Below are positions 1 to 64,000 of a stretch of 64,000 nt of DNA, piece by piece. The notes under the pieces are model-generated. The model was not told where the DNA came from and did no database searches. It worked only from the letters and a program-made list of their open reading frames with translations. The stretch comes from a virus. Within the stretch, counting starts at the first letter, position 1. Each line of letters opens with the position of its first letter. The position numbers and the translations under genes were made by a program. The stretch lies in IMG/VR virus record IMGVR_UViG_3300037245_003639. One strand, given 5' to 3'.

Positions 1-161
1 GCTGTGCGGCCCTTTAGAACGCTATAAGGAATGCCGCCAGGGCCTTCACCATAGTAATCAATCAGGGCCTGCACATCTTCTTGTTTGAGACGGGTAAGTC
101 CAACGTTTATCAACCGTTCGTAAATACCAACGAGTTTGGCTGCGAGTTGTTCTTTGTCCAT
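1..161 (-). CDS. hypothetical protein, N-terminal fragment (gene runs off the left edge)
   Basis: ATG at 161 reading leftward (MDKEQLAAKLVGIYERL...). A GGGGAG-type RBS lies just upstream, and the gene follows directly after the stop of gene 180..623. Confidence 0.4.
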   Translation of the reverse strand, partial: MDKEQLAAKLVGIYERLINVGLTRLKQEDVQALIDYYGEGPGGIPYSVLKGRT

Positions 162-179
162 GTTGGTTCTCCCCAAGTA

Positions 180-623
180 TCATGGAGTATCGATAATGGT
201 TGTTCCTGGGGGGAACTTTGGTGGCTCGCCGTCAGGATCAATAACCGAACCCGAGACATCGGTTATATAGGCTTCAAGAATTAGAGCGCCGTGAGTATCA
301 GTAACCTGATTGATAGCTTTGAGTTGTTCATCATAGTCGCTCCGAATACAATGCCAACAATGGTCATGCTGTCCCATGAATCGACGTTGCAACATTTCAA
401 AGCTGGTCAGCCCCAGTTCCAGAGCAAGGTCTTTATGTTTCTGAGTGGGTTCACTTTGAATTTGCAATTTGGATGGGTCGTCCACCAACTTTGCGAGACC
501 TATAGAAAGAGCGTTCAATTCGTCCGCCGAAAGCTCCAGAACAAACGTGTCATTTCCTGGATCGTCTTTACGAGCAACGAAGACACTGTGCTGTCTGTGG
601 GCGAGTTCGATAAACTTTCTCAT
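180..623 (-). CDS. hypothetical protein (147 aa, trimmed to the MRKF start)
   Basis: Six-frame ORF 180..716. The internal ATG at 623 forms an ATGA overlap with the stop of the upstream membrane ORF. No recognisable motif. Confidence 0.45.
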   Translation of the reverse strand: MRKFIELAHRQHSVFVARKDDPGNDTFVLELSADELNALSIGLAKLVDDPSKLQIQSEPTQKHKDLALELGLTSFEMLQRRFMGQHDHCWHCIRSDYDEQLKAINQVTDTHGALILEAYITDVSGSVIDPDGEPPKFPPGTTIIDTP

Positions 624-832
624 TGGCCATTCCTCTTCCTGCGTTCCCACACTGCATCCCAATAGAATAGAGAGTAGGCAATCACTCCCAGGACAAAGCA
701 AATCCATGCTTCCCATGGGATATGTTTGGCAATGAAGAGATCATAAGGTTTGCCCCAACACGCAATGAACCCGAGGACCACATAGATTCCTATCAATAAC
801 ACTCCAGTAATACCGAGACCATTACGAATCAT
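620..832 (-). CDS. small two-TM membrane protein
   Basis: 70-aa ORF with two hydrophobic stretches (GITGVLLIGIYVVLGFIA, ICFVLGVIAYSLFYW). Confidence 0.45.
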   Translation of the reverse strand: MIRNGLGITGVLLIGIYVVLGFIACWGKPYDLFIAKHIPWEAWICFVLGVIAYSLFYWDAVWERRKRNGQ

Positions 833-841
833 CTTTGGCTC

Positions 842-1330
842 CTATGACGTTGAGAGAGTTCCTTCAAAGTGATGGTGAAGCAGCACAACTTTGTCCTCAA
901 GACCGTCACAAGCCGCCTTGAAAGGACCGAACAGAGGCTTATGCATCAGAATGACGCAATCAGGCAAATCATCACCAATCAGCTTTTGCAGCGTCGTAAT
1001 CCTGTGCTCGTCGTCATCGAAGCCAGCGATAAAGCTGGGTTTTTCATTGCCTGGTTGGAACAAGTTGATATTCCAACGGCCCACGCCATTATCGCCGACA
1101 GTTTGGCCATGTTCCTCACCTCGTTGCATTTTGGCCCATTCCCATACATCGAGATGGTCAGAACTCTTGGAGTCGAGCGACATATAGCCCCATTTTGGAA
1201 AGGGCAGAGTATGATCATGAGGGGCGCCCGAGTCGAACATGAATTTGAATGAAACGCGACCAGTGAAGTCAATCTCATTGGCCGTAATGACTGAGATACG
1301 CTTGGGTTTCGTTTCTTCTGCGTCAACCAT
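842..1330 (-). CDS. hypothetical protein, possible metallophosphoesterase-like
   Basis: 162-aa ORF directly downstream of a consensus promoter and an AGGGAG RBS. The VVLLHHH and GDNGVGRW segments are weakly reminiscent of calcineurin-like phosphoesterases. Confidence 0.4.
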   Translation of the reverse strand: MVDAEETKPKRISVITANEIDFTGRVSFKFMFDSGAPHDHTLPFPKWGYMSLDSKSSDHLDVWEWAKMQRGEEHGQTVGDNGVGRWNINLFQPGNEKPSFIAGFDDDEHRITTLQKLIGDDLPDCVILMHKPLFGPFKAACDGLEDKVVLLHHHFEGTLSTS

Positions 1331-1353
1331 GAGTTATCTCCCTTATTCACCGT

Positions 1354-1382
1354 AGTATACAGGATGGCAGGAAGATTGTCAA
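1354..1382 (-). promoter_or_regulatory. sigma70-type promoter (TTGACA-17-TATACT) for gene 842..1330
   Basis: The minus strand reads ccTTGACAatcttcctgccatcctgTATACT, followed by aagggag and ATG at 1330. Confidence 0.7.
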
Positions 1383-1399
1383 GGCCCTTTAGAAGTGCT

Positions 1400-1600
1400 T
1401 TAACCCGCGGCTGTGGCCACGCCCCCTGAGATAAGTGTCAGGGCGAACCACCCGACAAGGACGCCGACGATGACTGACCATGCCATCAGGCCATTGGATA
1501 CGTCTTTGTCCTTATGCTGGAACTTGACGATGGTGATGTAACCAGCGAAGGGCAAAGCTATGGCTACGAACAGCAGGGTGATACCTGCGACCAATGGCAT
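1400..1600 (-). CDS. small membrane protein (2 TM)
   Basis: 66 aa, two hydrophobic helices. Confidence 0.45.
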   Translation of the reverse strand: MPLVAGITLLFVAIALPFAGYITIVKFQHKDKDVSNGLMAWSVIVGVLVGWFALTLISGGVATAAG

Positions 1601-1604
1601 TGCA

Positions 1605-1970
1605 TCACTCTGCTAACGACTGAGACACGATGACCAGCCGGATCTCTTCTTTGGTAACATCCGTTCCGTCGAAAATGGGGAACAGGGTATCTACCAACTT
1701 ATCCACGACTTGCTCAGCGGCATCCTGAAAATGCTCCTCAATCATTTGCTGGAGATTGGGATTGCTGGCCACAGCAGCAAATACTTCTTCTCCAACAGCC
1801 TCCTTGTAACCAACGAGACGTTCCGCCGCCGTGACCGGGAAACTCTCCGCAGTTTCCGCTTCGGCTTTCTGAGCCCCATCCAAGAACTTCTGAGCCCGTT
1901 CTTCATCGGCTTCGAGAACGCCTTCAACCTTCGCTAGGGCTGCGTGCATTTTTTCAGCAGATACTTTCAC
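1605..1970 (-). CDS. acidic hypothetical protein (GTG start)
   Basis: 121-aa ORF. TTAGGAG RBS lies 9 nt upstream of the GTG at 1970. Promoter at 2003..2031. Confidence 0.5.
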   Translation of the reverse strand: MKVSAEKMHAALAKVEGVLEADEERAQKFLDGAQKAEAETAESFPVTAAERLVGYKEAVGEEVFAAVASNPNLQQMIEEHFQDAAEQVVDKLVDTLFPIFDGTDVTKEEIRLVIVSQSLAE

Positions 1971-2002
1971 TTTTTGACTCCTAAAGCGATATCGCTCATG
2001 GT

Positions 2003-2031
2003 GTTATATCGGTTTCCTCACACATTGTCAA
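2003..2031 (-). promoter_or_regulatory. sigma70-type promoter (TTGACA-17-TATAAC)
   Basis: ccTTGACAatgtgtgaggaaaccgaTATAAC on the minus strand. Confidence 0.55.
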
Positions 2032-2034
2032 GGG

Positions 2035-2355
2035 TTATTCTCTGCTACCGTGAAACTTCTTACCCCGCCGTGCATTTCCTTTGTTGAGTGCTTCTAGCTG
2101 ACGTTGCTTGCGCATGTAGAGCATAATTTCCCACATGACAGCACAAGTGTAGCCCGCGTCGTCGAACCTGTGACGCATCGCCGCAGCGATGGCTTCCATC
2201 CCATTGGTATACGACAACCGGTCAAGCGGCGTATCCAACAGAATGTAGAGCGAATTGATAAAGTCTCGGCCTTTGTCACTAAGGGCCTTGAGGCGCAGAG
2301 TTTCCATATCAGACGATTGCATCACCAGACTCCTGTAGCCCTTTGAGCAAATCAC
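2035..2355 (-). CDS. hypothetical protein
   Basis: 106-aa ORF, no motif recognised. Confidence 0.4.
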   Translation of the reverse strand: MICSKGYRSLVMQSSDMETLRLKALSDKGRDFINSLYILLDTPLDRLSYTNGMEAIAAAMRHRFDDAGYTCAVMWEIMLYMRKQRQLEALNKGNARRGKKFHGSRE

Positions 2356-2361
2356 GCCAAA

Positions 2362-2895
2362 TCATTTCTGCCCCTTTTCGTAGCCGGGCCAACCCACCAA
2401 ATCGCAAGGCCGTAAACCATTTGGACGCTTCACGTTCGGGGCCTTATTGCCCGTATAAACCTTTGTTTTGGAATCAGCACCTTTGGAAAAGAGACTGAGG
2501 TGAAAGAGCACTTTACCATCAGGAACAATGCTTGCAGTAATGCGATAGCCGGTCCACTTCGTCTTTTTGAAGACTGGCCTTGTTGCGAACGTGCCGAGAC
2601 CCCACTCATCCAGTTCGAATAGATCTTTGAGCAACCGCATTACCGATGAGTGAGCATGGGTTTTTGACCAAGCTTTTAGTCCCAAGATTCCTCTTCTCAT
2701 CCGCCATTGACAAATCGAAATCATCGCAGTGTAATGCCGTTGCAAAAGGCGGTCGTGGTCTACGTCGAGCAGAACGTCACCGACATCTGTATCATAGACA
2801 TCAGGGAATTGATACTGACGAACCAGTTTATTACGAGCTTCGCCGAGTGAACTCAAGTCACCAGTCAAAACTGCTGGTCCTACTTGATACTTCAT
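2362..2895 (-). CDS. hypothetical protein
   Basis: 177-aa ORF whose stop overlaps the next gene (ATGA-type coupling). Confidence 0.45.
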   Translation of the reverse strand: MKYQVGPAVLTGDLSSLGEARNKLVRQYQFPDVYDTDVGDVLLDVDHDRLLQRHYTAMISICQWRMRRGILGLKAWSKTHAHSSVMRLLKDLFELDEWGLGTFATRPVFKKTKWTGYRITASIVPDGKVLFHLSLFSKGADSKTKVYTGNKAPNVKRPNGLRPCDLVGWPGYEKGQK

Positions 2896-3233
2896 TGCTT
2901 ACCTCCCAGTTTGATATAAGCCGCCTTGGCCCTAATGAACATCTTAGTGGCCTTCGCCTTGGCATCATCCCCTTGATGTTTGTCGGGATGCCATTTCAAC
3001 GCAGCAATCCGATAGGCTCGCTTGATTTCATCCATCGAGGCGCCATGTCCAATACCAAGAATAGCCCATGGCGAATCTTCGCCAACAATCTCTTCGACTT
3101 GTTCCTCGGAAAGAGCATCTCGAAAAGCGGCTCGCCACTGGTCAGCGGTCCAGCGAGGGCCAGAATATGTGCCGTAAGGACAAAATCCCTTCGCGAAGAT
3201 GCTAGGACGCTTTGGGCCTTTCTTACGTGGCAA
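2892..3233 (-). CDS. J-domain (DnaJ-like) protein
   Basis: C-terminal WAILGIGHGASMDEIKRAYRIAALKWHPDKHQGDD, with the diagnostic HPD tripeptide of J domains. Confidence 0.7.
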   Translation of the reverse strand: MPRKKGPKRPSIFAKGFCPYGTYSGPRWTADQWRAAFRDALSEEQVEEIVGEDSPWAILGIGHGASMDEIKRAYRIAALKWHPDKHQGDDAKAKATKMFIRAKAAYIKLGGKQ

Positions 3234-3513
3234 GTTTCTGCCTCCATTGCTTGCAAGCCAGACTACGCCGCTGTTTGCGTCCTGGGAGCCCCATTGCTGT
3301 TAAATGCTTACAGTTGCCGTGACGGATATTTCCTGGGCAGGAACAGGTCCAGTAACCCGCTCCAGGCGCAGCATCAAACGAGACCCGATAAACGCGTTCA
3401 GATGTACTAGAGCCAACGTCGAAACGGCATTTGAAACGCTGTGTATCGGGATGAGTTGCTAGAGCATATCGCTTGGCTCCCGGGACCACCGCTAAAGCAT
3501 TAGCCATTCTCAA
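3223..3513 (-). CDS. SWIM zinc-finger protein
   Basis: YWTCSCPGNIRHGNCKHLTAM matches the SWIM CxC...CxH signature. TTG or ATG start sits behind an AGGGAG RBS. Confidence 0.55.
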   Translation of the reverse strand: MRMANALAVVPGAKRYALATHPDTQRFKCRFDVGSSTSERVYRVSFDAAPGAGYWTCSCPGNIRHGNCKHLTAMGLPGRKQRRSLACKQWRQKLAT

Positions 3514-3534
3514 TCTCCCTTTCTTGCTACGCAG

Positions 3535-3563
3535 AGTATAACCGAAGCCAGGAAGATTGTCAA
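3535..3563 (-). promoter_or_regulatory. sigma70-type promoter (TTGACA-17-TATACT) with conserved leader
   Basis: TTGACAatcttcctggcttcggtTATACT, followed by the leader CTGCGTAGCAAGAAAGGGAGATTG that is shared with the promoters at 16654 and 23688. Confidence 0.7.
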
Positions 3564-3600
3564 GGATATTTTTAGGTTCAGACCTGGAGAGATGAGGGGT

Positions 3601-4098
3601 TTATCTCCACGGATGTAGTTTCATTTTATGGCAAATAGCACAGGTACCTGTGTGAGGGGTCTCACGACCCGTGCATTTACAATAGTAGTCATTACTTTGG
3701 AGAGCCTCGGGCTGTCCGTCAAGTTCCCGTTTCATATCCACGATATCAGAATATTCAAAGAGTTGCCCGCATAAAAGACAGCGGTCTTCTGGCAGGAGTT
3801 CGAAAGTATCCTGGTTTCGATTCACCAACAATATTCCAAATTTACACTGAGGGCAGTCGCTTCTGAACGGCGAATTTTCGCTAGCACGAGTCAAACTGGC
3901 GTGCTTGACCACCTGCTTGGGTTCATCGATATTCAAAACCCCCAGCAGTTCTTGAATGCGATGATTACCCTCGGGCGTTTTCTCATCTATGCGGTTGATT
4001 TCCTGCATGATGACTTTTCGTTGTTCAGGTGTCATTGATTTTTCTCGATGCTTGGAATTAACGAGGCAATAGCCCAAATGCATTTGTTCAGGCGTCAT
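3601..4098 (-). CDS. Cys-rich zinc-ribbon protein
   Basis: CPQC...CLLCGQ...CKCTG...CAICHK motifs. Confidence 0.45.
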   Translation of the reverse strand: MTPEQMHLGYCLVNSKHREKSMTPEQRKVIMQEINRIDEKTPEGNHRIQELLGVLNIDEPKQVVKHASLTRASENSPFRSDCPQCKFGILLVNRNQDTFELLPEDRCLLCGQLFEYSDIVDMKRELDGQPEALQSNDYYCKCTGRETPHTGTCAICHKMKLHPWR

Positions 4099-4405
4099 TT
4101 CTCTTCTCGATGCTTTGGATCAACGAGACAATGGCCCAAATGCAAGTCACACCCGCGTCAAGGGCTTCCGCTGCGAAGTCTTCAACGACATTCGTTTGGT
4201 GGGCATCAATGAGTTCTTTCCACTCCTCCAAGAGAATGCCCATTGACTCCGCAGGGCTGGCATGTTTGCCCATGCCGAACTTATCGATGCGGCGTTGGAG
4301 GTTGTGACGTAACAGATCGAAGGCCATCTCGATTTCTTCGGACGTGGCTTCCGTTCGCACTACAACTGGTTTCTTGTAAGTCGCTTTCAAGGTTGGTTCC
4401 TCCAC
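4088..4405 (-). CDS. hypothetical protein
   Basis: 105-aa ORF behind the promoter at 4424..4451. Confidence 0.45.
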   Translation of the reverse strand: MEEPTLKATYKKPVVVRTEATSEEIEMAFDLLRHNLQRRIDKFGMGKHASPAESMGILLEEWKELIDAHQTNVVEDFAAEALDAGVTCIWAIVSLIQSIEKRNDA

Positions 4406-4423
4406 AGGATGACCTTGATTTCA

Positions 4424-4451
4424 GTGTATACGATTCAGTAAGAAATGTCAA
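4424..4451 (-). promoter_or_regulatory. sigma70-type promoter (TTGACA with a TACACT/TATACA -10)
   Basis: cccTTGACAtttcttactgaatcgTATACAct, with a spacer of 15-17 nt depending on which -10 is used. Confidence 0.45.
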
Positions 4452-4535
4452 GGGAAATAGGAAGCCCCGTCCGTGATGTTATCCAAGCCGTTTCTCCCAG
4501 AGCGGGATTGAAGTGACGGACGGGGCTCATGGGAT

Positions 4536-4564
4536 ATGCTACAGGATTATCGGAGGATTGTCAA
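4536..4564 (-). promoter_or_regulatory. sigma70-type promoter (TTGACA-17-TAGCAT) upstream of the hairpin and tiny ORF
   Basis: TTGACAatcctccgataatcctgTAGCAT. The predicted transcription start coincides with a 12-bp perfect stem (4463-4474 with 4516-4527). Confidence 0.55.
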
Positions 4565-4600
4565 GGGTTTTTTCCTGAAACCAGTATTGTATGATCAGGC

Positions 4601-5437
4601 ATGAAACATGCAATTGGCTTAGTCATTCGCGACCGATGGGACTTGACAAAACAGACTCTCAAAAGCTTGCGAGCCAGCGCTCAGAAAAAATACGATCTGT
4701 ACCTTGTGGATAACGGTTCATCTGATGAGAATGTCAAAAAACTCCAGACCTTCATTGCAAAATCCAAATTACCCGTCAAGCATCTGTTTTTATTAGATGA
4801 AGTTCCTATATCAATAGCTTTCAATCTGACGTTATATATGGCCAGGGGTTATCAATTCCGCGTAAAAATGGACAATGATATTCTGATAGCTCACAGTCAG
4901 AAGAACTTTTTAGATATCATGGTCAAAACAATGCGGAGCAAACCCAAACGTCGTAAGCAACCGGAAATTGGGTTAGTTAGTGTCTTGCCGATAGCCACCA
5001 ATTGGACTAAGAACAAAACTCTCATAAAAAGATTTCGAGAAGAAGCTGCCACCTATCGAGAATTTGGTAAGCCATACATGTTCGCAGCCTGTCTGATGAT
5101 TTCAAAGGCGTGTTTTCAACAAGTAGGGTATTTCGACGAACGTTTATGGCGACGTATCGACGTTGATTACTGTCATCGGGCTCACTCCGCGGGCATCGGA
5201 CTTGCTTACGCCCATGATTATTGGATTGTGCATACAGGCGCTGGGACTTCCACGGAAGGGAAAGAAGAAGTTCGGAATAGGTACCGTCAAGCCAAGAAGT
5301 TTGCGCGGAGAGGCAAACGATCACATGGCACTATTTGGAAGGGACTCCAGGTACCTAACCAGCAGATTATTGACTGGCGGGGATTGTTACCCGAGCAGAT
5401 TGTGTCAGCCAATTGTGAGCCGCCCGAATCAACATAA
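4601..5437 (+). CDS. family-2 glycosyltransferase
   Basis: The N-terminal LYLVDNGSSDEN matches the GT2 D-N-G-S-x-D nucleotide-sugar binding motif. This is a lone plus-strand gene inside the minus-strand block. Confidence 0.6.
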   Translation: MKHAIGLVIRDRWDLTKQTLKSLRASAQKKYDLYLVDNGSSDENVKKLQTFIAKSKLPVKHLFLLDEVPISIAFNLTLYMARGYQFRVKMDNDILIAHSQKNFLDIMVKTMRSKPKRRKQPEIGLVSVLPIATNWTKNKTLIKRFREEAATYREFGKPYMFAACLMISKACFQQVGYFDERLWRRIDVDYCHRAHSAGIGLAYAHDYWIVHTGAGTSTEGKEEVRNRYRQAKKFARRGKRSHGTIWKGLQVPNQQIIDWRGLLPEQIVSANCEPPEST

Positions 5438-5933
5438 GAGCATCATCGTCTTTAGTCACCTGCCGCACTGTCGGACTGGCACATTCTGCCACAGCTTTGC
5501 GAGCCCACTGGCGAGACCTATGAGCATCCTTCATCGGATTTTCAAGTTTCATGCCCTGTTCGCCTAGAGCCTGACGTAGCATTAGCATTCGAGGATCATC
5601 AAGATCAAAAAACTTGAAATTAGCGCGTAAATCTTCGATGAGAACAATAATGAAGCGAGTAGGTTGCTGAATCATTTTGACGATTTCAAGTAATGACAGC
5701 GGCCCTGCCGTTTCTCCCGTAACCTTGAACATGAGGATAGGATTTTGTTCGAGATTGTGAAGCTCATGTTCGATATCAGCCTCGCACCAGCTTCTACCGT
5801 GGGTCTCAGGCATAACTTGGGGGTCAAAATAAGGCAGACCAATATGTTCTAGTTGAAGACGATAATAGTCTCGCCATTTTGACCCGCCGCAGGTTCCAAA
5901 AAGACCTACACAGTTTTTGGGATCGCTATCCAT
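5367..5933 (-). CDS. hypothetical protein, possible nucleoside 2-deoxyribosyltransferase-like Rossmann protein
   Basis: N-terminal VGLFGTCGGSKW resembles the glycine-rich start of the NDT/LOG-like fold. Weak call. Confidence 0.3.
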   Translation of the reverse strand: MDSDPKNCVGLFGTCGGSKWRDYYRLQLEHIGLPYFDPQVMPETHGRSWCEADIEHELHNLEQNPILMFKVTGETAGPLSLLEIVKMIQQPTRFIIVLIEDLRANFKFFDLDDPRMLMLRQALGEQGMKLENPMKDAHRSRQWARKAVAECASPTVRQVTKDDDALMLIRAAHNWLTQSARVTIPASQ

Positions 5934-6222
5934 GTTTCACAGAACCTCCAGCACCAACGTCGCCGCCCACGTCGCCACACTTTACGGAGCCCGAAGCGAC
6001 AACAGAGCCTTCCACGCTGCCGCATGTTACAGATCCACCCGCCTCCACGCATTCCCCGACGTTGTGACATGTTACCGAACCACCAGCATAAACAGGGCCT
6101 TGGACATTGTGACAAATCACGCTCGTGTTGGTCGTAAATGAATGAACATCATTTTCGACCTCAACGGTGATATCGTCACTGTCGATTTCGAGCGTTTGGC
6201 CGTTGATAGTCACTTTGGTCAT
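5926..6222 (-). CDS. small beta-helix-repeat protein (bactofilin- or hexapeptide-like)
   Basis: Degenerate six-residue GSV-rich repeats (GGSVTCHNVGECVEAGGSVTCGSVEGSVVASGSVKCGDVGGDVGAGGSV). Trimmed to the MTKV start. Confidence 0.35.
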   Translation of the reverse strand: MTKVTINGQTLEIDSDDITVEVENDVHSFTTNTSVICHNVQGPVYAGGSVTCHNVGECVEAGGSVTCGSVEGSVVASGSVKCGDVGGDVGAGGSVKHG

Positions 6223-6461
6223 AATAGTTCTTTTCCTACGTGATAGATGCCCACGCAGAAACAGATCAGACAAACGAGACCTATCAAAGCCACAGTAGTA
6301 CCTGCTACACCGTGGAAAACGCCGGATTCTTCTCTGTCTGAACTGATAGAACGACGGTCAGCCATATAAAACAGAATTGCCGCTACAAGTCCGCAGACCA
6401 GAGTTCCAATCAGATTCGTTACTGTGAACAACATCGGTCCTGACATTGTAAATCCCATCAC
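6219..6461 (-). CDS. small membrane protein
   Basis: 80 aa, two TM helices. Confidence 0.45.
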   Translation of the reverse strand: MMGFTMSGPMLFTVTNLIGTLVCGLVAAILFYMADRRSISSDREESGVFHGVAGTTVALIGLVCLICFCVGIYHVGKELL

Positions 6462-6471
6462 TTAACCTCCT

Positions 6472-6786
6472 TTATTCCTTGGTTAGAAATTCCAAAACTA
6501 CCCAGCCCCCGTTTTTGTAAACTTCCACTGCCTGTTCTACTGTAGTGACTTTGGGAGGCGTACAAAATTTACCCCTTGGTTCTGGAATTGAAGAATCTGC
6601 GTCCGCAATCTTCAAAGCGTTGGCGAGCAATGCTTCTTCACTTTCAGTGCTACCCATAACAACCATATTACGATAGCGAGAATCACCGTGGGCAGGACAA
6701 CCTCGAAAAACGCCGTGAGAAAGCCCTTCGACTTCCCCAACCTGCGCCTCTCCCGGTCGTGCTTCGATCACAAGAAACTGTCTCAT
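6472..6786 (-). CDS. hypothetical protein
   Basis: ORF 6472..6873 trimmed to the MRQF start. No motif. Confidence 0.35.
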   Translation of the reverse strand: MRQFLVIEARPGEAQVGEVEGLSHGVFRGCPAHGDSRYRNMVVMGSTESEEALLANALKIADADSSIPEPRGKFCTPPKVTTVEQAVEVYKNGGWVVLEFLTKE

Positions 6787-6802
6787 GCTAATTCTCCACT
6801 GT

Positions 6803-7138
6803 TCAACTGCAAGCGCAATTGTCAGATTGGTCGGCGTCTCGTGCAATGGATGATTGTTTGATAAAGCCCGCATCTAAGGCAGCCGCCTTATTCATCACGA
6901 ATGTCCGCCAATGCCCTGGATACAGCGACTTCTTAGCATCCCGACGATCCATCGCCCAGCGGATCTGTTCGTGGACCGCCTCGCCACTCTTTGCCCCAAC
7001 AACCTCCGCAAACTGGTCGCAGAATTGCGCGAACCCTTTCGGGCGAAGAGTCGTCCATGTCTCGTGCGGACCAAATTTCTTGACAAGCCTACGATACAAA
7101 AATGTCAAGTTCAACAACGTCCAAATCGTGCCATCCAT
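6803..7138 (-). CDS. hypothetical protein
   Basis: 111-aa ORF. Confidence 0.4.
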   Translation of the reverse strand: MDGTIWTLLNLTFLYRRLVKKFGPHETWTTLRPKGFAQFCDQFAEVVGAKSGEAVHEQIRWAMDRRDAKKSLYPGHWRTFVMNKAAALDAGFIKQSSIARDADQSDNCACS

Positions 7139-7163
7139 TGCTTTCTCCGTATTTCACCCACTA

Positions 7164-7475
7164 TCATCCAGCCATATCGAATGAAATAGCGTCATAGCCT
7201 TGAAAACCATCGAGCCCCGGCAGGATGTTTGTGGCGTGATAGCCAATCATCTCGGCCACGTCGCACATAATCCACGTTGGATCAGTTACACCCGGTATTG
7301 TGACTCTGATGGGCTCTGAAAGATCGGCTTTGGGGCATTTGAACACGTAGCCATGACGGCAGGTATGCTCAAACCCATCATCGGGAGCCGACTCTACTTG
7401 ACGGGGAGCCGAGCGGGGTTCTTCATGAAGAGGGGGACGAACCCACTTTCCTTCTGCGTTTTGGCCGTAAGGCAT
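7164..7475 (-). CDS. hypothetical protein
   Basis: 103-aa ORF. Confidence 0.4.
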   Translation of the reverse strand: MPYGQNAEGKWVRPPLHEEPRSAPRQVESAPDDGFEHTCRHGYVFKCPKADLSEPIRVTIPGVTDPTWIMCDVAEMIGYHATNILPGLDGFQGYDAISFDMAG

Positions 7476-7478
7476 AAC

Positions 7479-7814
7479 TCACTCCATGTTGTTCGCGACG
7501 ATTTCGATCCAACTGTCACGGATTTCCTCTTGGATTTCCTCATCGCAGTCTTCCCACGCGTCTTCGAGACCACTGCGCGAGCAGAGTTCCTCCATGATGG
7601 CATCAACGATTCGCTTTGCCGTCTTTTCGTTCTCTGACTCAGCAGGGAGCATGCCGCCAAAGGCTTTTAAGTTGTTCTCGACGACCTCCAGCCAAGACTG
7701 CCGGATTTCCTCTTGGATTTCCTCATCGCAGTTTTCCCACTCATCTCCAAGACCGCTACGGTCGCAGAGTTCGGTAATGATGGCATCGACGATTCGCTTG
7801 GCTACGTCGGTCAT
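7479..7814 (-). CDS. acidic protein made of two tandem ~50-aa repeats
   Basis: AKRIVDAI(I/M)(T/E)ELC(D/S)RSGL(G/E)D(E/A)WE(N/D)CDEEIQEEIR(Q/D)SW(L/I)E(V/I)V(E/A)NN occurs twice. The DNA duplication spans about 7486-7640 and 7650-7805. Confidence 0.5.
   Translation of the reverse strand: MTDVAKRIVDAIITELCDRSGLGDEWENCDEEIQEEIRQSWLEVVENNLKAFGGMLPAESENEKTAKRIVDAIMEELCSRSGLEDAWEDCDEEIQEEIRDSWIEIVANNME
7486..7805. repeat. about 160-bp direct tandem duplication inside gene 7479..7814
   Basis: The two halves of the ORF are about 80% identical at the protein level. Confidence 0.55.
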
Positions 7815-8194
7815 TTCTTCCCTTTCTTGATAACCCGCTTAATCTCGAATTCTGAGATGAAACAAATCTCAGGCCCAATAGAACCACGATCAGGCAGAGC
7901 AGGGTCTCCTCTTCGGGCCTTGCAACCCGCAGCCCCCTCAGCGATGGCGTCTGTCAAATGGGCAGGCGTCAGTTCGGCCCAAAACCGCCAACCGCATTCT
8001 TCGTCATACCAGCCCTTGACGATGGTTACGTGCCATTCTCGATGCTCGTCAAAAACAATGGTGCCACCAGCTTTATTGTAGCCACAGATCATTCCTTGGG
8101 CTGCGACTAAATCACCCAGTTTGAAGCGGCAATGATCCAAATCTGTGCAAGTTCCCATTTTATCCCCAAATCCATTTGAGGGCCGACAATACAA
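7811..8194 (-). CDS. hypothetical protein
   Basis: 127-aa ORF. Confidence 0.4.
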   Translation of the reverse strand: MYCRPSNGFGDKMGTCTDLDHCRFKLGDLVAAQGMICGYNKAGGTIVFDEHREWHVTIVKGWYDEECGWRFWAELTPAHLTDAIAEGAAGCKARRGDPALPDRGSIGPEICFISEFEIKRVIKKGKK

Positions 8195-8438
8195 ACGTCG
8201 TACCCGCCAGCCCCGATATTACGCAAAGAAATACTATGCTGGCCACCACTTTCGGGGAATCAGGTGCATATATGATTTCATAAGAGGCATGCGGCGAGTG
8301 CAGAACCGCTTCGCCTGCACACCTGAGAGCAATTTGAGCATCTGGCGTCAGATGACGGAATTTCACTGAATGGACGCTGTGGGTTTCCTTGTATCGCTTC
8401 CGAATATCACCGGGCACATACAGCTTCAAGTCCATCAC
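8160..8438 (-). CDS. small membrane protein
   Basis: C-terminal hydrophobic segment VVASIVFLCVISGLAGTTFVL. Confidence 0.35.
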   Translation of the reverse strand: MMDLKLYVPGDIRKRYKETHSVHSVKFRHLTPDAQIALRCAGEAVLHSPHASYEIIYAPDSPKVVASIVFLCVISGLAGTTFVLSALKWIWG

Positions 8439-8791
8439 TTTGACTCCAGTTGTTTTTCAGCCTTGTCTATCTTCTTGAGTTCTACTGCGATTTTCTGACG
8501 AGCCCATTCGCCATTGGCTCCATCAACAAACTCGCGGCAGAGTTGCATTACTTTATCCCTCCCGCGTTCCACTTTCGTATGCAAGTTCCAACGCAGGTCT
8601 TGATCTTTACTCTCTGCCTCCCATTTGGCGCTCCGCGCAGCCCTTCGTTTCTCGACTAGACTCGGAGCATGTTGCCAACAATAGAACTCTCCACCCTCTT
8701 TGATTGTGCCTGTCCGAATACACTGGTGATCCCACGGACCACTCAACAGGGTTGGGCTACTACATTGCGGCTTGTCTCTTTCGCGGGCCAT
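8435..8791 (-). CDS. hypothetical protein (leaderless mRNA)
   Basis: The ATG at 8791 lies 6 nt downstream of the -10 of promoter 8798..8826. Confidence 0.5.
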   Translation of the reverse strand: MARERDKPQCSSPTLLSGPWDHQCIRTGTIKEGGEFYCWQHAPSLVEKRRAARSAKWEAESKDQDLRWNLHTKVERGRDKVMQLCREFVDGANGEWARQKIAVELKKIDKAEKQLESK

Positions 8792-8797
8792 AACGGC

Positions 8798-8826
8798 AAT
8801 ATAGCCGTTTACCGAAAGATTGTCAA
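8798..8826 (-). promoter_or_regulatory. sigma70-type promoter (TTGACA-17-TATATT)
   Basis: ccTTGACAatctttcggtaaacggcTATATT. Confidence 0.6.
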
Positions 8827-8865
8827 GGATTTTAGAGGGAGTGTTTCAGGCAGCGAGAACGGCAT

Positions 8866-9147
8866 TCAGATGCGTACATGCGGGGCTATCTCGGTCTTGA
8901 CTTCAACGATATTGACGATGTTGCCGCGTGAACGGCCTGTTGGACCAAAGGAATTAACCCAGCTCTCAATATGGGCTTCGGTGGTCGAGGGACTTTCCAG
9001 CAGTTTCTTTGCCCCTTCTTCATTCTCAAGGATTGTGTTGTTATTGTTCTCTTCCAGCAACACGCGGAGGAGAGCGAACAGGTTGGCAAGGCTATATTCA
9101 TACGCATTGACATGGCCGTTGCTGTCTTGGATGATGATTGCTTTCAT
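8866..9147 (-). CDS. hypothetical protein
   Basis: ORF 8866..9249 trimmed to the MKAII start. It lies directly downstream of the U-tract terminator of ncRNA candidate 1. Confidence 0.4.
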   Translation of the reverse strand: MKAIIIQDSNGHVNAYEYSLANLFALLRVLLEENNNNTILENEEGAKKLLESPSTTEAHIESWVNSFGPTGRSRGNIVNIVEVKTEIAPHVRI

Positions 9148-9160
9148 CGTTCGTCTCGGA

Positions 9161-9446
9161 GAAAAAAATCTGCCATGATGCCGACTTACTTTGACTGTCT
9201 GCGAGCTACCGCTCTTGCGTGCTTCCGTTACACCACACCACATAAACACAATATATGCGTCTCATGGATGGACGGATTCGAACCGCCATTTCCAAACCAT
9301 CAAGACGGCGACTACGGAATCGAATCGCAGGAAGTTGGCGCTGCTGTGTAGCCGACCGCATTGTCTGCCGACAATGGGCGGGGTGGCCCTTCCTGGCGAT
9401 ATCCGTCCAAGGCCCGCTCATGGCTTCGACGGGCAGCCGTGTCTCA
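9161..9446 (-). ncRNA. structured small RNA candidate 1 (tRNA-like T-arm module)
   Basis: Promoter 9453..9481 predicts a start near 9446. The transcript contains GGCGGTTCGAATCCGTCC, a T-arm-like hairpin. A 7-bp long-range helix TGGACGG/CCGTCCA (+ coordinates 9403-9409 and 9269-9275) encloses about 141 nt, and there is an internal hairpin CATTGTC-GGCA-GACAATG. It ends with GATTTTTTTC (+ coordinates 9161-9170). Confidence 0.4.
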
Positions 9447-9452
9447 CTCAAT

Positions 9453-9481
9453 TTTATATCGGATAGCAGCCAGATTGTCAA
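9453..9481 (-). promoter_or_regulatory. sigma70-type promoter (TTGACA-17-TATAAA) driving ncRNA candidate 1
   Basis: cccTTGACAatctggctgctatccgaTATAAA. No ORF lies downstream for about 290 nt. Confidence 0.6.
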
Positions 9482-9647
9482 GGGAAATCTCAGACGACGG
9501 GAGCGGAGGGGTGGTCTATCATTGACGAGGCATCCCACGTTCATCGGGCCTTGCGAGCCCTCCAGTGGGCGGTATACGTCCTCTTCCACCTATTACTTTG
9601 CACTCCGCTCTTTCAGCAGCGTCCTGCCTAGTCGCCCGACCATGGTT

Positions 9648-10736
9648 TCACTTAGTTCGATACCCTCTACGAGCCTTCGTATTCACAGGCAGATCCGGTC
9701 TCACCGTAGTCTGCCCGAAAAACATCAACTTCACCATAGCTTTTCCTGGCCCGTGCCTGACCCAATGCCAGTGGGCTCCCCGCTGATGTTGGAAACTCAA
9801 TACTGAGCCATCTCCTGGCTCTCCTGAGCCCGTCTGACAGCCCGGAATGACGATTTCCCGCCCCATAGTCCAACCATGCTTGTGATTTCGTATGGCTCGG
9901 CTAATGATGCGCTCCTGAATCTCGGTATCTTCTTTTTGCTTCGCATCCAAATAGCGAAGTAGGTCTCTGTTTAGAACGTCACATTCGACGATTTTGTCTC
10001 CACCCGTGGCGAGAAAAGTTACGGCGACAGCAATCCTGTAACAGGCATCGATAACCGTGAGCGGGATGGGGATTCCACCATTAGCGACGCAATTGTCTTT
10101 GATATACAAACCCTTCTCTATATTCTTGCCCAAGACTTCTTCAACTGTCTGGGTCTCATCAGAGAACAACAACTGCTGATACGTAAGAATCGGATACTGC
10201 TGTTCCCCCATCGGCTCAAGTTCATTCACGTCTATAAAGATGATGATTTGGCGGAATTCACCCTCTACCACGCCCCCTTGAGGATTGCCGAATACTAACC
10301 CTGGATGCTTGCCTTGTTGATCACCGCCAACCAGGATGGTTCGAACGTAATGATTATCATCAATTTTAAGAACATCGACATTGTGTTCTTTAGGCAAGCG
10401 AATGATAAAAGCAGGAAAGGGTAAACGGAAGTATTCCGATGGAACATCCAGTTTGGTAGAGACAAAATACGGAAGCAAATCAGGATAAATTTTGTAATAG
10501 GGTCTCCGGTTCAGTTCCCAACTTCTCTCGCAGGTGTATTGGATATTGCCGAGAGTTGGTGTAAGCGTCTGCTCTATTGTAGCCTGCCCTCGTTTCTGGG
10601 CGTCAGACGACCTTAGAGCATCAGCAACTGTTCGTTTCAGCTCCTGATCATACCAATCGAGGGCAGACAGGGAAGTTCCCTTAAGCCGACGTATCAGATC
10701 GTAGATAGAAAGATATTCGTGAAATTCCATATGCAC
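9648..10736 (-). CDS. hypothetical protein (362 aa)
   Basis: Long clean ORF, no confident motif. Confidence 0.5.
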   Translation of the reverse strand: MHMEFHEYLSIYDLIRRLKGTSLSALDWYDQELKRTVADALRSSDAQKRGQATIEQTLTPTLGNIQYTCERSWELNRRPYYKIYPDLLPYFVSTKLDVPSEYFRLPFPAFIIRLPKEHNVDVLKIDDNHYVRTILVGGDQQGKHPGLVFGNPQGGVVEGEFRQIIIFIDVNELEPMGEQQYPILTYQQLLFSDETQTVEEVLGKNIEKGLYIKDNCVANGGIPIPLTVIDACYRIAVAVTFLATGGDKIVECDVLNRDLLRYLDAKQKEDTEIQERIISRAIRNHKHGWTMGREIVIPGCQTGSGEPGDGSVLSFQHQRGAHWHWVRHGPGKAMVKLMFFGQTTVRPDLPVNTKARRGYRTK

Positions 10737-10761
10737 AATCTAACAGGGGACAAGCAGAATG

Positions 10762-11577
10762 TCAAGAGCGTCTTCGCAACTCTTTGATTCCTTTCCAGAT
10801 ACCGACAAGGAATCCTATCCATACCCCAAAAGAAAACGCCCATCCGGTGGGTGTAAGTTCTGCTTGAAACAGACTGGCAGAACCGACCTTCAAAGTAAAA
10901 GCAGATGCAGTCTTCATGTCAAGCGAGCCAAAACTAAGAGCGTAAAGAATTAGCAAAATAGCCACGCCAAGAACGGCTCCGGAGGCGGTGTAGAATAACC
11001 ATGCCCCCAAACCGTTGGATAGTCGTCGTCCGAGGGTCTCTTTTGGTTGCCCGATAATCAGGATCTTTTCTGTTTCATCCATTTTTCTCTCCGTTGAAGG
11101 TTCAGGAGTATAACTCGGAACCCGGTCGTTCAGAATCCATCGGATAACTTTTCGCTGCCTGTCTGCGATATGATACTGAGTCCGCAGAATCGCCTCCAAA
11201 TGTCCTGTATCTGCGTCTTTCAAACGAATCCAACGTAACGGCCCAAGACCATCCTCGCCCATCGTTCCCCATAAGGCACAGTAAGCCAGTTCCTCAATTG
11301 TAGGATTATGAGTGACTAACGTTGCATTGGCTTCATTGACTTCATTGACCCCGTGGGTCTTATCAAGGTATTCAGGGCAGAACGCAGGATGATACAAAAT
11401 GACCCATTTATCTTCGGGAACATATCCTAACTTGATGGCCTCAGGAGCATAAACGCGGAAAGTTTTGTCTGCGACTCTGCAAAGGATATCTCCGGTGCCG
11501 GCGTGAGCGGGATCATCTACTTTGCAAACTCTACCCGCAGCGATAGCTGGCTGTCCGTATTTGTGGTTCGTTCTCAT
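10762..11577 (-). CDS. membrane-anchored hypothetical protein
   Basis: Soluble N-terminal part of about 180 aa, followed by 2-3 C-terminal TM helices. Confidence 0.45.
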   Translation of the reverse strand: MRTNHKYGQPAIAAGRVCKVDDPAHAGTGDILCRVADKTFRVYAPEAIKLGYVPEDKWVILYHPAFCPEYLDKTHGVNEVNEANATLVTHNPTIEELAYCALWGTMGEDGLGPLRWIRLKDADTGHLEAILRTQYHIADRQRKVIRWILNDRVPSYTPEPSTERKMDETEKILIIGQPKETLGRRLSNGLGAWLFYTASGAVLGVAILLILYALSFGSLDMKTASAFTLKVGSASLFQAELTPTGWAFSFGVWIGFLVGIWKGIKELRRRS

Positions 11578-11852
11578 TGGGTTTTACTCCGCACAATATT
11601 CCCGCCTTGCTTCACCACTTCTCCCGTTCCAGCCGCAGTATCACTGATACGTTCGGGCGAAGGCACCGTGCTCACTGTTATCTGATCGGCTTTCTCGTCC
11701 AACGTTTTACGCATCAAGCCACTTTGGAGAACTTCCTCATACCAATAATCAGGGTAATCGCCAAGAGCGGCTTTCACCTTGTCGCAGTTTTCATTCCACT
11801 CTTCGAGGCTGCGACTACTGGTCATCAGTTGAAGAACTTCTTCTTTGGTCAC
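11574..11852 (-). CDS. hypothetical protein
   Basis: 92-aa ORF overlapping its neighbours by 4 nt at both ends (operon-like coupling). Confidence 0.45.
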   Translation of the reverse strand: MTKEEVLQLMTSSRSLEEWNENCDKVKAALGDYPDYWYEEVLQSGLMRKTLDEKADQITVSTVPSPERISDTAAGTGEVVKQGGNIVRSKTQ

Positions 11853-12136
11853 AGTCTTACTCCCCGAAGGAACTTGAGACTATCGATAAACCAAGTCTTC
11901 TGGATGAGACGTTCCTCCGTGTCAGTATCCTCACCGTGATTCTCATCCATCAAACGTGCCACTATCTTTTTGATGGTGTCGAGATCCCTGTCAGGCGCGA
12001 CGATAGCGAAGGTAGTATTGCCCGTGAAAGTGGGTATAGTCCTATTTCTCTCGTGCTTGCGTTGCGAGGGAAAGTCAGAAATCATAGACCACTTAACTTC
12101 CACTTCAAACAGAAACTGTTCGTTCCGCTCGGGCAT
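11849..12136 (-). CDS. hypothetical protein
   Basis: 95-aa ORF. Confidence 0.45.
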   Translation of the reverse strand: MPERNEQFLFEVEVKWSMISDFPSQRKHERNRTIPTFTGNTTFAIVAPDRDLDTIKKIVARLMDENHGEDTDTEERLIQKTWFIDSLKFLRGVRL

Positions 12137-12137
12137 T

Positions 12138-12671
12138 TCAGTCCTCCACTTCCATTGGTTTCAGGCTTCCCGTCAAAAGGCCCCATTTCGTCAAAGCAAC
12201 GATTGTTTTGGCATCGGTAATTGTTCCGTCCGAAATCTGTTCGACAACATGACCGACAGACAGAGTAATCGGCTCAAATTCACGCTCACCCGGACAGACT
12301 TCCAATCCCCAAGCCAAATACAAGTGGATGACTTCGGAACAGAATCCGGGGGAAGGCAGCATCGTTCCCAAAGATGCTATGTGAGACGGCTTGTGGCCGA
12401 TTTCTTCCACCATCTCACGGACCCCCGTCATACTCAGGGCTTCGCCTGCCACGTCACAAGTCCCCGCAGGGATTTCGATAACGTCACATTCTGGCCCCGC
12501 TCGATGCTGACTACAGAGCAATATCAAAGAATCCTCTGCGCATGGCGGGGCTTGCCCTGCCTTGAGATCCTGTGAGCCCCATTTGAGCACAGGAATCACA
12601 GCGACGGAGCCAGGGTGATCAACGACGCTATAGCCGTTGTCACGGATAACAACTTTGAAGGGAGCAGGCAT
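12138..12671 (-). CDS. NUDIX hydrolase, ADP-ribose pyrophosphatase-like
   Basis: Nudix box GTCDVAGEALSMTGVREMVEEIGH (GX5EX7REUXEEXGU). The N-terminal SVAVIPV resembles the ADPRase family. Confidence 0.7.
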   Translation of the reverse strand: MPAPFKVVIRDNGYSVVDHPGSVAVIPVLKWGSQDLKAGQAPPCAEDSLILLCSQHRAGPECDVIEIPAGTCDVAGEALSMTGVREMVEEIGHKPSHIASLGTMLPSPGFCSEVIHLYLAWGLEVCPGEREFEPITLSVGHVVEQISDGTITDAKTIVALTKWGLLTGSLKPMEVED

Positions 12672-12673
12672 AT

Positions 12674-13006
12674 TTACATCCTTGTAAAACGACGCATTTC
12701 TCGAAATCGATGGCCCTGGTTAGCCAAATGAACCATCACTTCAATGCGTGAGCATAGAGATTGGCAAGGGACGCCACCCAAAACCATATCAGCAGGCACC
12801 CGCGCATCATCGAGGGCCTTTTCAATATTCTGCGTTCGCCTATGAGCGAAAGCGAGTCTCTTGCCAAGTTCTGCGCAGAGATTATCCAACTCCTCGCGAG
12901 AAAGAAACTCATCGACAATAAGTTTATCAAGAGCCGCTTTCGCTGCGGGATCTATGACAGCCTCTTTGCAAATTTTCGCGGCAACTGGGAGCAACGCTTT
13001 CTCCAT
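12674..13006 (-). CDS. hypothetical protein
   Basis: 110-aa ORF with its ATG directly behind promoter 13018..13046. Confidence 0.45.
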   Translation of the reverse strand: MEKALLPVAAKICKEAVIDPAAKAALDKLIVDEFLSREELDNLCAELGKRLAFAHRRTQNIEKALDDARVPADMVLGGVPCQSLCSRIEVMVHLANQGHRFREMRRFTRM

Positions 13007-13017
13007 TCACTGGATAC

Positions 13018-13046
13018 AGCATACCAGCAGACAAAAAGATTGTCAA
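13018..13046 (-). promoter_or_regulatory. sigma70-type promoter (TTGACA-17-TATGCT)
   Basis: ccTTGACAatctttttgtctgctggTATGCT. Confidence 0.6.
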
Positions 13047-13062
13047 GGAGAAATTCGAGTGC

Positions 13063-13371
13063 TTAGGCGGGTTCTGTTTCGATAAGATGACCGCATTGAG
13101 CGCAGCGGAGTAGTATTTGATCACTCTTTTTGCATCGAATTACATCCGTGGGAATGCGACAATGAGGACAATCGCTGCCATGTGGTAGTTCAAAAACAGC
13201 GTCTACATCGTCAAGAGCGTAATGAGTTTGGTGATTAATTGCAAAATGATAACCGTTCCAGCCCGCCACCATCCAACCGTCAGTAACATTGTAAATCAGA
13301 TATGGGCCAACGGTTAGTTGCCGGGCGTCAGTTTTCACTCTCCAAATGTTCATCGGATTCTCGACTTTCAT
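13063..13371 (-). CDS. zinc-ribbon protein, paralog of 13898..14203
   Basis: The C-terminal CPHCRIP...LLRCAQCGHLIETE is shared with ...CSCGLP...LLYCSQCGNLVEME in the paralog. Confidence 0.5.
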   Translation of the reverse strand: MKVENPMNIWRVKTDARQLTVGPYLIYNVTDGWMVAGWNGYHFAINHQTHYALDDVDAVFELPHGSDCPHCRIPTDVIRCKKSDQILLRCAQCGHLIETEPA

Positions 13372-13383
13372 TTATCCTATCCA

Positions 13384-13412
13384 AGTGTAGCGGATTGGCA
13401 TCCTGCTGTCAA
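13384..13412 (-). promoter_or_regulatory. sigma70-type promoter (TTGACA-17-TACACT)
   Basis: ctcTTGACAgcaggatgccaatccgcTACACT. Confidence 0.5.
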
Positions 13413-13579
13413 GAGTTTTATCACCCGTATAAAACTAAACATGCTTCTTACCTTCACAACGAGTGCATTTGGGGTTAGGAGTGGGAGAGCCGCACCATCC
13501 ACAAAAGTTTCTGCTCAATTGTGGTTTCTTCCATATGCCACCTACCATTTTCCGGTGCGGCGGACGCGGAGGCACAGGA

Positions 13580-13873
13580 TTAATCGGTCTTACCATGTTT
13601 CCACCAATCTCCCCCAAGACCGAATAAGTCGTCATCTTCGTCATCTTCGTCATCATCCTCGTCGCCTTTGCCGCATGCCATACGCATGGCTTTATATAGT
13701 GTTTCCGCATCTATGTCATGAAGTTTTGCAACCTTGTCGATCATACTCTCAACCATATCAAGTATAGAATGACCCAATTTCTCGGCGGTTATTTTATCCT
13801 TCAGATAAGCATCAAAAACTTTACTTAGATCCTGCGCAATTTGCAGAGTTATCCTTCTTAGTTCCGACTGCAT
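13580..13873 (-). CDS. hypothetical protein with poly-acidic tail
   Basis: 97 aa; C-terminal DEDDDEDDEDDD. Confidence 0.45.
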   Translation of the reverse strand: MQSELRRITLQIAQDLSKVFDAYLKDKITAEKLGHSILDMVESMIDKVAKLHDIDAETLYKAMRMACGKGDEDDDEDDEDDDLFGLGGDWWKHGKTD

Positions 13874-13897
13874 GTTTTATGTTGCCTCCACACATCT

Positions 13898-14203
13898 TCA
13901 TGATTCCATCTCCACCAGATTCCCGCATTGAGAACAGTAGAGAAGTTTTTGGTGGCTCTTTCTACAATAAACTGCGCTAAAGGGAAGACCGCAAGAACAA
14001 TTTCTCTGAGGGGATTCAAAATCGGGAATCTGGTCAATCCGCAAAAGATATGCACCGAAACCGAGATTCGCCGAAGACATCTCATCACTATGGATTTTGA
14101 GACATCTTTTCCATCGTCGCGTTGCCCTGTAAGTCAAGAACAAATCAACAATAGCAGGGATGATAGAAGCGAGCAAAATCCACCCCAGCCAATTGAACTT
14201 CAT
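13898..14203 (-). CDS. membrane-anchored zinc-ribbon protein (paralog of 13063..13371)
   Basis: Trimmed to MKFNWLGW because a TTGACA element (14233-14238) lies inside the longer six-frame ORF. About 101 aa, matching its paralog. Confidence 0.4.
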   Translation of the reverse strand: MKFNWLGWILLASIIPAIVDLFLTYRATRRWKRCLKIHSDEMSSANLGFGAYLLRIDQIPDFESPQRNCSCGLPFSAVYCRKSHQKLLYCSQCGNLVEMES

Positions 14204-14393
14204 GGTTGTCCAATTGCAGTTCAATGACGCCATTGTCAAGGCAAAAACAATGTAGATGGATTGCAAGTAACCGAAAAGTTTGTTTCTGCGAGTCATCTCG
14301 CACCTCTTAGAAACACTCTCATTGCGGTCAGTATACTCGATTTTCAAACCAATAGCAAGCAGGAGCCCAAATAAGATTTTCCGCAATATAGTT

Positions 14394-14918
14394 ATGAACT
14401 GGCTCCAAACACATTTGGCTCAAACCTCACCAATCTTTCCTGATGAGGTTGTCGAGAAGTATGTCAAAAACTTCTCTCCCGGCAAAGATAAAGTAACAGC
14501 GCTGTGCGAAAATTTCGATGATTCTAATGTCGCTGATTTTGGAGAGTGGATGCTACAAAATAGACCTGACATTTTCCCTGGATATCTGGCAGAGTTAGTT
14601 CAACAAATGGAGACAGAAGAGGCAGAGTTTCAAGCCCAAATGTATCCCGGCAAAGCACAACAGAGTATGGGATTCATCTTGGAGGCCATCATGAATCGAA
14701 CTCTTTCTTTCGATGATATTCCTAGCCCCGATGTTCGCCAAAAGTTAATTAACCAAATCAGACTTGATTACATCCCATCGTCTGCTGTAAGGCAGTTTAT
14801 GCTTCAAGACCCAGATTTCCGAACAGAAATTGAGAGAATTATTATCAACCATTCTACTTGGGATGGTGGTTTATTGAAAGATTTGGGCTTAGCCGAGGAC
14901 TTTCTCAATCGGACGTGA
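14394..14918 (+). CDS. hypothetical protein (plus-strand gene inside the minus block)
   Basis: ORF 14280..14918 trimmed to MNWLQTHL. TATACT and TATAGT boxes lie upstream on the + strand. Confidence 0.4.
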   Translation: MNWLQTHLAQTSPIFPDEVVEKYVKNFSPGKDKVTALCENFDDSNVADFGEWMLQNRPDIFPGYLAELVQQMETEEAEFQAQMYPGKAQQSMGFILEAIMNRTLSFDDIPSPDVRQKLINQIRLDYIPSSAVRQFMLQDPDFRTEIERIIINHSTWDGGLLKDLGLAEDFLNRT

Positions 14919-14922
14919 TGTT

Positions 14923-15040
14923 ATTTTTTACCGAGATAATGAATGAGAAGAAGCACTCCCCTCACTACGAGCTTCCACAGTAGCGCAGCTATAAAGAATA
15001 CCGCGATGACCCCCATGGCACCAATGATGGCTTTTACCAT
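14923..15040 (-). CDS. 39-aa hydrophobic peptide
   Basis: MVKAIIGAMGVIAVFFIAALLWKLVV... abuts the stop of gene 15041..15409. Confidence 0.25.
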
Positions 15041-15409
15041 TTACTTGTCCCTATCAGGATGAGCATTCCAAGCAGTCTCCAAACCTGTACCCCCGCCTTT
15101 TTCGCTCGGTTTCTTGGAATCAGAATGGAAAGCAAAAGGAACAATCTTCCAGGGAAATATCCTGGCATCAACGTTCTCGCATGCCCATTCCTCGGCATCT
15201 GACGGCATGTTGAAGGCTCCCACGATTCTCTCACTGTCACCCACGCGGATTTGCAGACAGTAACTTTTCTTAGCCAGGAGTTGTAGAGCTTCATGTAACC
15301 CCGTCTGAAAAGCCGTGTCTACCAATTTCCCGAGTTCACCAGACACTCGGCCCTCAAAGCGTTTTCGGTATGCAGCAGTAATCTCTGCCAGTTCTGCTTC
15401 TGATAACAT
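15041..15409 (-). CDS. hypothetical protein
   Basis: 122-aa ORF. Confidence 0.45.
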   Translation of the reverse strand: MLSEAELAEITAAYRKRFEGRVSGELGKLVDTAFQTGLHEALQLLAKKSYCLQIRVGDSERIVGAFNMPSDAEEWACENVDARIFPWKIVPFAFHSDSKKPSEKGGGTGLETAWNAHPDRDK

Positions 15410-15417
15410 AACTCTTC

Positions 15418-15735
15418 CTACCCTGAGCCGGATTCAGTTGTCTGTAAGTCCGCTGGTACTTCACTGCGCTCAAGCCAGCGTTCGGCCAACAGCTTGACAG
15501 CCGCTTGGCCAATCGTCTGAGCCATATGATGTCCATTCCCATGCACTTGTCCCGCATCTTCCAGCCGCTCGAACAGTATGGCTGCGGCATAGACTTGAGA
15601 TTCCAAGCTCGCTCGGGCAGTTTCAAAGGTCACTTTTGGAACTGACACAACTTTCTCCTGATTCAGACAGGCAAGCGTCCGCCAGCCACAGCGAACAGCA
15701 CTAGGAAGAACAACAGAACAAGCGCCACAATCCAA
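15418..15735 (-). CDS. hypothetical protein
   Basis: 105-aa ORF. Confidence 0.4.
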   Translation of the reverse strand: MDCGACSVVLPSAVRCGWRTLACLNQEKVVSVPKVTFETARASLESQVYAAAILFERLEDAGQVHGNGHHMAQTIGQAAVKLLAERWLERSEVPADLQTTESGSG

Positions 15736-15821
15736 CCAGCTAGCGGCAAGGTTAATGAGTACGTTTTACGCCAACGCATCTGCCTAGATTGGCTCTTTTC
15801 GTCCATCGTCGTTCGTTACTC

Positions 15822-16019
15822 CTATTCACGGCGGGGTGCGTCGCGACGGATCTGGGCGTGACGATAGCTCAAGTCCTTTTGAGCTTTGCGGAAACCAGTC
15901 TTATCGCACTTATGCTCAGTCCCGTCAGGATTCAGAGGACCGCCCCCTGCACCCCAGAGAAAACGTTGGCCACAATAAATGCAACGTCTAAGTGGCGGAG
16001 GCGGGCCTTTGCCGCTCAT
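15822..16019 (-). CDS. small zinc-ribbon protein
   Basis: CIYCGQRF...HKCDK. Confidence 0.4.
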   Translation of the reverse strand: MSGKGPPPPLRRCIYCGQRFLWGAGGGPLNPDGTEHKCDKTGFRKAQKDLSYRHAQIRRDAPRRE

Positions 16020-16034
16020 TTCGTCAACTCCTGG

Positions 16035-16625
16035 TTACAACCTGGGTTTACGCGCTCGGAGCATTCGTGGCCGCTTTTTGGCCTTTGTCACCTTGGCTGC
16101 CGCTTTGGCTATTGCTGCCTGTTTCTCAGGGCAATCAGCCGTATGCGTATAACCCCGTCCACGCCTCGGGCCACCGCATTTGGAGCATGTCACGACTGTT
16201 TTCTTCTTCTGCGTTGAGCAATCCGGCTTGTGAGCGTAGCCCTTGCCGCTCGCCGGGCCTCCGCAAGCCTCACAGGTCTTCACAGGTTTGTTGGCAGGCA
16301 ACGTGGAGCATTCAGCCGCATGGGCATAACCACGACCTTTGCGAGACCCACCACAATCAGGACAGGTCTCAGGACGATCATCATCTTTCGCGACGATGAC
16401 CCGAGGATCATATACAGGAAGGGAAGGAACCCAGTCGGTCTTGCAATCTTTGCAAGCAATGGCATCAACTGGATACGTCTTGTCCGGCACGTAGGTGTAC
16501 TTAGTCGCACAAACATCACATGCGCCGGGAGCAGTATTCTCATCGTCTGCGGTTGCAACGGTGACAAACCCAATCTTGCCATGCGGCGTTCTCGGGTCAT
16601 TCAAATGAGCCTGAATTACTTCCAT
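16035..16625 (-). CDS. protein with three tandem CxxCGG-(R/K)G(R/K)GY(A/T)H..(D/E)C zinc-binding repeats
   Basis: CPDCGGSRKGRGYAHAAEC, CEACGGPASGKGYAHKPDC and CSKCGGPRRGRGYTHTADC. Start trimmed to MEVIQ behind the conserved leader and AGGGAG. Confidence 0.5.
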   Translation of the reverse strand: MEVIQAHLNDPRTPHGKIGFVTVATADDENTAPGACDVCATKYTYVPDKTYPVDAIACKDCKTDWVPSLPVYDPRVIVAKDDDRPETCPDCGGSRKGRGYAHAAECSTLPANKPVKTCEACGGPASGKGYAHKPDCSTQKKKTVVTCSKCGGPRRGRGYTHTADCPEKQAAIAKAAAKVTKAKKRPRMLRARKPRL

Positions 16626-16653
16626 CGTCAAATCTCCCTTTTCTGCTGCGCAG

Positions 16654-16682
16654 AGTATATCACACTGGCGAGAGATTGTCAA
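16654..16682 (-). promoter_or_regulatory. sigma70-type promoter (TTGACA-17-TATACT) with conserved leader
   Basis: ggTTGACAatctctcgccagtgtgaTATACT, then CTGCGCAGCAGAAAAGGGAGATTTG. Confidence 0.65.
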
Positions 16683-16865
16683 CCGTTATTTATATGTTCA
16701 ATCTTGCCTTCAATCTGAAATTTCCCATTGGCCCAAATCCGTAAATGTAAGGTTTCCGGGCAAAGAACAAAACCACTTACCTGAATTTGATCAGGCATTA
16801 TCAGAATAGTGGTTTTGTCAAAGCGGCAATCTTTAGTAGGTCTCTGTTCCTTCTTGTTGGCCATG

Positions 16866-17303
16866 CTATAATTCCGCAATGATTAATTCGCACCGTTCAC
16901 AAACCTCATCCCCATCCTTAAGTTTGCAATCATCACAGCCGCAAGGATGCTCATGGGCAAAATGGTTGAATTTCAACCGCACACTACCCTGGTCCATGCA
17001 GATTTGGTCATTATCCAAAACACCGCAATGAGGACAGTAGCCAGCCTTTTGGGTGATAGCAATCTCAGCAAACTCTTGACAACGACGACAAAAAGCCGTC
17101 GCCAAATGCCAGTCAAATTCGATGAACGGTTTCTCGTCTGATGTTGTGATCCGAGGAGACATGTGAAGCCGCTTCGTTTCCTCGTCTATGCAAATAATGA
17201 TATTGTGAGAATCGTGATGCAGCATCGCTCCCAAGACAGGTTCTTCTTCAAGTGTGAACATGCCCGATCGAGAAGGTTGTTTGTATACAGCCTCGTATTT
17301 CAT
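16866..17303 (-). CDS. Cys-rich zinc-binding protein
   Basis: CRRC...CPHCG...CGCDDC...CERC. Confidence 0.45.
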   Translation of the reverse strand: MKYEAVYKQPSRSGMFTLEEEPVLGAMLHHDSHNIIICIDEETKRLHMSPRITTSDEKPFIEFDWHLATAFCRRCQEFAEIAITQKAGYCPHCGVLDNDQICMDQGSVRLKFNHFAHEHPCGCDDCKLKDGDEVCERCELIIAEL

Positions 17304-17621
17304 AACTGCTACCTTTCAGGGGCTTGAAGAATCGAGGCACTTCATCCCTCCCATCACCGTCATATCTAACAAAATATCATAGCTCCAGCGACAACCCACG
17401 GCAGGAGACACCTGTTCGTCCCTCGATTGAGCAGAATGACGATTCCGGCAAGACCTGCCAGCACCGCCATTGCGACCCCTGCCATAAAACAGGGTTGGCT
17501 TCCATTTATTTCTCGTTCATACCATGACCTCCATGTCAAACTACCGCATCCATGCTTTCTTTAGGGACTAACTCCACGGTAGAGTTTAGCCTTGAGCAAT
17601 ATAACGCATCAGCGAGAAAAA

Positions 17622-18494
17622 TCAACTGGAAGGACCATCTCCCCAACGAAATTTCGTAACTAGGTTATGCCAACGGGGATAATGGGGATTCTGCATGATT
17701 AGAGCGCGTTTCCGAGCGCTCCGCACTTCAAGAATATCCTGTGCATCAAGGTTAAAAACGTCCTGCCCGTCAACGACAACATCTGTTCCTTCATTGACTC
17801 GGACTGCCTCGATACGGATTTGGCTGTCAGCATCCACCACGATCGGGCAACAGTCAAAGGAATGGGCGTTGAGGGGATTGAGGATGATTCCTGGCATTCC
17901 AGGCATCATTACGGGGCCATGAGCGGACAGATTGTACGCTGTAGAGCCTGTAGGTGTCGCCACAATAATGCCGTCCCCACCGACCGTAGCAAGCTCGATA
18001 CCGTCCACAATCAGCTTTAGATAGACCATACGATGCGGGGCGCCAGCGTTGATAACCACGTCATTCAGCGCCCACTGCCACGGTCTCCAATCGCCCAGCT
18101 TGCCTTGAATCCGCATTTGCAGCATAAGTCGCCGTATAATGTTCGCATCTGTGAGTTCTGGCAGTAACTCTTTCAATTCCGCGACTGAAAAAGCGGTCAG
18201 GAATCCGACCTTGCCGAAGTTGACACCAATCAGCGGAACCTGACGTTCTTCCAACTGGCGGGCCACTGACAACATGGTTCCATCACCACCCAGAACGACG
18301 ATGCGGTCTGCATTGTACTTTGGCAAATCGCCAATAGTGAACTTGGAACCCTCCCCAACGGAGTCTACACAGACGAGTTCTCCAACAGACTTTACCAAAG
18401 CCAGAATTTCTGGGAGAGCATCTTGAACTTCTTGCTTCATGAGATTAGAGACAATTGCATATTTCATAGAGTTGCACTCGTGGGATGTTGCCAA
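17622..18494 (-). CDS. nadK: NAD+ kinase
   Basis: GGDGTMLSVARQ, NDVVINAG and DGIIVATPTGSTAYNLSAHGP are the diagnostic NadK/PpnK motifs. Confidence 0.8.
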   Translation of the reverse strand: MATSHECNSMKYAIVSNLMKQEVQDALPEILALVKSVGELVCVDSVGEGSKFTIGDLPKYNADRIVVLGGDGTMLSVARQLEERQVPLIGVNFGKVGFLTAFSVAELKELLPELTDANIIRRLMLQMRIQGKLGDWRPWQWALNDVVINAGAPHRMVYLKLIVDGIELATVGGDGIIVATPTGSTAYNLSAHGPVMMPGMPGIILNPLNAHSFDCCPIVVDADSQIRIEAVRVNEGTDVVVDGQDVFNLDAQDILEVRSARKRALIMQNPHYPRWHNLVTKFRWGDGPSS

Positions 18495-19507
18495 TGATAC
18501 GTGATATCCCCAGTATGAGGATCGAGTATTTCTGTTCGGATGGTATCAGGACTGTCAGAAACAGTCAAACAGTCAGCCAAACAAAGATTCTGGCCGTCGA
18601 TATCATAGACATGGAACTCGTGGTCACCGGCAGTGAAAGTATAGATACGAACACCGTTTTTCTTAACCCATGCCTCGATTATCTGTTCGTCTTGCGGTTC
18701 TAAACCATGTTTGTCAACCCATTCATCAGCCTCGGTCAGTTGACCCTCGGGCTTATGCTCAGGGCGACGGATTGGACGGATGGTAAGTTCTTCTATTCCA
18801 TATTTACGACACCAATGAACCGTTTGATTCACCGCATCAGATGAATCGACAAAACCCTTCTGCATCATCACGCAGATACGAACTTTGAATCCGAAACCAT
18901 GAAGGAACTGCACTGTCCGTTCGAGAGGCGGATACTCTTCATGCTCGCGGTGATGTAAATAAACTCTTTGATTCCATCCCTGGTGAACTCCCACCGTAGA
19001 AATGGCGATTTTGTTCAAACCAAGTTCTCTCCATTCCATCAATGCCCGATACAGACGTAATTGAGGCAAAGAAGCGCCCGTTTTAACTCCACGGTTCTCT
19101 TTCATCGCCACCTGGAACCGAGCCACTCCGTACTCTTCAATCAACTTGGCCAACCGGCCAATACGGATCGCATTGGTTTGTAGTTCCAGGATCGGGAAGA
19201 CAGGTAAATGAACTTTTTGGATTGGCTGCACTGACCCCGCAGGAGTAAACTCTACATCTTGTCCCATAGCTCGTAAAGCCCTGAGATAAGTTGTAATCTC
19301 TAACGGATAAAGTGTCGGTTCTCCCTTACCTGTCAGTAAGAGAGTTGTAGTTCGAGATTGTCGCGCTAATGCGACAGCCCTGCCAAACTCAGGCCAGTCA
19401 ATCCCAGCGGTGTCTTTTCTGTAACCGGTGCATTTCGAGATACAGAAAGGACAGCCGCCATCACAGGACGATGTACCTACCACAATAGAGAAGGTTGATA
19501 TCTTCAT
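18464..19507 (-). CDS. radical SAM enzyme (subfamily unknown)
   Basis: N-terminal CDGGCPFC (the CxxxCxxC cluster) and a GKGEPTLYP glycine-rich SAM motif. Trimmed to the MKIST start. Confidence 0.65.
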   Translation of the reverse strand: MKISTFSIVVGTSSCDGGCPFCISKCTGYRKDTAGIDWPEFGRAVALARQSRTTTLLLTGKGEPTLYPLEITTYLRALRAMGQDVEFTPAGSVQPIQKVHLPVFPILELQTNAIRIGRLAKLIEEYGVARFQVAMKENRGVKTGASLPQLRLYRALMEWRELGLNKIAISTVGVHQGWNQRVYLHHREHEEYPPLERTVQFLHGFGFKVRICVMMQKGFVDSSDAVNQTVHWCRKYGIEELTIRPIRRPEHKPEGQLTEADEWVDKHGLEPQDEQIIEAWVKKNGVRIYTFTAGDHEFHVYDIDGQNLCLADCLTVSDSPDTIRTEILDPHTGDITYHWQHPTSATL

Positions 19508-20034
19508 GCTGCCGCCCTCGGTTGTGCTAAAGTAAGGTTGTGTTCCCAAAAATAACGAGTCGGACTGTCGTCATCGAACTCGATTTCGTATGCTTGACAG
19601 CCAGGAGCAGGGAGACCAAACTCATTGTTGCGAGCTATCACTGTCCCTAGTTGGTCGTTCTTTGGACCGTAGGGGTACATAATTCCACTTCGCCCATTCA
19701 CGAAGACCCTATCTCCCACGTCGAACTTTCTGGCTGCCTCAGCCCGTTGCTTGGCAAGATCGAAGCCCTCTCGAATCAGGGCTTTCGGCGGGCCATAATC
19801 AGGATGTTTATTAGTTAGCCTGCAATGGCTGAATGAGACACAATTGTAATGACCACATTTCTTACAGAAGTAGCCAGAACCACAGCCGAGCATGTTGATT
19901 GTGGTATGACATTTGCCACAGCATTCACCGCTCCAACCATTGAAGCCCGGCCAACAAAGAGCATCGGCCACTTTCTCAATCGTCCAGCCCATAAGTCGGG
20001 CGAATCGGATAGCTGCTACTGCTGCACTTGCCAT
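19504..20034 (-). CDS. Cys-rich hypothetical protein
   Basis: CWPGFNGWSGECCGKCH...CGSGYFCKKCGHYNC. Confidence 0.45.
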   Translation of the reverse strand: MASAAVAAIRFARLMGWTIEKVADALCWPGFNGWSGECCGKCHTTINMLGCGSGYFCKKCGHYNCVSFSHCRLTNKHPDYGPPKALIREGFDLAKQRAEAARKFDVGDRVFVNGRSGIMYPYGPKNDQLGTVIARNNEFGLPAPGCQAYEIEFDDDSPTRYFWEHNLTLAQPRAAA

Positions 20035-20036
20035 GG

Positions 20037-21821
20037 CTAAATCCTCAATCTGCGGCAGCGTCTTTGCCGCTTGGACGCGGGCCGTTTCGCTTTGGGCGTT
20101 CGCTTGACCCCTGTACTGGCTGCTACTTTTGTTTTGTTCATGCCAAGCTTCTTCTGGCGCAATTCAAGTGCTTTTACTTCTCTCTCTTGGGCTTTGTCAT
20201 ACTTCTCGTCAATACGGGCGGTCTTCATTTCGTCACGAAAATAATTGATTCCAATTAACGGAGAAGTCAATGAATCATCATCAACGTCTCTGGCCCGGCC
20301 TTGTGACAAATCGTGATAAAGACGATAGAACTCCTCGGTGTGGATATGCGTTCGCCCTGTATCCTCATCGTGAGCCATTTCATGCGTCAGGACTGAGAAC
20401 AGTTCAACCATGCCACGTTCGCTGCCTGTCGCAACTCGCTTGAGCCATGTTTTACTCATGGCGATATACGTTCCGCCGTCAGTCCAAGCGGCGTAAGTAT
20501 CACTGACACCAACTGTCAAATGACGACCACGCCATAAATTGAAATACCCACCAACTTTATTCAAAACCCTGATAATGCGCCGTTCGGCCTCATTCCATTT
20601 ATCCTGAACCAAGATATAGGTAGACCGCGTGTAGGAACTCGACAAACCGCCGTAACCATCGAAAGGTCGAAACCATTTGCTGGACGGTTTGAAGGCATCG
20701 CCACCCGTGAGCCAAACGAAGAAATCAGCGGGGTCGCCCGAATAGCTCAACTCCGACAAGATTTGAGCGTTGATGCAGATAGCCCTGTCAAGCTGCATGA
20801 GTTTATCTGCGACTTCATCGTCCTGAGGAGCGAATGTCCACGGCGAGCGGTTCTTTCGTATTAGATCCAACGTCAGAGCCCGACCAGAACTCGTTTCGAT
20901 TAGAGAGATAGTTTTCCAGTCTGCGAATCTTTCAACGCCATCTCGCAAGTCGAGCAGCGTGGCAATTCGCTCATGCGGTTGGAGATATCCACGAGATTCG
21001 GTTCTTGTCCGTCTAACTCGATTCTCGCGGATAACTGCCTGAATGCACTTCCATACCGGGCAATCATATTGGATATCGTTGCGAGCGAAGTTCACCTTCA
21101 ACTGACGCTTCGAGACGACTACGCCGGTCACGCCAGCCGTCGAGGCGTCGATATCCTTACAGTGGGCTCCCAAGTTGTAAACGCTTAGATTGACGCCCCG
21201 CGCCCACAGATAGTAGGCGTAATCGTCCTCGTCATCCCAATCAAGTTCTGCGGGGTCAGTCGAAATCAGAGTCCCGTTGAAATAAACAGGGACAGCCACG
21301 AACTCAACTAGCTTCTTGATAGCCTCTTGTAGGGCATCCACTGAGGAATAGCCGTTGCCAATCGGATTCCTGTAAAGTTCAATGGCAATTTTGCACCCTT
21401 TAACAAGAGACTGTTTCTCTATCCAGTCAAAATCAGCAGTGCAATTTTCCTCATCAACCTCAATATTCCACTGTTCAATATCCACTACGAGCTTATGGGT
21501 TCCAGTGAGCCAAGTATTGACCCCGAAACTAAACAACTGTCCACGGCCAATGCGGAATTGAGCCCAAATCTTATGTTCGTCTGCTGTATGGGGCTGACCA
21601 ACCGAGGCGAAATACCGCATGATATCACGCTTTGTGATAATGCCCCCACCAGTATCGTCAATAGTTAGGATGGTTCCATCCAAACCTACATGCACAGCTT
21701 CAGAGCCCGCCTCAATAGCATTCATAACGCCTTCTAAGACGGCTTTAGCTAACGAACCAGCCTGCCGCCGAAAAGCGTCATAGATGAATTTCGGATGGAC
21801 TCTGAAAGCATGTTTTGCCAT
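20037..21821 (-). CDS. GHKL-type ATPase fused to an HExxH metallopeptidase-like region and a basic tail
   Basis: Bergerat motifs LEGVMNAIEAG (ExxxNAxDA) and DDTGGGI (DxGxG), as in MutL, Hsp90 or MORC. A distal THEMAHDED segment and a Lys/Arg-rich C-terminus follow. AGGAG RBS, promoter 21854..21882. Confidence 0.55.
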   Translation of the reverse strand: MAKHAFRVHPKFIYDAFRRQAGSLAKAVLEGVMNAIEAGSEAVHVGLDGTILTIDDTGGGIITKRDIMRYFASVGQPHTADEHKIWAQFRIGRGQLFSFGVNTWLTGTHKLVVDIEQWNIEVDEENCTADFDWIEKQSLVKGCKIAIELYRNPIGNGYSSVDALQEAIKKLVEFVAVPVYFNGTLISTDPAELDWDDEDDYAYYLWARGVNLSVYNLGAHCKDIDASTAGVTGVVVSKRQLKVNFARNDIQYDCPVWKCIQAVIRENRVRRTRTESRGYLQPHERIATLLDLRDGVERFADWKTISLIETSSGRALTLDLIRKNRSPWTFAPQDDEVADKLMQLDRAICINAQILSELSYSGDPADFFVWLTGGDAFKPSSKWFRPFDGYGGLSSSYTRSTYILVQDKWNEAERRIIRVLNKVGGYFNLWRGRHLTVGVSDTYAAWTDGGTYIAMSKTWLKRVATGSERGMVELFSVLTHEMAHDEDTGRTHIHTEEFYRLYHDLSQGRARDVDDDSLTSPLIGINYFRDEMKTARIDEKYDKAQEREVKALELRQKKLGMNKTKVAASTGVKRTPKAKRPASKRQRRCRRLRI

Positions 21822-21853
21822 TTCGACACTCCTCTTGTCTGACCACTAAGAGT

Positions 21854-21882
21854 AGTATACCAGAGCCGCCCATAATTGTCAA
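21854..21882 (-). promoter_or_regulatory. sigma70-type promoter (TTGACA-17-TATACT) for the GHKL-radical SAM-nadK operon
   Basis: cccTTGACAattatgggcggctctggTATACT. Confidence 0.65.
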
Positions 21883-21892
21883 GGGCATTTGA

Positions 21893-22675
21893 TTAGTTCA
21901 GATTATTTGCTTGCTCTCGTATCACCCGCAAACTATGTGGATGCGAGGCCAGTCTATGCAAAATGGCCGCATCATGCAAGGTGCCCGCATGTTTATACGG
22001 AGCTAGCTTATTGAAATGTTCGGGAAGTTCCTCGAAGAATTCGGGATGCTGACAGATGAGCCCCTGGAGGATATGCTGGTCACTGTGTCGCCAACCATCG
22101 ACGCCATTGACGGATTCCGCAGCCCATTTCAACAGCAATGGACTGGCCTGTCTGACCGCAATCACCCCCGAGTTGTAGAATTGTTCACTTTCTGGAATTA
22201 GGTTGTTTTCCCGTAGCTGCCGTCCCAAACGGGTCATATGAAAAAAGGGGTCACGGGCCAGAGCGAGTTTGTTCGCGTAATCGAAAAGGTCATCGATATT
22301 AGCTGCGACTTCGCAATCTAAGTCAATCCAGGCAATGCGTTTAAAGGGAGCATACAAGGGAGCAAAAGCTTTCCAGCCATGCTCAATACCGAATACTTTG
22401 TCATGCTCATCACCTTGGAGTAAAGAGCCCGTGAAGTCCAGAACACAGCCATGGGCCAAGCACCATTCGTGGCCCTCTCGGCTCATGCCTGCATTGACAA
22501 AAGCGACAGGATAGTCGTTGTGCTGACTGTAATGATACCACCACCATTTGAGCATCCATTCAAAGGCAGCGTTGCAACCGACCACCACGCCCTTCTCGGC
22601 TATTGTGCGGTTTTGGTTGAAGGCTTCAACTAAGTCAATAGGGTTACGAGCAGCAAAATGGTAGGTCTCATTCAT
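21893..22675 (-). CDS. GT8-like glycosyltransferase
   Basis: IDLDCEV (DxD motif) and YNSGVIAV are typical of the GT8 nucleotide-diphospho-sugar transferase fold. Confidence 0.5.
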   Translation of the reverse strand: MNETYHFAARNPIDLVEAFNQNRTIAEKGVVVGCNAAFEWMLKWWWYHYSQHNDYPVAFVNAGMSREGHEWCLAHGCVLDFTGSLLQGDEHDKVFGIEHGWKAFAPLYAPFKRIAWIDLDCEVAANIDDLFDYANKLALARDPFFHMTRLGRQLRENNLIPESEQFYNSGVIAVRQASPLLLKWAAESVNGVDGWRHSDQHILQGLICQHPEFFEELPEHFNKLAPYKHAGTLHDAAILHRLASHPHSLRVIREQANNLN

Positions 22676-22883
22676 TTAGGTATGCTTTCGCGCAGTCTTG
22701 GCAACAGTGATCTAAGTGCAGAGCACTGATTTCAACTTCCAAATCCCATGCCACTTTTCTGCCGCAAAGTGCATCAGTATCTGCCCCGCCCCCGGGTTTC
22801 CTCCCTTGAGAACTCAACGGGCGGATATGCCAAGGGCTGGTTCCTGTAGCTGTCACGGTTTCACAAAATGAATAATCACTCAT
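22668..22883 (-). CDS. small hypothetical protein
   Basis: 71-aa ORF. Confidence 0.3.
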   Translation of the reverse strand: MSDYSFCETVTATGTSPWHIRPLSSQGRKPGGGADTDALCGRKVAWDLEVEISALHLDHCCQDCAKAYLNE

Positions 22884-22897
22884 ATTGGATCATACCA

Positions 22898-23650
22898 TTA
22901 TTCAGGTTCAAGAGACAAACTTTCTCCGCTGGGTCGCACAATAAATACCTTATGTTCATCGTCCCAGTTCCCCCATTTACCATTGACAATCCCTCGCATC
23001 TTATCCATCGCATCAATGAAGGATTCAAGACTAAGAACTTGTCCGGGCTCCCACCCTTCCCACGCTGGTGCTATGTCATCATTCCAGTGGTTTTCAACCA
23101 CTTCGAACATATTGATAAGACGTTCGCCAAAACGAGGCAGGAACTTGCATTTGAGTTGAGGGAATCCGTCAGCGTAGACCGTTACCAAACCGTCTTTGGG
23201 AGAAGGAATAACCTTGCAAATCCACCAGAGAGTTCGCCCGATCTGGTTAAGGGGTTGGTAATACCAGGGAAGATCGTGTTCCAAAGTGGAGTTTCTGGAA
23301 TCGAGTTCTACACGGACGCTGTGCCACATGTCACGCAGGGTTTCACGGAACTCGGTTTCGTCCGTCCGCGACGCCTGTCCAGAGCAAATTTGTTCCGAAG
23401 CAGGAGTAGCAGGACAAACATTCACCAACTTGGCAAGATCGTCCGTTGTCACCGTAAATTCATGTTCGTCCATATCATGGATAAGCTGGTTCCCCGAAAA
23501 GACCTCCAGCCAATTGCCTGTGAGATTGACGATTTCCGTGGCGAAATCAACGTCAGGATGGGCCACAGCGTAACGCCGCAGACATTGTATATCCTGCAAC
23601 TGGAAGCGAATGACTTGGCTAACGCCATAGTGAAATCGGACGGTTTCCAT
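22898..23650 (-). CDS. hypothetical protein
   Basis: Trimmed to METVRF, which sits behind the conserved leader and AGGGAG. Confidence 0.5.
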   Translation of the reverse strand: METVRFHYGVSQVIRFQLQDIQCLRRYAVAHPDVDFATEIVNLTGNWLEVFSGNQLIHDMDEHEFTVTTDDLAKLVNVCPATPASEQICSGQASRTDETEFRETLRDMWHSVRVELDSRNSTLEHDLPWYYQPLNQIGRTLWWICKVIPSPKDGLVTVYADGFPQLKCKFLPRFGERLINMFEVVENHWNDDIAPAWEGWEPGQVLSLESFIDAMDKMRGIVNGKWGNWDDEHKVFIVRPSGESLSLEPE

Positions 23651-23687
23651 GAATTCTCCCTTTGGTGAAACCACGCTTTGCTACGCA

Positions 23688-23717
23688 GAGTATACAACGA
23701 AAAAGAGAGATTGTCAA
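23688..23717 (-). promoter_or_regulatory. sigma70-type promoter (TTGACA-17-TATACT) with conserved leader
   Basis: cccTTGACAatctctctttttcgttgTATACT, then CTGCGTAGCAAAG...AAAGGGAGAAT. Confidence 0.65.
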
Positions 23718-23735
23718 GGGCATTTTAGAGTGCGA

Positions 23736-25145
23736 TTAATCTTCGGACGTATCATCGTCCGACATTTTCACCAGTCGGGGATGGAAACAAGCGATAATGT
23801 CCACAAGGTCAGTCTGAGCGTCCATGACCTTCAAAATGTCTTTATACGCTCCTGGGACTTCATCCAATCCCGCGGAAATTAGTTTGACATTCCGGTGTCG
23901 TAATTGTTCTCGGACATCAGACCAGCGATACTTTTCCTTAGTTTTTGTTCTGCTCATCGCCCGCCCCGCACCATGCGATGCCGACGATAATGATGCAGCG
24001 TTACCTTTTCCCCGAACAAGAAAACCAGGCGTTGCCATTGAGCCCGGAATGACCCCTAGAACATCCACCCCAGCGGGAGTCGCCCCTTTGCGATGGACAA
24101 TCACAGTCCTGCCATCGTGTTCCTCTCGCCACGCAAAATTATGATGGTTCTCTACCTGTAGCAGAGCATCCCACCCCAATTCACGCAATACATGATAGTG
24201 AATCAGATTATGGTTTGCTGATGCATACTCTCCAGCGAGTTCCATCGCCTTCCAGTAAGCTATGCCATCTTCATCATCCATCGACAACCACGCCAGCCTT
24301 TTATACTGAGGCGGCAGCAAGGGATGTTTCGCTCCTGCAACACGGGTGAAGTGATTGGCCACCTTCGACCCAAGCCCGCGAGAACCGCTATGCGTCAAAA
24401 TGGCTACATACTTACCAGGAGGAACATCTCCAAATTGCTCAGTGAACTCTATTTCACCAACATCGAGGAAGTGATTCCCACTGCCTGATGAACCAAGCTG
24501 ATTCCACGCTCTGTCTTTATCCACAATCCCATCAAGGATAGACCAGTCCCGATCCATTACTTCGTGCTGGCGACGACCTGAACGTTGGAATGCGGCTCCC
24601 AGACCAAAGCGGGTATGCTTCTCGATTGCTTTCGTGATTACAGTTTCTTGCTGCTTGATGGGGTCTCCAGCCGTATCGATGGGGACCACAGATAGCATCA
24701 TGCGACATGCAATGTCTACGCCCACACCATAAGGCATGACAGCATTGTCCATAGCGAGCACGCCACCGATTGGCAAACCATAACCAAGGTGAGCGTCCGC
24801 ACATAAAGCCCCTCTTATCGCAGGCGGAATACTCAGAGCGCGGTTCATCTGATCGATGGTATTTTCATCGATGAAGTCTTTGCCCCAAATGGCTAAGGGC
24901 TTATCTTCGCGGAATGTATACAGTTCTTCTGGGTGGAGAATATTGTACCATAAAGACGCCGCTTCGCCAAAGTGCGCATCGCTTCGTAAAGATGCTGGGT
25001 TGCTAAACAACTCGCGAGCAATCTTCTTGCGAGTTTCAGCACCAACTCCTGCTGTCTTCGCGGATTCCTCGGCTTTCAGCAAAACACCAATCACTGGCCC
25101 TTGCTTGAAGCCAATATTGAGCAATCCTCGTGCCTTGAGTCCCAT
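23736..25145 (-). CDS. rtcB: RtcB-family RNA ligase
   Basis: Diagnostic ENHHNFAW motif, the HNLIHYH stretch, and overall length and composition consistent with 3-phosphate/5-OH RNA ligase. Confidence 0.8.
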   Translation of the reverse strand: MGLKARGLLNIGFKQGPVIGVLLKAEESAKTAGVGAETRKKIARELFSNPASLRSDAHFGEAASLWYNILHPEELYTFREDKPLAIWGKDFIDENTIDQMNRALSIPPAIRGALCADAHLGYGLPIGGVLAMDNAVMPYGVGVDIACRMMLSVVPIDTAGDPIKQQETVITKAIEKHTRFGLGAAFQRSGRRQHEVMDRDWSILDGIVDKDRAWNQLGSSGSGNHFLDVGEIEFTEQFGDVPPGKYVAILTHSGSRGLGSKVANHFTRVAGAKHPLLPPQYKRLAWLSMDDEDGIAYWKAMELAGEYASANHNLIHYHVLRELGWDALLQVENHHNFAWREEHDGRTVIVHRKGATPAGVDVLGVIPGSMATPGFLVRGKGNAASLSSASHGAGRAMSRTKTKEKYRWSDVREQLRHRNVKLISAGLDEVPGAYKDILKVMDAQTDLVDIIACFHPRLVKMSDDDTSED

Positions 25146-25157
25146 AGCTCTTCCGCC

Positions 25158-25616
25158 TCATTCGGTAAATTTCGACAATAACTCTATGGCCTCGGTCTTG
25201 TGGTATTTGAGGAAGCTATCAATCAAGATCGAAACTTGCTCGGCGGTCAGTGGACCGAGCGTATCAGCCCTCTCAGTCACGAGCTTCTTGAGCGTCTTAA
25301 GTCGCTCGGAACTGCTCGGCACCTGATCGATCAAGTCGTGGATTGTTTTCCATGACGACGGCATCGCGGCATACTCGTTTGCGCGTTGCTCAGCCTTCTC
25401 ACTCTCTTGTTGGGCAATGAGAACCGCAAAGAATACGAAGATGACGACCAGGGCCGAGGTGGCGGCCACGGGCTGCCACGCAATTCGCTGATACCAGCGT
25501 GGTGTTGCTCGTGTTGGCTGATACGCGTCAATCTTCTTTCCACAGCGATTACAGAACTTCGCCCCGGGAGTGACCACTGCGCCACAGGATTCGCAGTAAA
25601 GCGTCTTTGACTCCAT
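25158..25616 (-). CDS. membrane-anchored zinc-ribbon protein
   Basis: MESKTLYCESCGAVV...CNRCGKK, then a TM helix. Trimmed behind promoter 25660..25689. Confidence 0.45.
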   Translation of the reverse strand: MESKTLYCESCGAVVTPGAKFCNRCGKKIDAYQPTRATPRWYQRIAWQPVAATSALVVIFVFFAVLIAQQESEKAEQRANEYAAMPSSWKTIHDLIDQVPSSSERLKTLKKLVTERADTLGPLTAEQVSILIDSFLKYHKTEAIELLSKFTE

Positions 25617-25659
25617 CGCTCGCGTCCCTTCTGGTTGCCGCAGTCTTTGTCCAGTGAGC

Positions 25660-25689
25660 ATATTACCAGAGAGAGACCAGATTGTCAAG
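25660..25689 (-). promoter_or_regulatory. sigma70-type promoter (TTGACA-17-TAATAT)
   Basis: ccTTGACAatctggtctctctctggTAATAT. Confidence 0.6.
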
Positions 25690-25857
25690 GATTTTTGCAG
25701 GGTGCTTTACTACTTTCTTGTGTTTTCCAGAACAGTCACACTTCCATAACCTCGGTCGTCTGGGTCTATACTCTCTGCCGCTTCCTGAAACTGTGACAGC
25801 AGCAATAGTGCAACTACCACTCCAAGAAGCAGCAGGAAGACAAACCCTTTCCATACG

Positions 25858-26589
25858 CTATTCATTGTTTGTGCCCACCATGTTTAGGAATACCGCCAGT
25901 TGATTAAGAAACACATGTAGTTCCTTATCACTGGTAAAGACCAGTGTACTGGTATCACCTACTCCCCGTAGTTCTAACGCTGGCTTTCCCTTTGCTTTCC
26001 TTATCTCTGTAGTAGGTAGAAACTTATTGATTGTAGTAAGACTGTCGTTGATTGTACCTGCCCACTTGTCTACCGTTGCATTGCATACCTTGCAACCTGC
26101 CTGTTTCTTCATTCCGCATTTGCAAGGCACTTTGCCTTTGGTACAATCAATGCACTTGCCTTTGACTGTCCTACTCCCTTCACCTAAGCAACGGGGACAG
26201 ACGACAGTGCCTTGGTTGTTGCAAGTGGTGCAAGGTAGTTGTCCACGAGTGCATTTATGACAATCTGTCGTATACTTCTCTATCCACCATTCTCTACGGT
26301 TATATCGGTTGTAGCGTTTACGCGAAGTTGTTATACTGCCACTGCCGTTGCAGACTCCGCATTTCTTGCACCCTTTACCAAAGCATTTATTGCACCTAGC
26401 TATCCCCGCTCCATTGCAACCTGTATTCTCTGTACGCTTGCACGTTACTTGTCTCTCTACTCTGACCCAGTCACCCTTGCAAGTATTACAGATACTCTCG
26501 CCTGTGTTGTTGCAGTCTGTACAGACTTGTCCATGCGCAGGAACAACAACAAACGCCAGCAGCACAACGATTGTCAGTAACGTCCTCAT
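25858..26589 (-). CDS. secreted Cys-rich protein with DnaJ-type CxxCxGxG zinc-finger repeats
   Basis: Signal peptide MRTLLTIVVLLAFVVVPAHG, then repeated CxxCxGxG units (CNGAGIARCNKCFGKG, CGVCNGSGS, CTTCNNQGTVVCPRCLGEGS). Confidence 0.55.
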   Translation of the reverse strand: MRTLLTIVVLLAFVVVPAHGQVCTDCNNTGESICNTCKGDWVRVERQVTCKRTENTGCNGAGIARCNKCFGKGCKKCGVCNGSGSITTSRKRYNRYNRREWWIEKYTTDCHKCTRGQLPCTTCNNQGTVVCPRCLGEGSRTVKGKCIDCTKGKVPCKCGMKKQAGCKVCNATVDKWAGTINDSLTTINKFLPTTEIRKAKGKPALELRGVGDTSTLVFTSDKELHVFLNQLAVFLNMVGTNNE

Positions 26590-26607
26590 ATCTTATCTCC
26601 AGTCGTT

Positions 26608-28128
26608 CTAACGTCTATACACTCCTAACAACGCAGCCAAGTCCGAAAGGTCTACGTCTCCATCAAAGTCAAAGTCTCCCTCGGCTGGCGTCGTATCCCC
26701 GGTCTCTCTGTAGTGGCTGAGGAGTGCGGCGAGGTCAGAGAGATCTACATCCCCATCTCCATCCATATCACCAGGACGATGCGAAGCGTATTCATCGGCA
26801 CCCATGTCCACCAGCCAGCCAGACCCGCCATCCCAAACGCGCAATTGACCGTCCATATCACGCTCATAGAGTGAGTACAGAACATCAGGATCGCCGGTAT
26901 CAATACAGGGAGAACCTGACAACAGATGCCCCTCGCTGCCCAGTAGAGGGTCGAGAGCGATAGAAGTATCGTGGTCCCAAAGAAGCACGCCGCCCGGGGT
27001 GATAAAAACCCCATACCAGCCATATTCGACATCAGAATATGAGACTGTGACGGTGCCGGAACTGCTAATGGCTATTTCCGCCCCCTCATTTGCTGTATCT
27101 CCCCATAAAATCGAATTCACTAGATAAACATCGCCGCGGTAGTCGCAGTGGACGCCGCCGCCACGATCGAAAGCCGTGTTCCCCGTGATCGTGCAGTTGG
27201 TGATGGTTATGTCGGAGTAGTAGTCGCAGTGCGCCCCACCGCCGCCGTCGTCAGCCGTATTCCCACTGATTGTGCAGTTGGTCAGCGTCGCGCTGCTGTT
27301 TTCACTGCAATGGACGCCGGCGCCGGACCCGCCCATGTTGTCGCTGATCGTGCAGTTGGTCAGCGTCGCGCTGGAGGAGTAATAACAGCTAATGCCGCCG
27401 CCGAAGGAGCTTGCCGTGTTCCCCGAGATCGTGCAGTTGGTAATCACCGAGCTGGAGTCGCGGCAGTAGATGCCCCCGCCGTAGCCGTCTGCCGTGTTGT
27501 CGTTGATCGTACAGTTTGTGAGCGTGGGGCTGCCGATCCGACAGTAGACGCCGCCGCCGTAGACTGCCGTGTTGTCGTTGATTGTGCAATTTGTAATGGT
27601 CGGACTGGAGGAGTCGTTGCAATAGACGCCGCCGCCGTTTGTGCTTGCCGTGTTCCCAATTATTATGCAGTTTATAATAACCGGGCTGGATGAGTTGATG
27701 CAGCGGATACCACCGCCATAATCGCTAACCTGCCCATTAGTAATAGAAAATCCATTCACCACGGAATCAGGCCCTTCACCAAACCTGAAATAGAACCCCC
27801 TGCCATCACCTTCGCAATCGATGACGCAATTAGCAGCTCCGTTCTCGGAGCGCACCGTGACCGCCTTACCGCCAAAGTCCAGGTTTTTGTTGAAAAGCCC
27901 CGTATAACGCCCATTGGCCACCAGAACAGTATCGCCATCTTGACAAAGGAAGATAGCTTCCTGAATAGCATCGAACGGATGCTCGACAGAACCATCCTCC
28001 AGTGGGTCACTAACCATCGGATCGCCGGGACCGGGGTCACTGGGTGCATTGTCATCAACATACCAAGTGGTTTGGCTCCAGGCAGGAGCAATAACGAATA
28101 ACAAAACCGAAAGAGTGAGATATCTCAT
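26608..28128 (-). CDS. secreted parallel beta-helix repeat protein with C-terminal dockerin
   Basis: Signal peptide, NCTI(S/N)(G/D)NTA beta-helix repeats, and C-terminal DMDGDGDVDLSDLAALL plus DFDFDGDVDLSDLAALL (type-I dockerin Ca-binding repeats). Confidence 0.7.
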   Translation of the reverse strand: MRYLTLSVLLFVIAPAWSQTTWYVDDNAPSDPGPGDPMVSDPLEDGSVEHPFDAIQEAIFLCQDGDTVLVANGRYTGLFNKNLDFGGKAVTVRSENGAANCVIDCEGDGRGFYFRFGEGPDSVVNGFSITNGQVSDYGGGIRCINSSSPVIINCIIIGNTASTNGGGVYCNDSSSPTITNCTINDNTAVYGGGVYCRIGSPTLTNCTINDNTADGYGGGIYCRDSSSVITNCTISGNTASSFGGGISCYYSSSATLTNCTISDNMGGSGAGVHCSENSSATLTNCTISGNTADDGGGGAHCDYYSDITITNCTITGNTAFDRGGGVHCDYRGDVYLVNSILWGDTANEGAEIAISSSGTVTVSYSDVEYGWYGVFITPGGVLLWDHDTSIALDPLLGSEGHLLSGSPCIDTGDPDVLYSLYERDMDGQLRVWDGGSGWLVDMGADEYASHRPGDMDGDGDVDLSDLAALLSHYRETGDTTPAEGDFDFDGDVDLSDLAALLGVYRR

Positions 28129-28376
28129 GTTTTTCTCCGACCGCCCCGTTTACCCAATTCCAGTGATTTGTCAGGACCGTAGAAAATATACTGCACTACT
28201 TCGACGCTGACCGTGTGGCCATGTGCTTTGGCATGTCTCGCTGCAACGCCCTGAGCATTCAGACTGGACCATTCCTTCTCACAGTCTTGGCATACTGCAA
28301 AAATGCATCGGCGACCCAGTTTGTAGCTCATGTCAATCCTACCAGCTAATTCCGTAGTCTCCAAGCAAGTCGGCAA
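28125..28376 (-). CDS. small zinc-binding protein
   Basis: CIFAVCQDCEKEW...HAKAHGH. The start is uncertain because the ORF overlaps its neighbour. Confidence 0.3.
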   Translation of the reverse strand: MPTCLETTELAGRIDMSYKLGRRCIFAVCQDCEKEWSSLNAQGVAARHAKAHGHTVSVEVVQYIFYGPDKSLELGKRGGRRKT

Positions 28377-29115
28377 GGTCGCTTAGATCGACGCACCCAT
28401 CACCGTCGAAATCAGCGTCAGGGTTGTAGTCATCATCGCCGGTGCATGAGAAGTAGGCCGCTAACAGCGCGGCGAGGTCGGAGAGATCCACGTCACCGTC
28501 ACCATCGATGTCGCAGATCACAACGACTTCCAGATCATCTATCCATACATCATCATGATGTTCCGGTATGTAATTCCCAAGACTGAGTTCAACAGAGTAG
28601 ATAGCATTACCTTCCGTAGATATACCAAATCGCCGACTATGTCCGTCACCTCCTCTGGATGGTTGTATTTGATGAAGTGGGTTACCTTCGGCATCAAACG
28701 CAGTTATAAGAGTACCCCATCCCTCTGCTGATGCTTCGAGATCAATGAAGCTTGCGCTTACAGATTGAACTCCCCGTGGACTGCCGCTGATTGGATCGAC
28801 AAACCGTAACCGAAAAATCCCCGAAACCCAAACCTCGCCAGGGATGACCCCAATGGAAGGGGCTGGAATCAGTACGTGGCCCAAATACTCTCTACCATCA
28901 CCATACACATTTTGCATAGTTTGTCCATTTTGCACGGACGGCAGTTGAGACTCGTCAGGATCTCCCAGGTGAGAAATGGGTTCGAAAACGATTCCCACAC
29001 TCATCAACTGGTTCGCCAGGATAGTTCCCACGGGGAATGTATCAAAATTCACAGTTGTCGTCGAGCCTCCATAGGCCACAGCCGCGAGCAAGAACGATAC
29101 CAAAGTCGCTTTCAT
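28339..29115 (-). CDS. secreted protein with C-terminal dockerin
   Basis: MKATLVSFLLAAVAYGG signal peptide behind a GGAGG RBS. C-terminal DIDGDGDVDLSDLAALLAAY and DFDGDGCVDLSDLADLL. Confidence 0.65.
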   Translation of the reverse strand: MKATLVSFLLAAVAYGGSTTTVNFDTFPVGTILANQLMSVGIVFEPISHLGDPDESQLPSVQNGQTMQNVYGDGREYLGHVLIPAPSIGVIPGEVWVSGIFRLRFVDPISGSPRGVQSVSASFIDLEASAEGWGTLITAFDAEGNPLHQIQPSRGGDGHSRRFGISTEGNAIYSVELSLGNYIPEHHDDVWIDDLEVVVICDIDGDGDVDLSDLAALLAAYFSCTGDDDYNPDADFDGDGCVDLSDLADLLGDYGISW

Positions 29116-29167
29116 AGTTTGCCTCCAGAGAATCACAGAATCATAACCAGGACTACTGCCGAGATGT

Positions 29168-29196
29168 ATGCTACCAGAGATAGAGAAGATTGTCAA
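29168..29196 (-). promoter_or_regulatory. sigma70-type promoter (TTGACA-17-TAGCAT)
   Basis: ccTTGACAatcttctctatctctggTAGCAT. It lies in a roughly 47-bp block that is duplicated at 29684-29730. Confidence 0.6.
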
Positions 29197-29221
29197 GGCT
29201 TTTTTCAGGGTGCCTCATCTC

Positions 29222-29674
29222 TCAAGCACATTGGATACCAGCAACAATCGAGACCAGCACAATTACAGCCGCGACCCCGACGACTACCGGCGCATGTCGG
29301 CCACTCAATTCTCGACATCGGCGACATGCTACTTGGCCCTGCGCCTTCATAGCCGCCATCGCCCTCTGTCTGTTCTCCTTCCACTCCGCTCTCAGTTCAT
29401 TTTCTCTCTGGAGTTGCTCTTGGCATTCCCTTTGTTGTCGCGCCGCTTGTTCGTTATCTTGTTCCTTACGCTTCTTTATCACAGCATCCGGGATGGCGGG
29501 CACTGCCGCAATCGCGATGAGCGCAAGTAGACTAAAAAAGAATCCCACCGCAAACCACCCGCCAGGATCTCGGTTTTTCTGGCCTGCGATGTAGGCGCAA
29601 AACCCACCCATCACAACACCCCCAGCAAGCATTAGGATCAACAAGAGTCCTACCGGCAACTCATCCATAGCCAT
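29222..29674 (-). CDS. membrane protein
   Basis: Three TM helices and a Gln/Arg-rich coiled segment. Confidence 0.45.
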   Translation of the reverse strand: MAMDELPVGLLLILMLAGGVVMGGFCAYIAGQKNRDPGGWFAVGFFFSLLALIAIAAVPAIPDAVIKKRKEQDNEQAARQQRECQEQLQRENELRAEWKENRQRAMAAMKAQGQVACRRCRELSGRHAPVVVGVAAVIVLVSIVAGIQCA

Positions 29675-29684
29675 CCTCCAGTAA

Positions 29685-30245
29685 TTATATGCTACCAGAG
29701 ACAGACGAAATTGTCAAGGCTCTTTTAGAGTGTCCAATTTTCTCCATTAGTTTCTCCATAAAATCGGCCACTTTTCTTAGTTCCTCCGCCGTCGCATCAC
29801 TTTTTATAGTGTTCGCCCGATGGCTGATAATCTGAACATTTCCCTTAACGTATCCTTCTGATGGGACAATTCGATCCACTGTAGGAGAGTTGTGTCCGGC
29901 ACCACCTGAGTTGATTTCGAGTGTGTAACCAAGAACAGGACATTTTTCCGGAACCTTAACATCATCATGAGTCAAATTAAACGGAAGCCCTCGTTTTTTT
30001 GCCCGAGTCTTTGTTTGGTACAGCAGATAGGATTCAGGATTCCGCCTGATTTCTGCCCGCTTATACGCCCGCATAGCATCGGGATCTTTCTTATACTTAC
30101 CATTGTAGCTCTTTAGGGCTCTGGCAATCTCCTGGCCTCGATTTTCAACGTAATAACGTTTTAGATAATCCTTACACTTGGAACATGTTTTCAAACCATT
30201 GAAATCGGACTCTGGGCGGTCTTGTCCACATCTGGAACAAATCAT
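29685..30245 (-). CDS. HNH endonuclease
   Basis: CSRCG...CSKC zinc ribbon plus GHNSPTVDRIVPSEGYVKGNVQIISHRAN (the H-N-H core). Its last 10 codons overlap the promoter copy at 29688..29716. Confidence 0.65.
   Translation of the reverse strand: MICSRCGQDRPESDFNGLKTCSKCKDYLKRYYVENRGQEIARALKSYNGKYKKDPDAMRAYKRAEIRRNPESYLLYQTKTRAKKRGLPFNLTHDDVKVPEKCPVLGYTLEINSGGAGHNSPTVDRIVPSEGYVKGNVQIISHRANTIKSDATAEELRKVADFMEKLMEKIGHSKRALTISSVSGSI
29688..29716 (-). promoter_or_regulatory. sigma70-type promoter (TTGACA-17-TAGCAT), the duplicated copy
   Basis: ccTTGACAatttcgtctgtctctggTAGCAT. Confidence 0.55.
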
Positions 30246-30312
30246 GGCAATCTCCTGTCAAAAGCCTATTGATACTTAGGCTTTCGACGAAAGAGATGTC
30301 TGTTCCTTTATT

Positions 30313-31257
30313 TTATCCAAAAAAGTCATCGGCGTGGATGAATTGGAATCCGCATCGAGAGGCGAAGGTGCGATCTGTCGTCTGATCCCCCACCATTATT
30401 GAGTCACTCGGGGACAGGTTATGTTTCATAATGAACTGGACGCCCAATCCGCTCATTGGTTTGCGACAGTAGCAGTTGATGGGAGCAGGGTTATGAGGAC
30501 AGTAGGCATACTCAATGTCTACCTGGAGCTTCCTATTCGTAATATCAAAGCAAGCTCTAGCTTGCTCATCAGTTGGGCTCCCCTTGGCCACTCCGCTCTG
30601 GTTGCTGACGCCGAGTAAGGCGTAGCCCTCTTTTTCATACTTACGCAGGACAGCCGCCCGCCCTGGAAGAACCACAACTTGCTTCGGGTCTGTAGGCCAC
30701 TTCAACTCTGCCCCATTAGTATCTTCGCTTACCCGGAGAGTGCCATCGTAGTCCAAGATGATAGCGGCGTTCGTCCACTTTGCGGGAAAGCCCCGCATAA
30801 ACGGTCGCCTGTCAACTCGATGGAAGCCCTCAGCTACAGTGGGCGCCTGGAACTGCTTGCGGTAATTGAACAACACAGCAGTGGGAAACATATTTGGGCT
30901 GGAATGCTTTTTGATTTCCTCAGGCATCAACAGTCTGCCTTCACGCTCGATCATCCGCACGCAAGCGTTGAATTGAGCGTCTTCGATGGTGGCTGTGAGC
31001 CAGTCACAAATGACTGTAACATCGAATTTTTTGGCAGCCTCAAGGAAGGGTTTGCGGCTCTCGACTGTAGGGAAGGTGTTGTCGAGAACAACGTCTTTGC
31101 CCGCTTTGAGAGCGGCCACCATCTTGGGAACCAAATCAGCTACTTTGCCCCCGGCCTTATCTCGATTGAGATAGACAAAACCCTGCTCTGTATAGGCCGA
31201 GGCGATTGAGGACTTACCCGCAGCGGGATAGCCCATTACCATAACGACTCGTGGCAT
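30313..31257 (-). CDS. pnkp: T4-type polynucleotide 5-kinase / 3-phosphatase
   Basis: N-terminal P-loop GYPAAGKSS (kinase) and C-terminal ILDYDGTL (the DxDGT HAD-phosphatase motif), in the same order as T4 Pnk. Confidence 0.7.
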   Translation of the reverse strand: MPRVVMVMGYPAAGKSSIASAYTEQGFVYLNRDKAGGKVADLVPKMVAALKAGKDVVLDNTFPTVESRKPFLEAAKKFDVTVICDWLTATIEDAQFNACVRMIEREGRLLMPEEIKKHSSPNMFPTAVLFNYRKQFQAPTVAEGFHRVDRRPFMRGFPAKWTNAAIILDYDGTLRVSEDTNGAELKWPTDPKQVVVLPGRAAVLRKYEKEGYALLGVSNQSGVAKGSPTDEQARACFDITNRKLQVDIEYAYCPHNPAPINCYCRKPMSGLGVQFIMKHNLSPSDSIMVGDQTTDRTFASRCGFQFIHADDFFG

Positions 31258-31264
31258 CAGATTC

Positions 31265-31489
31265 TCACGTTGCAAAGTAGATGACGACAGTAACGACAGT
31301 AATCAAAGCAGCTAGTCGAACGTAGATGCGGGCTTCCATGCCATTCACGCCATTCACGCCATTCACGACTTCCGCTCGCAGTTTCTCGTAACAATCCGGA
31401 CTAATGTCGCCGTTGGCAAGAGCTTCGGCAAAATGCACCGTGTGGCCCGGTGACTGTATCGTCTCCGCAATCAGCTTCTGGCTGTCCAT
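31265..31489 (-). CDS. hypothetical protein
   Basis: 74 aa with a C-terminal TM segment. Confidence 0.35.
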   Translation of the reverse strand: MDSQKLIAETIQSPGHTVHFAEALANGDISPDCYEKLRAEVVNGVNGVNGMEARIYVRLAALITVVTVVIYFAT

Positions 31490-31890
31490 CAGTCTTCCTT
31501 TGAGGCTTTCACGATACGAGGCATGGTTTGGTCTGGAACTTTGTAGAAAGCGACGTAATACTTCTTGTCTTCTACCATGCTGTTGTAGAGTTCCAGGTCT
31601 GTGGTTTCTTCTGAGCCTTCACAGAGCCAAGTCTTTTGTTTGTCATCTACGACGAAGAATTGTTCCTTGTGCTCTCTCTTCTCGGCGATGGTAATGAAAC
31701 AACGCTGTAGATTCTGCTGGGCTTCCTCAACTTGTTCGAGTTCTCTTGCTCGATTGATAGAAGGGATGAGGATTGAAGCACAGAGCGCGACAATAGCCAC
31801 CACCACGATGAGTTCGAGTAGCGTGAAGCCTTTAGTCGGGATAGAGCTTTTGGCGTGCCTCATTGAGTTTCTCCGATACGAACTCAGCAA
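31489..31890 (-). CDS. prepilin-type (type IV pilin or pseudopilin-like) protein
   Basis: KGFTLLELIVVVAIVALCASILIP is the classic prepilin N-terminal cleavage and methylation segment. Confidence 0.6.
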   Translation of the reverse strand: MLSSYRRNSMRHAKSSIPTKGFTLLELIVVVAIVALCASILIPSINRARELEQVEEAQQNLQRCFITIAEKREHKEQFFVVDDKQKTWLCEGSEETTDLELYNSMVEDKKYYVAFYKVPDQTMPRIVKASKED

Positions 31891-32059
31891 GCAGACTGCC
31901 TTCTACATCTCCGTCGTAGAATTTGGCCAACAGTGCGTCATCCCCTGGCTCGTCCTCAGTTTCTGGGACGCCATCTCGTTCTAAAAGCTCCCAGCATTCG
32001 TCCTCGTGATTACAGCGGAAATACAGTTTGCGAACATCGTAGGTTTCTTGAAGTTTCAT
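31832..32059 (-). CDS. small acidic hypothetical protein
   Basis: 75-aa ORF. Confidence 0.35.
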   Translation of the reverse strand: MKLQETYDVRKLYFRCNHEDECWELLERDGVPETEDEPGDDALLAKFYDGDVEGSLLAEFVSEKLNEARQKLYPD

Positions 32060-32098
32060 TCTCGCCCTCAGTGATGGATGAATTCCTCGGGCGGAATG

Positions 32099-32184
32099 AA
32101 AAAAATCAACGTGGGAGATATGTTCCCGGCTACACCACCGACCCTATGGATCGAGCAGGATTCGAACCCGCCATCTTCTCCCAC
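32099..32184 (-). ncRNA. tRNA-like small RNA candidate 2 (74-nt cloverleaf-like core plus U-tract)
   Basis: Promoter 32191..32219 puts the start exactly at GTGGGAG. The RNA forms a 7-bp terminal helix GTGGGAG/CTCCCAC enclosing three hairpins, the first being GCGGG-TTCGAAT-CCTGC (a T-arm consensus), and ends in GTTGATTTTTTTC. It shares the motifs ATGGCGG(G)TTCGAATCC, GGTGTA(A/G)C(C)GG and GATTTTTTTC with candidate 1. Confidence 0.5.
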
Positions 32185-32190
32185 ATTTCT

Positions 32191-32219
32191 ATCATACCAT
32201 ATGTACCTGAGACTGTCAA
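32191..32219 (-). promoter_or_regulatory. sigma70-type promoter (TTGACA-17-TATGAT) driving the tRNA-like RNA
   Basis: ccTTGACAgtctcaggtacatatggTATGAT. Confidence 0.65.
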
Positions 32220-32234
32220 GGGAAATCCTGAGTG

Positions 32235-32804
32235 TTACGGGACTTCCGGAGCAGTGATAGTCACGAATTTCTTGAGCATGTCCGTGAGCGGCACAGACTG
32301 TCCCATGGCGGAACTATCGGAAAAAGCCTGATTGACAATGCGAGTGAAACCTGTCAAGCCCAAAGACGGAAGATCCTCGGCATTCTCCAGGAAAACGCCA
32401 AGCGTCAGCAAGCGGGCTTCTTGGTTGACGTAACCCTCCATCTCGCCCATGCTATCGTAGAGAACTTTCCACGCTCCCGGCAGATCATCATTCAACGCCG
32501 CTTCGCCAGCTTCGATGACGTTGCCGATGCAGAAGATAGCTCCACCCAGAATCACTGAAACCATCGTCACGGTGAACACGAGTCTGCCAATCACGCCCGG
32601 ATGCTCTTTCATGTAGGCTCGGGCTTTCTTGACGCGGAAGCCTACCACGCGCATGAATCCAGCCAGCAAAACCAGCCCACCAGCAGCCATCCAGCCCCAC
32701 GACAGGAAACCCTGCCATAGAGCCCGCATCGCAACAGGGTCAAACGCGATTTGTACCCCGTTCTCTGTCCATTCAGCGTCCATTTCGGAACTCCAAGTAG
32801 TCAA
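32235..32804 (-). CDS. membrane protein
   Basis: Several TM helices (WGWMAAGGLVLLAGFM, LVFTVTMVSVILGGAIFCIG). Confidence 0.45.
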   Translation of the reverse strand: MTTWSSEMDAEWTENGVQIAFDPVAMRALWQGFLSWGWMAAGGLVLLAGFMRVVGFRVKKARAYMKEHPGVIGRLVFTVTMVSVILGGAIFCIGNVIEAGEAALNDDLPGAWKVLYDSMGEMEGYVNQEARLLTLGVFLENAEDLPSLGLTGFTRIVNQAFSDSSAMGQSVPLTDMLKKFVTITAPEVP

Positions 32805-33090
32805 TTACAGTCCCAGGCAAGAGATGTTTCGGATCCCATCTCCACGTAACCAGTGCGAACATGGGCCAGCAACAGGCCCATAATATCAATGCTTCGGGAT
32901 ACATCAGGAAACTACGGATGAAATGCACAGAGAGCTTCTTCAACTCAAACTTACCTGAGATAGCTTCGTCGAGTCGGAGCATCAGAGCATAGCAGCGTTG
33001 CAAATAAGCAGCGGCTGCCAGCTTGACACAAACCCAACCGATAATCAGGCTGGCCGTTGAAAACTCGATGACAATGCGGTCTTCATCCAT
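32773..33090 (-). CDS. membrane protein (leaderless)
   Basis: Trimmed to MDEDRIV, 7 nt downstream of the TATTAT of promoter 33098..33126. Confidence 0.4.
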   Translation of the reverse strand: MDEDRIVIEFSTASLIIGWVCVKLAAAAYLQRCYALMLRLDEAISGKFELKKLSVHFIRSFLMYPEALILWACCWPMFALVTWRWDPKHLLPGTVIDYLEFRNGR

Positions 33091-33097
33091 AAACACG

Positions 33098-33126
33098 ATA
33101 ATACCCGTCTTTGAGAAGATTGTCAA
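33098..33126 (-). promoter_or_regulatory. sigma70-type promoter (TTGACA-17-TATTAT)
   Basis: gacTTGACAatcttctcaaagacgggTATTAT. Confidence 0.6.
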
Positions 33127-33833
33127 GTCTTTGAGTCTGTCTTTTCTTCATCTTCTGGCTCCCCTTCATAAAGAGGGGCAAGCTCGAAGGATGGCTCGGG
33201 TTGGCTCGGAGTGTAATCGTCCAACCTTAGCTCTCCATGGGCCTTGAGCCCCACAGCCCAAGTTTGGTTCAATGTCAAAAGTCGAGGGTCTACAATAACA
33301 TCTCCAACATCACGTTTGCATTTACTGCATTCCAAGACATGGATAAAAGGTCTACGGGCCACAATATCATCTCTTGTCCATGACTTCAATTGTTCCACAC
33401 CGCATTCGAGACATTGCCATTTGATATAGGCGGTAGGAATGGCTGGTTTATTGTAGTGAGGTTTATGATCCTCTACATATGTCGCGAGAATACGGGGCAA
33501 CTTGGATGGAGGGGTTTTATCAAAGGGATGGCCACAGACTGGACAGAACTTTACGTTCTTTTGGACAATGATGACGTTACAATTAGGGCAGCGTGGCTTA
33601 TAGCTGTCGATTTGCGGTATCAGTTCCGCAGCAAGTTGTTGGACAGTGGGCGGCGTCCACTTGGGTGGTTCCCAATCCGCTTTTTCCTCTAGCGCATTGA
33701 TTTTGTCGCGTAGCTCCCAATAATTCCTGGACTCCCTAGCAATCCGAGCAGTTTGTTTGGCGAGCACTACTGATACCGCGATGATAAACCCTACAAAGGC
33801 GGCAATAGAGAATCCTATCCACACGGCAATCAT
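33123..33833 (-). CDS. membrane-anchored protein with zinc ribbons
   Basis: N-terminal TM segment, then CPNC...CPVCGH and CLECG...CSKC. Confidence 0.45.
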   Translation of the reverse strand: MIAVWIGFSIAAFVGFIIAVSVVLAKQTARIARESRNYWELRDKINALEEKADWEPPKWTPPTVQQLAAELIPQIDSYKPRCPNCNVIIVQKNVKFCPVCGHPFDKTPPSKLPRILATYVEDHKPHYNKPAIPTAYIKWQCLECGVEQLKSWTRDDIVARRPFIHVLECSKCKRDVGDVIVDPRLLTLNQTWAVGLKAHGELRLDDYTPSQPEPSFELAPLYEGEPEDEEKTDSKT

Positions 33834-34011
33834 GGCTCTGCTCGTTTGAAATTCCGTAATACCGCACGTACTCGCAGTTGTAATCGAGACCACCGTGATC
33901 TTTGCCGCCTGGGTGGCTTATTTGCTCGGCATACAGCAAGCATCGTCAGCATCGGCAGGGCAAACGGTAAACGTTTGATCCGAGCCTCAAGTTCTTGATC
34001 ATTCATTCCAC

Positions 34012-34494
34012 TCATGGTTGCTCGTCATCAGACTTAGTTTTCCTGCCGGGCAGATGTGCTTTTAACGCATTCAAGGCTCCACGAGCGCCGCCTCGAATCC
34101 CGGCTCCCACGCCAGCAAGATTTGCGGCTCGCCGTTCGACAGTAAGATCGTCGCTTGTATATTCTTCTCCATCAGGCCCCCAAGACCGAACTTCAACGGT
34201 CTCCATTCCTCCACCACGAGAATACAAGGCCACAAGACTGTTACCCCACGGGTCTATCTCAGGCAGAATATGCTTTGGCTCATCATTGTCTGGTCGCTTG
34301 TAAACGCCAGCATCTGTTGTCTGGCTATCCAGATTGGCTGCCCATTTCGTGCAGAGATTCTTGGCGGTCTCAATTTGCGCAGCGTTCTTCGCGGCGTTCT
34401 CGTTCATCTTCCAAATTGCAGCGCAGCCAAAGACAAGAATCACAAGGACTGTGACCCCTAGAGCAGCGTAATGTTTGTTCCCGTCTTTGTTCAT
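34012..34494 (-). CDS. membrane-anchored GspG-like (pseudopilin-domain) protein
   Basis: A signal-anchor, then PEIDPWGNSL and SWGPDGEEY, which resemble the DPWGN and SxGxDG motifs of type II secretion pseudopilin GspG. Confidence 0.4.
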   Translation of the reverse strand: MNKDGNKHYAALGVTVLVILVFGCAAIWKMNENAAKNAAQIETAKNLCTKWAANLDSQTTDAGVYKRPDNDEPKHILPEIDPWGNSLVALYSRGGGMETVEVRSWGPDGEEYTSDDLTVERRAANLAGVGAGIRGGARGALNALKAHLPGRKTKSDDEQP

Positions 34495-34591
34495 CCTTAA
34501 TCCTCTAAAGCTTTGGACCAACTTGCCCTAAACGTATTCCCTTCGGGCAACATCTGATCTCGGGTATGGTGATACAGTTCTTTCCTTCTGG

Positions 34592-34771
34592 TCAGCTCGG
34601 AGTTTTCGTATCTTCATTGAGTTCTCTTGTGATCGCTTTGCGAACTAAATCCGACATCGTGACATCCGCATCTTGCTCAATGCTTTTCTTCCGCGCCAAT
34701 CGCTTGAGCCGATCACGGTCGTTCGGATCAACCAAAACCGATATCATCACTTTTCTGCTGTTTCTGCTCAT
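34592..34771 (-). CDS. ribbon-helix-helix (CopG/Arc-type) DNA-binding protein
   Basis: MSRNSRKVMISVLVDPNDRDRLKRLARKKSIE is the RHH beta-strand plus helix signature. Confidence 0.5.
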   Translation of the reverse strand: MSRNSRKVMISVLVDPNDRDRLKRLARKKSIEQDADVTMSDLVRKAITRELNEDTKTPS

Positions 34772-34841
34772 ATGAGGGAGTATACCATATGATGCTATGA
34801 AAGTCAATAATTGACGGCGATGATTTCAGATTGGTTTTCGG

Positions 34842-35477
34842 CTAATATCTTTCCGAAGTGATATCGCGATATTTAAGCTTGAATTGGCAACGCGACTTCT
34901 TCGAGCTATTTAGGTCAAGTTGCAACTTACCGCGTTTCTTCTTTAGCACAATGCCTTCGGTGAGATGCATTCCCATGCCACCTGCGATCCAGTCGTCCTT
35001 GAGTTCATTGAAGTGGCCAAAGAAATCATTCTCGCGGGTCTCGGCCAAACAGACATCCTGCCCGTTGGCAAGGTCTTGACAACGAGCCCAACGCTCGACG
35101 TATGGTTCATTGGGCAACCATGCGTCATCCCACGCCAAACAGTCGAAGATGTAAACCCGAGGTTCATGGCCTCCCCGTGGACCCACGAACTCAGCATCAA
35201 TGACTGTCTCATCAGGAATGGGCAGCCGCAGCAACTGTTGGATGATGACTTCGGGCATCTTCGATCTGGCACTGATAAAGCGCCCCACCCGAGACAGTAG
35301 CGACATACCGGCTGGAGTTTGACCATCAGGCAACAGGATCATACCTGCCGATTTGTAGATTTCCAAACGCCAGCCATCATATTTGTGCTGACTGAGCCAT
35401 TCATGGGGGCGCAGGGTAGGCAATAACTCTGGTGTGCATTCCTTGGGCTTATCTGGATGACGAAAGCGCTTGAGCAT
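34842..35477 (-). CDS. minimal ATP-dependent polynucleotide ligase (DNA-ligase-like nucleotidyltransferase)
   Basis: Motif I KYDGWR (KxDGxR), motif III VIDAEFV, motif IV EGIVLKKK and motif V FKLKYR. Confidence 0.6.
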   Translation of the reverse strand: MLKRFRHPDKPKECTPELLPTLRPHEWLSQHKYDGWRLEIYKSAGMILLPDGQTPAGMSLLSRVGRFISARSKMPEVIIQQLLRLPIPDETVIDAEFVGPRGGHEPRVYIFDCLAWDDAWLPNEPYVERWARCQDLANGQDVCLAETRENDFFGHFNELKDDWIAGGMGMHLTEGIVLKKKRGKLQLDLNSSKKSRCQFKLKYRDITSERY

Positions 35478-35810
35478 TTAGCATTTCCAAATAGGGGCCG
35501 TTAGAAGTTGATTGACAGTCGCCCCATCATAACCATCAGGCACTGGTTTGGTATGCTTTTGGTCAACGGCTAGGAACTTGACGCCAAGATTGGCTTCTAA
35601 TGCTGTCAGTAATTCTCGGTCATGTTCCGGCAGCACCGCAATGTCACAGATAGGATGCAAATGCCCTTCCGTAAAGCCGTGCCCCTCAGGAACAGCACAA
35701 TTCCCAAAGAGACAGGCGATCTTGCGTCCTGAACTATCGGGAGCATCCCCATATTGCCGGAATATCAACTGTCCCGTGATAACATGGTCTGTCTTGACTG
35801 TCTTGGCCAT
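35478..35810 (-). CDS. hypothetical protein
   Basis: 110-aa ORF with its ATG behind promoter 35817..35845. Confidence 0.45.
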   Translation of the reverse strand: MAKTVKTDHVITGQLIFRQYGDAPDSSGRKIACLFGNCAVPEGHGFTEGHLHPICDIAVLPEHDRELLTALEANLGVKFLAVDQKHTKPVPDGYDGATVNQLLTAPIWKC

Positions 35811-35816
35811 GCTGAC

Positions 35817-35845
35817 ACTGTAATAAATATCGGGGAGATTGTCAA
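35817..35845 (-). promoter_or_regulatory. sigma70-type promoter (TTGACA-17-TACAGT)
   Basis: ctaTTGACAatctccccgatatttatTACAGT. Confidence 0.55.
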
Positions 35846-35870
35846 TAGAAAAGGCCCGCCGAAGCGGGCC
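35846..35870 (-). terminator. intrinsic terminator (GGCCCGC-ttcg-GCGGGCC followed by TTTTCT) abutting the next promoter
   Basis: Perfect 7-bp GC stem with a tetraloop, followed on the minus strand by TTTTCTATTGACA. Confidence 0.6.
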
Positions 35871-35945
35871 TTGTTGGGTTCAAAAAGAACCGATGGGCAA
35901 AAGTTTGGACAGCGAGGATGCTGGCCGAGGCCAGCGGTTCACCAT

Positions 35946-36197
35946 TCAACTGGTTTGTACGCTGCTCCTGCTAGGCTGCTCATCGATTCTGTCCGAAGTA
36001 TAACCCATGTTTCCGTGGTTGTCAAGCCCTAATTCCGAAGAAATTACCGCATCCATTGCTGCATCCATTTTTGCCTTTGTCAAGTAAGTTCCGTTCTCAA
36101 TCTCGCTTCGAACTCTTGCTATCTTTTGAGCATCCATTAGCTGGTCTCCCTTACTAATAGATATCGGTAGTTTGCCTATCCGACTTGAAGTAAGCAA
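35946..36197 (-). CDS. possible FlgM-like anti-sigma protein (uncertain, contains an internal consensus promoter)
   Basis: KIARVRSEIENGTYLTKAKMDAAMDAV resembles the FlgM GTY helix. A perfect TTGACA-17-TATACT at 35997..36025 lies inside this ORF, so the region may instead encode a roughly 145-nt RNA that ends at terminator 35846..35870. Confidence 0.3.
   Translation of the reverse strand: MLTSSRIGKLPISISKGDQLMDAQKIARVRSEIENGTYLTKAKMDAAMDAVISSELGLDNHGNMGYTSDRIDEQPSRSSVQTS
35997..36025 (-). promoter_or_regulatory. sigma70-type promoter (TTGACA-17-TATACT)
   Basis: ggcTTGACAaccacggaaacatgggtTATACT. Confidence 0.55.
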
Positions 36198-36583
36198 TTT
36201 TCTTTGCGGATTTTTTGAAGGGCGATAAAGTGGATGCTCAGAGCGAGTTTATTGGGAAGCCCGACGACATGATCCCCGCCATTGGTAAGCCAAAGATGCC
36301 TCCCCACATCCTGTTCTATCTTCTCAATCGCCTCTATGGTTCGCTCGGCCTGGATGATGAACGTGCCTAAAATTTTGCCTCTTCCATCTTCTTGGGTGGC
36401 GACAAACCAGGAGGGATGAGGGATTTCACCCTGTAGTCTAATCCTATTCTGTAAAGCTGTGGATTCGATGATAGCATTGTCATTCCCCAATACCAAACCG
36501 CCGGGCAAGGCCCTTCTCCTGGCTGGCAGAGGAGGGTCTATGCACGGCGGTATGGGATGTCGTTTTGTCGTATTCGCTACCAT
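36176..36583 (-). CDS. hypothetical protein
   Basis: Trimmed to MVANTT behind promoter 36594..36622 (TTGACA-17-TACCAT). Confidence 0.4.
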   Translation of the reverse strand: MVANTTKRHPIPPCIDPPLPARRRALPGGLVLGNDNAIIESTALQNRIRLQGEIPHPSWFVATQEDGRGKILGTFIIQAERTIEAIEKIEQDVGRHLWLTNGGDHVVGLPNKLALSIHFIALQKIRKENCLLQVG

Positions 36584-36593
36584 TGTCTTGCCT

Positions 36594-36622
36594 ATGGTAG
36601 CAGAAAACATCCAGGTTGTCAA
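36594..36622 (-). promoter_or_regulatory. sigma70-type promoter (TTGACA-17-TACCAT)
   Basis: agcTTGACAacctggatgttttctgcTACCAT. Confidence 0.5.
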
Positions 36623-36631
36623 GCTATTTCT

Positions 36632-37453
36632 TTAGCGTCCATGCTGAAAAAAAGCATTTTTACTGAGTGACCCAGACGACACTCGGGCTTGGCTGGTCGA
36701 GATTACCGACTGCGAAACTGTACCGAAGACTCGACGAATACCCGTGCCATCCAAGCTTGAAGTTAGACGATGATGACGAGGGAACCCAATTTCATTAGCC
36801 GCTCCATCACCATCGTTCTCCTCGCCAAAGAACACGTAGGCCAGTACAAACTCCTGGGCCTTTAAAACATCCGCCGTCAGATTGCGGACTTTTGTCTGGC
36901 CCACCAGCGAGGCGTTCTCCCAGCCATCAGACAAAACGACCACAATCGATTTCGTGCGGGTTCCGTTGTCTCGCAAAGTCTGACCGTAGCTTACCAACCC
37001 GGTAATTCCCTTGAAAACCGCGTCAAACAGTGGGGTCATACCGTTCGGTTGATAATCAGCGTCGGTCAGTTCAGGACATTGAGGGACCGGCGTAAAACCA
37101 TGAATCAGCCGCACATTATCCTTGGGCTCACCGATACGAGAGAAAGCCCATACAGAGACCAAAATCGACTCAGCATTCTTGGCCCCCTTGAGCGGCTCAA
37201 GAAACTGTTCTTTGTACTGCTTGAGAACTTCGGCCTGATAAGGATTCATCGAATCGCTGGCGTCAAGCAGAACCACGACCAAGGTCACTTCTTCCGAATC
37301 GATCTCATCCACGTCCACGCCCGCGCATCCAGCCAGAGCGATATCGTCCAACTCTGTCTCGATGGCTGCTTGTGAAGCAGAACTGATGATACCCGCCGAG
37401 GCCGCATTCGCAAGCGTTGCGGCCACCTGGGGATTGCTTACAGATGAAACCAT
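36632..37453 (-). CDS. von Willebrand factor A (vWA) domain protein
   Basis: The MIDAS motif DASDS in VVVLLDASDSM, plus the downstream LSDGWEN. Confidence 0.65.
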   Translation of the reverse strand: MVSSVSNPQVAATLANAASAGIISSASQAAIETELDDIALAGCAGVDVDEIDSEEVTLVVVLLDASDSMNPYQAEVLKQYKEQFLEPLKGAKNAESILVSVWAFSRIGEPKDNVRLIHGFTPVPQCPELTDADYQPNGMTPLFDAVFKGITGLVSYGQTLRDNGTRTKSIVVVLSDGWENASLVGQTKVRNLTADVLKAQEFVLAYVFFGEENDGDGAANEIGFPRHHRLTSSLDGTGIRRVFGTVSQSVISTSQARVSSGSLSKNAFFQHGR

Positions 37454-37456
37454 GTG

Positions 37457-37801
37457 TCAAACTCCCTTCCAGTAACATTGGCCCTCTGCGGGCATGTAAC
37501 CCCGACGTTCCAAGAACGCTCTAAGTCGTTCGTTGTGAACACATTCAACAAAAACTACCAAACCCAACTCGGTAGCATAACTTTCCACCAACGCAATAAA
37601 GCGAGTAAACAAACCCTTACCTCGATATCGCTCTGGAATTTCAAAAGAGGCCAAGTCCAACGTCTCCACCCGACTTTCACCAAGATATCTTTTTGCTCTT
37701 CTTGTGTAAAGTCGGAGTTTGAAGGCTGGAAGCTCGATCCACGCATTGATAGGATACTGTTCGTATCCTTGAGCAAAATCAATAAGGGGTTGAATTTCCA
37801 T
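37457..37801 (-). CDS. GNAT-family acetyltransferase-like protein
   Basis: RGKGLFTRFIALVE...ELGLVVFVECV...FLERRGY matches the acetyl-CoA binding motif A (R/QxxGxG/A). Confidence 0.5.
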   Translation of the reverse strand: MEIQPLIDFAQGYEQYPINAWIELPAFKLRLYTRRAKRYLGESRVETLDLASFEIPERYRGKGLFTRFIALVESYATELGLVVFVECVHNERLRAFLERRGYMPAEGQCYWKGV

Positions 37802-38818
37802 TTACACGCCGATGGGGTCTGTGGAATTGACCAATTTCACGCCCAATTGTTCCAGTTCGGCAAGCCGAGCGTTGGCCATCTTATCAAACTCAATCTTGCT
37901 GCCATCAGGCAGGTCGATATCGGCCACACTGCTCATACAGTCTTGCAGAACGTGTAGCTTCTCCAGCAGGTGATTCTTTCCTTGATGCTGAAAAAGAGCA
38001 ACGACTTGGTTCAGCGTCTCGATGACGCAGTGCGATTTGGCCTGACCTGCAAAATAGACGCGATCGGCCTCTTCCCACTTGGCCAGAACTCTTGTATTGA
38101 GCCGAGTTTGCGGGTCTTCGGGAAACTCTACTTCGGCTTGCAGGACGCCGTAGTTCTCCGATAATGCCGACATTCCCTTTGTGGTCGCATCATATTGATT
38201 CGACCGAGCCGAGGAGTGAAACATAAGAGCCTCGGCGAAAGCCGGATCGAAGGCATGGCCGGGCGTGCCAAGTATGCAATGGATAGGCCAGATACAAAGG
38301 TTCTTTTTCGACTGTTGTTCGAGCTTATCGAGATACTGTTGCATCTTGACCGGATGACGCACTGGACGCCATACATCGTCCCGAACATCCTTGGCCGTAA
38401 TGATGGTAAAGGGGTCGGGATGCTCGTTCTGCTGATACACTACTCCGTTCGGCCGCGTCGTCGGCTTCGTCCCAGCAATCCAATTGAAGCGATGAAAAGG
38501 CTGGTACAGGAAATGTGAATCCAGCGAGCCAAGAACGTGAGAAATTCTGCCCACGTTCTCATACATGAAACGGCAGAGACGGTCGGTGTCTGCTACCGCC
38601 CCAGGGACCGGCAGGGCTCCCTCGGGATGAACAAAATCGACTTGGCAGTCGATCACTGACAGAATGATACCACCATCTTCATCATTCTGCCACTTTTGGC
38701 ATTTCTTGACGCCATGCTGCGCAGCAAAAGCGGCACCATCTGTAGCTGCCCGATCCAATTCGGGAAGTCGAAGAGTACCGCATCGGGATGCGTCATGCCA
38801 GGATGGAACGTTACTCAT
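37802..38818 (-). CDS. isochorismatase/nicotinamidase-family cysteine hydrolase (long form)
   Basis: ILSVIDCQVDF (compare LLVIDMQNDF) and AGQAKSHCV (the catalytic Cys motif GxxxxxCV). Confidence 0.55.
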   Translation of the reverse strand: MSNVPSWHDASRCGTLRLPELDRAATDGAAFAAQHGVKKCQKWQNDEDGGIILSVIDCQVDFVHPEGALPVPGAVADTDRLCRFMYENVGRISHVLGSLDSHFLYQPFHRFNWIAGTKPTTRPNGVVYQQNEHPDPFTIITAKDVRDDVWRPVRHPVKMQQYLDKLEQQSKKNLCIWPIHCILGTPGHAFDPAFAEALMFHSSARSNQYDATTKGMSALSENYGVLQAEVEFPEDPQTRLNTRVLAKWEEADRVYFAGQAKSHCVIETLNQVVALFQHQGKNHLLEKLHVLQDCMSSVADIDLPDGSKIEFDKMANARLAELEQLGVKLVNSTDPIGV

Positions 38819-38848
38819 AGGTCAGACCTCCATGTAGAGTCCATCAGT

Positions 38849-38889
38849 AGCTTACTCGATTGTCAAGGGTCTGTCAAGGCCCTGTCAAG
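38849..38889 (-). promoter_or_regulatory. promoter with a triple TTGACA array (tgtcaa at 38861, 38872 and 38884)
   Basis: gcTTGACAgggccTTGACAgacccTTGACAatcgag TAAGCT. The middle copy has a 17-nt spacer to TAAGCT. Confidence 0.5.
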
Positions 38890-38895
38890 CCAAAA

Positions 38896-39096
38896 TCACT
38901 CGTTTATGCAATCCCACACGACCAGTGACACGGTGATGAAAAGAAACGCCGCGCCAATGCCTAATCCCAGCCAGCCGCCGGTCGGCGGACGACGGGGCAA
39001 CCCCAACCCGTGCATCTCACGGGCATACGCATAGCCGTCCCATTCCTCCGGGGGCATACCTGGAGGGGGCGGACACGGGCCTATGGGTATCACCAT
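38896..39096 (-). CDS. small Pro-rich membrane protein
   Basis: PCPPPPGMPPEEW, then the TM segment GIGAAFLFITVSLVVW. Confidence 0.35.
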   Translation of the reverse strand: MVIPIGPCPPPPGMPPEEWDGYAYAREMHGLGLPRRPPTGGWLGLGIGAAFLFITVSLVVWDCINE

Positions 39097-39113
39097 ATCG
39101 TTTTACTCCAAAA

Positions 39114-41018
39114 TCACATAATCGTAAGATAGTTAATTGTCTTATCTCCAGTCACCAATAGGCCATCTCTATACTGGTCAATGGTATCGCTATCGGAGAC
39201 AAACTGTTCAGTTTCACTAATCAGTCCGAACTGGCTTTTCCCTGATAAGTCAATAATTTCCTGCACCACTCCGTCATCAGTTGGATGCAGAATAATGCCA
39301 TTTACGCCCTGTGGAACAGCAAAAGCCTTACCATGAATGTTCCTATGAGTATCCGAGGAGACCGCATCCACTCGGTAATGGCACTTGATTACGTCCTCAC
39401 GGATGATGAATACATGCGTGAATGTCTTTCCTTGGATTTCGGTTTTTAGCAACAATAGAATCGATGATCCCGCAAAACGGACAGATACATCGATAATAGA
39501 TTCATTGTCTTTGAGTTTTGTTTCAGCCGGTGGGTACCAGAGTTCACCTTGAGGCTGCTTGTCAAAACGATATACGAAGAACTTCAAGACATCAAAGAAA
39601 CGTTGCATTCCGAATAGCATGTCTCTGTGTGATGAGGCCGTAATCCAGGTTTGCTTACGGGCTACCGCGTTTATATTCCGCTCTTCCGTAGTAATGAGAT
39701 TCACTCGATAGAGGAACCCCTGAGAAACCCTGAATAAGTAACTCTTGCTGCTACTAAAAACGCGGGAGCCATGGAAGGAATCCACGGGCAGTCTGTTTGG
39801 TATTGGAGGATTATCGATAGCAATGAAAGAGAGATCGTCTCGCATACCGTCATTGATAACCAAATACCCTTGGCAGAGAGCAAAACGAGGTTTCCCCCTC
39901 CGTACCATCACTGGCATTCTGTGGGGAACCTTGTTGGGCTCAGAGTGATACAAGACGTACTGTGAGCCCTCCAGAGCAACAGCGTAGATGCTACGACCCG
40001 ACAGATGCCGCCAGACAAAGCTTCCAGGGGTCTCTAGCATCTTCTCGCAGTTCACCGTTCGCTTTCCTGGAACGACCTTGACCTTAACCTGCCGTTGGAT
40101 CTGTTGGGTATTGACTTTGGCACATTGCGGACAAGATGAATGCTCCGAAGGGTACATGGCCGCACATGAATGGCAAGTAACCAGCGAATCTCTGTATTCT
40201 TCTAAGACTTCCACAGGGGGAATGAAACGCTCACCCTTTTTGAACATTCTGTCAAATAACCCCTTCAAAGCATCACCCAACAAATCAGGATGGAAACCTG
40301 CTTTGGGATATTTTACATCAGGATCAAAAAAAGTAATGCGGGCCTCAGCTCTGTCTGGGACTGTCTTGAACTTCTTATGAACGCCACCGTATGGGTGGAC
40401 CATCAACAACGACCTAATATACATGACCAACCATGCATACCAGTCATGTTCCGGCTTGAAATACGGCTTAGTTGCAAGTTTCAGATTGTACAACTCTGGG
40501 GCCAGGAAATTCTCTGTTCCAACCATACAGGGATGCTGACCAAACTGAAAGCTATCAGCATCAATGAAAACCATACGGGTTTTCCAAAAAAGAGCGTTCA
40601 AATCGTTGTAGTCGCCGACAGTGATGCCCAAAGGGTGAAGGAGGCTAGTTGTTCTATGGGCATCCAAAAACAGGTCCGTCACCACCGCAGAAGTAAGGGC
40701 GGGATTACTCTGACGGAACTTTTTGCTGGCGAGCATCTGGATAACTTCAAACTGTGGAGAAACCATTTGCATCGCATAGCCAATGACCTTCTTACCCGAT
40801 GGGTCAAAAACCAAAGATGATGGCGCACAAATCGTTTTGGGGAGCCCAGTGATTTTGAGGAAATCTTCTAATTTCTCAGCGCGGGCTGAACTGGGTTTAT
40901 GGAATAGTTTGACCGCAGTTGATCCAACTTGCACAACAGTCGCTTCCCCACCTACGCCGAGAACGTCGCTCTGGCGGAGTTTTATCCGCTTCCCGTTAAG
41001 GAGTATGGTCTTCTGCAT
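39114..41018 (-). CDS. eukaryotic-like Ser/Thr protein kinase with C-terminal zinc-ribbon and extension
   Basis: GVGGEATVVQVG with TAVKLF (Gly loop and the VAIK lysine), DADSFQFG (DFG motif), GTENFLAPE (APE motif), then CHSCAAM...CPQC. Confidence 0.65.
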   Translation of the reverse strand: MQKTILLNGKRIKLRQSDVLGVGGEATVVQVGSTAVKLFHKPSSARAEKLEDFLKITGLPKTICAPSSLVFDPSGKKVIGYAMQMVSPQFEVIQMLASKKFRQSNPALTSAVVTDLFLDAHRTTSLLHPLGITVGDYNDLNALFWKTRMVFIDADSFQFGQHPCMVGTENFLAPELYNLKLATKPYFKPEHDWYAWLVMYIRSLLMVHPYGGVHKKFKTVPDRAEARITFFDPDVKYPKAGFHPDLLGDALKGLFDRMFKKGERFIPPVEVLEEYRDSLVTCHSCAAMYPSEHSSCPQCAKVNTQQIQRQVKVKVVPGKRTVNCEKMLETPGSFVWRHLSGRSIYAVALEGSQYVLYHSEPNKVPHRMPVMVRRGKPRFALCQGYLVINDGMRDDLSFIAIDNPPIPNRLPVDSFHGSRVFSSSKSYLFRVSQGFLYRVNLITTEERNINAVARKQTWITASSHRDMLFGMQRFFDVLKFFVYRFDKQPQGELWYPPAETKLKDNESIIDVSVRFAGSSILLLLKTEIQGKTFTHVFIIREDVIKCHYRVDAVSSDTHRNIHGKAFAVPQGVNGIILHPTDDGVVQEIIDLSGKSQFGLISETEQFVSDSDTIDQYRDGLLVTGDKTINYLTIM

Positions 41019-41805
41019 TTAATCTCTCCGCAGTTATGATGGAACAATCGTCCTCGAAATATCCCCTATCGGAACGACTGTTCATCCACTTCTTAAGCCC
41101 GAATTGACCCGTCTTTCCCCATTGTTGATTGAAAAGGACAGGCGTTAATTCGGAATGCTTCTGCATGGAGAGGCTAAGTTTATGTTCATTGTGATGGCTG
41201 AAACCATCAGAAGCCACCATGACCCGTTTGGTATTGGCATCGAATGATAGCGTTTCAAAAGCCATGGGAATTACATCAGGACCGACTCCCACACTGCCGG
41301 GGTCTCGCAAACAATGATAGGCCAGATAATGTGGAACATTCTGCTGGTCAAGCTCGTGGTGGTAATCGTCACAAGCGTAGATGCCGTCACCGCAATGGAA
41401 TATGATTCCGCTTCCTTCACGGGGGATAATGAACCCCATCATAGTAGCCAGCCAATGATGCTTGACGTAATAGGCGATTTGCTGAGGGGTCTCTATAGGA
41501 CATGCCAAATGCACCTGCATATCAACGAAACGGGTCAAACTCCCGAACAATGTGGTCACAATTTCATCAGAAGTAAACCCCATACGATGCAAGCGAGAGA
41601 CTTCGGACAAAGCAAAATTGCACAACATACGAGCGCCAACTTCGGAATAATCACCTGAACCGCAGCCATCACAACCTATGCCGCAGATAATTTCATCGGA
41701 AGCGAAAAAGTCAGCCGCATCTTGGCAGTTGGCTCCCTTGTAAAGGTGATGATGACCTACCTTGACAGCGGCACTCACTGTCCATCGGTCTGTATCAACT
41801 CTCAT
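40996..41805 (-). CDS. PP2C-family Ser/Thr phosphatase
   Basis: NCQDAADF, IGCDGCGSGD and VASDG are the PP2C metal-binding Asp motifs. Confidence 0.65.
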   Translation of the reverse strand: MRVDTDRWTVSAAVKVGHHHLYKGANCQDAADFFASDEIICGIGCDGCGSGDYSEVGARMLCNFALSEVSRLHRMGFTSDEIVTTLFGSLTRFVDMQVHLACPIETPQQIAYYVKHHWLATMMGFIIPREGSGIIFHCGDGIYACDDYHHELDQQNVPHYLAYHCLRDPGSVGVGPDVIPMAFETLSFDANTKRVMVASDGFSHHNEHKLSLSMQKHSELTPVLFNQQWGKTGQFGLKKWMNSRSDRGYFEDDCSIITAERLNAEDHTP

Positions 41806-41812
41806 CTAACAC

Positions 41813-42043
41813 CTATGTGCGAATGGCACGTTTAATGCTGCGGGTTCGGCGTTGTTTTGGAGTCACAGTTCTGGAACGGCTTCGCTTAACAGGGCGTCCA
41901 TCATTTAGGGCATCTTGATAAATCTGATGAGCCCTGGCACGAGAGACTCCTAGTTCGTCCGCGATTTCTCGGAAAGTCATTTTCTTCTGTGAACGCAGAG
42001 TCAGAACTTTTCGATACCTACGATTACGTTCGTACGGCTTCAT
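41813..42043 (-). CDS. small sigma-70 region-4-like HTH protein
   Basis: MTFREIADELGVSRARAHQIYQDAL resembles region 4.2. No region 2 is present. Confidence 0.5.
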   Translation of the reverse strand: MKPYERNRRYRKVLTLRSQKKMTFREIADELGVSRARAHQIYQDALNDGRPVKRSRSRTVTPKQRRTRSIKRAIRT

Positions 42044-42066
42044 GGAGCATCTCCATTTCCACTCCC

Positions 42067-42095
42067 AGTATACACGACCACAGGTAAACTGTCAA
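42067..42095 (-). promoter_or_regulatory. sigma70-type promoter (TTGACA-17-TATACT)
   Basis: ctaTTGACAgtttacctgtggtcgtgTATACT, then gggagtgg and the ATG at 42043. Confidence 0.65.
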
Positions 42096-42103
42096 TAGAA
42101 AAT

Positions 42104-42131
42104 GCCGCCTCAGGAACGTCCCGAGGCGGCA
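42104..42131. terminator. strong hairpin (GCCGCCTC...GAGGCGGC) with T-rich flanks on both strands
   Basis: 8-10 bp GC-rich stem. On the minus strand it is followed by ATTTTCTATTGACA. Confidence 0.55.
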
Positions 42132-42149
42132 TTTCCTTGCTCGTTATGT

Positions 42150-42857
42150 TTACTTCGCAAATGAAGGTTTCTGGAGCTTGCAGAGCCCATTCTCTTGCAG
42201 CGTTTTCCAACGCTTTGTCATCTTCGGATTGGTCATGGCCTCCGTCAAGAACGCCTCAGTCGGCTTCACCGAAGTTACAATCGTGAGAATGTCGGCATCC
42301 TCCCCAAGAGCATTGAGCAAGCGGTTGGCCAGCCCTTTACGCTCGTTGATCGCGGACACGTCGATCTCGAACTTCTGATCGGTGGCAAACAGCCGCTTGT
42401 ATTCCACGGGATCAGTGAACTCGGCCTCAAGTGCGGTCTTGGCGGCGTCAGTCATCTTGAGAAACTTGGCTGCTTGAGTACAGCGGACGCTGCCCTGGAA
42501 ATGCTTCTGAACAGGCTTGCCATTCTGGAGGACGGGACTTCCATCGGAGTCCACCTGAACGTATTCGCATTCGCCAGCAAGACGAACCGACTTGACCACT
42601 GAACCACTTTTGAGCGATCTCTCAGCCAAATCTTCCAATCCGATGTCGATGAGGGTTTCCTCGGCAGAGGCCATGAGGGATTCACCGGTCTTCTTCAACC
42701 GATGACCATTATGCCAATTCATGACCGCTTCGGCGTCGCCTGCATCGAGGGTGGTTGACTGAATCGTGCTCTTTTTGGCGGCTGTAGTGGGCTTTTTGCC
42801 CGCAGCGGCGGTAAGAGCAGCGAGAGCGTCAGTACCGGTACTCTTACGCTTTGCCAT
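42150..42857 (-). CDS. hypothetical Lys/Ala-rich protein
   Basis: 235-aa ORF with a GGAG RBS, behind the tandem -35 promoter. Confidence 0.45.
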   Translation of the reverse strand: MAKRKSTGTDALAALTAAAGKKPTTAAKKSTIQSTTLDAGDAEAVMNWHNGHRLKKTGESLMASAEETLIDIGLEDLAERSLKSGSVVKSVRLAGECEYVQVDSDGSPVLQNGKPVQKHFQGSVRCTQAAKFLKMTDAAKTALEAEFTDPVEYKRLFATDQKFEIDVSAINERKGLANRLLNALGEDADILTIVTSVKPTEAFLTEAMTNPKMTKRWKTLQENGLCKLQKPSFAK

Positions 42858-42917
42858 TGCTGCATCTCCTCTGTGATTTAAGACTTTGCGGCATACACAG
42901 CCGCTTTCATTACTCGT

Positions 42918-42958
42918 ATACTACTCGGTGTTGCTCCCTTTGTCAACCCTTTTGTCAA
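42918..42958 (-). promoter_or_regulatory. promoter with tandem TTGACA (tgtcaa at 42941 and 42953)
   Basis: acgTTGACAaaagggTTGACAaagggagcaacaccgag TAGTAT. Confidence 0.45.
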
Positions 42959-42989
42959 CGTTTTTCTGAGTTCTCTTTTTCTTTTCAGC

Positions 42990-43475
42990 TCATTTCCAAT
43001 TTGGAGGGATAAAAGAAAACAGTCTATTTCGACGCATTGGATGCTGCAAACTCCTAATGGCCTTGGCCTCAATTATCCGAACGGTCTCTTTAGACAGCCT
43101 GAACATCTCGCCTATTTCTCGTAAATTATGCGAGGAGCCACCGATGCCATATCGCAGCCTGATCACTTTTTGCTGCCTATATGTCAAGGTGCTGACCAGC
43201 TTGTCTATTATTTCTTTTAGTTCAGACGCGCAAATAGGGTCAACGGTATGATCATCAACAGCGAGGTGTTCAGCCGTTAATGCTCGCTGCATCAAACATT
43301 TGCTAGGGTCCAAGTCTTCGGGCCTACAGTCGCATAAGGCAGATATTTTGTTCAGAGTTTCTATCCCTACCGATAGCCGACCAGTTTCGATGCCATTCCA
43401 AGTCCCTAAAGCCGTTCCAGAAAGCAAAGCAGCGCAAGCTTGACTTAAGTTATAGTCCAAACGGAACGAAACCAT
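42990..43475 (-). CDS. XRE-type HTH fused to a sigma-70 region 4 domain
   Basis: N-terminal LSQACAALLSGTALGTWNGIETG...IETLNKISALC...PEDL (Cro/C1-type HTH). C-terminal LTYRQQKVIRLRYGIG...HNLREIGEMFRLSKETVRIIEAKAIRSLQHP (classic region 4.2). Confidence 0.6.
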   Translation of the reverse strand: MVSFRLDYNLSQACAALLSGTALGTWNGIETGRLSVGIETLNKISALCDCRPEDLDPSKCLMQRALTAEHLAVDDHTVDPICASELKEIIDKLVSTLTYRQQKVIRLRYGIGGSSHNLREIGEMFRLSKETVRIIEAKAIRSLQHPMRRNRLFSFIPPNWK

Positions 43476-43492
43476 GATTTTGTTCCGCGAAC

Positions 43493-44509
43493 TCATAAGA
43501 GCATCAAGGGCATCTCGCCCACCATGACTTCGAACTCGAAGCCTTCTTCCACAAAATTAGGATCACCTACCCACACCGGATGGATATAGCGCCGTGGAAC
43601 TTTGTTCATGTGGACCAAACGAATACGATCTGTGGGTCGCTCGGGCAAGAACATCCTATTGACGGGCGGAATGCCTTTTAGCCACAGATGCCGAATATGA
43701 CCATGCCGGAAATGAGAAGCATGAGGCTGCCCCTCATCGGACTTGCCATTGAGAACATGATACAACCGCTCATGCGGAATCACGCTGAAAATTGCTTTAT
43801 CGCGAGTAAGTCTCTTGATTTCCCCCGTGGGACCAAACCCTTTCTTGGGCTTACTGCGAAGCATGTAATGGCAAGGAATGGCAAGGTTTGCCAAGTAAGC
43901 CAGAAAATCCGCCGCCAATCCAGGTTTAGGCTGTTTGGACTCCTGTTCGAAAGCCACCCACGCAGAACAGCCTTTCTGAACCAAAACCCTACTGAGATAG
44001 TCTCGGTATCGCTCGGGAGTGGTTTCCGCTCCAATGCTTTTGCAGACTTCTTCCAGAATTGCGATGGTTTTGTTTTTCGATACATTAGGGTTTTTATCAT
44101 CGAAACGGTCAGGGTCGAGATGTTCTAACCAGTGGAGCGCAGGTTTAGTATGAACCAACCTGCCGTCAATCAGCATTACGGCTCCCACATAAACCAACTC
44201 CGAACTGTCAGGTCGAGCAAGCAAAACTTTCAGGTTCTTACTGTAGACCATCCAGACGAGGCTGCGAACTGTCTCATCTTTGCATATTAATGAGGCAGCT
44301 ACGTCTTCGGCCAAAATCACGCAAGCATCATCTGGCCAAGGAATCTGCTCGATTGCTTGAAGAGATTGCACTCCGAGCCCCACTCGTTCCACGTCGCCAT
44401 CGAAGGCAAAGTAATAGACTGGCAGTGGCTTTGCAAATTGGGTGCGGGGATTCCGATAGATCGTAATCAAGGCCTCTCGAATCAGCCGTTGCCAAATCTT
44501 ACCGATCAT
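43493..44509 (-). CDS. hypothetical protein (338 aa)
   Basis: Long ORF, no confident motif. Confidence 0.45.
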   Translation of the reverse strand: MIGKIWQRLIREALITIYRNPRTQFAKPLPVYYFAFDGDVERVGLGVQSLQAIEQIPWPDDACVILAEDVAASLICKDETVRSLVWMVYSKNLKVLLARPDSSELVYVGAVMLIDGRLVHTKPALHWLEHLDPDRFDDKNPNVSKNKTIAILEEVCKSIGAETTPERYRDYLSRVLVQKGCSAWVAFEQESKQPKPGLAADFLAYLANLAIPCHYMLRSKPKKGFGPTGEIKRLTRDKAIFSVIPHERLYHVLNGKSDEGQPHASHFRHGHIRHLWLKGIPPVNRMFLPERPTDRIRLVHMNKVPRRYIHPVWVGDPNFVEEGFEFEVMVGEMPLMLL

Positions 44510-44994
44510 CCTTCGACCTTCGTTTTTTTAGCCCGTTGGCGTTGCTCTTTACGTTTACGAGACTTAGACTTCTTAGACTCCGGCATTGGTGCCGGTAGCT
44601 CAGGTTCGCGCCCAAGGGCTTTCAGGGCCTTGATTTCCATACTCTTCTGAGAGCAGAGCTGAACTACTACATCGCACTCGATGACAGTCAGATACTCGAT
44701 ATGCATCTCGGGCGACGTTAGATTGAGTCGGTCGGCTAACCATTTGTATGCCTGCCCTCGCTTGAGCCATCGTTCTTGCCAGAGCGGATCAAATGCTGCA
44801 TGAGCCCGCTTACGAGCGTCCCGGGTGGACTGGTCCGAGATACGGAACTTCTTGTCATGCTGCGAAGTATCTCCAATGATATCACAGTCTGGCCATGCAG
44901 GACAACCGTAAAACGAGCCGTACCTCCCGCTGCGTAATTCCAAAGCGATGCTGTGATTCGGACATATACGTGAACTCGTTGTCGGTACCGGCAT
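44506..44994 (-). CDS. topoisomerase-type C4 zinc-finger DNA-binding protein
   Basis: CPNHSIALELRSGRYGSFYGCPAWPDC matches the Topo I C-terminal zinc-ribbon consensus. Basic tail. Confidence 0.55.
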   Translation of the reverse strand: MPVPTTSSRICPNHSIALELRSGRYGSFYGCPAWPDCDIIGDTSQHDKKFRISDQSTRDARKRAHAAFDPLWQERWLKRGQAYKWLADRLNLTSPEMHIEYLTVIECDVVVQLCSQKSMEIKALKALGREPELPAPMPESKKSKSRKRKEQRQRAKKTKVEG

Positions 44995-45672
44995 CTACAA
45001 CTTCGCTATATCATCCGCCTCAGCCGTCAACTCCTCGGGCTCTGGCGTGGTTATCGGTGCTGGAATTACATCGCCCTCATCAGGGGCAGCGGCCCCCAAG
45101 TCGGCTGTATCAGAAGGGGCAGAGACATAAGATTCCGCCGTCGTGTCATCAAACTCCCAGAGCGTGATATTCAGCTCCAGCGGCGTATCAGTATGTTCCT
45201 TGACCCACTTGGCAAACTTACTGCTGGTCTCGGTTCTCTTCTTCATTGCCTCGATGATTCCGAGAATCTTGGCTTTATCGCCACCTGCCAAACCACTGCC
45301 CATACCCGCCGGGATATGGACCTGATAGCCCAATCGCAAAGCTCTTAGAAACGTTACTTTCAAACAACGCTCCAAAGCTCTGTAATCAACCAGACAACCA
45401 GTACCGAGGGTTTGAGCGCACATGTTGGCGACAAACTTGCCCGTCTCGACTTCGACAAACTGTGTCTCCCCCATCGGAATGTCGCCCTGTGATTGTTCGT
45501 GCCACGCTTTGTAGGCCGCGACAGGAATGGGTGACATTTTACTCAGTGCCAAAACGAAGCCCCCACCCCAGGCACCCTTGCAGTTGACGATATGGGCAAT
45601 GATGACCCCATTTTTAGGAGTTCGAGAAACCGCCGTGGCATCTCCAGTTTTTATCTCAATCGGCATGGACAT
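44995..45672 (-). CDS. macro domain protein (ADP-ribose binding or hydrolase)
   Basis: VIIAHIVNCKGAWGGGFVLAL parallels the macro-domain (I/V)VNAAN...GGGGV motif. Confidence 0.6.
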   Translation of the reverse strand: MSMPIEIKTGDATAVSRTPKNGVIIAHIVNCKGAWGGGFVLALSKMSPIPVAAYKAWHEQSQGDIPMGETQFVEVETGKFVANMCAQTLGTGCLVDYRALERCLKVTFLRALRLGYQVHIPAGMGSGLAGGDKAKILGIIEAMKKRTETSSKFAKWVKEHTDTPLELNITLWEFDDTTAESYVSAPSDTADLGAAAPDEGDVIPAPITTPEPEELTAEADDIAKL

Positions 45673-45913
45673 ACCTTTCCAGTTCTTTTTTGTGACGACG
45701 ATAACAGGCCGAGCCAATCGGCCAAGCCCCAGCGTCATCTGACTGTTCAGCTTCGGCAGGCGTCAAGAAACGACAGTTGCCATCGCCAACGTAAACCCAT
45801 ACAGCCGCTTTGCCCTCATCTATTCCTTTACCACAAACGGCGCATGAAGTCTGGCTGTCTCCACAACGCCGTTCATTCTCGTGGTATCTCGGATGGCTAA
45901 AGGGCCTCAACAT
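45656..45913 (-). CDS. small Cys-containing protein (leaderless)
   Basis: ATG lies 6 nt after the TAATAT of promoter 45920..45948. Confidence 0.4.
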   Translation of the reverse strand: MLRPFSHPRYHENERRCGDSQTSCAVCGKGIDEGKAAVWVYVGDGNCRFLTPAEAEQSDDAGAWPIGSACYRRHKKELERYVHAD

Positions 45914-45919
45914 AGCTGC

Positions 45920-45948
45920 ATATTACATTCACACAGCCAGATTGTCAA
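45920..45948 (-). promoter_or_regulatory. sigma70-type promoter (TTGACA-17-TAATAT)
   Basis: ccTTGACAatctggctgtgtgaatgTAATAT. Confidence 0.6.
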
Positions 45949-45953
45949 GGATT

Positions 45954-46256
45954 TCACGCGACGATTCGCAGCTTCGGATGCTTGCCACTAGTCGAAACTC
46001 GACAAGCCCCATTCAGCACTTTCTGAGAGGAATCGTTTTCGCCTTTACGCCAATCACTCAGTTTGACGCCCTCTTCCTTGGCAACGCGATAGACTCGTCT
46101 GATCTCTGTATCGCTCGCCGTGTAGTTAGGATTCCCTCCACCAAAGATGCGGGCAGCAATGACCCGTCCATAGAAGCCATACTCTGCGAGCAAAGCAATC
46201 CGCCAGCGCTCCGAATCAGTCACTACTCGGCGTACGATTCGTTTGTTTCGACCCAT
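45954..46256 (-). CDS. hypothetical protein
   Basis: 100-aa basic ORF. Confidence 0.4.
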   Translation of the reverse strand: MGRNKRIVRRVVTDSERWRIALLAEYGFYGRVIAARIFGGGNPNYTASDTEIRRVYRVAKEEGVKLSDWRKGENDSSQKVLNGACRVSTSGKHPKLRIVA

Positions 46257-46283
46257 CGTGGTCTCCTGTTTATTAGGGTCTCT

Positions 46284-46889
46284 TTAGTCTGTTGCCAACG
46301 CTACAAGGATGCGAGTGAGACCCATAATAGCCTCAGCTTTCTTTTCATTCAACCGACGCAGAGAAAGAATCTCGGACGCTGCGGCAGACGGATCAAAGAC
46401 TTCTTCGGTCGGGTTTGGGAAGAGTCGGTTGGCATCCTTCTTGAGACCGTAAACTCCATACCCAATTCTTTGGATGTCGCCGCCGCCTTCGCGTGCTGCG
46501 GTCGATATGCGAGTGCGCACGGAATCGTCATTCCGGCTGTCGGTAACACCATTCTGACGAAGATCGTCCATGATTTCGGCGGTTGTGAGTTGGAGAGTAG
46601 GAGACCTGCGAAGAGCATCGATCATACCTTCCATGAAACGCCGCGAACTGACAGAAGATCTAACCCTTTTCCTTTTCACCACCTCCCTTTTTGGCTCCCT
46701 TAGCTCATCCCTTGGCTCCTGCGTCCCAGGAAAAGTTGGGAGTTTCTCACGATCATTCAAAAGGGCCTGCCAGTCTGTATCCCACTTCCCCAAGTCCTTA
46801 TGAACACGACTAAAATGGACTTGTGCGCCATGTGCCTTTTCAAACTTACGATTACAGCCAGGGGCAACGCATGGATACGGTTCCGCCAT
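46284..46889 (-). CDS. C2H2 zinc-finger plus HARE-HTH (winged-helix) protein
   Basis: CVAPGCNRKFEKAHGAQVHFSRVH (C-x4-C-x12-H-x4-H). C-terminal TAEIMDDLRQNGV...SVRTRISTAAR...IQRIGYGVYGL resembles the HARE-HTH / RNA polymerase delta subunit N-terminal fold. Confidence 0.5.
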   Translation of the reverse strand: MAEPYPCVAPGCNRKFEKAHGAQVHFSRVHKDLGKWDTDWQALLNDREKLPTFPGTQEPRDELREPKREVVKRKRVRSSVSSRRFMEGMIDALRRSPTLQLTTAEIMDDLRQNGVTDSRNDDSVRTRISTAAREGGGDIQRIGYGVYGLKKDANRLFPNPTEEVFDPSAAASEILSLRRLNEKKAEAIMGLTRILVALATD

Positions 46890-46933
46890 CGGTTTTCTCC
46901 TGTTGGCTACTCATGAATAGTAAATCACCATCG

Positions 46934-46995
46934 CATCCTAACTTATCGGGGCTTGATTGTCAAGTCCCTGTCAAGGAGATAATTTCGTGCTGTCA
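46934..46995 (-). promoter_or_regulatory. promoter (TTGACA-17-TAGGAT) with two extra upstream TTGACA copies
   Basis: tgtcaa at 46957, 46968 and 46990. The proximal copy gives TTGACAatcaagccccgataagtTAGGAT. Confidence 0.5.
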
Positions 46996-47164
46996 AACTG
47001 GCAGAAACAGCAGACACTACAAGGACGATAACCCCTGACACCCACAGACATTACGAAGTTTTAGTCCCCTGGCACGCCGTTTGCATGGATATTCAGTGCT
47101 ACTCGTTAGGAGTGGATTTAGAACATTTTGGAGGTATCTGAGGGCGTACCGTCCCTCTGTCTTT

Positions 47165-49861
47165 TTAGATCAACGGTTCTTCAGGCCCAGGCCCAGACAC
47201 TGGCATACCTGGATGAAGCGTCGGCCCAGGCCCTTGCTCTGCTATCGGAATGCCAACATTACGTGGATTACGAACAACCTGGCGCAATTGCTCCCAGAGT
47301 TCCTCGTCATCTTCATCCCAATCACCATCATCCTCTTCCATTTGATTGAAACCAAGCTTTATTCTGTCTTGGAACTCATTGCGATGACGATCAAAGAGTC
47401 TAAAAGTGCGTCCGGTATCAAGTTTTTTGTGACTAATGATGTCCAAAGCAAACAATTTGCGAATTTCTTCCATTTCCGCGAAAGTATAATCTTTTGTGCG
47501 TTCGGTCAGATCGCTTATATCCAAAACGCTCAACATGTCCTGTTGGAACCTCTCTGTAATAAACTGCGTCCGTAGTTTCTCTCCCGGGGCAGAGAATGGC
47601 AGCCACAGGTCAATACGCCCTGGACGCACAAACGCTTCATCCAATTCAACCATTTCGTTGGCAGTAAAAACGAAGACGATTCCTTCGGTCGGATAGATAC
47701 CATCCATGTTCGTCAGGAAGGGCAGAATCTCATAGTTGCCTGTCTTCCGATCTTTGATCATTACATCCAAATCATCAAAGAAGACAATAGCCGAACGATT
47801 GCGGGGCGGCGTGAATAACTGCCGAACTGAACCATGCCGTCTGACATCTTCATATTCTTCAAGCGTTATTACTCGATGGTAGAATCCATGTTCAATGGCC
47901 AGATTTCGCAGCCATTTGCAAGTCATCGTGTTATGATTTATAAAGCCACCCGCAGCGAAGGAGTGAGATTCTGGCACATAGAAGTCTGCGACAAAGTTCT
48001 GCGCAGAAACGTTGCTTTTGACCTGATCCCAGAAAATATCACCGCGAGCAATATTCCGCATTCTCGCAAGAACTTCTTTCCCAATTTTAGTTTCATCTAC
48101 AAGTTGAAGAAGGCGTTCAGACTTTCCATGAGACATTCTCTGAGTTCCGTCCTTGTATCTCTGGAACTCAGCGTGCATTCGACGATTGAAATTGCCACTT
48201 AATTTACATACATCTCTGAGCAAATCTGGATCATAGGGCACAATATCATAATTAGTGTTATACTTTTTCTCCTGGAATCTGATTTGTTTCCGTGCCACGC
48301 GGAATCCGATTTCGTCGAAGAAGCATTTAGCCTCCTTGCCATTTATATCTATAGCCCAAGCACCGTTATAATCATTGGGCTTATGACGCAATGATGAGAT
48401 AATACCAAAGTTGGTGAGCATCAGATGGACTGTTCGAGCTAACTCCTCAGAGTAGGAGTCAAAACCAACTCGACCCGTTGTATCTGCCCACCCGTCAGTA
48501 TCAAACAACCCCTGCAAAAACGCTCTTACACAGTCTTGCGGAGCCTCCAAAATACAACGTGGAACAGATTTTTGACATGCTCCCGCAGAACCAAGACCCA
48601 GGAGTTTGAGGAATCCTTTGATCTGAACGCTTTCAATGGTCACCGAAGTCAACCCATCGCGTCGTTTATCATCCTGCACATGAGGAGTTACCGAGAAGAG
48701 TCTGGAGAATAAAGCCACATATTCTCTCTCTAAGTCCGCCGTGGAGAATGCGATTCTGTTCTTGGTAGTTAAATTACCATCACCAGTAAGTAACCCCAGA
48801 AGATATGCGAGATCATCATCGAGAACAGATGGCAAGGAAACAGGGAGCCTACCAGAAGCCGTATGAGCATACGAGATATCTGTTTTGTACCCGAACAACA
48901 TCATCTTACGAGGAACAGCTACAAAATCGCCCTCTTCAATCTCGTCTAGCCTTTTCCATGTAATATCCTGTCCATCTGTTACAATGACGCGATGATTCCA
49001 CGTTCCTTCAAGTTGATAGCCAAAACGAGTGCTTATCTTTTTAGTGTCTCGCCATCCGCCATTGTAAATTTGGGCAGTTTCTTCTCGATGGCCATCTTTA
49101 TTCCATATAGTTACTGACTTGTCTGTGGCGTCATCAACTGCAAGATCTTCTATAAACTCGCCAATAGGCAGCAACCCGCTATTTGTAAATACAGGAGTAT
49201 CAAGAGAACAGCACTTTCCACATCCGGGTTTTCCGCACAACAAGGCTCCCCGTTTGTAAGGAATGTTGTACTTATCGTATTGGGCCTTCTTCTCTTTACC
49301 ATCCACTAGAAAACCAATAGTGTTTTTGTAAATATCAGTCAACATTCCACGAGGCAGGACAGGTGGTTCCAAGTTAGTAGCAGAGTGCTTCTCAATCTTC
49401 CTGGCGAATTTACGTAGACTAAAAAGGTTCCGTTTCTCCACAAATATGGAGAAACTAAGGGGATGATCGTCGAATTCACCGTTCCAATGCCAAAAACGAA
49501 CGGAATCACGTTCTCTTTGTGGACGGTTACGCTGATCAGGATTGAAGATAACGTATTCCCGCAACCCTACATCATAGCGGTCATACCATGAGCCATCATG
49601 TAATGCTGCCTGGGTTTGAACTATAAGTTTACCTTTTCCCTGGTCCTTTTTAGGCAACATTCCCATGGGCATGTCAATAGCGACAGGAATTCGCCTGATA
49701 TGTTTGACATCACGGGTTTCTTTAGAATTAGTAAGCTTGAGGCTTGCAGAAAATCTGCACATACAAAGGTCATCTTGTGAGAAGTCATATTCATCACAAA
49801 GGGCCTTAACAGCATATGCAAAAACAGCTTCGGGGTACTCAGGTTCAAAAACCATATTCAA
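47165..49861 (-). CDS. AAA+ ATPase (classic-clade type) interrupted by an intein
   Basis: The Walker A motif GKPGCGK|C...HN|T is split. The second region of homology is FTANEMVELDEAFVRPGRIDL. Acidic C-terminus. Confidence 0.7.
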   Translation of the reverse strand: MNMVFEPEYPEAVFAYAVKALCDEYDFSQDDLCMCRFSASLKLTNSKETRDVKHIRRIPVAIDMPMGMLPKKDQGKGKLIVQTQAALHDGSWYDRYDVGLREYVIFNPDQRNRPQRERDSVRFWHWNGEFDDHPLSFSIFVEKRNLFSLRKFARKIEKHSATNLEPPVLPRGMLTDIYKNTIGFLVDGKEKKAQYDKYNIPYKRGALLCGKPGCGKCCSLDTPVFTNSGLLPIGEFIEDLAVDDATDKSVTIWNKDGHREETAQIYNGGWRDTKKISTRFGYQLEGTWNHRVIVTDGQDITWKRLDEIEEGDFVAVPRKMMLFGYKTDISYAHTASGRLPVSLPSVLDDDLAYLLGLLTGDGNLTTKNRIAFSTADLEREYVALFSRLFSVTPHVQDDKRRDGLTSVTIESVQIKGFLKLLGLGSAGACQKSVPRCILEAPQDCVRAFLQGLFDTDGWADTTGRVGFDSYSEELARTVHLMLTNFGIISSLRHKPNDYNGAWAIDINGKEAKCFFDEIGFRVARKQIRFQEKKYNTNYDIVPYDPDLLRDVCKLSGNFNRRMHAEFQRYKDGTQRMSHGKSERLLQLVDETKIGKEVLARMRNIARGDIFWDQVKSNVSAQNFVADFYVPESHSFAAGGFINHNTMTCKWLRNLAIEHGFYHRVITLEEYEDVRRHGSVRQLFTPPRNRSAIVFFDDLDVMIKDRKTGNYEILPFLTNMDGIYPTEGIVFVFTANEMVELDEAFVRPGRIDLWLPFSAPGEKLRTQFITERFQQDMLSVLDISDLTERTKDYTFAEMEEIRKLFALDIISHKKLDTGRTFRLFDRHRNEFQDRIKLGFNQMEEDDGDWDEDDEELWEQLRQVVRNPRNVGIPIAEQGPGPTLHPGMPVSGPGPEEPLI
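47930..49213 (-). mobile_element. intein (about 428 aa) with a LAGLIDADG homing-endonuclease domain, inserted in the P-loop of the AAA+ ATPase
   Basis: It starts at Cys217 (CSLDTPV) and ends FINHN followed by Thr. It carries two LAGLIDADG motifs (LLGLLTGDGNL and LQGLFDTDGWA). Excising it restores GKPGCGKT. Confidence 0.65.
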
Positions 49862-49895
49862 TCCCAGTTAGCGGTCAAATTTCAGTCACAATTCA

Positions 49896-50909
49896 TTATA
49901 CAATTTTGACGAAAACCGATGCAGAAGCCGCGGAAGGAGCTATTGATGGAGGGCGCTTGCTTTTGCGGGCTTTAGCGGGAGCATAAGCGGCATCGAATTC
50001 CCGTATAGCAGTGGCTTCATCCACTCCTTGTTGCGCTCTTTGTTGCACCCACTCGGGTTTCCCTTTTCCTATGTTCCTTAACATTTGTCTGGTGGGAGTC
50101 GGAGCTTGTGGGGCCATTGGAGAAGCAGCAGCAGCCGGGGCTGTTTGGGGTGTAACTTGCTCTACAGGAGCAGCGGGGCCAAGATCCGCAGGCAGAGGCT
50201 GCTCGAAACCAGGCTGCGGAGCGGGTCGTGTAGCTGGCATTCCTGCCCCTCCAGCAGGTGCCGCTGCCCCTTCAGCAGGTGCCGCTGCCTGGGGTTCAGG
50301 AGTTACCCCGTAGGGCTCAATAGATGATTTTGGAGTGGGTGTTCCTACATCAGGCGCTGTTTGTGGAGCTACTTGTGGAGTTTCTTGTGGAGTTTCTTGT
50401 GGTGCCATACCTTGTAAAGCAGCATTTTCTTCAGGAGTTGCTTGCCCAATCGGCTTGCCTGTGGTTGGGTCCATCTGGCCTACTTCTCCCTGCATGCCCA
50501 AGGCCCCTGCGAGTTCAGTAACAGTCTGGTTGATATTCGACAAGACTTGGACATCCTGGTTTTCACCTTGTACAGCCTGATTCAGTGTATCAATCAACCC
50601 TTGTATTTTCTGAGCATGTTCACCAAGCAAGTTATTGTCAGGATCAACAGCCTTCATGGTTCTGATGATCATTTCAACGTGTTTGTAAGCTGCTTTGAGA
50701 GGTTGAATTTGCTGATTGTATAGATTGGCAAAGGTTCTCCAAGCAGTTCCCAGTTGCTGCGCCATTTCCTGCACATTTTGGAATTGCGGTGCCTGTGGGG
50801 TAGTGGGTTGAGTTTGTCCGCCAGGCATGAGACCACGCATTGTATCCATAAATCCTGCGGCTTCTTTGTAGCCAACTGTTTCTCGGGCTGTAACGAGACG
50901 CAATTCCAT
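49896..50909 (-). CDS. Pro/Gln/Ala-rich low-complexity protein
   Basis: Trimmed to MELRLV. Long PQ(A/T)P-rich region. Confidence 0.45.
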   Translation of the reverse strand: MELRLVTARETVGYKEAAGFMDTMRGLMPGGQTQPTTPQAPQFQNVQEMAQQLGTAWRTFANLYNQQIQPLKAAYKHVEMIIRTMKAVDPDNNLLGEHAQKIQGLIDTLNQAVQGENQDVQVLSNINQTVTELAGALGMQGEVGQMDPTTGKPIGQATPEENAALQGMAPQETPQETPQVAPQTAPDVGTPTPKSSIEPYGVTPEPQAAAPAEGAAAPAGGAGMPATRPAPQPGFEQPLPADLGPAAPVEQVTPQTAPAAAASPMAPQAPTPTRQMLRNIGKGKPEWVQQRAQQGVDEATAIREFDAAYAPAKARKSKRPPSIAPSAASASVFVKIV

Positions 50910-50965
50910 AATAAACCTCCTAGGCAGATAACTTATCTTCTTGATCCCAGGAGTTCGTTCCTTCC

Positions 50966-51244
50966 TCAATATATCAATTGTTCTGGCTCATGGTGACAGC
51001 GGCAAGCAGCCGCCAACATCCAGCCCGCATCCATGTCCAAAGGTTTCTCTATACTTTGTAACTCTTTCCAGGTCGCCTCTATATCTGGCAAAATCAGGTC
51101 AACCAGACCTTCTTTGTATTTCGTCACAAGTTCTGTGTGCGAAATACTTTGTATCACTTGTCCTGCTTCAGCAGGTTCAATCCCCAACTCCAATAGCTTT
51201 ATATACAGGGCCAACAAAATGTGGCTAGCGCGTCGAACACTCAT
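50966..51244 (-). CDS. hypothetical protein
   Basis: 92-aa ORF. Confidence 0.4.
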   Translation of the reverse strand: MSVRRASHILLALYIKLLELGIEPAEAGQVIQSISHTELVTKYKEGLVDLILPDIEATWKELQSIEKPLDMDAGWMLAAACRCHHEPEQLIY

Positions 51245-51743
51245 TGTGACTCCCTAACACTTTGCGGGGGTTAATGGTTGGCTGTTCAATTTTGCGATAG
51301 CCAAGGCTAATAAATAGCTCAAAAATCTCAGTCAATGAAGGAAAGGGCTTATTATTGAAATGCTTAAAGCCCTCGCAAGCCAGCACAAACTCGAAAGAAT
51401 CGCCTTCATATTGTCCAGTTTCAGCCGCCAGACGTTCATCACTGCGTCTGATGCCTGCTCCTCGCTTGCGAATAATTGTCTCAGGTAAATCTTCATCTGA
51501 CCGGTCATTGAATTTACCTTCTCCGAAGAAGAACCATGGGATACTCACTTCAATGGCATTGACTATCATCCACAATTGATTGAGGGACCGATACTGTTTA
51601 CCACCCTCAATATTAACGATGGCGCTTGTCTTAACCTGAGCCTGCTTGGCAATCTCTTCCACTGACAAACCGTGTATCAAACGGTAGGCTTTTATTCGCT
51701 CACCCACTTTGGTGAAATTCACTTTGTCTAGTTCTACTTTCAT
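51225..51743 (-). CDS. XRE-family HTH regulator (repressor-like)
   Basis: VGERIKAYRLIHGLSVEEIAKQAQVKTSAIVNIEGGKQYRSLNQLWMIVNAI matches the Cro/C1-type HTH. Confidence 0.55.
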   Translation of the reverse strand: MKVELDKVNFTKVGERIKAYRLIHGLSVEEIAKQAQVKTSAIVNIEGGKQYRSLNQLWMIVNAIEVSIPWFFFGEGKFNDRSDEDLPETIIRKRGAGIRRSDERLAAETGQYEGDSFEFVLACEGFKHFNNKPFPSLTEIFELFISLGYRKIEQPTINPRKVLGSHNECSTR

Positions 51744-51744
51744 T

Positions 51745-52053
51745 TTACATCTCGTCGATGAGCTGGTGCAAAATACTCTGACCATCAAGTTGGGCAGGGC
51801 GTCTGAAATCTACCAGTTCTCGGAGGCCATGGGGGAAACGGATGTACAAAGGATAGAATTCACCATCTTTAACCGCCCATAAGATAGCCTCTCTATCCGA
51901 TGTTATGACGATGGCCATCGTCAGTGTGTAATCGGGATGAACTGCAAAAACAGCTTCTCGATAGCATCCTGCTTTGTCGAGATATTCAATCTCGAAATTG
52001 AACCCATTGATTGCTCCCCCGAATAATTCGATGCCAGAATCTGTGATAATCAT
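51745..52053 (-). CDS. hypothetical protein (last minus-strand gene before the strand switch)
   Basis: GGAGAGG RBS. A TTGCAA-16-TAATAT promoter lies at about 52090-52117. Confidence 0.45.
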   Translation of the reverse strand: MIITDSGIELFGGAINGFNFEIEYLDKAGCYREAVFAVHPDYTLTMAIVITSDREAILWAVKDGEFYPLYIRFPHGLRELVDFRRPAQLDGQSILHQLIDEM

Positions 52054-52234
52054 CGTTCCTCTCCGTCACCTTTTCCGAGACGCTATGCTATATTAGCAGT
52101 ATGAAATGGGATTGCAAGCGGATTCAGGATAAAGTTCACCGTCCAGTAAATCATCGTCCTTTAACAAAAGCTCTGATAACGTTTCTCGACAAACCTTGCA
52201 GGAATTACATCACTTTCTGAGTTACACACATATC

Positions 52235-55200
52235 ATGGAGTCCCAAATGTCCTTCCGATATCAATTCAATAAAAAAGCCATGTTTGTCCATGGCGAAGGC
52301 GACCAAATTGTTGCTTACCGCGATAAAATATGGCTGCTGAGTCGTAACGACGACGAAGCCAATGTCCCTATTATGGAAGACATCGAGAAAACGCTCGCAT
52401 TTGAGCCATTAGGAGATGTCCATGATTTGCTGGGAGCTATTAGGGACAATCGCCCTGATGTTCTGACAGGTTTTATCGAAGGTGACCAGTTGAATATCAA
52501 CGTCGGTAGCGACTGGCGTTTTGGTCGAGGGTCTCACCTTCTTCAGAAAGTCATGGAGGAACTTGGACTAAGAGAAGTCATCTATACCAACCTTGAAGGA
52601 GAGGAATACGAAACCACTCACGGTTCAGAAATCACTGGCCAAATGCCCAAGTATCTCTATCATGGAACTACATCAGAGAACGCTTTCGGCATACTGCGTT
52701 TCGGACTCGCTCCTGACAGAGCCGATACAAATTACCCCAGTAAAGGCGGTAATCCACCCATTGAACATTATGACAAAGTATTCCTCACGGAAGATATCCA
52801 GAATGCTGAGTATCACGCTTTCAATGCGGTAACTCGCGATATCCAACCTGGAATGCCTGGGCAATATGACGTTAACAACCAAGGCCGAGGATTCCCGGTT
52901 ATCTTCCAGTTTCAAATTCCTGATCCAAATCTCTTAATCGCAGATTTAGATGTTGAACATATGTCGGATACTCCTACCGGGCACTATGATTATGTGCCTG
53001 AAAGGAGAGAGCACGATCCCCAAATTAAAGAATCCCCCGAGCAATTCTCTAAGCAAGTTGGGCTTCTGGGATATAAAGGTCGTATCCCTGCGAACTTCAT
53101 TACTGACATCATGGTCTGGATCGGCGACACAGAAAAAACCTATGGCTTTGATGAGGACAACTGGCAAAGAGTAGAGGCCGAGCAACTTGAACGAGCATTG
53201 GAGTGGGGCGACATTCAAGGCATCTATTACGATCCTGAAGAGGATGAAGACTACTGTGCTGAATGCGGTAGTATGCGTGATGATGAAGGCCGCTGTGAAT
53301 GCGAGGAACCTGAAGTTGAGTCCATAGCAAGACAAGCTATGGTCAAAACCGCTCGCACGAAAAAGATAGTTAATGCACTTGCGGAAACTAAAACCGAAAG
53401 TTATTTGATTCACGATATTGACCGCTACATCTCAGATGATATTGCCATCAATATTACTTTCCAAGAAACAAAGCATCGTTATTCCGTGGGCGTATACAGC
53501 ACTAACTATAAGGTTGGAGTTTCCGGCTATCAAGAATACTGGCATTATGATCGTAGCGACCGAGCGCAGGCCCTAAAGACTTACAACTCTATCGTCGCTG
53601 TGATAGCCGAAATGGTAGAAGAAATCGAGTTCAATGCTATCCCGCACACTTTGGCTAAGCCTTTTTTGGTAAAACGTCTCGATAAAATCGACGTGGAGCA
53701 CAAAGAACGAAGTGGCGTGTATCATTACAATTGGTTCGCCGCAGAGGCTGAAAAAGAAGAAGACTGGCGCTCAACCATTTATGGCAAACGGTATCCTGTT
53801 GCTCCTTACTTAGAGCGGTTAGACCACAACTGGAATGAGCCCGGGCAAAGCAGTGCTATTGAAACTAAAGGCCAAAGCAGGCACAAAACATATCAATTCC
53901 GTTATGCGTCAAGCAAGACAAGTCTGACTAAAGACGGAGGCAAGGGTCTAGGATTCTTACTCGGTTTGTCACCTGGATTATTGGGTGCCTTTCTAATGTG
54001 GGCTGCTCATATTAAGGGGCTACCACAAGAAGAAGTTATTCAGCAGGCCAATGAGAATCCTCAAATGCTCGCTCCTATTGTTCATGAGTTTAAGGAGTAC
54101 GCTGAAGTTCCCCTGTACGAGGAACCACTAGAAGCCATCACAGCCCCTACCGAGACCACTTCTTTTGACGATGCTTTAGCCGTCACATTGCAACATGAAG
54201 GTGGCTACGTCAAAAATGAGGTTGAGGAATCTTACCGAGGTGTTCGACGAATAACCTACGAGAGATATCTGGAGCAGCGGGGTTTACCGACTGACAATAT
54301 AGACATGCATAACATTCCAGAAGAGCATCTTCAGGATATTTATCGCACAATGTATTGGGATGCTTCAGGGGCAAACGAATTATCTCCACTTTTGGCTCAG
54401 CAAGTATTTGATTTTGCAGTCAATTCTGGCTCAGGCCGAGCAACACGTTATCTTCAAGGGATTATTGGAGTTGGTCAGGACGGGATTTTCGGCCCAAAAA
54501 CAAAAGCAGCCACAGAAGCCTATATCACCAAACATGGCGAGGAAGCCTTGGCCCAAGAGTACATTCATCGCCGTCGTGCTTTTATAACAGAGTCTGAGAA
54601 GATTCCTGACAAACTCAAGCCAGGGTTATTGAACCGTATTGATGCTATGGAACAATTGATTTCTCCCGCGAAAGAGATGCCCATCAAACCAAACTCTCCC
54701 GAACGTCGTTCCAGGGATGTTCCTGAACGTTTGATTCGTCCATTCTGGAGCAACCAGATTCATATACTGAATGATGGCAAAGAGGCTCAAGCCAAACCTA
54801 TGGCCTTAGAGCCAGGGGCTTACAAAGACGAGCCCATTCCGCACAGGTGGGTCAGCCATTTAGATGCCGCTCCGACGCCATATGGCATAATCCCTCAAAA
54901 ACAAGATCCGAAAGAAATTGAAGAGATGTATGCAGGCGTTCACGCTACTCCCAATATCAACATCGCCGCAATTTATGCGAACAACAGGGGGACAAAAAAA
55001 GATCCACCCGTTGTGATTGAGTTTGCCACTAAGCAATCTTGGGAACCTGACGTGGATATCGATACTCCAAGCGCTCGCGCTCAAATGGAGAGTATTCACG
55101 AACAAATTCAGGAAATCGATGGCCTTGGAGAACATATTGAGAGGTTCGAAGAGACCAACGAAATCGACTGGGAATATATCGAGGAGGTGTTCGATAAAAT

Positions 55201-55909
55201 CGAATCTAACGACGAATATCCCGATGTCTATGAGACCGATTATTCCAATTTTGATGTAAGTGACTACTTGCAAGAGAATGCTCAACGCGCTACACTCTCG
55301 GACTTGGCTGAGTTTTTCAGGACATTCTACGCGGAAGAAGATGACAGACAAGGCGTCTTTGATTTCCAACCTCCCCGGCACCTATTGGGTTTCTACGAAT
55401 GGTATCTAGCACCACTTTTCACAGGTCATGGAACCCTCGATGCGCGAATCGACGCTTGGTTTCTGAACCAGATGCGGTTTATGGACCCAATAAATGAGGA
55501 CGAAATCCTTGCTATTTACGAAGTTACCCGCTATAATCCAGAGGTATATGACTCCTGGAATCCCGAGACCGGCGAGGATGACGCTCGGGAGGAAGACGAT
55601 GAGGGTCGTCAGCTTGTCTCTCTGGAAGAAACGAATTATTGGGAACCGTCATTATCAAAGATTTGGGAATCGCCAACTGCCGATGCCAACCGCCAAAAAC
55701 AAACCTCTTACTACCATGGAACATCACTCAACCGAGCCCAAAAGGCCCTCAGTGGCATTCTTGATGTCCGCTCTGCCGCTTCAGAACTTGTGGTCAAACA
55801 TGGCCGGCATTGGGGAAAGATTGCCACGGAATTACGGCGGCGCGGCTTGCCCAAAACAGTGATAGCGAGCGTAAATGAGCAGTTTTTGAGAAATTTACGC
55901 ACCGCCTAA
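52235..55909 (+). CDS. giant multidomain protein with a GH108-type lysozyme and a peptidoglycan-binding domain, flanked by PARP-like (ART) segments
   Basis: The central LAVTLQHEGGYVKN...YRGV is the GH108 EGGY signature. It is followed by a PG_binding_3-like region (FDFAVNSG...GQDGIFGPKTKAA). YLYHGTTSENAFGILRFGL at the N-terminus and YYHGTSLNRAQKALSGIL near the C-terminus resemble the H-G-S/T...GIL catalytic start of the PARP at 59513. The start could be 52235 or 52247. Confidence 0.55.
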   Translation: MESQMSFRYQFNKKAMFVHGEGDQIVAYRDKIWLLSRNDDEANVPIMEDIEKTLAFEPLGDVHDLLGAIRDNRPDVLTGFIEGDQLNINVGSDWRFGRGSHLLQKVMEELGLREVIYTNLEGEEYETTHGSEITGQMPKYLYHGTTSENAFGILRFGLAPDRADTNYPSKGGNPPIEHYDKVFLTEDIQNAEYHAFNAVTRDIQPGMPGQYDVNNQGRGFPVIFQFQIPDPNLLIADLDVEHMSDTPTGHYDYVPERREHDPQIKESPEQFSKQVGLLGYKGRIPANFITDIMVWIGDTEKTYGFDEDNWQRVEAEQLERALEWGDIQGIYYDPEEDEDYCAECGSMRDDEGRCECEEPEVESIARQAMVKTARTKKIVNALAETKTESYLIHDIDRYISDDIAINITFQETKHRYSVGVYSTNYKVGVSGYQEYWHYDRSDRAQALKTYNSIVAVIAEMVEEIEFNAIPHTLAKPFLVKRLDKIDVEHKERSGVYHYNWFAAEAEKEEDWRSTIYGKRYPVAPYLERLDHNWNEPGQSSAIETKGQSRHKTYQFRYASSKTSLTKDGGKGLGFLLGLSPGLLGAFLMWAAHIKGLPQEEVIQQANENPQMLAPIVHEFKEYAEVPLYEEPLEAITAPTETTSFDDALAVTLQHEGGYVKNEVEESYRGVRRITYERYLEQRGLPTDNIDMHNIPEEHLQDIYRTMYWDASGANELSPLLAQQVFDFAVNSGSGRATRYLQGIIGVGQDGIFGPKTKAATEAYITKHGEEALAQEYIHRRRAFITESEKIPDKLKPGLLNRIDAMEQLISPAKEMPIKPNSPERRSRDVPERLIRPFWSNQIHILNDGKEAQAKPMALEPGAYKDEPIPHRWVSHLDAAPTPYGIIPQKQDPKEIEEMYAGVHATPNINIAAIYANNRGTKKDPPVVIEFATKQSWEPDVDIDTPSARAQMESIHEQIQEIDGLGEHIERFEETNEIDWEYIEEVFDKIESNDEYPDVYETDYSNFDVSDYLQENAQRATLSDLAEFFRTFYAEEDDRQGVFDFQPPRHLLGFYEWYLAPLFTGHGTLDARIDAWFLNQMRFMDPINEDEILAIYEVTRYNPEVYDSWNPETGEDDAREEDDEGRQLVSLEETNYWEPSLSKIWESPTADANRQKQTSYYHGTSLNRAQKALSGILDVRSAASELVVKHGRHWGKIATELRRRGLPKTVIASVNEQFLRNLRTA

Positions 55910-56032
55910 AACTTGAAGATAAGGGTGATAAAACAAGCCATAGGTAGTCTCAAACCCGTATACCACTAGTTATAGTGACCTTGTAGAAACTCAATGAATA
56001 CTACATTAAAGCTGGAAAGTGCAATAAAAAGC

Positions 56033-56061
56033 TTGACACGACTTGTCAAGCCCTGTAATGT
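56033..56061 (+). promoter_or_regulatory. sigma70-type promoter (TTGACA-17-TAATGT) embedded in the palindrome CTTGACAcgacTTGTCAAG
   Basis: gcTTGACAcgacttgtcaagccctgTAATGT. Confidence 0.55.
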
Positions 56062-56135
56062 CTATCGACGGGGTCAACGGGGGATTGGTAATAAGACCAA
56101 AAATGTAAGTTCATTAGGACGAACGGAGAAAGACG

Positions 56136-57113
56136 ATGGCGACGGCAATAAGGAAAAGAAAACAGCCCCCGGCTAAGCCCCAAATTCCTTTGCAAGGAAG
56201 AAGGGCCAACCGAATAGCTCTGGACTTTACAAGAGGTCAGGGACCAAATCGCCGCACATTTTACAAGTGCGGCGTACTCGAAGCCGCAAGACGGCATCAG
56301 CTTCCGCTAAGAGTGGTTGATAAGAATGGCGTTGTACACCTCATTCCGCCTGACCGCATGGTTCACCGACCCCAACTCGATGACAAATTCGGTGATGCCC
56401 ATGAATTGTCAGGACAGGGCAAATACATCGACAACGATGCCCTCAGCGGGCGAGGCCAAAACACAACCGTAACCGGCGCTCAATATGTCAACCCGTATCT
56501 GGCCGAAGACCGTTCCTACCATACCATCATTCAGTGCTTCCATCATCTTGCAAAACAGACCATCACCAGATTGTCGGCTCGCTTTGCGCGTGATCGCGTC
56601 AACGGTCAACATCTGCTGTGGCAAGGTAAATCCGCTGTGGACGGAGCAGTAGCTGTCTCACCCTGGATCACCGAGGACGAATTGTGGGAGCTGGCCAACA
56701 ACCTCAATCCGGGTTTGAAGGCTCTACTCCGCAAATCCAAAGCCGCCATCAAGAAGGGCGTCAAGAAGCATCAGACGCCGAGAGGCAAATTCGGCGACAA
56801 CCTAAATGTTCTTCGTCGTGCGCGACGGACATTCCGGACAGCGACAGGTGAAACCGAGTATCGCGGCGGTGAGACACCTTACGGAGTCCCGTTGGAGCAA
56901 TGTGGTTTTGCCATCGACATGTTCTTCCTCACGACAGGCTACGACGAGGGTCTAGAAGTAGGCGAATACCACTTCCGTCTCGCCTATGGTCGAAATACGC
57001 CGTGGATACTGTATTATCGTGACTGGCAAGGCATGGGAACCCAAGACCGCATCGCGTTCCTCAACAACAAAATCCGCACAGACGTAATCCAGCGATACGA
57101 TCAGCAGACTTAG
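56136..57113 (+). CDS. hypothetical protein (325 aa)
   Basis: GGAG RBS, no confident motif. Confidence 0.45.
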   Translation: MATAIRKRKQPPAKPQIPLQGRRANRIALDFTRGQGPNRRTFYKCGVLEAARRHQLPLRVVDKNGVVHLIPPDRMVHRPQLDDKFGDAHELSGQGKYIDNDALSGRGQNTTVTGAQYVNPYLAEDRSYHTIIQCFHHLAKQTITRLSARFARDRVNGQHLLWQGKSAVDGAVAVSPWITEDELWELANNLNPGLKALLRKSKAAIKKGVKKHQTPRGKFGDNLNVLRRARRTFRTATGETEYRGGETPYGVPLEQCGFAIDMFFLTTGYDEGLEVGEYHFRLAYGRNTPWILYYRDWQGMGTQDRIAFLNNKIRTDVIQRYDQQT

Positions 57114-57529
57114 TTGGGCTCGCCCGGTGATACGGCGTGTTCGCCGCCGGGCATGACTGCTACTGTTAGATGTAGTGGGACTAAAGGTTGTGCAGGCAAC
57201 CCAAGAGCCTGACGAATCTGCAATAAACCTTCACATTCTACCGGCAACCAGAGATGCTTGTCATTCGTGACAAGTTGGTGGGCATATCCAAACTGCATCT
57301 CTCTGTTCTGGTACGGTAGAATCTTTCCTTCCTCTACCAGTTCTTGTCTCATAACTGTAATATGCGGCCCCCATGCTGGAGGCATCATGGCCGCATAGCG
57401 ACAAGTGAACTTGCGACATAGGTAACGATGATACCGAGCAAGCTCAGTGCAACATTCCACGAGCATCCACCAGTAACCGGGTCTAGCCCGAGATGGAATC
57501 ACTTTAATGTTTCCGCTTGACAATCTCAT
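57110..57529 (-). CDS. 2H phosphoesterase superfamily protein (LigT/CPDase or Acb1-like fold)
   Basis: Two H-x-T-x motifs (GPHITVM and PLHLTVAV). This is a minus-strand gene inside the plus block and is leaderless behind promoter 57536..57564. Confidence 0.5.
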   Translation of the reverse strand: MRLSSGNIKVIPSRARPGYWWMLVECCTELARYHRYLCRKFTCRYAAMMPPAWGPHITVMRQELVEEGKILPYQNREMQFGYAHQLVTNDKHLWLPVECEGLLQIRQALGLPAQPLVPLHLTVAVMPGGEHAVSPGEPN

Positions 57530-57545
57530 GGCTACAGCGTATTCT
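57517..57545 (+). promoter_or_regulatory. sigma70-type promoter (TTGACA-17-TATTCT)
   Basis: cgcTTGACAatctcatggctacagcgTATTCT. Its -10 overlaps the -10 of the opposing minus promoter. Confidence 0.55.
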
Positions 57546-57564
57546 ACACGAGTAAGATTGTCAA
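57536..57564 (-). promoter_or_regulatory. sigma70-type promoter (TTGACA-17-TACGCT) for the 2H phosphoesterase gene
   Basis: ccaTTGACAatcttactcgtgtagaaTACGCT. Confidence 0.5.
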
Positions 57565-57577
57565 TGGAGACCTTAGC

Positions 57578-58054
57578 ATGGCTGTTGAATTTACACATGG
57601 CGGAAAGACCTACTCGGTGGTCTTTGACACAAAGCAACATCGAACCAGGAATCTCCAGAAAAGAGGGATTCTACAACCCCGCAAAACCCAAGCCAAGCGG
57701 ACTGCGGACCCGCTAACCCGCCGATGTACTCATTGCACCGTTAAGGATGGCGAAAAGCCGATTGCCAACGGGATGGCAGTCTGTAGTCCCACGGACAAGT
57801 TCGATAACAGGACTGGCCAGAAGATGGCATTACGGCGAGCGATTAGTCGGGCTCGACAAGACAGAACCCGTCAACTAATAGTTGACAGGACGCTGCCGAC
57901 TGCCGAAAACATTGTCTCTCTTGACAAGGGACTAACGCCAGTTTTAGATCGAGATTGGGCCGCAGAAGCGTGGCAAGCTCTATTTGATTCGCAAACCATC
58001 AACGCCAGAGCCGCGCGACAACGTGCAAAGAAACAGACCGAGAAACACGCTTGA
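57578..58054 (+). CDS. hypothetical basic protein
   Basis: GGAG RBS, 158 aa. Confidence 0.45.
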   Translation: MAVEFTHGGKTYSVVFDTKQHRTRNLQKRGILQPRKTQAKRTADPLTRRCTHCTVKDGEKPIANGMAVCSPTDKFDNRTGQKMALRRAISRARQDRTRQLIVDRTLPTAENIVSLDKGLTPVLDRDWAAEAWQALFDSQTINARAARQRAKKQTEKHA

Positions 58055-58079
58055 CTTTCTACAAGACTCCTGATAGTCT
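58051..58079 (+). promoter_or_regulatory. sigma70-type promoter (TTGACT-17-TAGTCT)
   Basis: cgcTTGACTttctacaagactcctgaTAGTCT. Confidence 0.45.
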
Positions 58080-58102
58080 ATATAGAGAGAAAGGATACAA
58101 GC

Positions 58103-58339
58103 GTGCCTAAGAACCAACAACCAACGCCCAAAAAACAGGCTCTTTGCATAGTCACCCAAGAGACCCAAAGGGGAGACAGGCTTGTTGCCACTACTGCTCT
58201 CTTCAATCCAAGATTGCGCGACGTTGACAACACCACTATCCTTGTGATGGCCAATTTCTTTGTCAAAACTCTTGCTAGAAGAGTGGGACCAGAACGAGCC
58301 CAAGAGCTTATCGCTGCAAGTTTGATGGGTAATTTATAA
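58103..58339 (+). CDS. hypothetical protein (GTG start)
   Basis: 78-aa ORF with an AGAAAGGA RBS. Confidence 0.4.
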   Translation: MPKNQQPTPKKQALCIVTQETQRGDRLVATTALFNPRLRDVDNTTILVMANFFVKTLARRVGPERAQELIAASLMGNL

Positions 58340-58343
58340 AATT

Positions 58344-58790
58344 ATGACAGACAGCAACGTGGATGACAGACAGCCTACGACCGTATTGGCTCGGCAGGCT
58401 ATCAAAAAAGCGCTCAAGGAAGTAGAATGGTGGAAACTTGTTCACGATGAAGTGAAAAAAGCCTTACATCTCATCATTGAACATATAGATACGCTTGGAA
58501 CACCTTTTCGAGATTCGTTTCGGGCAGCCTGTCAACTCGAAGCCATCCGTCGAGTAATACTCCAACAAAGCGGGGATGATAGCCCTAGTATCGTGTTCGG
58601 CTCAAAACTCCCAGAAGAAAAATACCAAAGCTCAAAGGCACCCGTAAAGTTATTGCTGGGATTAAATGACTGGTTTGATCCTAATGAAGCTGATGTTCAA
58701 TCTTGTTATTTAATCTGTGACCATGTGAACATTCTGGAACGACTAGATGTCATCGAAGGTCAAGATAAAAGCGGACCAAATGAAGAATAG
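58344..58790 (+). CDS. hypothetical protein
   Basis: 148-aa ORF. Confidence 0.45.
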   Translation: MTDSNVDDRQPTTVLARQAIKKALKEVEWWKLVHDEVKKALHLIIEHIDTLGTPFRDSFRAACQLEAIRRVILQQSGDDSPSIVFGSKLPEEKYQSSKAPVKLLLGLNDWFDPNEADVQSCYLICDHVNILERLDVIEGQDKSGPNEE

Positions 58791-58801
58791 GGAGCTTCCG
58801 C

Positions 58802-59443
58802 ATGATCAGCGAGGCCCAACTGCTCAAACAATGGGGAAACGACAGATTGGGTCTGGCAGCATTCCTGGGTTCAGCACTCAGTCACATTCCATCGTTAACC
58901 GATCCTTTTTGTAGCAGCTTCGGAGAAACTCTGTTTGCGAAACTAAGGATGTGCGAACGCATCGACCACTTGTACAACAAAATCGAACATCGACACAGAG
59001 AAAAAAAGGAGTTCCAAAAAACTGTAATATTCGGCTACCGAGATAAAATCGCATTCATCGAAGACAAAATCGGGGATTATGGTCATCTCTGCCTGATGAT
59101 GCTTCGCGATTTAGACCCTCCGAATCAAGTCTACGCTATTCGAATTTATACCGATGGCTCAGATTGTCCTCCTTTCTTATTGTCCACTTGGACTGACAAA
59201 TTTCCGACTTTCGAGAATGTCGCTGGTTATTGTAAACATGTGGTTCATAATAGCAGCAGTGAAAACGAAAGTGATTATGAACATGTTTGCGACCACGATG
59301 AAACCTTCTGGAATTTCGTATGCAATGACGAAGGTCTAAAAGTCTGGGAGCACTCCGAAGGGTTCATGGACTTACGTATGACCCGACGCATCGCCAAGCT
59401 TACCGAATGGACGAGCAATATGCTCGGATTCCAGGAAAGTTGA
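58802..59443 (+). CDS. hypothetical protein
   Basis: 213-aa ORF. Confidence 0.45.
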   Translation: MISEAQLLKQWGNDRLGLAAFLGSALSHIPSLTDPFCSSFGETLFAKLRMCERIDHLYNKIEHRHREKKEFQKTVIFGYRDKIAFIEDKIGDYGHLCLMMLRDLDPPNQVYAIRIYTDGSDCPPFLLSTWTDKFPTFENVAGYCKHVVHNSSSENESDYEHVCDHDETFWNFVCNDEGLKVWEHSEGFMDLRMTRRIAKLTEWTSNMLGFQES

Positions 59444-59457
59444 TTTTCTATAAAGGC

Positions 59458-59486
59458 TTGACAATCTTCCGAAAACTTGGTAATCT
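59458..59486 (+). promoter_or_regulatory. sigma70-type promoter (TTGACA-17-TAATCT)
   Basis: ggcTTGACAatcttccgaaaacttggTAATCT, then ggagatcctgcATG. Confidence 0.6.
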
Positions 59487-59512
59487 TCCGTAGTGTCAAT
59501 CGGAGATCCTGC

Positions 59513-61114
59513 ATGGCTACCAAACTTGGCAGAAAAGCGTATCCATCTGGCGTCAGCCCAGGCGATTTTGAGTGCTTTGGCCCAGTTGCTACAAAAGATG
59601 GTGAATTCGACGACGCCCGGCTCGCTGACCTGGGATGTTTCAACCAGGAAGGCGTAGATTCCAACAAATATTACCATGGGTCCATATGTAAAGCGAATGG
59701 CAAGTGGTATGTATACTTCCAGTGGGGACGGACGGGAGGCACGGGTGATTTCCAGTTCTTCGAGTGCTATGATGAGCATGATGCTCAGGAACAGTTCACC
59801 AAACAACTACGCTCGAAGAATGATAAACGGGGTGAATGGGTGATGAAAGGGGGACTCGGCAAAGTCCTCCGGGCCAAGCCCAATAAAGACTGCTATTTGG
59901 TTCGCCCGCTGGCTACCCGAGACGATACCAGCCCTGGATTGCCAGGAGCAATTGCTGTTACCACAGGTGACGTGAAGGTTAAGAAGACCGTCAAGAAAAC
60001 ATCGAAGAAGAAAACGAAAACTCCGTCTCGCACTTTCGATGCTGAAACGATCAGTCTCATGCGAGCAATGAATGTTGCTGCCGTCCAGTTTACAAAGAAA
60101 AGCATCCAAGGCGGCACCATTCCCACGCAAGCGTCTATCGAGGAAGCCCGAACGGTTCTTATCGAAGCCCAAAAACGGCTGGTCGTTGTAGGCGACAACG
60201 TAAAATCCCAAATCGCTGATACAGAGCTTCGCCAGTTGACCTATCACCTGTACGGCAGGGTTCCCAAAATCAAGCGGGTAGGAGCCCCCGAGAGCGAGTG
60301 GATTCTAAGCCAGGATAACATCTTTACTTGGACCGCTGACTTGGATGCGTTCGAAAACGCTCTGGCCGTTGCTACAGTCGAAATCGAGGAAACCCAAACT
60401 GACAAAGACCCGCTCGGTGGGATGAAGATCGACATGCGGCACCTGCCTCTCGGTGACAAGCAAGGTGATTTCATCCGTAAATGGATGCCTGACGCTTCGC
60501 TTGACCGCCATTCGTGGGTTGGGGACATGAAGATCAAACATGTTTGGGAAGTCACTCGCCACGATGACCCCAAACGATTTGCTGGAGCTATTGACCGAAT
60601 CACTAAGGGGCGAGTGGACACAAGGCATAAGCCAATCAAACAGCCCCGAAAGCGAATCGACTTGGACACTCAGGAAGCCAAGCGTTACGAGGCTGCCAAT
60701 GTCGGAATGCTTTTCCACGGCACTCGTAGCGTCAACGTCCCGGGCATCCTGCGCACAGGATTGCGTTTACCCAACCAACTTGTTGGCGTCGTCATTACAG
60801 GAGCCATGTTTGGCCCTGGTATTTATTGGGCTGACGACTGGAAGAAGAGTGCGGGATACACGAGCCTCAGTGGTTCATACTGGAGTTCTGGCAGCGGCGG
60901 GGTGCGCGGTCGCAAAGCATTTATGTTCGTGGCCGACGTTGCACTTGGGACTGCCCACGTAGCAAACGGATACCGTGGTTATACGGCGGCGCCAAGGGGC
61001 TGTCACTGTGTTTTCGGGAAAGCGGGTAGTAGCGGAGTTGCAAATAACGAGTGGATCGTCTATACTAACGAGCAAAATCGTCTTCGCTATCTCGTGGAGT
61101 TTGATGCCAAATAG
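59513..61114 (+). CDS. WGR-domain poly(ADP-ribose) polymerase-like protein
   Basis: WGR motif WYVYFQWGRTGGTG. The catalytic core LFHGTRSVNVPGILRTGLRLP...AMFGPGIYWADDWKKSAGY...NEWIVY parallels the PARP1 H-G-S / GKGIYFAD / YNEYIVY triad. Confidence 0.75.
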   Translation: MATKLGRKAYPSGVSPGDFECFGPVATKDGEFDDARLADLGCFNQEGVDSNKYYHGSICKANGKWYVYFQWGRTGGTGDFQFFECYDEHDAQEQFTKQLRSKNDKRGEWVMKGGLGKVLRAKPNKDCYLVRPLATRDDTSPGLPGAIAVTTGDVKVKKTVKKTSKKKTKTPSRTFDAETISLMRAMNVAAVQFTKKSIQGGTIPTQASIEEARTVLIEAQKRLVVVGDNVKSQIADTELRQLTYHLYGRVPKIKRVGAPESEWILSQDNIFTWTADLDAFENALAVATVEIEETQTDKDPLGGMKIDMRHLPLGDKQGDFIRKWMPDASLDRHSWVGDMKIKHVWEVTRHDDPKRFAGAIDRITKGRVDTRHKPIKQPRKRIDLDTQEAKRYEAANVGMLFHGTRSVNVPGILRTGLRLPNQLVGVVITGAMFGPGIYWADDWKKSAGYTSLSGSYWSSGSGGVRGRKAFMFVADVALGTAHVANGYRGYTAAPRGCHCVFGKAGSSGVANNEWIVYTNEQNRLRYLVEFDAK

Positions 61115-61180
61115 CGGTAGCGAGTGCGTCAGCGTAGACGGGCTCGTAGCGTTTTGTTTCACACAGCTTGGAGGTTAGTC

Positions 61181-62566
61181 ATGCCTTACGGAAATTCAGG
61201 ACCAGCAATCTCAAAACGCACCATTTTCGGAGGTGCAGCGGCAGTCTTCTGCATTATTATTTTAGTTGTCGTCCTCATAGGCGGCTTCGGGATGAACAAT
61301 CTCAGCGACTGGCAGGTCAAACAGAGCATCAATGGCCACATTACGGTCATTGACAACCCCGGCTGGTACATGAAGATGTTCGCCAGCGTTTGGACGTATC
61401 CCCGTGCCTATCAGACCGAATACGGCACTGGTGATGATGACAGCGGCAACCAGACAGTGCGGGTCACCTTCAACGACGGCGGTACGGCTCAAGTTAGTTC
61501 GATGATCCGTTTCGGCACGCCCAAGAGGGAAGAGACCCGCTTGCTCTCTCACCGAGAATTTGGCAGCATCGGAAACATTGCCTCCTCTGTGCGAGCCCAT
61601 CTGGTAAACTGCATGAAGGCGTCCGCGCCGTTGATGTCGTCATCGGAACACCAATCGGCGCGTAAAGCCGAGTTCACGCAGATTGTGGACGATATGCTCC
61701 GCAAGGGCATCTACCAGATGCGACAGGTCGAGACGCAACTGAAAGATCAGACAGACGAAACCGGTGCTCCAATCACAGTCATGGCTACCGAAGTCATACG
61801 TGATGAAAACGGCCTGCCAGAGATCGCCCAAACATCGCCGTTACTCACCTACGATATCGAAGTCTTGCAGTTTTCGATCACTTCGACCAACTATGACGAG
61901 ATCACCTTGCAGAAGTTCGCAGCCAAGAAAGAATCGTACCTGCGGGCTGAGCAGTCCAAGGCCGAACGTGAGGAAGAAGTTCAGCAGCGATTGATGGTTA
62001 TCGAGAAGGGCAAACGCGAACTCGCCGAAGTTGAAGCTGCGGCAAATAAAGAGATGATGACTGCCACAGTTAACGCCGAGCGAGACGCCAGCGTTGCCAG
62101 AATCGATGCCCAGAAGAAAGTCACAGTGGCAGAGCAAACTAAGCTTGAAGCTGAGACTGCTGCCAGTCAAAAGGTTGCAGTGGCCGAACTTCAACTCGCA
62201 GAGGCTAAGCTGATTGCCCAATCTGCTGATGAACAAGCCAAGGCCATCCGCGTCCTGGCGGCTGCTGAGGAAGAGAAGATTCAAAAGGGTGGAGCCATCA
62301 CCGAACACGAGCGTGTCCTCGCCCAAATCGAATGGGACGGACGAGCCAAGGTAATGGAAGCCTTCGCTCAGATGAGCCCAAACACGCTTGTTCCCAGCGT
62401 TATGATCGACGGCGGGGGCGGCGCGGGATCTGGTACCAGCATGAAAGATGATCTGATTGTTCTTAAGCTTCTGCAAGAACTTGGCATGCTCAATATGTCC
62501 CAGGCACGCCCTGGTGCTGGAAAGATGATTCCCAGCAGCGCGGCAGCTCCTGAGATCAGCGAGTAG
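61181..62566 (+). CDS. SPFH/flotillin-like membrane protein
   Basis: N-terminal TM helix, a band-7-like region, then a long Ala/Glu-rich coiled coil (EAE repeats) as in flotillin or YqiK. Confidence 0.55.
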   Translation: MPYGNSGPAISKRTIFGGAAAVFCIIILVVVLIGGFGMNNLSDWQVKQSINGHITVIDNPGWYMKMFASVWTYPRAYQTEYGTGDDDSGNQTVRVTFNDGGTAQVSSMIRFGTPKREETRLLSHREFGSIGNIASSVRAHLVNCMKASAPLMSSSEHQSARKAEFTQIVDDMLRKGIYQMRQVETQLKDQTDETGAPITVMATEVIRDENGLPEIAQTSPLLTYDIEVLQFSITSTNYDEITLQKFAAKKESYLRAEQSKAEREEEVQQRLMVIEKGKRELAEVEAAANKEMMTATVNAERDASVARIDAQKKVTVAEQTKLEAETAASQKVAVAELQLAEAKLIAQSADEQAKAIRVLAAAEEEKIQKGGAITEHERVLAQIEWDGRAKVMEAFAQMSPNTLVPSVMIDGGGGAGSGTSMKDDLIVLKLLQELGMLNMSQARPGAGKMIPSSAAAPEISE

Positions 62567-62587
62567 TAAAACACCTGGGAGGTTGCC

Positions 62588-62947
62588 ATGCGAATGTTCG
62601 CTTACCTTATACTGCTGGGAATCGCTGCTTTGATTTCCTTCCTGGCCTGGATTATTATCTTGGCCAAGAGAGAATATCAGTACAAGCGGCAATTCAGACA
62701 AGCCCTGGACCGTGAACAGTCGAAGCGTGATACCATCTGGAAAGAGGCGAGAGCCATTACGGATATGGTGAACCTGTACATGGGCGTGGTCTGCAAACAC
62801 GGCCCAAATTCGCCAACGGCAAAGGCTTTCCGCTTCGGAACAGATAGTAAGCTGATGAAGAAGCTCCACGGTGACGATGAGGCTATGGAGGCGTTCAATC
62901 AGCAATGTGACATCATTGACGCTACTTACCGACAAGCTGTGAGATGA
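62588..62947 (+). CDS. membrane-anchored hypothetical protein
   Basis: N-terminal TM, 119 aa, GGAGG RBS. Confidence 0.45.
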   Translation: MRMFAYLILLGIAALISFLAWIIILAKREYQYKRQFRQALDREQSKRDTIWKEARAITDMVNLYMGVVCKHGPNSPTAKAFRFGTDSKLMKKLHGDDEAMEAFNQQCDIIDATYRQAVR

Positions 62948-63333
62948 TGACAACGAACCCAAAAATCAAGTTCGTTTGTCCCACCTGTAGGGAAGATCGA
63001 ATTGTTGAACTTCGCTCTCAGGTGGACCTTAAAACCGAAGTGGCGGGGGTCTTTGTAACAAGAGACCCCGCCACCAATGGGACTAAGTGCAGTCTCGAAC
63101 AGGGTAATGAAGGCGGACGTACTGACGGAAAAGTAACTGGCTTCTGTTGTGACGCCTGCGGGTTTATCATCAAAACCCAACGACGACTTCTCGGGACGTG
63201 GCAGCGCAAACATTACAATAAGCCCGAGTTTTCAACCCCGAAACCAATTACCACCCCCAGAGGCTTGTATCTTTGGCTGAAACGCAACAATATGATCGAG
63301 GAGCCAGAAAATGCAATTGCAACTACCGCCTAG
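62944..63333 (+). CDS. zinc-ribbon protein
   Basis: CPTCRED...CCDACG. Confidence 0.45.
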   Translation: MMTTNPKIKFVCPTCREDRIVELRSQVDLKTEVAGVFVTRDPATNGTKCSLEQGNEGGRTDGKVTGFCCDACGFIIKTQRRLLGTWQRKHYNKPEFSTPKPITTPRGLYLWLKRNNMIEEPENAIATTA

Positions 63334-63559
63334 CGCCATCTTCGGGATTATTCTTTTCGCTCTATCATTCGTCCATTTAATTGCAGCCATAATAATGGGT
63401 CAGATAGCTGCCAAAAAGCAAGGGGAGCACGTAGGCGACTATGGCTGGACAATCGGCTGCGTTGTATCCGCTATCGGAGCACTAGTCTACGGGATTTTGT
63501 TTGCCCGGTTCCTGTACAACCTAGGCGAGAGTTTCTTTGGTCATTCATGTACAATCTAG
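63311..63559 (+). CDS. small membrane protein
   Basis: Two TM helices. Confidence 0.4.
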   Translation: MQLQLPPSAIFGIILFALSFVHLIAAIIMGQIAAKKQGEHVGDYGWTIGCVVSAIGALVYGILFARFLYNLGESFFGHSCTI

Positions 63560-63584
63560 GTCTGCGATTTCGGGCAGAAAATCC

Positions 63585-63613
63585 TTGACAATCTCTGGTT
63601 AATGTCTTAGTGT
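63585..63613 (+). promoter_or_regulatory. sigma70-type promoter (TTGACA-17-TAGTGT)
   Basis: atccTTGACAatctctggttaatgtctTAGTGT. Confidence 0.5.
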
Positions 63614-63651
63614 ATGCTCTGACGAAACATTACTCTAACCGGAGCGATACA

Positions 63652-64000
63652 ATGGACAGCGCGGTTCTCAAGCAGCGGGTTCGTGATGCGGTTTTTGAGA
63701 AGATCGAGGGCCGCGTGGCCTTCACGAACGTAGACATCAGCCATCCCATCATTTCCGACGATTCCAGCGTTCGTCACAGGGAAGTGCGGGCCGAAATCGA
63801 CGCTTTATGGGATGCCGGGGAAATCCAAAACGAAGAGTATACGGCATCCACCATCACAGTCTACCCGAAGCCCAGCAAGCCGGTTGGAGCGCGACTGTTC
63901 CACCCTGACGAGCCCGACTACGACCCCGACGAATATACCGCCACTAACCAGGAACTCCATCGATCTGGCTCTGGAACTTCCCCTACTCTCTCAGCCCCCG
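63652..64000 (+). CDS. hypothetical protein, N-terminal fragment (runs off the right edge)
   Basis: ATG at 63652 behind a GGAG RBS. No stop before the window end. Confidence 0.45.
   Translation, partial: MDSAVLKQRVRDAVFEKIEGRVAFTNVDISHPIISDDSSVRHREVRAEIDALWDAGEIQNEEYTASTITVYPKPSKPVGARLFHPDEPDYDPDEYTATNQELHRSGSGTSPTLSAP

Follow-up and report, generated by a model that had tools for sequence, protein, structure and literature searches.

The window analysed here, 64 kb of a 403-kb phage-like metagenomic contig, repeats a single promoter-like element across much of its length. Judged from sequence and comparative evidence, these elements are very probably functional promoters of the host sigma-70/sigma-A class, most likely read without a phage protein and serving small accessory or early genes of the ~403-kb phage. 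The pattern TTGACA-N17-TANNNT matched 29 times in the 64-kb window where 0.48 matches were expected, a figure that fits the 'at least 28' copies of the initial annotation. The matches comprise 24 on the (−) strand at 1354..46963, 1 (−) at 57536-57564 and 4 (+) at 56033..63613. The extended -35 block CCTTGACAATCT, allowed at most one mismatch, had 20 matches in the window against 0.50 expected. We also scanned the window with a position weight matrix (PWM), using pseudocounts, a cut-off of 12 bits and Markov shuffles as background, and found 35 sites above the cut-off compared to 0.66 expected (Table 1), a mean density of one promoter per 1.7 kb.

Permitting spacers of 16–18 bp gained no site beyond the 17-bp set, so the 17-bp spacing is strict, as had been claimed. 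Consistent with this, when the extended -35 block alone served as the anchor, TANNNT lay at exactly 17 bp in 16 of the 20 cases and at 16 or 18 bp in none, and two further anchors had TATAAA or TATAAC at 17 bp.

Placement, orientation and predicted start sites

The non-coding fraction, only 9.6% of the window, holds 31 of the 35 PWM sites (binomial 1e-27), and 34 of the 35 share the orientation of the next gene, in line with the co-orientation first described. The lone exception, 57230..57258 (+) (TTCACA / GATGCT, inside gene 57110-57529), has no TA..T -10 despite a score of 23.6 bits and is probably spurious. That almost every intergenic gap carries the element was overstated: among gaps of at least 45 bp, a site is present in 26 of 37 (about 70%) and absent from 11, the strand-switch gap 52054-52246 among them. 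These 11 gaps count against an array read by host sigma-70. The PWM scan found no site at 46963-56033, a region of large genes. This site-free block at 47–56 kb, which includes a lysin-domain-containing and possibly virion-associated gene, counts in favour of early or accessory promoters; the neighbours of the sites are small ORFan-like genes.

At seven sites an ATG lies exactly 6–7 nt past the -10, at the predicted +1, and opens an ORF of 59–360 aa (0.38 such sites expected; P 9.5e-8), which gives in silico support to the predicted start sites. Three related genomes (L122, L123, L124) also keep the element at orthologous positions, with the -35, AT and -10 retained and the spacer diverged. 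Coupling, placement, start codons, orthologue conservation and the 403-kb contig thus agree with the earlier reading, in which a large phage repeats sigma-70-type promoters along its early or accessory region.

Table 1. Candidate promoters of the window, with the genes or products they are predicted to drive
Position (strand)	Sequence features	Downstream gene or product	PWM (bits)
1354..1382 (−)	CC-TTGACA-ATCT, TATACT; RCACYC box upstream	842-1330	35.9
2003..2031 (−)	CC-TTGACA-ATGT, TATAAC	1605-1970	26.9
3535..3563 (−)	shared leader cassette TATACT-CTGCGTAGCA..GAAAGGGAGAT	3223-3507	39.6
4423..4451 (−)	immediately past 13-bp hairpin terminator	4088-4390	23.4
4536..4564 (−)	CC-TTGACA-ATCC, TAGCAT	~79-nt hairpin-terminated transcript 4452-4530 (fold z=-3.1)	36.8
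8798..8826 (−)	RCACYC box; ATG 6 nt past -10	leaderless 8435-8791	33.4
9453..9481 (−)	TATAAA	about 300 nt without ORF, containing tRNA-like module, then 8866-9147	32.7
10737..10765 (−)		leaderless 9648-10730 (360 aa)	26.1
13018..13046 (−)	RCACYC box; TGG before TATGCT	12674-12994	32.1
13384..13412 (−)	TACACT	13063-13371	22.2
16654..16682 (−)	shared leader cassette	16035-16625	32.5
21854..21882 (−)	orthologous promoters kept in L122, L123, L124	GHKL/HATPase gene 20037-21821	31.8
23689..23717 (−)	RCACYC box; shared leader cassette	22898-23650	34.6
25660..25688 (−)	RCACYC box; TGG-TAATAT	25158-25616, RtcB downstream	36.3
29168..29196 (−)	RCACYC box; TGG-TAGCAT	28339-29115	38.1
29689..29717 (−)	RCACYC box; overlaps 3' end of gene 29685-30245	29222-29668	32.2
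32191..32219 (−)	RCACYC box; kept in L123 and L124	YrlA-like tRNA-mimic RNA 32100-32192, then 31832-32059	30.5
33098..33126 (−)		leaderless 32773-33090	29.4
34779..34807 (−)	weaker; TTGACT, TGG-TATACT	leaderless ORF 34592-34771	18.5
35817..35845 (−)	immediately past GC-rich terminator hairpin	leaderless 35478-35810	20.8
35997..36025 (−)		about 140 nt with no ORF >=40 aa, ending at terminator upstream of site 35845	26.2
36594..36622 (−)	TACCAT	36176-36508	25.2
38838..38877 (−)	two overlapping candidates; three phased TTGACA copies, 11-bp steps	37802-38818	22.9 and 21.9
42067..42095 (−)	immediately past long terminator hairpin	41813-42043	24.3
42918..42946 (−)	weak; extra TTGAC 12 bp upstream	42150-42857	17.6
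45920..45948 (−)		leaderless ORF 45656-45913	23.2
46935..46963 (−)	extra TTGAC 11 and 33 bp upstream	46284-46889	20.0
52090..52117 (−)	degenerate variant at strand switch, TTGCAA-N16-TAATAT; low score because spacer is 16 bp	possibly 51745-52053	2.5
56033..56061 (+)	weak; inside palindrome GCTTGACAcgacTTGTCAAGC	56136-57113	13.1
57517..57545 (+)	-10 overlaps -10 of 57536..57564 (−)	57578-58054	24.6
57536..57564 (−)	divergent, overlapping	leaderless leftward gene 57110-57529 (weak 2H-phosphoesterase match)	20.9
58051..58079 (+)	TTGACT, TAGTCT	58103-58339	24.6
59458..59486 (+)	TGG-TAATCT	WGR/PARP gene 59513-61114 (Pfam)	31.4
63585..63613 (+)	CC-TTGACA-ATCT	gene starting at 63652	28.9

Conservation beyond the hexamers

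Conservation extends past the hexamers, as the initial annotation had noted for CC and ATCT. Of the 29 exact sites, 24 have C at position -1 relative to the -35, 15 have CC and 15 have ATCT; among the 35 PWM sites, 19 have CC and 16 ATCT. The extended profile adds a UP-like A/T tract at -44..-39 and, upstream of the -10, T-C-(T/G)-G-G, a partial extended -10 (TGn). TATACT is the commonest -10 among the PWM sites, with 8 occurrences; TAGCAT, TAATAT and TACACT come next. That the -10 is only moderately near TATAAT, with TGn directly upstream in 13 of 35 sites, counts against the host-sigma-70 reading.

An additional recognition determinant had been suggested on the basis of this conservation. 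The suggestion holds only in part: the partial TGn and the A-tract, which lies at the proximal UP position, correspond to known RNA polymerase contacts. The rest of it, CC, ATCT and the RCACYC box described below, varies by lineage. Relatives at 43–46% marker identity carry arrays of 10–14 per 10 kb with the same C-TTGACA-A core, and flanks and spacers run from CC-TTGACA-ATCT with 17 bp in the window clade to C-TTGACA-AATCTT with 16 bp in L127 and aatgC-TTGACA-AAC in L125. Arrays just as dense, with lineage-specific flanks in every case, occur in viral contigs that are completely unrelated. This sharing of the core but not the flanks, seen in unrelated phage contigs spanning 35–55% GC, is expected if each phage adapts to its host holoenzyme. 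Variable flanks among relatives, together with the idiosyncratic flanks of unrelated phages, point to cassette propagation or optimisation rather than a dedicated factor, and nothing in the analysis requires an additional phage factor.

While the pattern itself, its placement, orientation, block coupling and conservation and the ATG at +1 are seen directly in the sequence, we infer the identity of the polymerase and sigma factor, the early timing and the promoter strength. Sigma region 4 would read the perfect -35 TTGACA with its flanking C and A, and region 2 the TA...T -10 placed 17 bp downstream; region 3 could read TGn where it is present, and the A/T tract occupies the position of the proximal UP subsite of the alpha-CTD. 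Transcripts would start about 7 nt past the -10, giving either short Shine-Dalgarno leaders (about 13–55 nt) or mRNAs without a leader (seven cases), and at least one start would yield a non-coding tRNA-like RNA. A generic terminator scan showed no enrichment (25 vs 19.5), which also counts against the host-sigma-70 reading. With a promoter at this density and few intrinsic terminators, genes would be transcribed both from their own promoter and by read-through from upstream ones.

Shared cassettes and possible operators or phage factors

A promoter-leader-RBS cassette of 60–70 nt (RCACYC, A-tract, CC-TTGACA-ATCT, TATACT, CTGCGTAGCA..GAAAGGGAGAT, ATG) is common to three non-homologous genes (sites 3535, 16654 and 23689). 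The second C, ATCT, RCACYC and the shared leader most likely spread as this cassette between unrelated genes, with selection for strength in addition, and the array is best explained as having partly spread as promoter-leader cassettes, by analogy with the promoter-early stem-loop (PeSL) cassettes of the T4-like phages RB49/phi1, PST and nt-1 (PMC2839356, PMC4122927). It is conceivable, if rather doubtful, that recombination mainly accounts for the uniformity, the element being a PeSL-like mobile regulatory cassette with homogenised copies that act as exchange points for small-gene shuffling, and promoter activity real but secondary. The cassette ahead of non-homologous genes and the position of the sites between small ORFan-like genes would suit such a role, which PeSLs with near-perfect sigma-70 boxes are described as playing in T4-like phages (PMC4122927, PMC2839356). 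However, only about 4 of the 35 sites have the upstream stem-loop that defines a PeSL, and conservation is far higher in the hexamers than in the remaining cassette, indicating selection on transcription itself.

It is unlikely that CC..ATCT, RCACYC and phased TTGACA are operators through which a dedicated regulator, an early shut-off repressor or an activator, acts atop the sigma-70 promoters. ATCT (-29..-26), for which no polymerase contact is known, does carry 0.6–0.9 bits at each position, but it varies at orthologous promoters (ATTA, GTCT, AAGC, ATCA). Eight of 35 sites carry the RCACYC box (about -52..-46), at a fixed -16/-17 from the -35 (P 5e-7); yet these are just a quarter of the total, and the box invariably adjoins the stop codon upstream and moves together with the shared leader, which fits common descent of the cassette. 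At 38866/38877, 46963, L122:504 and L122:6078 a further TTGAC copy occurs exactly one helical turn (11 bp) upstream, although the number of such sites is not significant (P 0.2). In favour of a regulator, an HTH protein gene (51225-51743) adjoins the strand switch; against one, analogous idiosyncratic flanks occur in unrelated phages.

Very improbable is a phage-encoded sigma-70-family factor or phage-modified polymerase with the lineage flanks and spacer as its specificity determinants: flanks and preferred spacer do differ among the window clade, L127 and L125, and a sigma or RNA polymerase gene may lie elsewhere, as the inspected part is 64 of 403 kb, but the core matches the housekeeping consensus exactly (TTGACA, 17 bp, TA...T), none of the 50 window ORFs scanned carries a sigma or polymerase domain, unrelated contigs share the core, and described phage sigma factors (T4 gp55, SPO1 gp28/gp34, phiEco32 gp36) read clearly different motifs. 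For a modified polymerase speaks the window's WGR/PARP-type ADP-ribosyltransferase, which recalls T4 Alt, an enzyme known to modify the alpha subunit and to stimulate certain early promoters (PMC2988021).

Relation to known promoter arrays

As host-read promoters, the sites are a clean but ordinary example of what T4 and other phages are already well known to do. T4 early promoters (Pe) are 'über' UP/-35/TGn/-10 promoters with additional consensus regions, read by the unmodified host sigma-70 holoenzyme (PMC2988021). Like Pe, the array places dozens of near-consensus promoters across stretches of small early genes, co-oriented with genes and with neighbouring units probably linked by read-through, and shows an A/T-rich UP-like tract, TGn and extra consensus positions past the canonical boxes. 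Unlike Pe, its -35 is the perfect E. coli-type TTGACA, its -10 favours TATACT, its flanks (CC, ATCT, RCACYC) are lineage-specific and seven units are leaderless; its genome is unrelated to that of T4 and far larger, and whereas Pe are early and host-read, the window array is predicted to be so. PeSL promoters of the PST/T4 pair have a TTTACW -35 (PMC4122927). The array resembles PeSLs in its repeated composite of AT-rich tract, near-perfect TTGACA-N17-TATAAT-type promoter, SD and start codon, its location between small variable genes, its lineage-dependent consensus and the use of one cassette before unrelated genes, but most sites lack the stem-loop/terminator half.

Canonical bacterial sigma-70 promoters with a UP element and extended -10 (PMC2613000, PMC1807945) have in common with the array a -35 TTGACA spaced 17 bp from the -10, the bases T-12/A-11/T-7, a TGn at -15..-13 and an A-tract placed where the proximal UP subsite lies, whereas ATCT and RCACYC are without described polymerase contact; cellular promoters rarely match so well and are not known to be repeated so uniformly at one per 1.7 kb. 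Separately, the promoter at 32191 (−) is predicted to drive a tRNA-mimicking, YrlA-like small RNA.

Abundance and placement of the element

The promoter element CC-TTGACA-ATCT-N13-TAnnnT is strongly over-represented in the window. We found 20 matches to CCTTGACAATCT with at most 1 mismatch (0.5 expected) and 29 to TTGACA-N17-TANNNT (0.48 expected), and relaxing the spacer to 16-18 bp added no site, in agreement with the exact 17-bp spacer reported in the initial annotation. When the extended -35 block was the sole anchor, TANNNT lay at exactly 17 bp in 16/20 occurrences and never at 16 or 18 bp, and 2 further anchors of the 20 were followed at 17 bp by TATAAA or TATAAC. This coupling of the -35 block and the -10 at 17 bp means that the two blocks are one unit. 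The initial annotation had also counted at least 28 copies and proposed a scan with a position weight matrix (PWM). A PWM of positions -10..+29 around the -35, with pseudocounts added and a threshold of 12 bits, was run within the 64-kb window and returned 35 sites vs 0.66 in Markov shuffles; the 29 exact matches fit the earlier count. The -35 hexamer is an exact TTGACA in 32/35 sites and carries a single mismatch in the rest, as expected of a sigma-70 -35, and the -10 has the T-12, A-11 and T-7 of sigma-70 promoters within the 17 +/- 1 bp spacing. The high-scoring class alone stands out, as a generic sigma-70 scanner with loose criteria was uninformative (30 sites vs 22.5 in shuffles). A metagenome scan restricted to exact matches of the strong motif gave single sites only among the matches listed.

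Our gene model holds about 100 genes, scored by codon usage. Leftward genes extend to 52.05 kb and rightward genes begin at 52.25 kb, and a few genes on the opposite strand are embedded among them. The non-coding fraction, 9.6% of the window, holds 31/35 sites (binomial P 1e-27), and 34/35 are oriented toward the next gene on either side of the strand switch, as had been claimed; the motif is not equally common inside genes or in anti-orientation. The sole exception in orientation, 57230(+), has no TA..T at the -10 and is probably not a real site. The claim that almost every intergenic gap carries the element was too broad: 26 of the 37 gaps of at least 45 bp have a site and 11 have none. Between 46,963 and 56,033 the PWM scan found no site. 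The large genes of this block (47-56 kb) encode an AAA ATPase with an intein, a protein that weakly resembles a tape measure and one of 1220 aa that carries a GH108 lysin domain. Only a degenerate TTGCAA-N16-TAATAT is present in the strand-switch gap, and no second (late) promoter motif was evident by eye in the gaps without a site. The 35 sites among about 100 genes thus amount to many copies among small, non-structural phage genes. One embedded gene, for a GT2 glycosyltransferase, lies inside the leftward block without a promoter element and with a low codon-usage score, and may have been acquired recently.

Predicted start sites and transcription units

At 7 sites an ORF of 59-360 aa begins with an ATG exactly 6-7 nt 3' of the -10, without a Shine-Dalgarno (SD) sequence, where 0.38 such placements would be expected in 35 sites (P 9.5e-8). 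These ATGs appear to be those of leaderless mRNAs begun at the predicted +1. At the other sites the downstream gene is SD-led, and about 13-55 nt separate the -10 from its start codon. Coupling, placement, orientation and ATG positions together support the main interpretation of the initial annotation, sigma-70-type promoters of a large phage, and the element is best explained as an array of putative promoters that the primary sigma factor of the host would read to express early or accessory genes. The motif indicates that the primary sigma factor of the host would read TTGACA/TATAAT, which we take to argue against a Bacteroidota host. The array reveals no new mechanism. For an uncultivated lineage of phages of about 400 kb it does provide a ready promoter model, in the form of the PWM and its 35 mapped sites, and it sets out the predicted transcription units of the window, among them seven leaderless genes and several non-coding RNAs.

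Several sites are unusually arranged. Two full TTGACAATCT copies face each other with overlapping -10 boxes, and from their sequence they are predicted to be divergent, mutually exclusive promoters for a rightward gene and a leaderless leftward one. The seemingly wrong-strand site 57564(-) is thereby explained as the predicted promoter of the leftward gene, -10 on -10 with 57517(+). At several places the functional -35 is preceded, 11 bp (or 12, 22 or 33 bp) further 5', by additional copies of TTGAC(A), a spacing of about one helical turn; the number of such sites is not significant, and the fixed 11-bp phasing recurs in the related contig L122. A perfect palindrome, GCTTGACAcgacTTGTCAAGC, gives each strand a -35 hexamer and overlaps the weak promoter of gene 56136-57113. 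Promoters 4564 and 36025 lead into predicted transcripts of about 79 and 140 nt with no ORF of at least 40 aa, each ending in a strong hairpin and U-tract immediately 5' of the next promoter; these transcripts may be small RNAs or attenuators. The window shows no enrichment of terminator-like sites.

Coordinates of the features discussed; promoter sites are named by one coordinate (32219 is promoter 32191..32219 on the minus strand)
Feature	Position	Strand	Remarks
RCACYC-box sites	1382, 8826, 13046, 23717, 25688, 29196, 29717, 32219		short motif upstream of the -35
Predicted leaderless-gene sites	8826, 10765, 33126, 34807, 35845, 45948, 57564		
Sites with clear upstream hairpins	4451, 35845, 42095		possibly 63585 too
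Extra TTGAC(A) copies	38838-38893, 42918-42963, 46935-47001		also L122:493-532, L122:6067-6106
Facing promoters 57517(+) and 57564(-)	57517-57564	+/-	for 57578-58054 (+) and 57110-57529 (-)
Palindrome	56031-56051		
Predicted short transcript	4452-4530	-	from promoter 4564
Predicted short transcript	35846-35990	-	from promoter 36025
YrlA-like RNA	32100-32192	-	directly 3' of promoter 32219; orthologues L124:676-766, L123:7759-7852
ORF-less region	9150-9446	-	3' of promoter 9481
Divergent tRNA-like module	9215-9295	-	
RNA-repair/NAD gene cluster	17622-31242, 57110-61114		NAD kinase, radical SAM, GHKL ATPase, RtcB, Pnkp-like kinase/phosphatase, 2H phosphoesterase
ATP-dependent ligase	34842-35477		cluster member
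NUDIX	12138-12671		cluster member
WGR-PARP	59513-61114		cluster member
GT2 glycosyltransferase	4601-5437	+	embedded opposite-strand gene
Weak 2H-phosphoesterase match	57110-57529	-	embedded opposite-strand gene
AAA ATPase	47165-49855	-	split by intein

Extended conservation and arrays in other phages

Conservation extends beyond the hexamers. In a column profile of the 29 exact sites, an A-rich stretch occupies -9..-4 from the T of TTGACA, about -44..-39 from the start site, with A or T at column -6 in 29/29; C stands at -1 of TTGACA in 24/29, mostly as CC. The profile further has A-T-C-T 3' of the -35 hexamer, at 0.6-0.9 bits per position, and T-C-(T/G)-G-G directly 5' of the -10, whose own middle positions are loose (TATACT is most frequent, at 8 sites). 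TGn is found in 13/35 sites. The A-tract and TGn correspond to known alpha-CTD and sigma-region-3 contacts (PMC2988021, PMC2613000), and a UP-like A/T tract with TGn supplies extra polymerase-contact elements of the kind that characterize T4 early promoters, which are described in the same terms as the element, including "additional regions of consensus" (PMC2988021). The initial annotation had read the extended conservation as an additional determinant, either UP-like contacts or a phage factor. The UP-like contacts are supported by the A-tract at the alpha-CTD position. A sigma factor of the phage and a regulator dedicated to the extension are both improbable readers, required by nothing in the 64 of 403 kb that the window represents, and no sigma or polymerase domain was found among the 50 window ORFs scanned.

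The RCACYC box is present at 8/35 sites (P 5e-7), at a fixed -16/-17 from the -35 and immediately 3' of the upstream stop codon, and marks a cassette subfamily; the box is present in the related contig L124 as well. A whole leader, CTGCG(T/C)AGCA..GAAAGGGAGAT..ATG, is common to 3 sites whose downstream proteins are non-homologous. The second C, ATCT, RCACYC and the shared leader are best explained by the spread of a 60-70 nt regulatory cassette before unrelated genes, the behavior also described for the promoter-early stem-loop cassettes (PeSLs) of T4-like phages (PMC4122927, PMC2839356). As in PeSLs, a near-perfect sigma-70 promoter is followed by an SD and start codon between small variable ORFs, with 7 units leaderless instead. 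The upstream stem-loop that defines PeSLs is found at only about 4/35 sites here, and for this reason we do not class it among the PeSLs; a uniform composite of stem-loop and promoter is rejected, as most sites are without an upstream hairpin.

We next compared arrays across contigs. L122, L123 and L124, with 62-69% identity in the marker gene (the GHKL/HATPase gene 20037-21821), are syntenic with the window and carry CC-TTGACA-ATCT ... TATACT at about 4-5 per 10 kb, always on the gene strand. In alignments of the orthologous promoters of the marker gene (21854..21882 (-) in the window) the -10 and flanked -35 are invariant and the spacer is divergent, and orthologues of promoter 32219 likewise keep both with a divergent spacer. 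The more distant L125 and L127 (43-46% identity) have denser arrays, 10-14 per 10 kb, with the same C-TTGACA-A core and extensions that differ from those of the window (aatgC...AAC, or AATCTT with a 16-bp spacer); the L128/L129 clade (41% identity) has no array. It is improbable, in our estimate, that the second C, ATCT at -29..-26, RCACYC at about -50 and the extra TTGACA one turn 5' form a code for a phage factor co-evolving with the lineage and are not cassette passengers. Such a factor could be a protein resembling sigma region 4, a polymerase modifier that is injected (the WGR/PARP enzyme, for example) or a repressor for shut-off. The code, if real, would let the phage tell the promoters of its own genome, roughly 200 or more, from those of the host.

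Dense arrays also occur outside this lineage. Among the 250 loci of our survey, all fetched by motif searches, seven viral contigs from IMG/VR and metagenomes (L006, L174, L043, L133, L141, L090 and L036; GC 35% to 55%) have up to 23 sites per 10 kb, and their near-consensus promoters number 5-27 per 10 kb. The flanks have a distinct flavor in each contig, and tblastx of these seven against the window gave no similarity. A dense and uniform sigma-70 array with an extension of its own is therefore a solution that phages commonly use, this genome being one case, and the lineage-specific flavor of the extended consensus is useful for phage annotation, binning and host inference. In L006 and L174 several promoters are followed by GC-rich structured sequence, not by an SD and ATG.

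Gene content and predicted tRNA-like RNAs

The genes of the window show phage hallmarks. Megablast of 20 kb of the window against GenBank phages gave no nucleotide match, and the hits from tblastn of one protein were of only about 27% identity; a cultured relative is therefore lacking. An exact 50-mer and a protein-based search likewise recovered nothing from IMG/VR. A contig of 403,172 bp encodes a protein with 100% identity to the 594-aa GHKL-ATPase protein, and we take the source to be a huge phage with a contig of 403 kb. Encoded in the window are RtcB, a Pnkp-type kinase/phosphatase, an ATP-dependent ligase, NAD kinase, NUDIX, WGR-PARP, PP2C and VWA proteins, a beta-helix/dockerin protein and many ORFans. 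The RNA-repair/NAD gene cluster among these suggests counter-defense against tRNA- or NAD-targeting host systems. The intein that splits the AAA ATPase contains a LAGLIDADG homing-endonuclease domain (Pfam Intein_splicing, LAGLIDADG_3).

Promoter 32219 is followed by a conserved RNA of about 90 nt, in a neighborhood of RNA-repair genes (RtcB, Pnkp-like kinase/phosphatase, ligase). Its T-arm (GGTTCGAATCC) resembles that of a tRNA and is joined by an acceptor-like hairpin, which is closed, and a D-arm. These parts follow the permuted order of YrlA within a closing stem of 7-8 bp and together make up the YrlA tRNA-like module. The fold z-score is -3.1, and the consensus fold of 3 genomes has 23 pairs, 4 of them compensatory. 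YrlA (RF02553) is the best Rfam family in 3/3 genomes (E 1e-3 to 1e-5), with an arm-for-arm alignment for the window copy and matches for L123 and L124 too, at 26.2, 30.8 and 40.5 bits, below the gathering score of 69. The Ro60-binding GNCGAA motif is absent from the closing stem, and no TROVE/Ro60 gene was matched among the 50 window ORFs scanned or the genes of L123 and L124. ARAGORN found no tRNA in the window or in three orthologous regions. A permuted tRNA gene was set aside in favor of a YrlA-like tRNA mimic because YrlA is the best Rfam match in all three genomes.

About 300 nt without an ORF follow promoter 9481. Within this region a more divergent module repeats the GGTTCGAATCC T-arm exactly, has a hairpin that resembles a D-arm, and scores 18.6 bits (E about 0.008) with our custom RNA model R1. 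The region may represent another tRNA-like non-coding RNA, longer than the first.

Follow-up and report, generated by a model that had tools for sequence, protein, structure and literature searches.

The window analysed here, a 64-kb stretch of viral DNA, carries two related loci for predicted structured RNAs on its minus strand. The long locus (L1, 9161..9447) specifies a predicted RNA of about 285 nt, the ends of which are placed by a promoter and a U-run. The short locus (L2, 32098..32184), delineated by a covariance model and by folding, is a shorter copy located 23 kb from L1. L1 lies directly downstream of an AcrVA2-like anti-CRISPR-family gene, and the start codon of the next gene, at 9147, is 14 nt downstream of its U-run.

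Expression signals and coding potential

The same 14-mer, GATTTCCCTTGACA, precedes both RNAs on the minus strand; four matches at up to two mismatches were found, against 0.57 expected. At L1 this box spans 9476..9489 and includes a -35 element, TTGACA, at 9481-9476, followed after 17 nt by a -10-like TATAAA (9453..9458, minus strand) in which the final conserved T is absent. An alternative -10 element, TAAAAT at 9456-9451, would give a spacer of 19 nt. The promoter of L2, GATTTCCCTTGACA-N17-TATGAT (32191..32227, minus strand), matches the consensus at 11 of 12 positions and has a TG extension. The L1 promoter of the original prediction, TTGACA-N17-TATAAA, is present at 9481-9453, but it is weaker than claimed and is not called by a consensus scan.

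The presumed 3′ end of L1 is a U-run, GAUUUUUUUC, read directly at 9161..9170 on the minus strand, and the corresponding U-run of L2 occupies 32107-32098. In the window, GATTTTTTTC occurs only at 9170-9161 and 32107-32098. Of the terminator proposed earlier, the run at 9170-9161 was confirmed, but no canonical terminator hairpin was found before the U-run of either L1 or L2.

The region had also been described as free of any credible ORF. ORFs do overlap it on both strands, although none of them matches Pfam or PHROGs at E ≤ 0.1. An antisense ORF of about 180 amino acids (183 aa), called by a gene finder, is not homologous to the reverse gene that the nearest relative has in this place, nor does it match any family. 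This spurious gene call gives way to a predicted RNA gene. Homologues of the AcrVA2-like protein reach 61% identity, and their contigs (L001 to L009) lack the T-loop string; in L001 the gap corresponding to L1 holds a reverse gene.

Similarity between the two loci

The sequence strings on which the original prediction was based were each found once, on the minus strand, where it had placed them. In L1 these are the T-arm consensus string ATGGCGGTTCGAATCCGTCC (9289-9270), the perfect hairpin CATTGTC-GGCA-GACAATG (9376-9359) and the module GGTGTAACGG (9234-9225); at the second locus they are ATGGCGGGTTCGAATCC (32174-32158) and GGTGTAGCCGG (32136-32126). The proposal that the loci encode related structured RNAs, the longer one with insertions, is borne out, as both contain the same ordered module and are the sole two covariance-model matches in the window. 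Their similarity also holds in a pairwise alignment, which yields a block of about 30 nt (GAA-ATGGC-GGTTCGAATCC...CCAT) with a score of 33; the local alignment score of 500 dinucleotide shuffles was 16.4 ± 2.6, and none of the 500 reached 33. The long-range helix TGGACGG/CCGTCCA exists and extends to 9 bp (9409-9401 with 9277-9269), but it is not statistically distinctive, since 36% of shuffles contain a perfect helix of 8 bp or more, and it is mutually exclusive with the T-arm. The circularly permuted tRNA order of the modules, the fold by which YrlA-type Y RNAs are defined and which assigns L1 and L2 to this known YrlA or Y RNA-like class, had been overlooked.

A circularly permuted tRNA-like core

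From 5′ to 3′, both RNAs contain a T-arm, a closed acceptor-like stem-loop, the dinucleotide U-G and a D-arm, and the RNA ends are predicted to pair and so close the module. In L1 (all positions on the minus strand), folding pairs the 5′ strand of an anticodon-stem equivalent, CCGUCUUG (9301..9308), with its 3′ strand CAAGA(G)CGG (9217-9209) in the centroid structure. A 13-nt variable-loop equivalent (9288..9300) follows the 5′ strand, and its last base is U48, the partner of A15. The T-arm GGCGG-UUCGAAU-CCGUC (9271..9287) was recognized both by direct reading and by the covariance model. The closed acceptor-like arm (9236..9270; 35 nt in total) pairs CAUCCAU with AUG(U)GGUG in 7 bp with one bulged U, and its 20-nt loop folds into an extending hairpin. 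It is followed by the U8-G9 linker and the D-arm GUGU-AACGGAA-GCAC (9219..9235), which contains the A15 that pairs with U48.

L2 has a more compact form of this arrangement on the same strand. Its closing stem of 8 bp pairs GUGGGAGA (32184-32177) with UCUCCCAC (32118-32111) and leads into a 5-nt variable region, AGAUG. The T-arm GCGGG-UUCGAAU-CCUGC (32171-32155) is followed by a closed acceptor stem with the loop AUA (32154-32138; 7/7 pairs), a UG linker and the D-arm GUGU-AGCCGGGA-ACAU (32135-32120), with G15/G48. The MFE structure of L2 recovers the closing stem, T-arm and acceptor stem (z = -2.55). L2 has G3:U70 and A73, and L1 has G3-C70. In comparison with L2, L1 has an inserted domain of 95 nt, a longer variable region (13 versus 5 nt) and a longer acceptor loop (20 versus 3 nt).

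Several features identify these arms as tRNA-like. In both RNAs the T-loop reads U-U-C-R-A-N-N and is closed by G53-C61, and the D-arm has A14, G18 G19 and a Levitt-type 15-48 partner, A15/U48 in L1 and G15/G48 in L2. The acceptor-like stem is closed between T-arm and D-arm at both loci, where the intervening sequences pair 7/7, for which the chance is about 0.001 per locus. Among 21 IMG/VR members of the family this stem covaries, with only 3 of 147 pairs non-canonical. Positions 15 and 48 covary as well: A15 occurs with U48 in 13 of 15 cases and G15 with G48 in 5 of 7, and both L1 and L2 conform. The core of L1 is a circularly permuted tRNA mimic, in which the closed acceptor-like stem leaves no free CCA end. 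Its anticodon stem is replaced by pairing of the flanking sequences, and it retains the residues of the tRNA elbow and L-shape: G18 G19, the UUCGAAU T-loop, U8, A14, and A15 with U48. The MFE structure of the whole L1 RNA is not unusually stable (z = -1.3) and does not contain the T-arm; a fold with the tRNA-like core forced lies only 4.3 kcal/mol above it.

Two-piece tmRNAs and RNAs from permuted tRNA genes are cut to free a chargeable CCA end; the former contain a tag reading frame and the latter an anticodon loop. Their genes have the same circular permutation as L1 and L2, but the two RNAs described here lack a free CCA end, a tag frame and an anticodon loop.

Peripheral domains of the long RNA

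About 20 nt from its predicted 5′ end, L1 contains GUCGAAG (9424..9430, minus strand), an exact match to the Ro60-site motif of YrlA, GNCGAAN0-1G, as defined in PMC4201824. Chance alone would produce about 0.18 such matches per 285 nt (79 occurrences in 128 kb), and no covariation accompanies this single motif. It adjoins or sits inside the predicted stem between the 5′ and 3′ ends. The 5′ strand of this basal stem (9418..9436) and its 3′ strand UCAUGGCAG (9170..9178), right before the U-run, were both predicted by folding only, without covariation, on the minus strand. Folding offers two options for the stem, one in which CUGCC and AUGA lie on either side of a 10-nt bulge with the CGAA motif, and one with a 7-bp helix from GCCAUGA.

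The 95-nt inserted domain (9313..9407, minus strand) is predicted to fold into a rod with the helices ACGGA/UCCGU, AUCGC/GCGAU and AGGAAG/CUUCCU and a three-way tip, and it contains the perfect hairpin at 9376-9359. Its folding energy is -37.3 kcal/mol (z = -3.1), and 2 of 200 shuffles were as stable. A second copy of the T-arm within the insertion (GCGATTCGATTCCGT against GCGGTTCGAATCCGT, 13/15 identical) was considered and rejected, as 30 of 500 shuffles score as well. The same phage also occurs in Logan SRR11832402 and JGI 3300043172. Because L1 is 100% identical in these only other copies, the basal stem, the context of the Ro60 site and the insertion lack support from covariation, and the placement of basal stem and insertion is therefore a prediction from folding.

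Relationship to YrlA and other Y RNAs

YrlA RNAs (RF02553) have been reported from a large number of bacteria, Salmonella and Mycobacterium among them, and of phages (Chen et al. 2014, PMC4201824; for a crystal structure, see the preprint 10.1101/312249). L1 and L2 resemble them in the permuted order of variable region, T-arm, acceptor-like stem-loop and D-arm, in the T- and D-loop residues, in the covarying 15-48 pair and in the predicted pairing of the ends. As in YrlA, the acceptor arm, anticodon-stem equivalent and variable loop vary in size, more than one RNA is found per genome, and RtcB is encoded in the genome; a match to the GNCGAAN0-1G motif near the 5′ end, a candidate Ro60 site, occurs in L1 only. 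The differences are also clear. The D-stem is GUGU/GCAC instead of the GCUC/GAGC of Rfam, the linker from acceptor to D-arm is UG instead of the conserved UA, and the conserved YUAY has no clear counterpart. L1, with its rod, 13-nt variable loop and 35-nt acceptor arm, measures about 285 nt compared with 114 positions in the Rfam consensus, and L2 lacks the Ro60-binding module. Furthermore, no Ro60 gene lies within the 64 kb, and the Rfam score is far below threshold (L2) or absent (L1).

No Rfam family reached its gathering threshold anywhere in the window. L2 scored 26.2 bits with the full YrlA model (E = 7.6e-4 in a 211-nt search), for which the gathering score is 69, and L1 gave no match to this model even at E ≤ 10; at that limit Rfam returned nothing but noise for L1, apart from a 7-bit match to permuted tmRNA. 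A covariance model (R1) built from eight RNAs of unrelated phages in IMG/VR was searched against the whole 64 kb with filters off and scored 33.3 bits for L1 (E = 6.7e-7) and 23.5 bits for L2 (E = 2e-4), with the next match at 6.6; these scores are partly circular, as the pattern that collected the input sequences of R1 had been modelled on L1 and L2. Tandem-tRNA junctions in phage tRNA arrays also reach 22-45 bits with R1, so the score alone is not proof. The matches in the window are not such junctions, because ARAGORN detects neither tRNA nor tmRNA genes in it and no Rfam family, including tRNA, reaches the cut-off.

Similar RNAs adjoin Ro60 genes in two phage contigs (L314 and L071) and in one bacterial contig (Terracidiphilus, L180). 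The neighbouring proteins contain TROVE plus vWA_Ro60 domains in L314 and L071 and TROVE in L180, and that of L314 matches Rsr (PDB 2nvo) at E = 9e-81. R1 scores were 58.3 bits for L314, 39.9, 29.2 and 17.6 bits for L180, and 43 and 35 bits for RNAs of Planctomycetota MAGs. With the Rfam YrlA model, the Ro60-adjacent L180 scored 27.2 bits, L205 26.8, L288 41.4 and L077 40, all less than 69, and the Rfam threshold consequently misses Ro60-adjacent and other related members.

Like L1 and L2, the RNAs of L314, L071 and L180 and those of the Planctomycetota contigs L205 and L178 have the T-loop GGUUCGAAUCC and a 7-bp closed acceptor stem. They also resemble the window RNAs in a D-arm of the form UGGUGUAAYGG(C/U)AGCAC, and L1 in a GNCGAA-type motif near the 5′ end. 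The D-arm of L1, GGTGTAACGGAAGCACGC, shares 17 of 18 bases with that of L205 and L178 (GGCGAAUG). L314, L071 and L180 adjoin genes for TROVE-domain (Ro60-type) proteins, whereas the window RNAs do not. Moreover, none of these five has the insertions of L1, save the long acceptor loops (16-17 nt) of L205 and L178. GUCGAAG itself is found also in the phage YrlA-like arrays L077 and L289; after the motif, the phage examples have a conserved CGGUUAUC, whereas L1 has CGGGCCUU. In Thermus phage phiLo, the genes for the Y RNA-like RNAs Yrl1 and Yrl2 immediately precede that for the phage Ro60, and binding of these RNAs to this protein was demonstrated (PMC12135203). They have a stem-bulge(CGAA)-stem formed by pairing of the 5′ and 3′ ends, which the predicted basal stem of L1 resembles in form.

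A blastn search with positions 8000-12000 gave no match among 50,697 phage records. Exact and degenerate DNA patterns specific to L1 and L2 had no matches in IMG/VR and four irrelevant ones in JGI metagenomes (coding sequence, a eukaryotic-looking tRNA and tandem tRNAs). A spacing search for L1-like RNAs (CGAAG, 120-150 nt, T-loop) returned ordinary family members and tRNA arrays only. IMG/VR loci anchored on RtcB or Pnkp were mostly tandem-tRNA false positives, with one real YrlA-like RNA, in L159.

The joint best explanation of these data, and a probable one, is that 9161-9447 (minus strand) encodes a stand-alone YrlA or bacterial Y RNA-like non-coding RNA that acts by the mechanism proposed below. 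RNAs of this class have been described before, in bacteria as well as phages, and L1 is a new example, not a new kind of RNA.

Genes in the vicinity

No TROVE/Ro60 gene was found by Pfam among all ORFs of at least 400 aa and 20 further ORFs of 93-357 aa in the window, which is part of the genome. In tblastn searches of the 64 kb with three TROVE-domain proteins and one DUF2828 protein, the best E was 1.3. Similarly, the 338-aa, 634-aa and VWA proteins had no Ro60 match in PDB sequences or PHROGs. Pfam recognized no integrase in any of the ORFs scanned.

As genomic context, the minus strand of the window also carries a gene for an RtcB RNA ligase (23736..25145) and one for a Pnkp-like polynucleotide kinase/phosphatase (30313..31275), the latter 0.8 kb downstream of L2. 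These two genes parallel the Salmonella operon rsr-yrlBA-rtcBA (PMC7790460), and a functional link between the RtcB gene and the L1 and L2 RNAs may be inferred. NAD-kinase and PARP-like genes are also found nearby.

Alternative explanations

The same fold could act without Ro60, as a decoy or inhibitor of host enzymes that recognize the tRNA elbow or body (anticodon nucleases, tRNA-targeting toxins) or as a cofactor of RtcB or Pnkp. This is conceivable but unlikely. Competitive inhibition of an anticodon nuclease was put forward as a possible activity of YrlA by Hughes et al. (PMC7790460), and the 64 kb include RtcB, Pnkp-like, NAD-kinase and PARP-like genes near the RNAs and an AcrVA2-like gene directly upstream of L1, but no Ro60 gene and, according to ARAGORN, no tRNA genes of the phage's own. 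L2, in addition, lacks the Ro60-site motif and has a closing stem of only 8 bp. However, Ro60 may come from the host, relatives adjoin Ro60 genes in L314, L071 and L180, and L1 contains an exact GNCGAAN0-1G at the expected 5′ position. A decoy with no anticodon loop, moreover, cannot mimic the substrate that an anticodon nuclease cleaves. It is rather doubtful that both RNAs are Ro60-independent tRNA-mimic anti-defence RNAs that occupy or inhibit host nucleases or toxins recognizing the tRNA elbow, with the L1 insertion as a second binding platform. The shared promoter class, the AcrVA2-like neighbour and the RtcB/Pnkp repair set provide the setting for such a role, which, if true, would extend the Y RNA fold from a cofactor of RNA quality control to a phage-encoded RNA decoy.

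Instead of specifying a trans-acting RNA, the structured region could serve mainly in cis, as a leader of the genes that begin with 8866-9147 or as a signal for their processing, such as an RNase P punctuation site. The L1 U-run would suit this role, as only 14 nt separate it from the ATG at 9147, which is on the same strand, and L2 is likewise followed by a small ORF after about 40 nt. Read-through is plausible, as no local terminator hairpin was found, and the YrlA of M. smegmatis, whose acceptor stem of 7 bp has the same length as those of L1 and L2, is cut by RNase P (PMC4201824). Nevertheless this explanation is improbable: L1 and L2 are followed by unrelated small ORFs that match no family, the RNA family elsewhere occurs in tRNA arrays or upstream of Ro60 and not before a conserved gene, and the RNA is absent where the AcrVA2-like gene has its closest relatives.

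That the loci are decayed remnants of two adjacent tRNA genes or of a tRNA-derived attachment site, with no function as permuted RNAs, is very improbable. Junctions between a T-arm and the next D-arm in tandem tRNAs do score 22-45 bits with R1 and dominate the pattern matches in genomes, and the D-arm resembles those of genomic tRNAs called Gly, Gln, Arg and His. In the window, however, ARAGORN and Rfam find no tRNA, and no integrase is present among the scanned ORFs. The sequence upstream of the T-arm contains neither a 5′ acceptor strand nor an anticodon arm, and that downstream of the D-arm has neither an anticodon arm nor a T-arm. The 7/7 pairing between T- and D-arms at both loci (chance about 0.001 per locus) and the identical promoter box and U-run flanking L1 and L2 also argue against decay.

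A two-piece tmRNA gene, whose hallmark is likewise a permutation that puts the 5′ acceptor strand after the T-arm and the 3′ acceptor strand, is hardly credible: the G3:U70 and A73 of L2 and a weak local match of L1 to Rfam beta_tmRNA (7 bits, E = 5.7) are countered by the threshold of 84 bits for that family, with no tmRNA family near its cut-off, by the G3-C70 of L1, by the failure of ARAGORN, which is able to detect permuted tmRNAs, to find one, by the mere 55 nt or so 3′ of the D-arm, too few to accommodate pseudoknots together with a tag frame, and by the absence of an encoded CCA and of any frame seen with a typical hydrophobic tag end. A standard tRNA was rejected, since the arms are permuted, there is no anticodon loop, ARAGORN reports 0 genes and no Rfam tRNA match reaches the gathering score.

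Proposed mechanism

For L1 as a YrlA-like Y RNA, the following mechanism is proposed. The RNA would be made during infection from a phage promoter type common to it and L2 (32098-32184). Its ends may form a basal stem in which GUCGAAG, the Ro60-binding element in Y RNAs, lies in a bulge or overhang, and the 95-nt rod is predicted to be inserted between this stem and the tRNA-like core. The basal stem would dock Ro60 supplied either by the host, which is probably a planctomycete, or by a phage gene outside the window. At the same time, the tRNA-like elbow could recruit or occupy a tRNA-recognizing factor, and this may tie L1 to the axis of RNA repair and tRNA damage represented by the RtcB and Pnkp-like genes of the phage. 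L2 would be the tRNA-like module alone, without a Ro60 site.

YrlA-type Y RNAs are tRNA mimics characterized by Ro60 binding and by modification through TruB and DusA, and phage copies have been described beside phage Ro60 genes. Here, two copies occur in a phage, probably of a planctomycete, with RtcB and Pnkp-like genes and with neither tRNA genes nor Ro60 in 64 kb. This natural pair, a bare module and a module with a putative Ro60 site and an insertion, could serve to separate Ro60-dependent from tRNA-mimic functions.

A pair of paralogous RNA loci built on a permuted tRNA-like core

Two paralogous loci of the phage, a long one (L1, 9161-9447 (-), about 285 nt with predicted ends) and a short one (L2, 32098-32184 (-)), were shown to carry a permuted tRNA-like core and to belong to a family in which the remaining members are neighbours of Ro60 genes. 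They are additional members of the known YrlA/Y RNA-like class and no new kind of element; within that class, L1 is unusual in size and L2 unusually minimal. YrlA is defined by a 5' GNCGAAN0-1G motif forming the Ro60-binding strand, an optional variable stem-loop, and a T-arm, closed acceptor-like stem-loop and D-arm 'resembling circularly permuted tRNAs' (Chen et al., 2014, PMC4201824; crystal-structure preprint 10.1101/312249). The elbow residues are conserved, with a covarying 15-48 pair, and the acceptor arm, anticodon-stem equivalent and variable loop differ in size (PMC4201824; 10.1101/312249).

L2 amounts to a circularly permuted tRNA cloverleaf. Read 5' to 3' (32098-32184 (-)), it consists of GUGGGAGA, AGAUG, the T-arm (GCGGG-UUCGAAU-CCUGC), a closed stem, UG, the D-arm (GUGU-AGCCGGGA-ACAU), A, UCUCCCAC and a U-run. 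The acceptor-like stem of 7 bp (UCGAUCC-AUA-GGGUCGG, 32138-32154 (-)) is closed by a 3-nt loop, and the two RNA ends pair in place of the anticodon stem. The minimum free energy (MFE) fold restores the closing stem, T-arm and acceptor stem (z = -2.55). In a permissive Rfam scan, the best match of L2 was YrlA (RF02553) over the full model length (26.2 bits, E = 7.6e-4), with T-arm, acceptor-like stem and D-arm aligned to the matching YrlA parts. A GNCGAAN0-1G-type motif is absent from L2. The closed stem also carries G3:U70 and an A at the discriminator position, which form the alanine identity set of tRNA-Ala and tmRNA; the G3:U70 of L2 may be due to chance, since just 6 of 21 related phage RNAs have it.

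L1 has the same arm order, with a T-arm (GGCGG-UUCGAAU-CCGUC, 9287-9271 (-)), an acceptor-like arm (CAUCCAT with AUG(U)GGUG, 9270-9236 (-)) whose 20-nt loop is itself a hairpin, and, after UG, a D-arm (GUGU-AACGGAA-GCAC, 9233-9219 (-)). For L1 the permissive Rfam scan gave no YrlA match; its sole match, of 7 bits, was to the permuted beta-proteobacterial tmRNA model and covered the same T-arm/loop/D-arm stretch. Over the whole window, ARAGORN found zero tRNAs or tmRNAs, and no Rfam family reached its gathering score.

The L1 region was read on both strands, and all strings quoted in the original prediction were located, every one on the minus strand. Upstream of L1 lies TTGACA-N17-TATAAA (9481-9453), followed within L1 by the perfect hairpin CATTGTC-GGCA-GACAATG (9376-9359), ATGGCGGTTCGAATCCGTCC (9289-9270), GGTGTAACGG (9234-9225) and GATTTTTTTC (9170-9161). 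L2 holds ATGGCGGGTTCGAATCC (32174-32158), GGTGTAGCCGG (32136-32126) and GATTTTTTTC (32107-32098), the last being confined to L1 and L2 in a search of the whole window. Pairwise alignment of the loci, the check proposed with that prediction, returned a best local block of about 30 nt with a score of 33 against 16.4±2.6 for shuffles, a score reached by 0 of 500 dinucleotide shuffles. The observation is confirmed, and two paralogous loci with the same arm order support its reading as a family of related RNAs, the longer one with an insertion.

An identical 14-mer, GATTTCCCTTGACA, precedes both L1 and L2. A third copy, TATTTCCCTTGACA (4446-4459 (-)), matching at 13 of 14 positions, stands before an ORF for a small protein, so that the box marks a class of phage promoter common to RNA and protein genes.

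Related RNAs and covariance model

An IMG/VR pattern search for a T-loop joined to a D-arm in permuted order matched at least 120 contigs, mostly at tandem-tRNA junctions. Outside ARAGORN tRNAs, 20 of 31 matches have at least 6 of 7 closed acceptor stem pairs, against a chance expectation of about 0.4. Free covariation is seen in the acceptor stem of 21 such RNAs (3 of 147 pairs non-canonical), in all of which the D-stem combines GUGU with GCAC or something close to it (GCAU, ACAC). Positions 15 and 48 also covary, A15 going with U48 (13/15) and G15 with G48 (5/7), and the same rule is kept by L1 (A15/U48) and L2 (G15/G48).

A covariance model built from eight of these RNAs (R1) was run on the whole window with filters off. 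It picked out just L1, at 33.3 bits (E = 6.7e-7), and L2, at 23.5 bits (E = 2e-4), with the next hit at 6.6 bits; these values are to be read with the facts that its training set was retrieved by a pattern derived from L1 and L2 and that tandem-tRNA junctions of phage tRNA arrays score 22-45 bits. Such junctions are the subject of a warning by Chen et al. too (PMC4201824). A tandem-tRNA explanation is not applicable to L1 and L2, because the window has no tRNAs and the missing tRNA halves are on neither flank.

Folding and candidate Ro60-type motif of L1

Left unconstrained, L1 has an MFE fold (-101.8 to -102.2 kcal/mol, z = -1.3) in which the T-arm is missing; a fold made to include the T-arm, the acceptor-like arm and the D-arm is 4.3 kcal/mol less stable. 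With the anticodon-stem equivalent, CCGUCUUG (9308-9301) paired with CAAGA(G)CGG (9217-9209), added as well, the energy is -92.5 kcal/mol and the layout resembles that of a Y RNA. Here a long interrupted basal stem (9424-9405 with 9195-9172) is predicted to end at a three-way junction that branches into the insertion (9403-9322) and the tRNA-like core. The isolated insertion is significantly stable (-37.3 kcal/mol, z = -3.1). Junction topology, basal stem and insertion are predicted folds; other copies of L1 are found only in L167 and L168, further copies of the same phage, and both are identical and show no covariation.

The long-range TGGACGG/CCGTCCA helix of the original prediction is present and is actually 9 bp long (9409-9401 with 9277-9269), which is within chance, 36% of L1 shuffles having a perfect helix of at least 8 bp. 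This alternative helix takes up the T-arm's 3' strand. On its 5' side, GGACGGAU could also pair with a similar UCCGU (9318-9314) within the insertion; as UCCGU is transcribed earlier and closes a stable rod, co-transcriptional folding should favour the rod plus T-arm. The insertion also contains a degenerate T-arm-like string, GCGAUUCGAUUCCGU (9312-9330 (-)), which is identical to the true T-arm region in 13 of 15 bases and perhaps left over from a duplicated module; the likeness is not significant (30/500 shuffles).

GUCGAAG occurs at 9430-9424 (-), about 20 nt from the predicted 5' end of L1. It is predicted to lie either in a bulge of 10 nt flanked by the helices CUGCC/GGCAG and AUGA/UCAU, both formed from the RNA ends, or just 5' of a 7-bp terminal helix, GCCAUGA/UCAUGGC. 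In the Y RNA-like RNAs of phage phiLo, a 5'-3' stem flanks a CGAA-bearing bulge (PMC12135203).

Ro60 genes beside the relatives

In the IMG/VR contig L314, an RNA scoring 58.3 bits with R1 is located upstream of an ORF that carries TROVE and vWA_Ro60 domains and matches Rsr of D. radiodurans (PDB 2nvo, E = 9e-81). A Ro60 gene is found 3.3 kb downstream of the RNA in L071, and in L180, a Terracidiphilus genome contig, an array of such elements is followed by a TROVE ORF. Two Planctomycetota metagenome-assembled genomes (L178, L205) have RNAs with GGCGAAUG, a 7-bp acceptor stem and a 16-17-nt loop, whose D-arm matches L1 at 17 of 18 bases. Rfam YrlA, whose threshold is 69 bits, gives these related RNAs, the Ro60-adjacent L180 element included, just 27-41 bits, so that failure of L1 and L2 at this cut-off counts only weakly against membership.

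In three GC-rich contigs, L069, L077 and L289, such units stand in tandem arrays, and some of the units start with the same GUCGAAG. At L069:150-900, L077:1250-1700 (both IMG/VR) and L180:3400-4460 (Terracidiphilus), arrays comprise three to five units that are YrlA-like or have a T-arm only; every unit has a conserved 5' box (e.g. GGGUUGAAAGGCNNUCGGUUAYC in L077), and all score under the curated threshold (Rfam YrlA, 23-40 bits).

Genes of the window and possible roles

The window seems to be a section of a large phage, and its genes are mainly on the minus strand. Pfam identified RtcB (23736-25145) and a Pnkp-like kinase/phosphatase (30313-31275, 0.8 kb downstream of L2), along with an NAD kinase and a PARP+WGR protein (with RtcB and Pnkp in 17622-18494, 23736-25145, 30313-31275 and 59477-61114), an AAA ATPase ORF with an intein and LAGLIDADG homing-endonuclease domain (47165-49861 (-)) and a giant protein bearing lysozyme. 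RtcB homologues in IMG/VR are usually beside large tRNA arrays; the window is without any tRNA gene. Immediately upstream of L1 is an AcrVA2-like gene (9648-10736 (-); PF26125, an anti-CRISPR family), whose product has homologues of up to 61% identity in metagenomes, Pirellulales entries and genomes among them, a hint of a planctomycete host and of anti-defence surroundings. No family match was obtained for ORFs that overlap the RNA loci, and an antisense ORF called in a Logan contig was not conserved in the nearest relative.

L1 is probably a bipartite Y RNA, in which the basal stem and CGAA motif would dock Ro60 and the tRNA-like elbow would engage a tRNA-recognising factor; L2 would provide the tRNA-like module alone. 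The pairing of phage RtcB and Pnkp with the RNAs echoes the rsr-yrlBA-rtcBA operon (PMC7790460), which points to a function in conflicts over tRNA damage and repair. Ro60 would be supplied by the host or the remaining phage genome. Pfam detected no TROVE domain in any window ORF of at least 400 aa or in 20 further ORFs of 93-357 aa, PHROGs and PDB-sequence searches for Ro60 among candidate window proteins were negative, and tblastn of three TROVE-domain proteins and one DUF2828 protein against the window gave a best E of 1.3. This absence from the window, the motif-less L2 and the anti-CRISPR-family gene adjoining L1 make competitive inhibition of an anticodon nuclease, a possibility raised for YrlA (PMC7790460), the main rival to the Ro60-docking mechanism.

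An AT-rich subfamily in phage tRNA arrays

An AT-rich permuted tRNA-like subfamily occurs within phage tRNA arrays (L023, L040, L047, L054, L061, L111, L121, L123, L305). Three AT-rich elements (L023, L026, L113) matched no Rfam family at E<=1. In the AT-rich phage contig L121, a DUF2828+DUF7788 protein (7157-8560 (+)) is encoded 4.5 kb downstream of the tRNA-like RNA; it had no match among PDB sequences, and its DUF2828 may be TROVE-related. The conserved 5' segment of the subfamily (...UUGACCA...AGGUUCUUUUCAGCAA..., e.g. L040:2295-2495) includes UGACCA, complementary to the acceptor loop UUGGUCA, and loop and 5' segment covary (UCCCA/UGGGA in L032 and L119; GACC/GGUC in L111 and L123). This complementarity and covariation suggest a pseudoknot.
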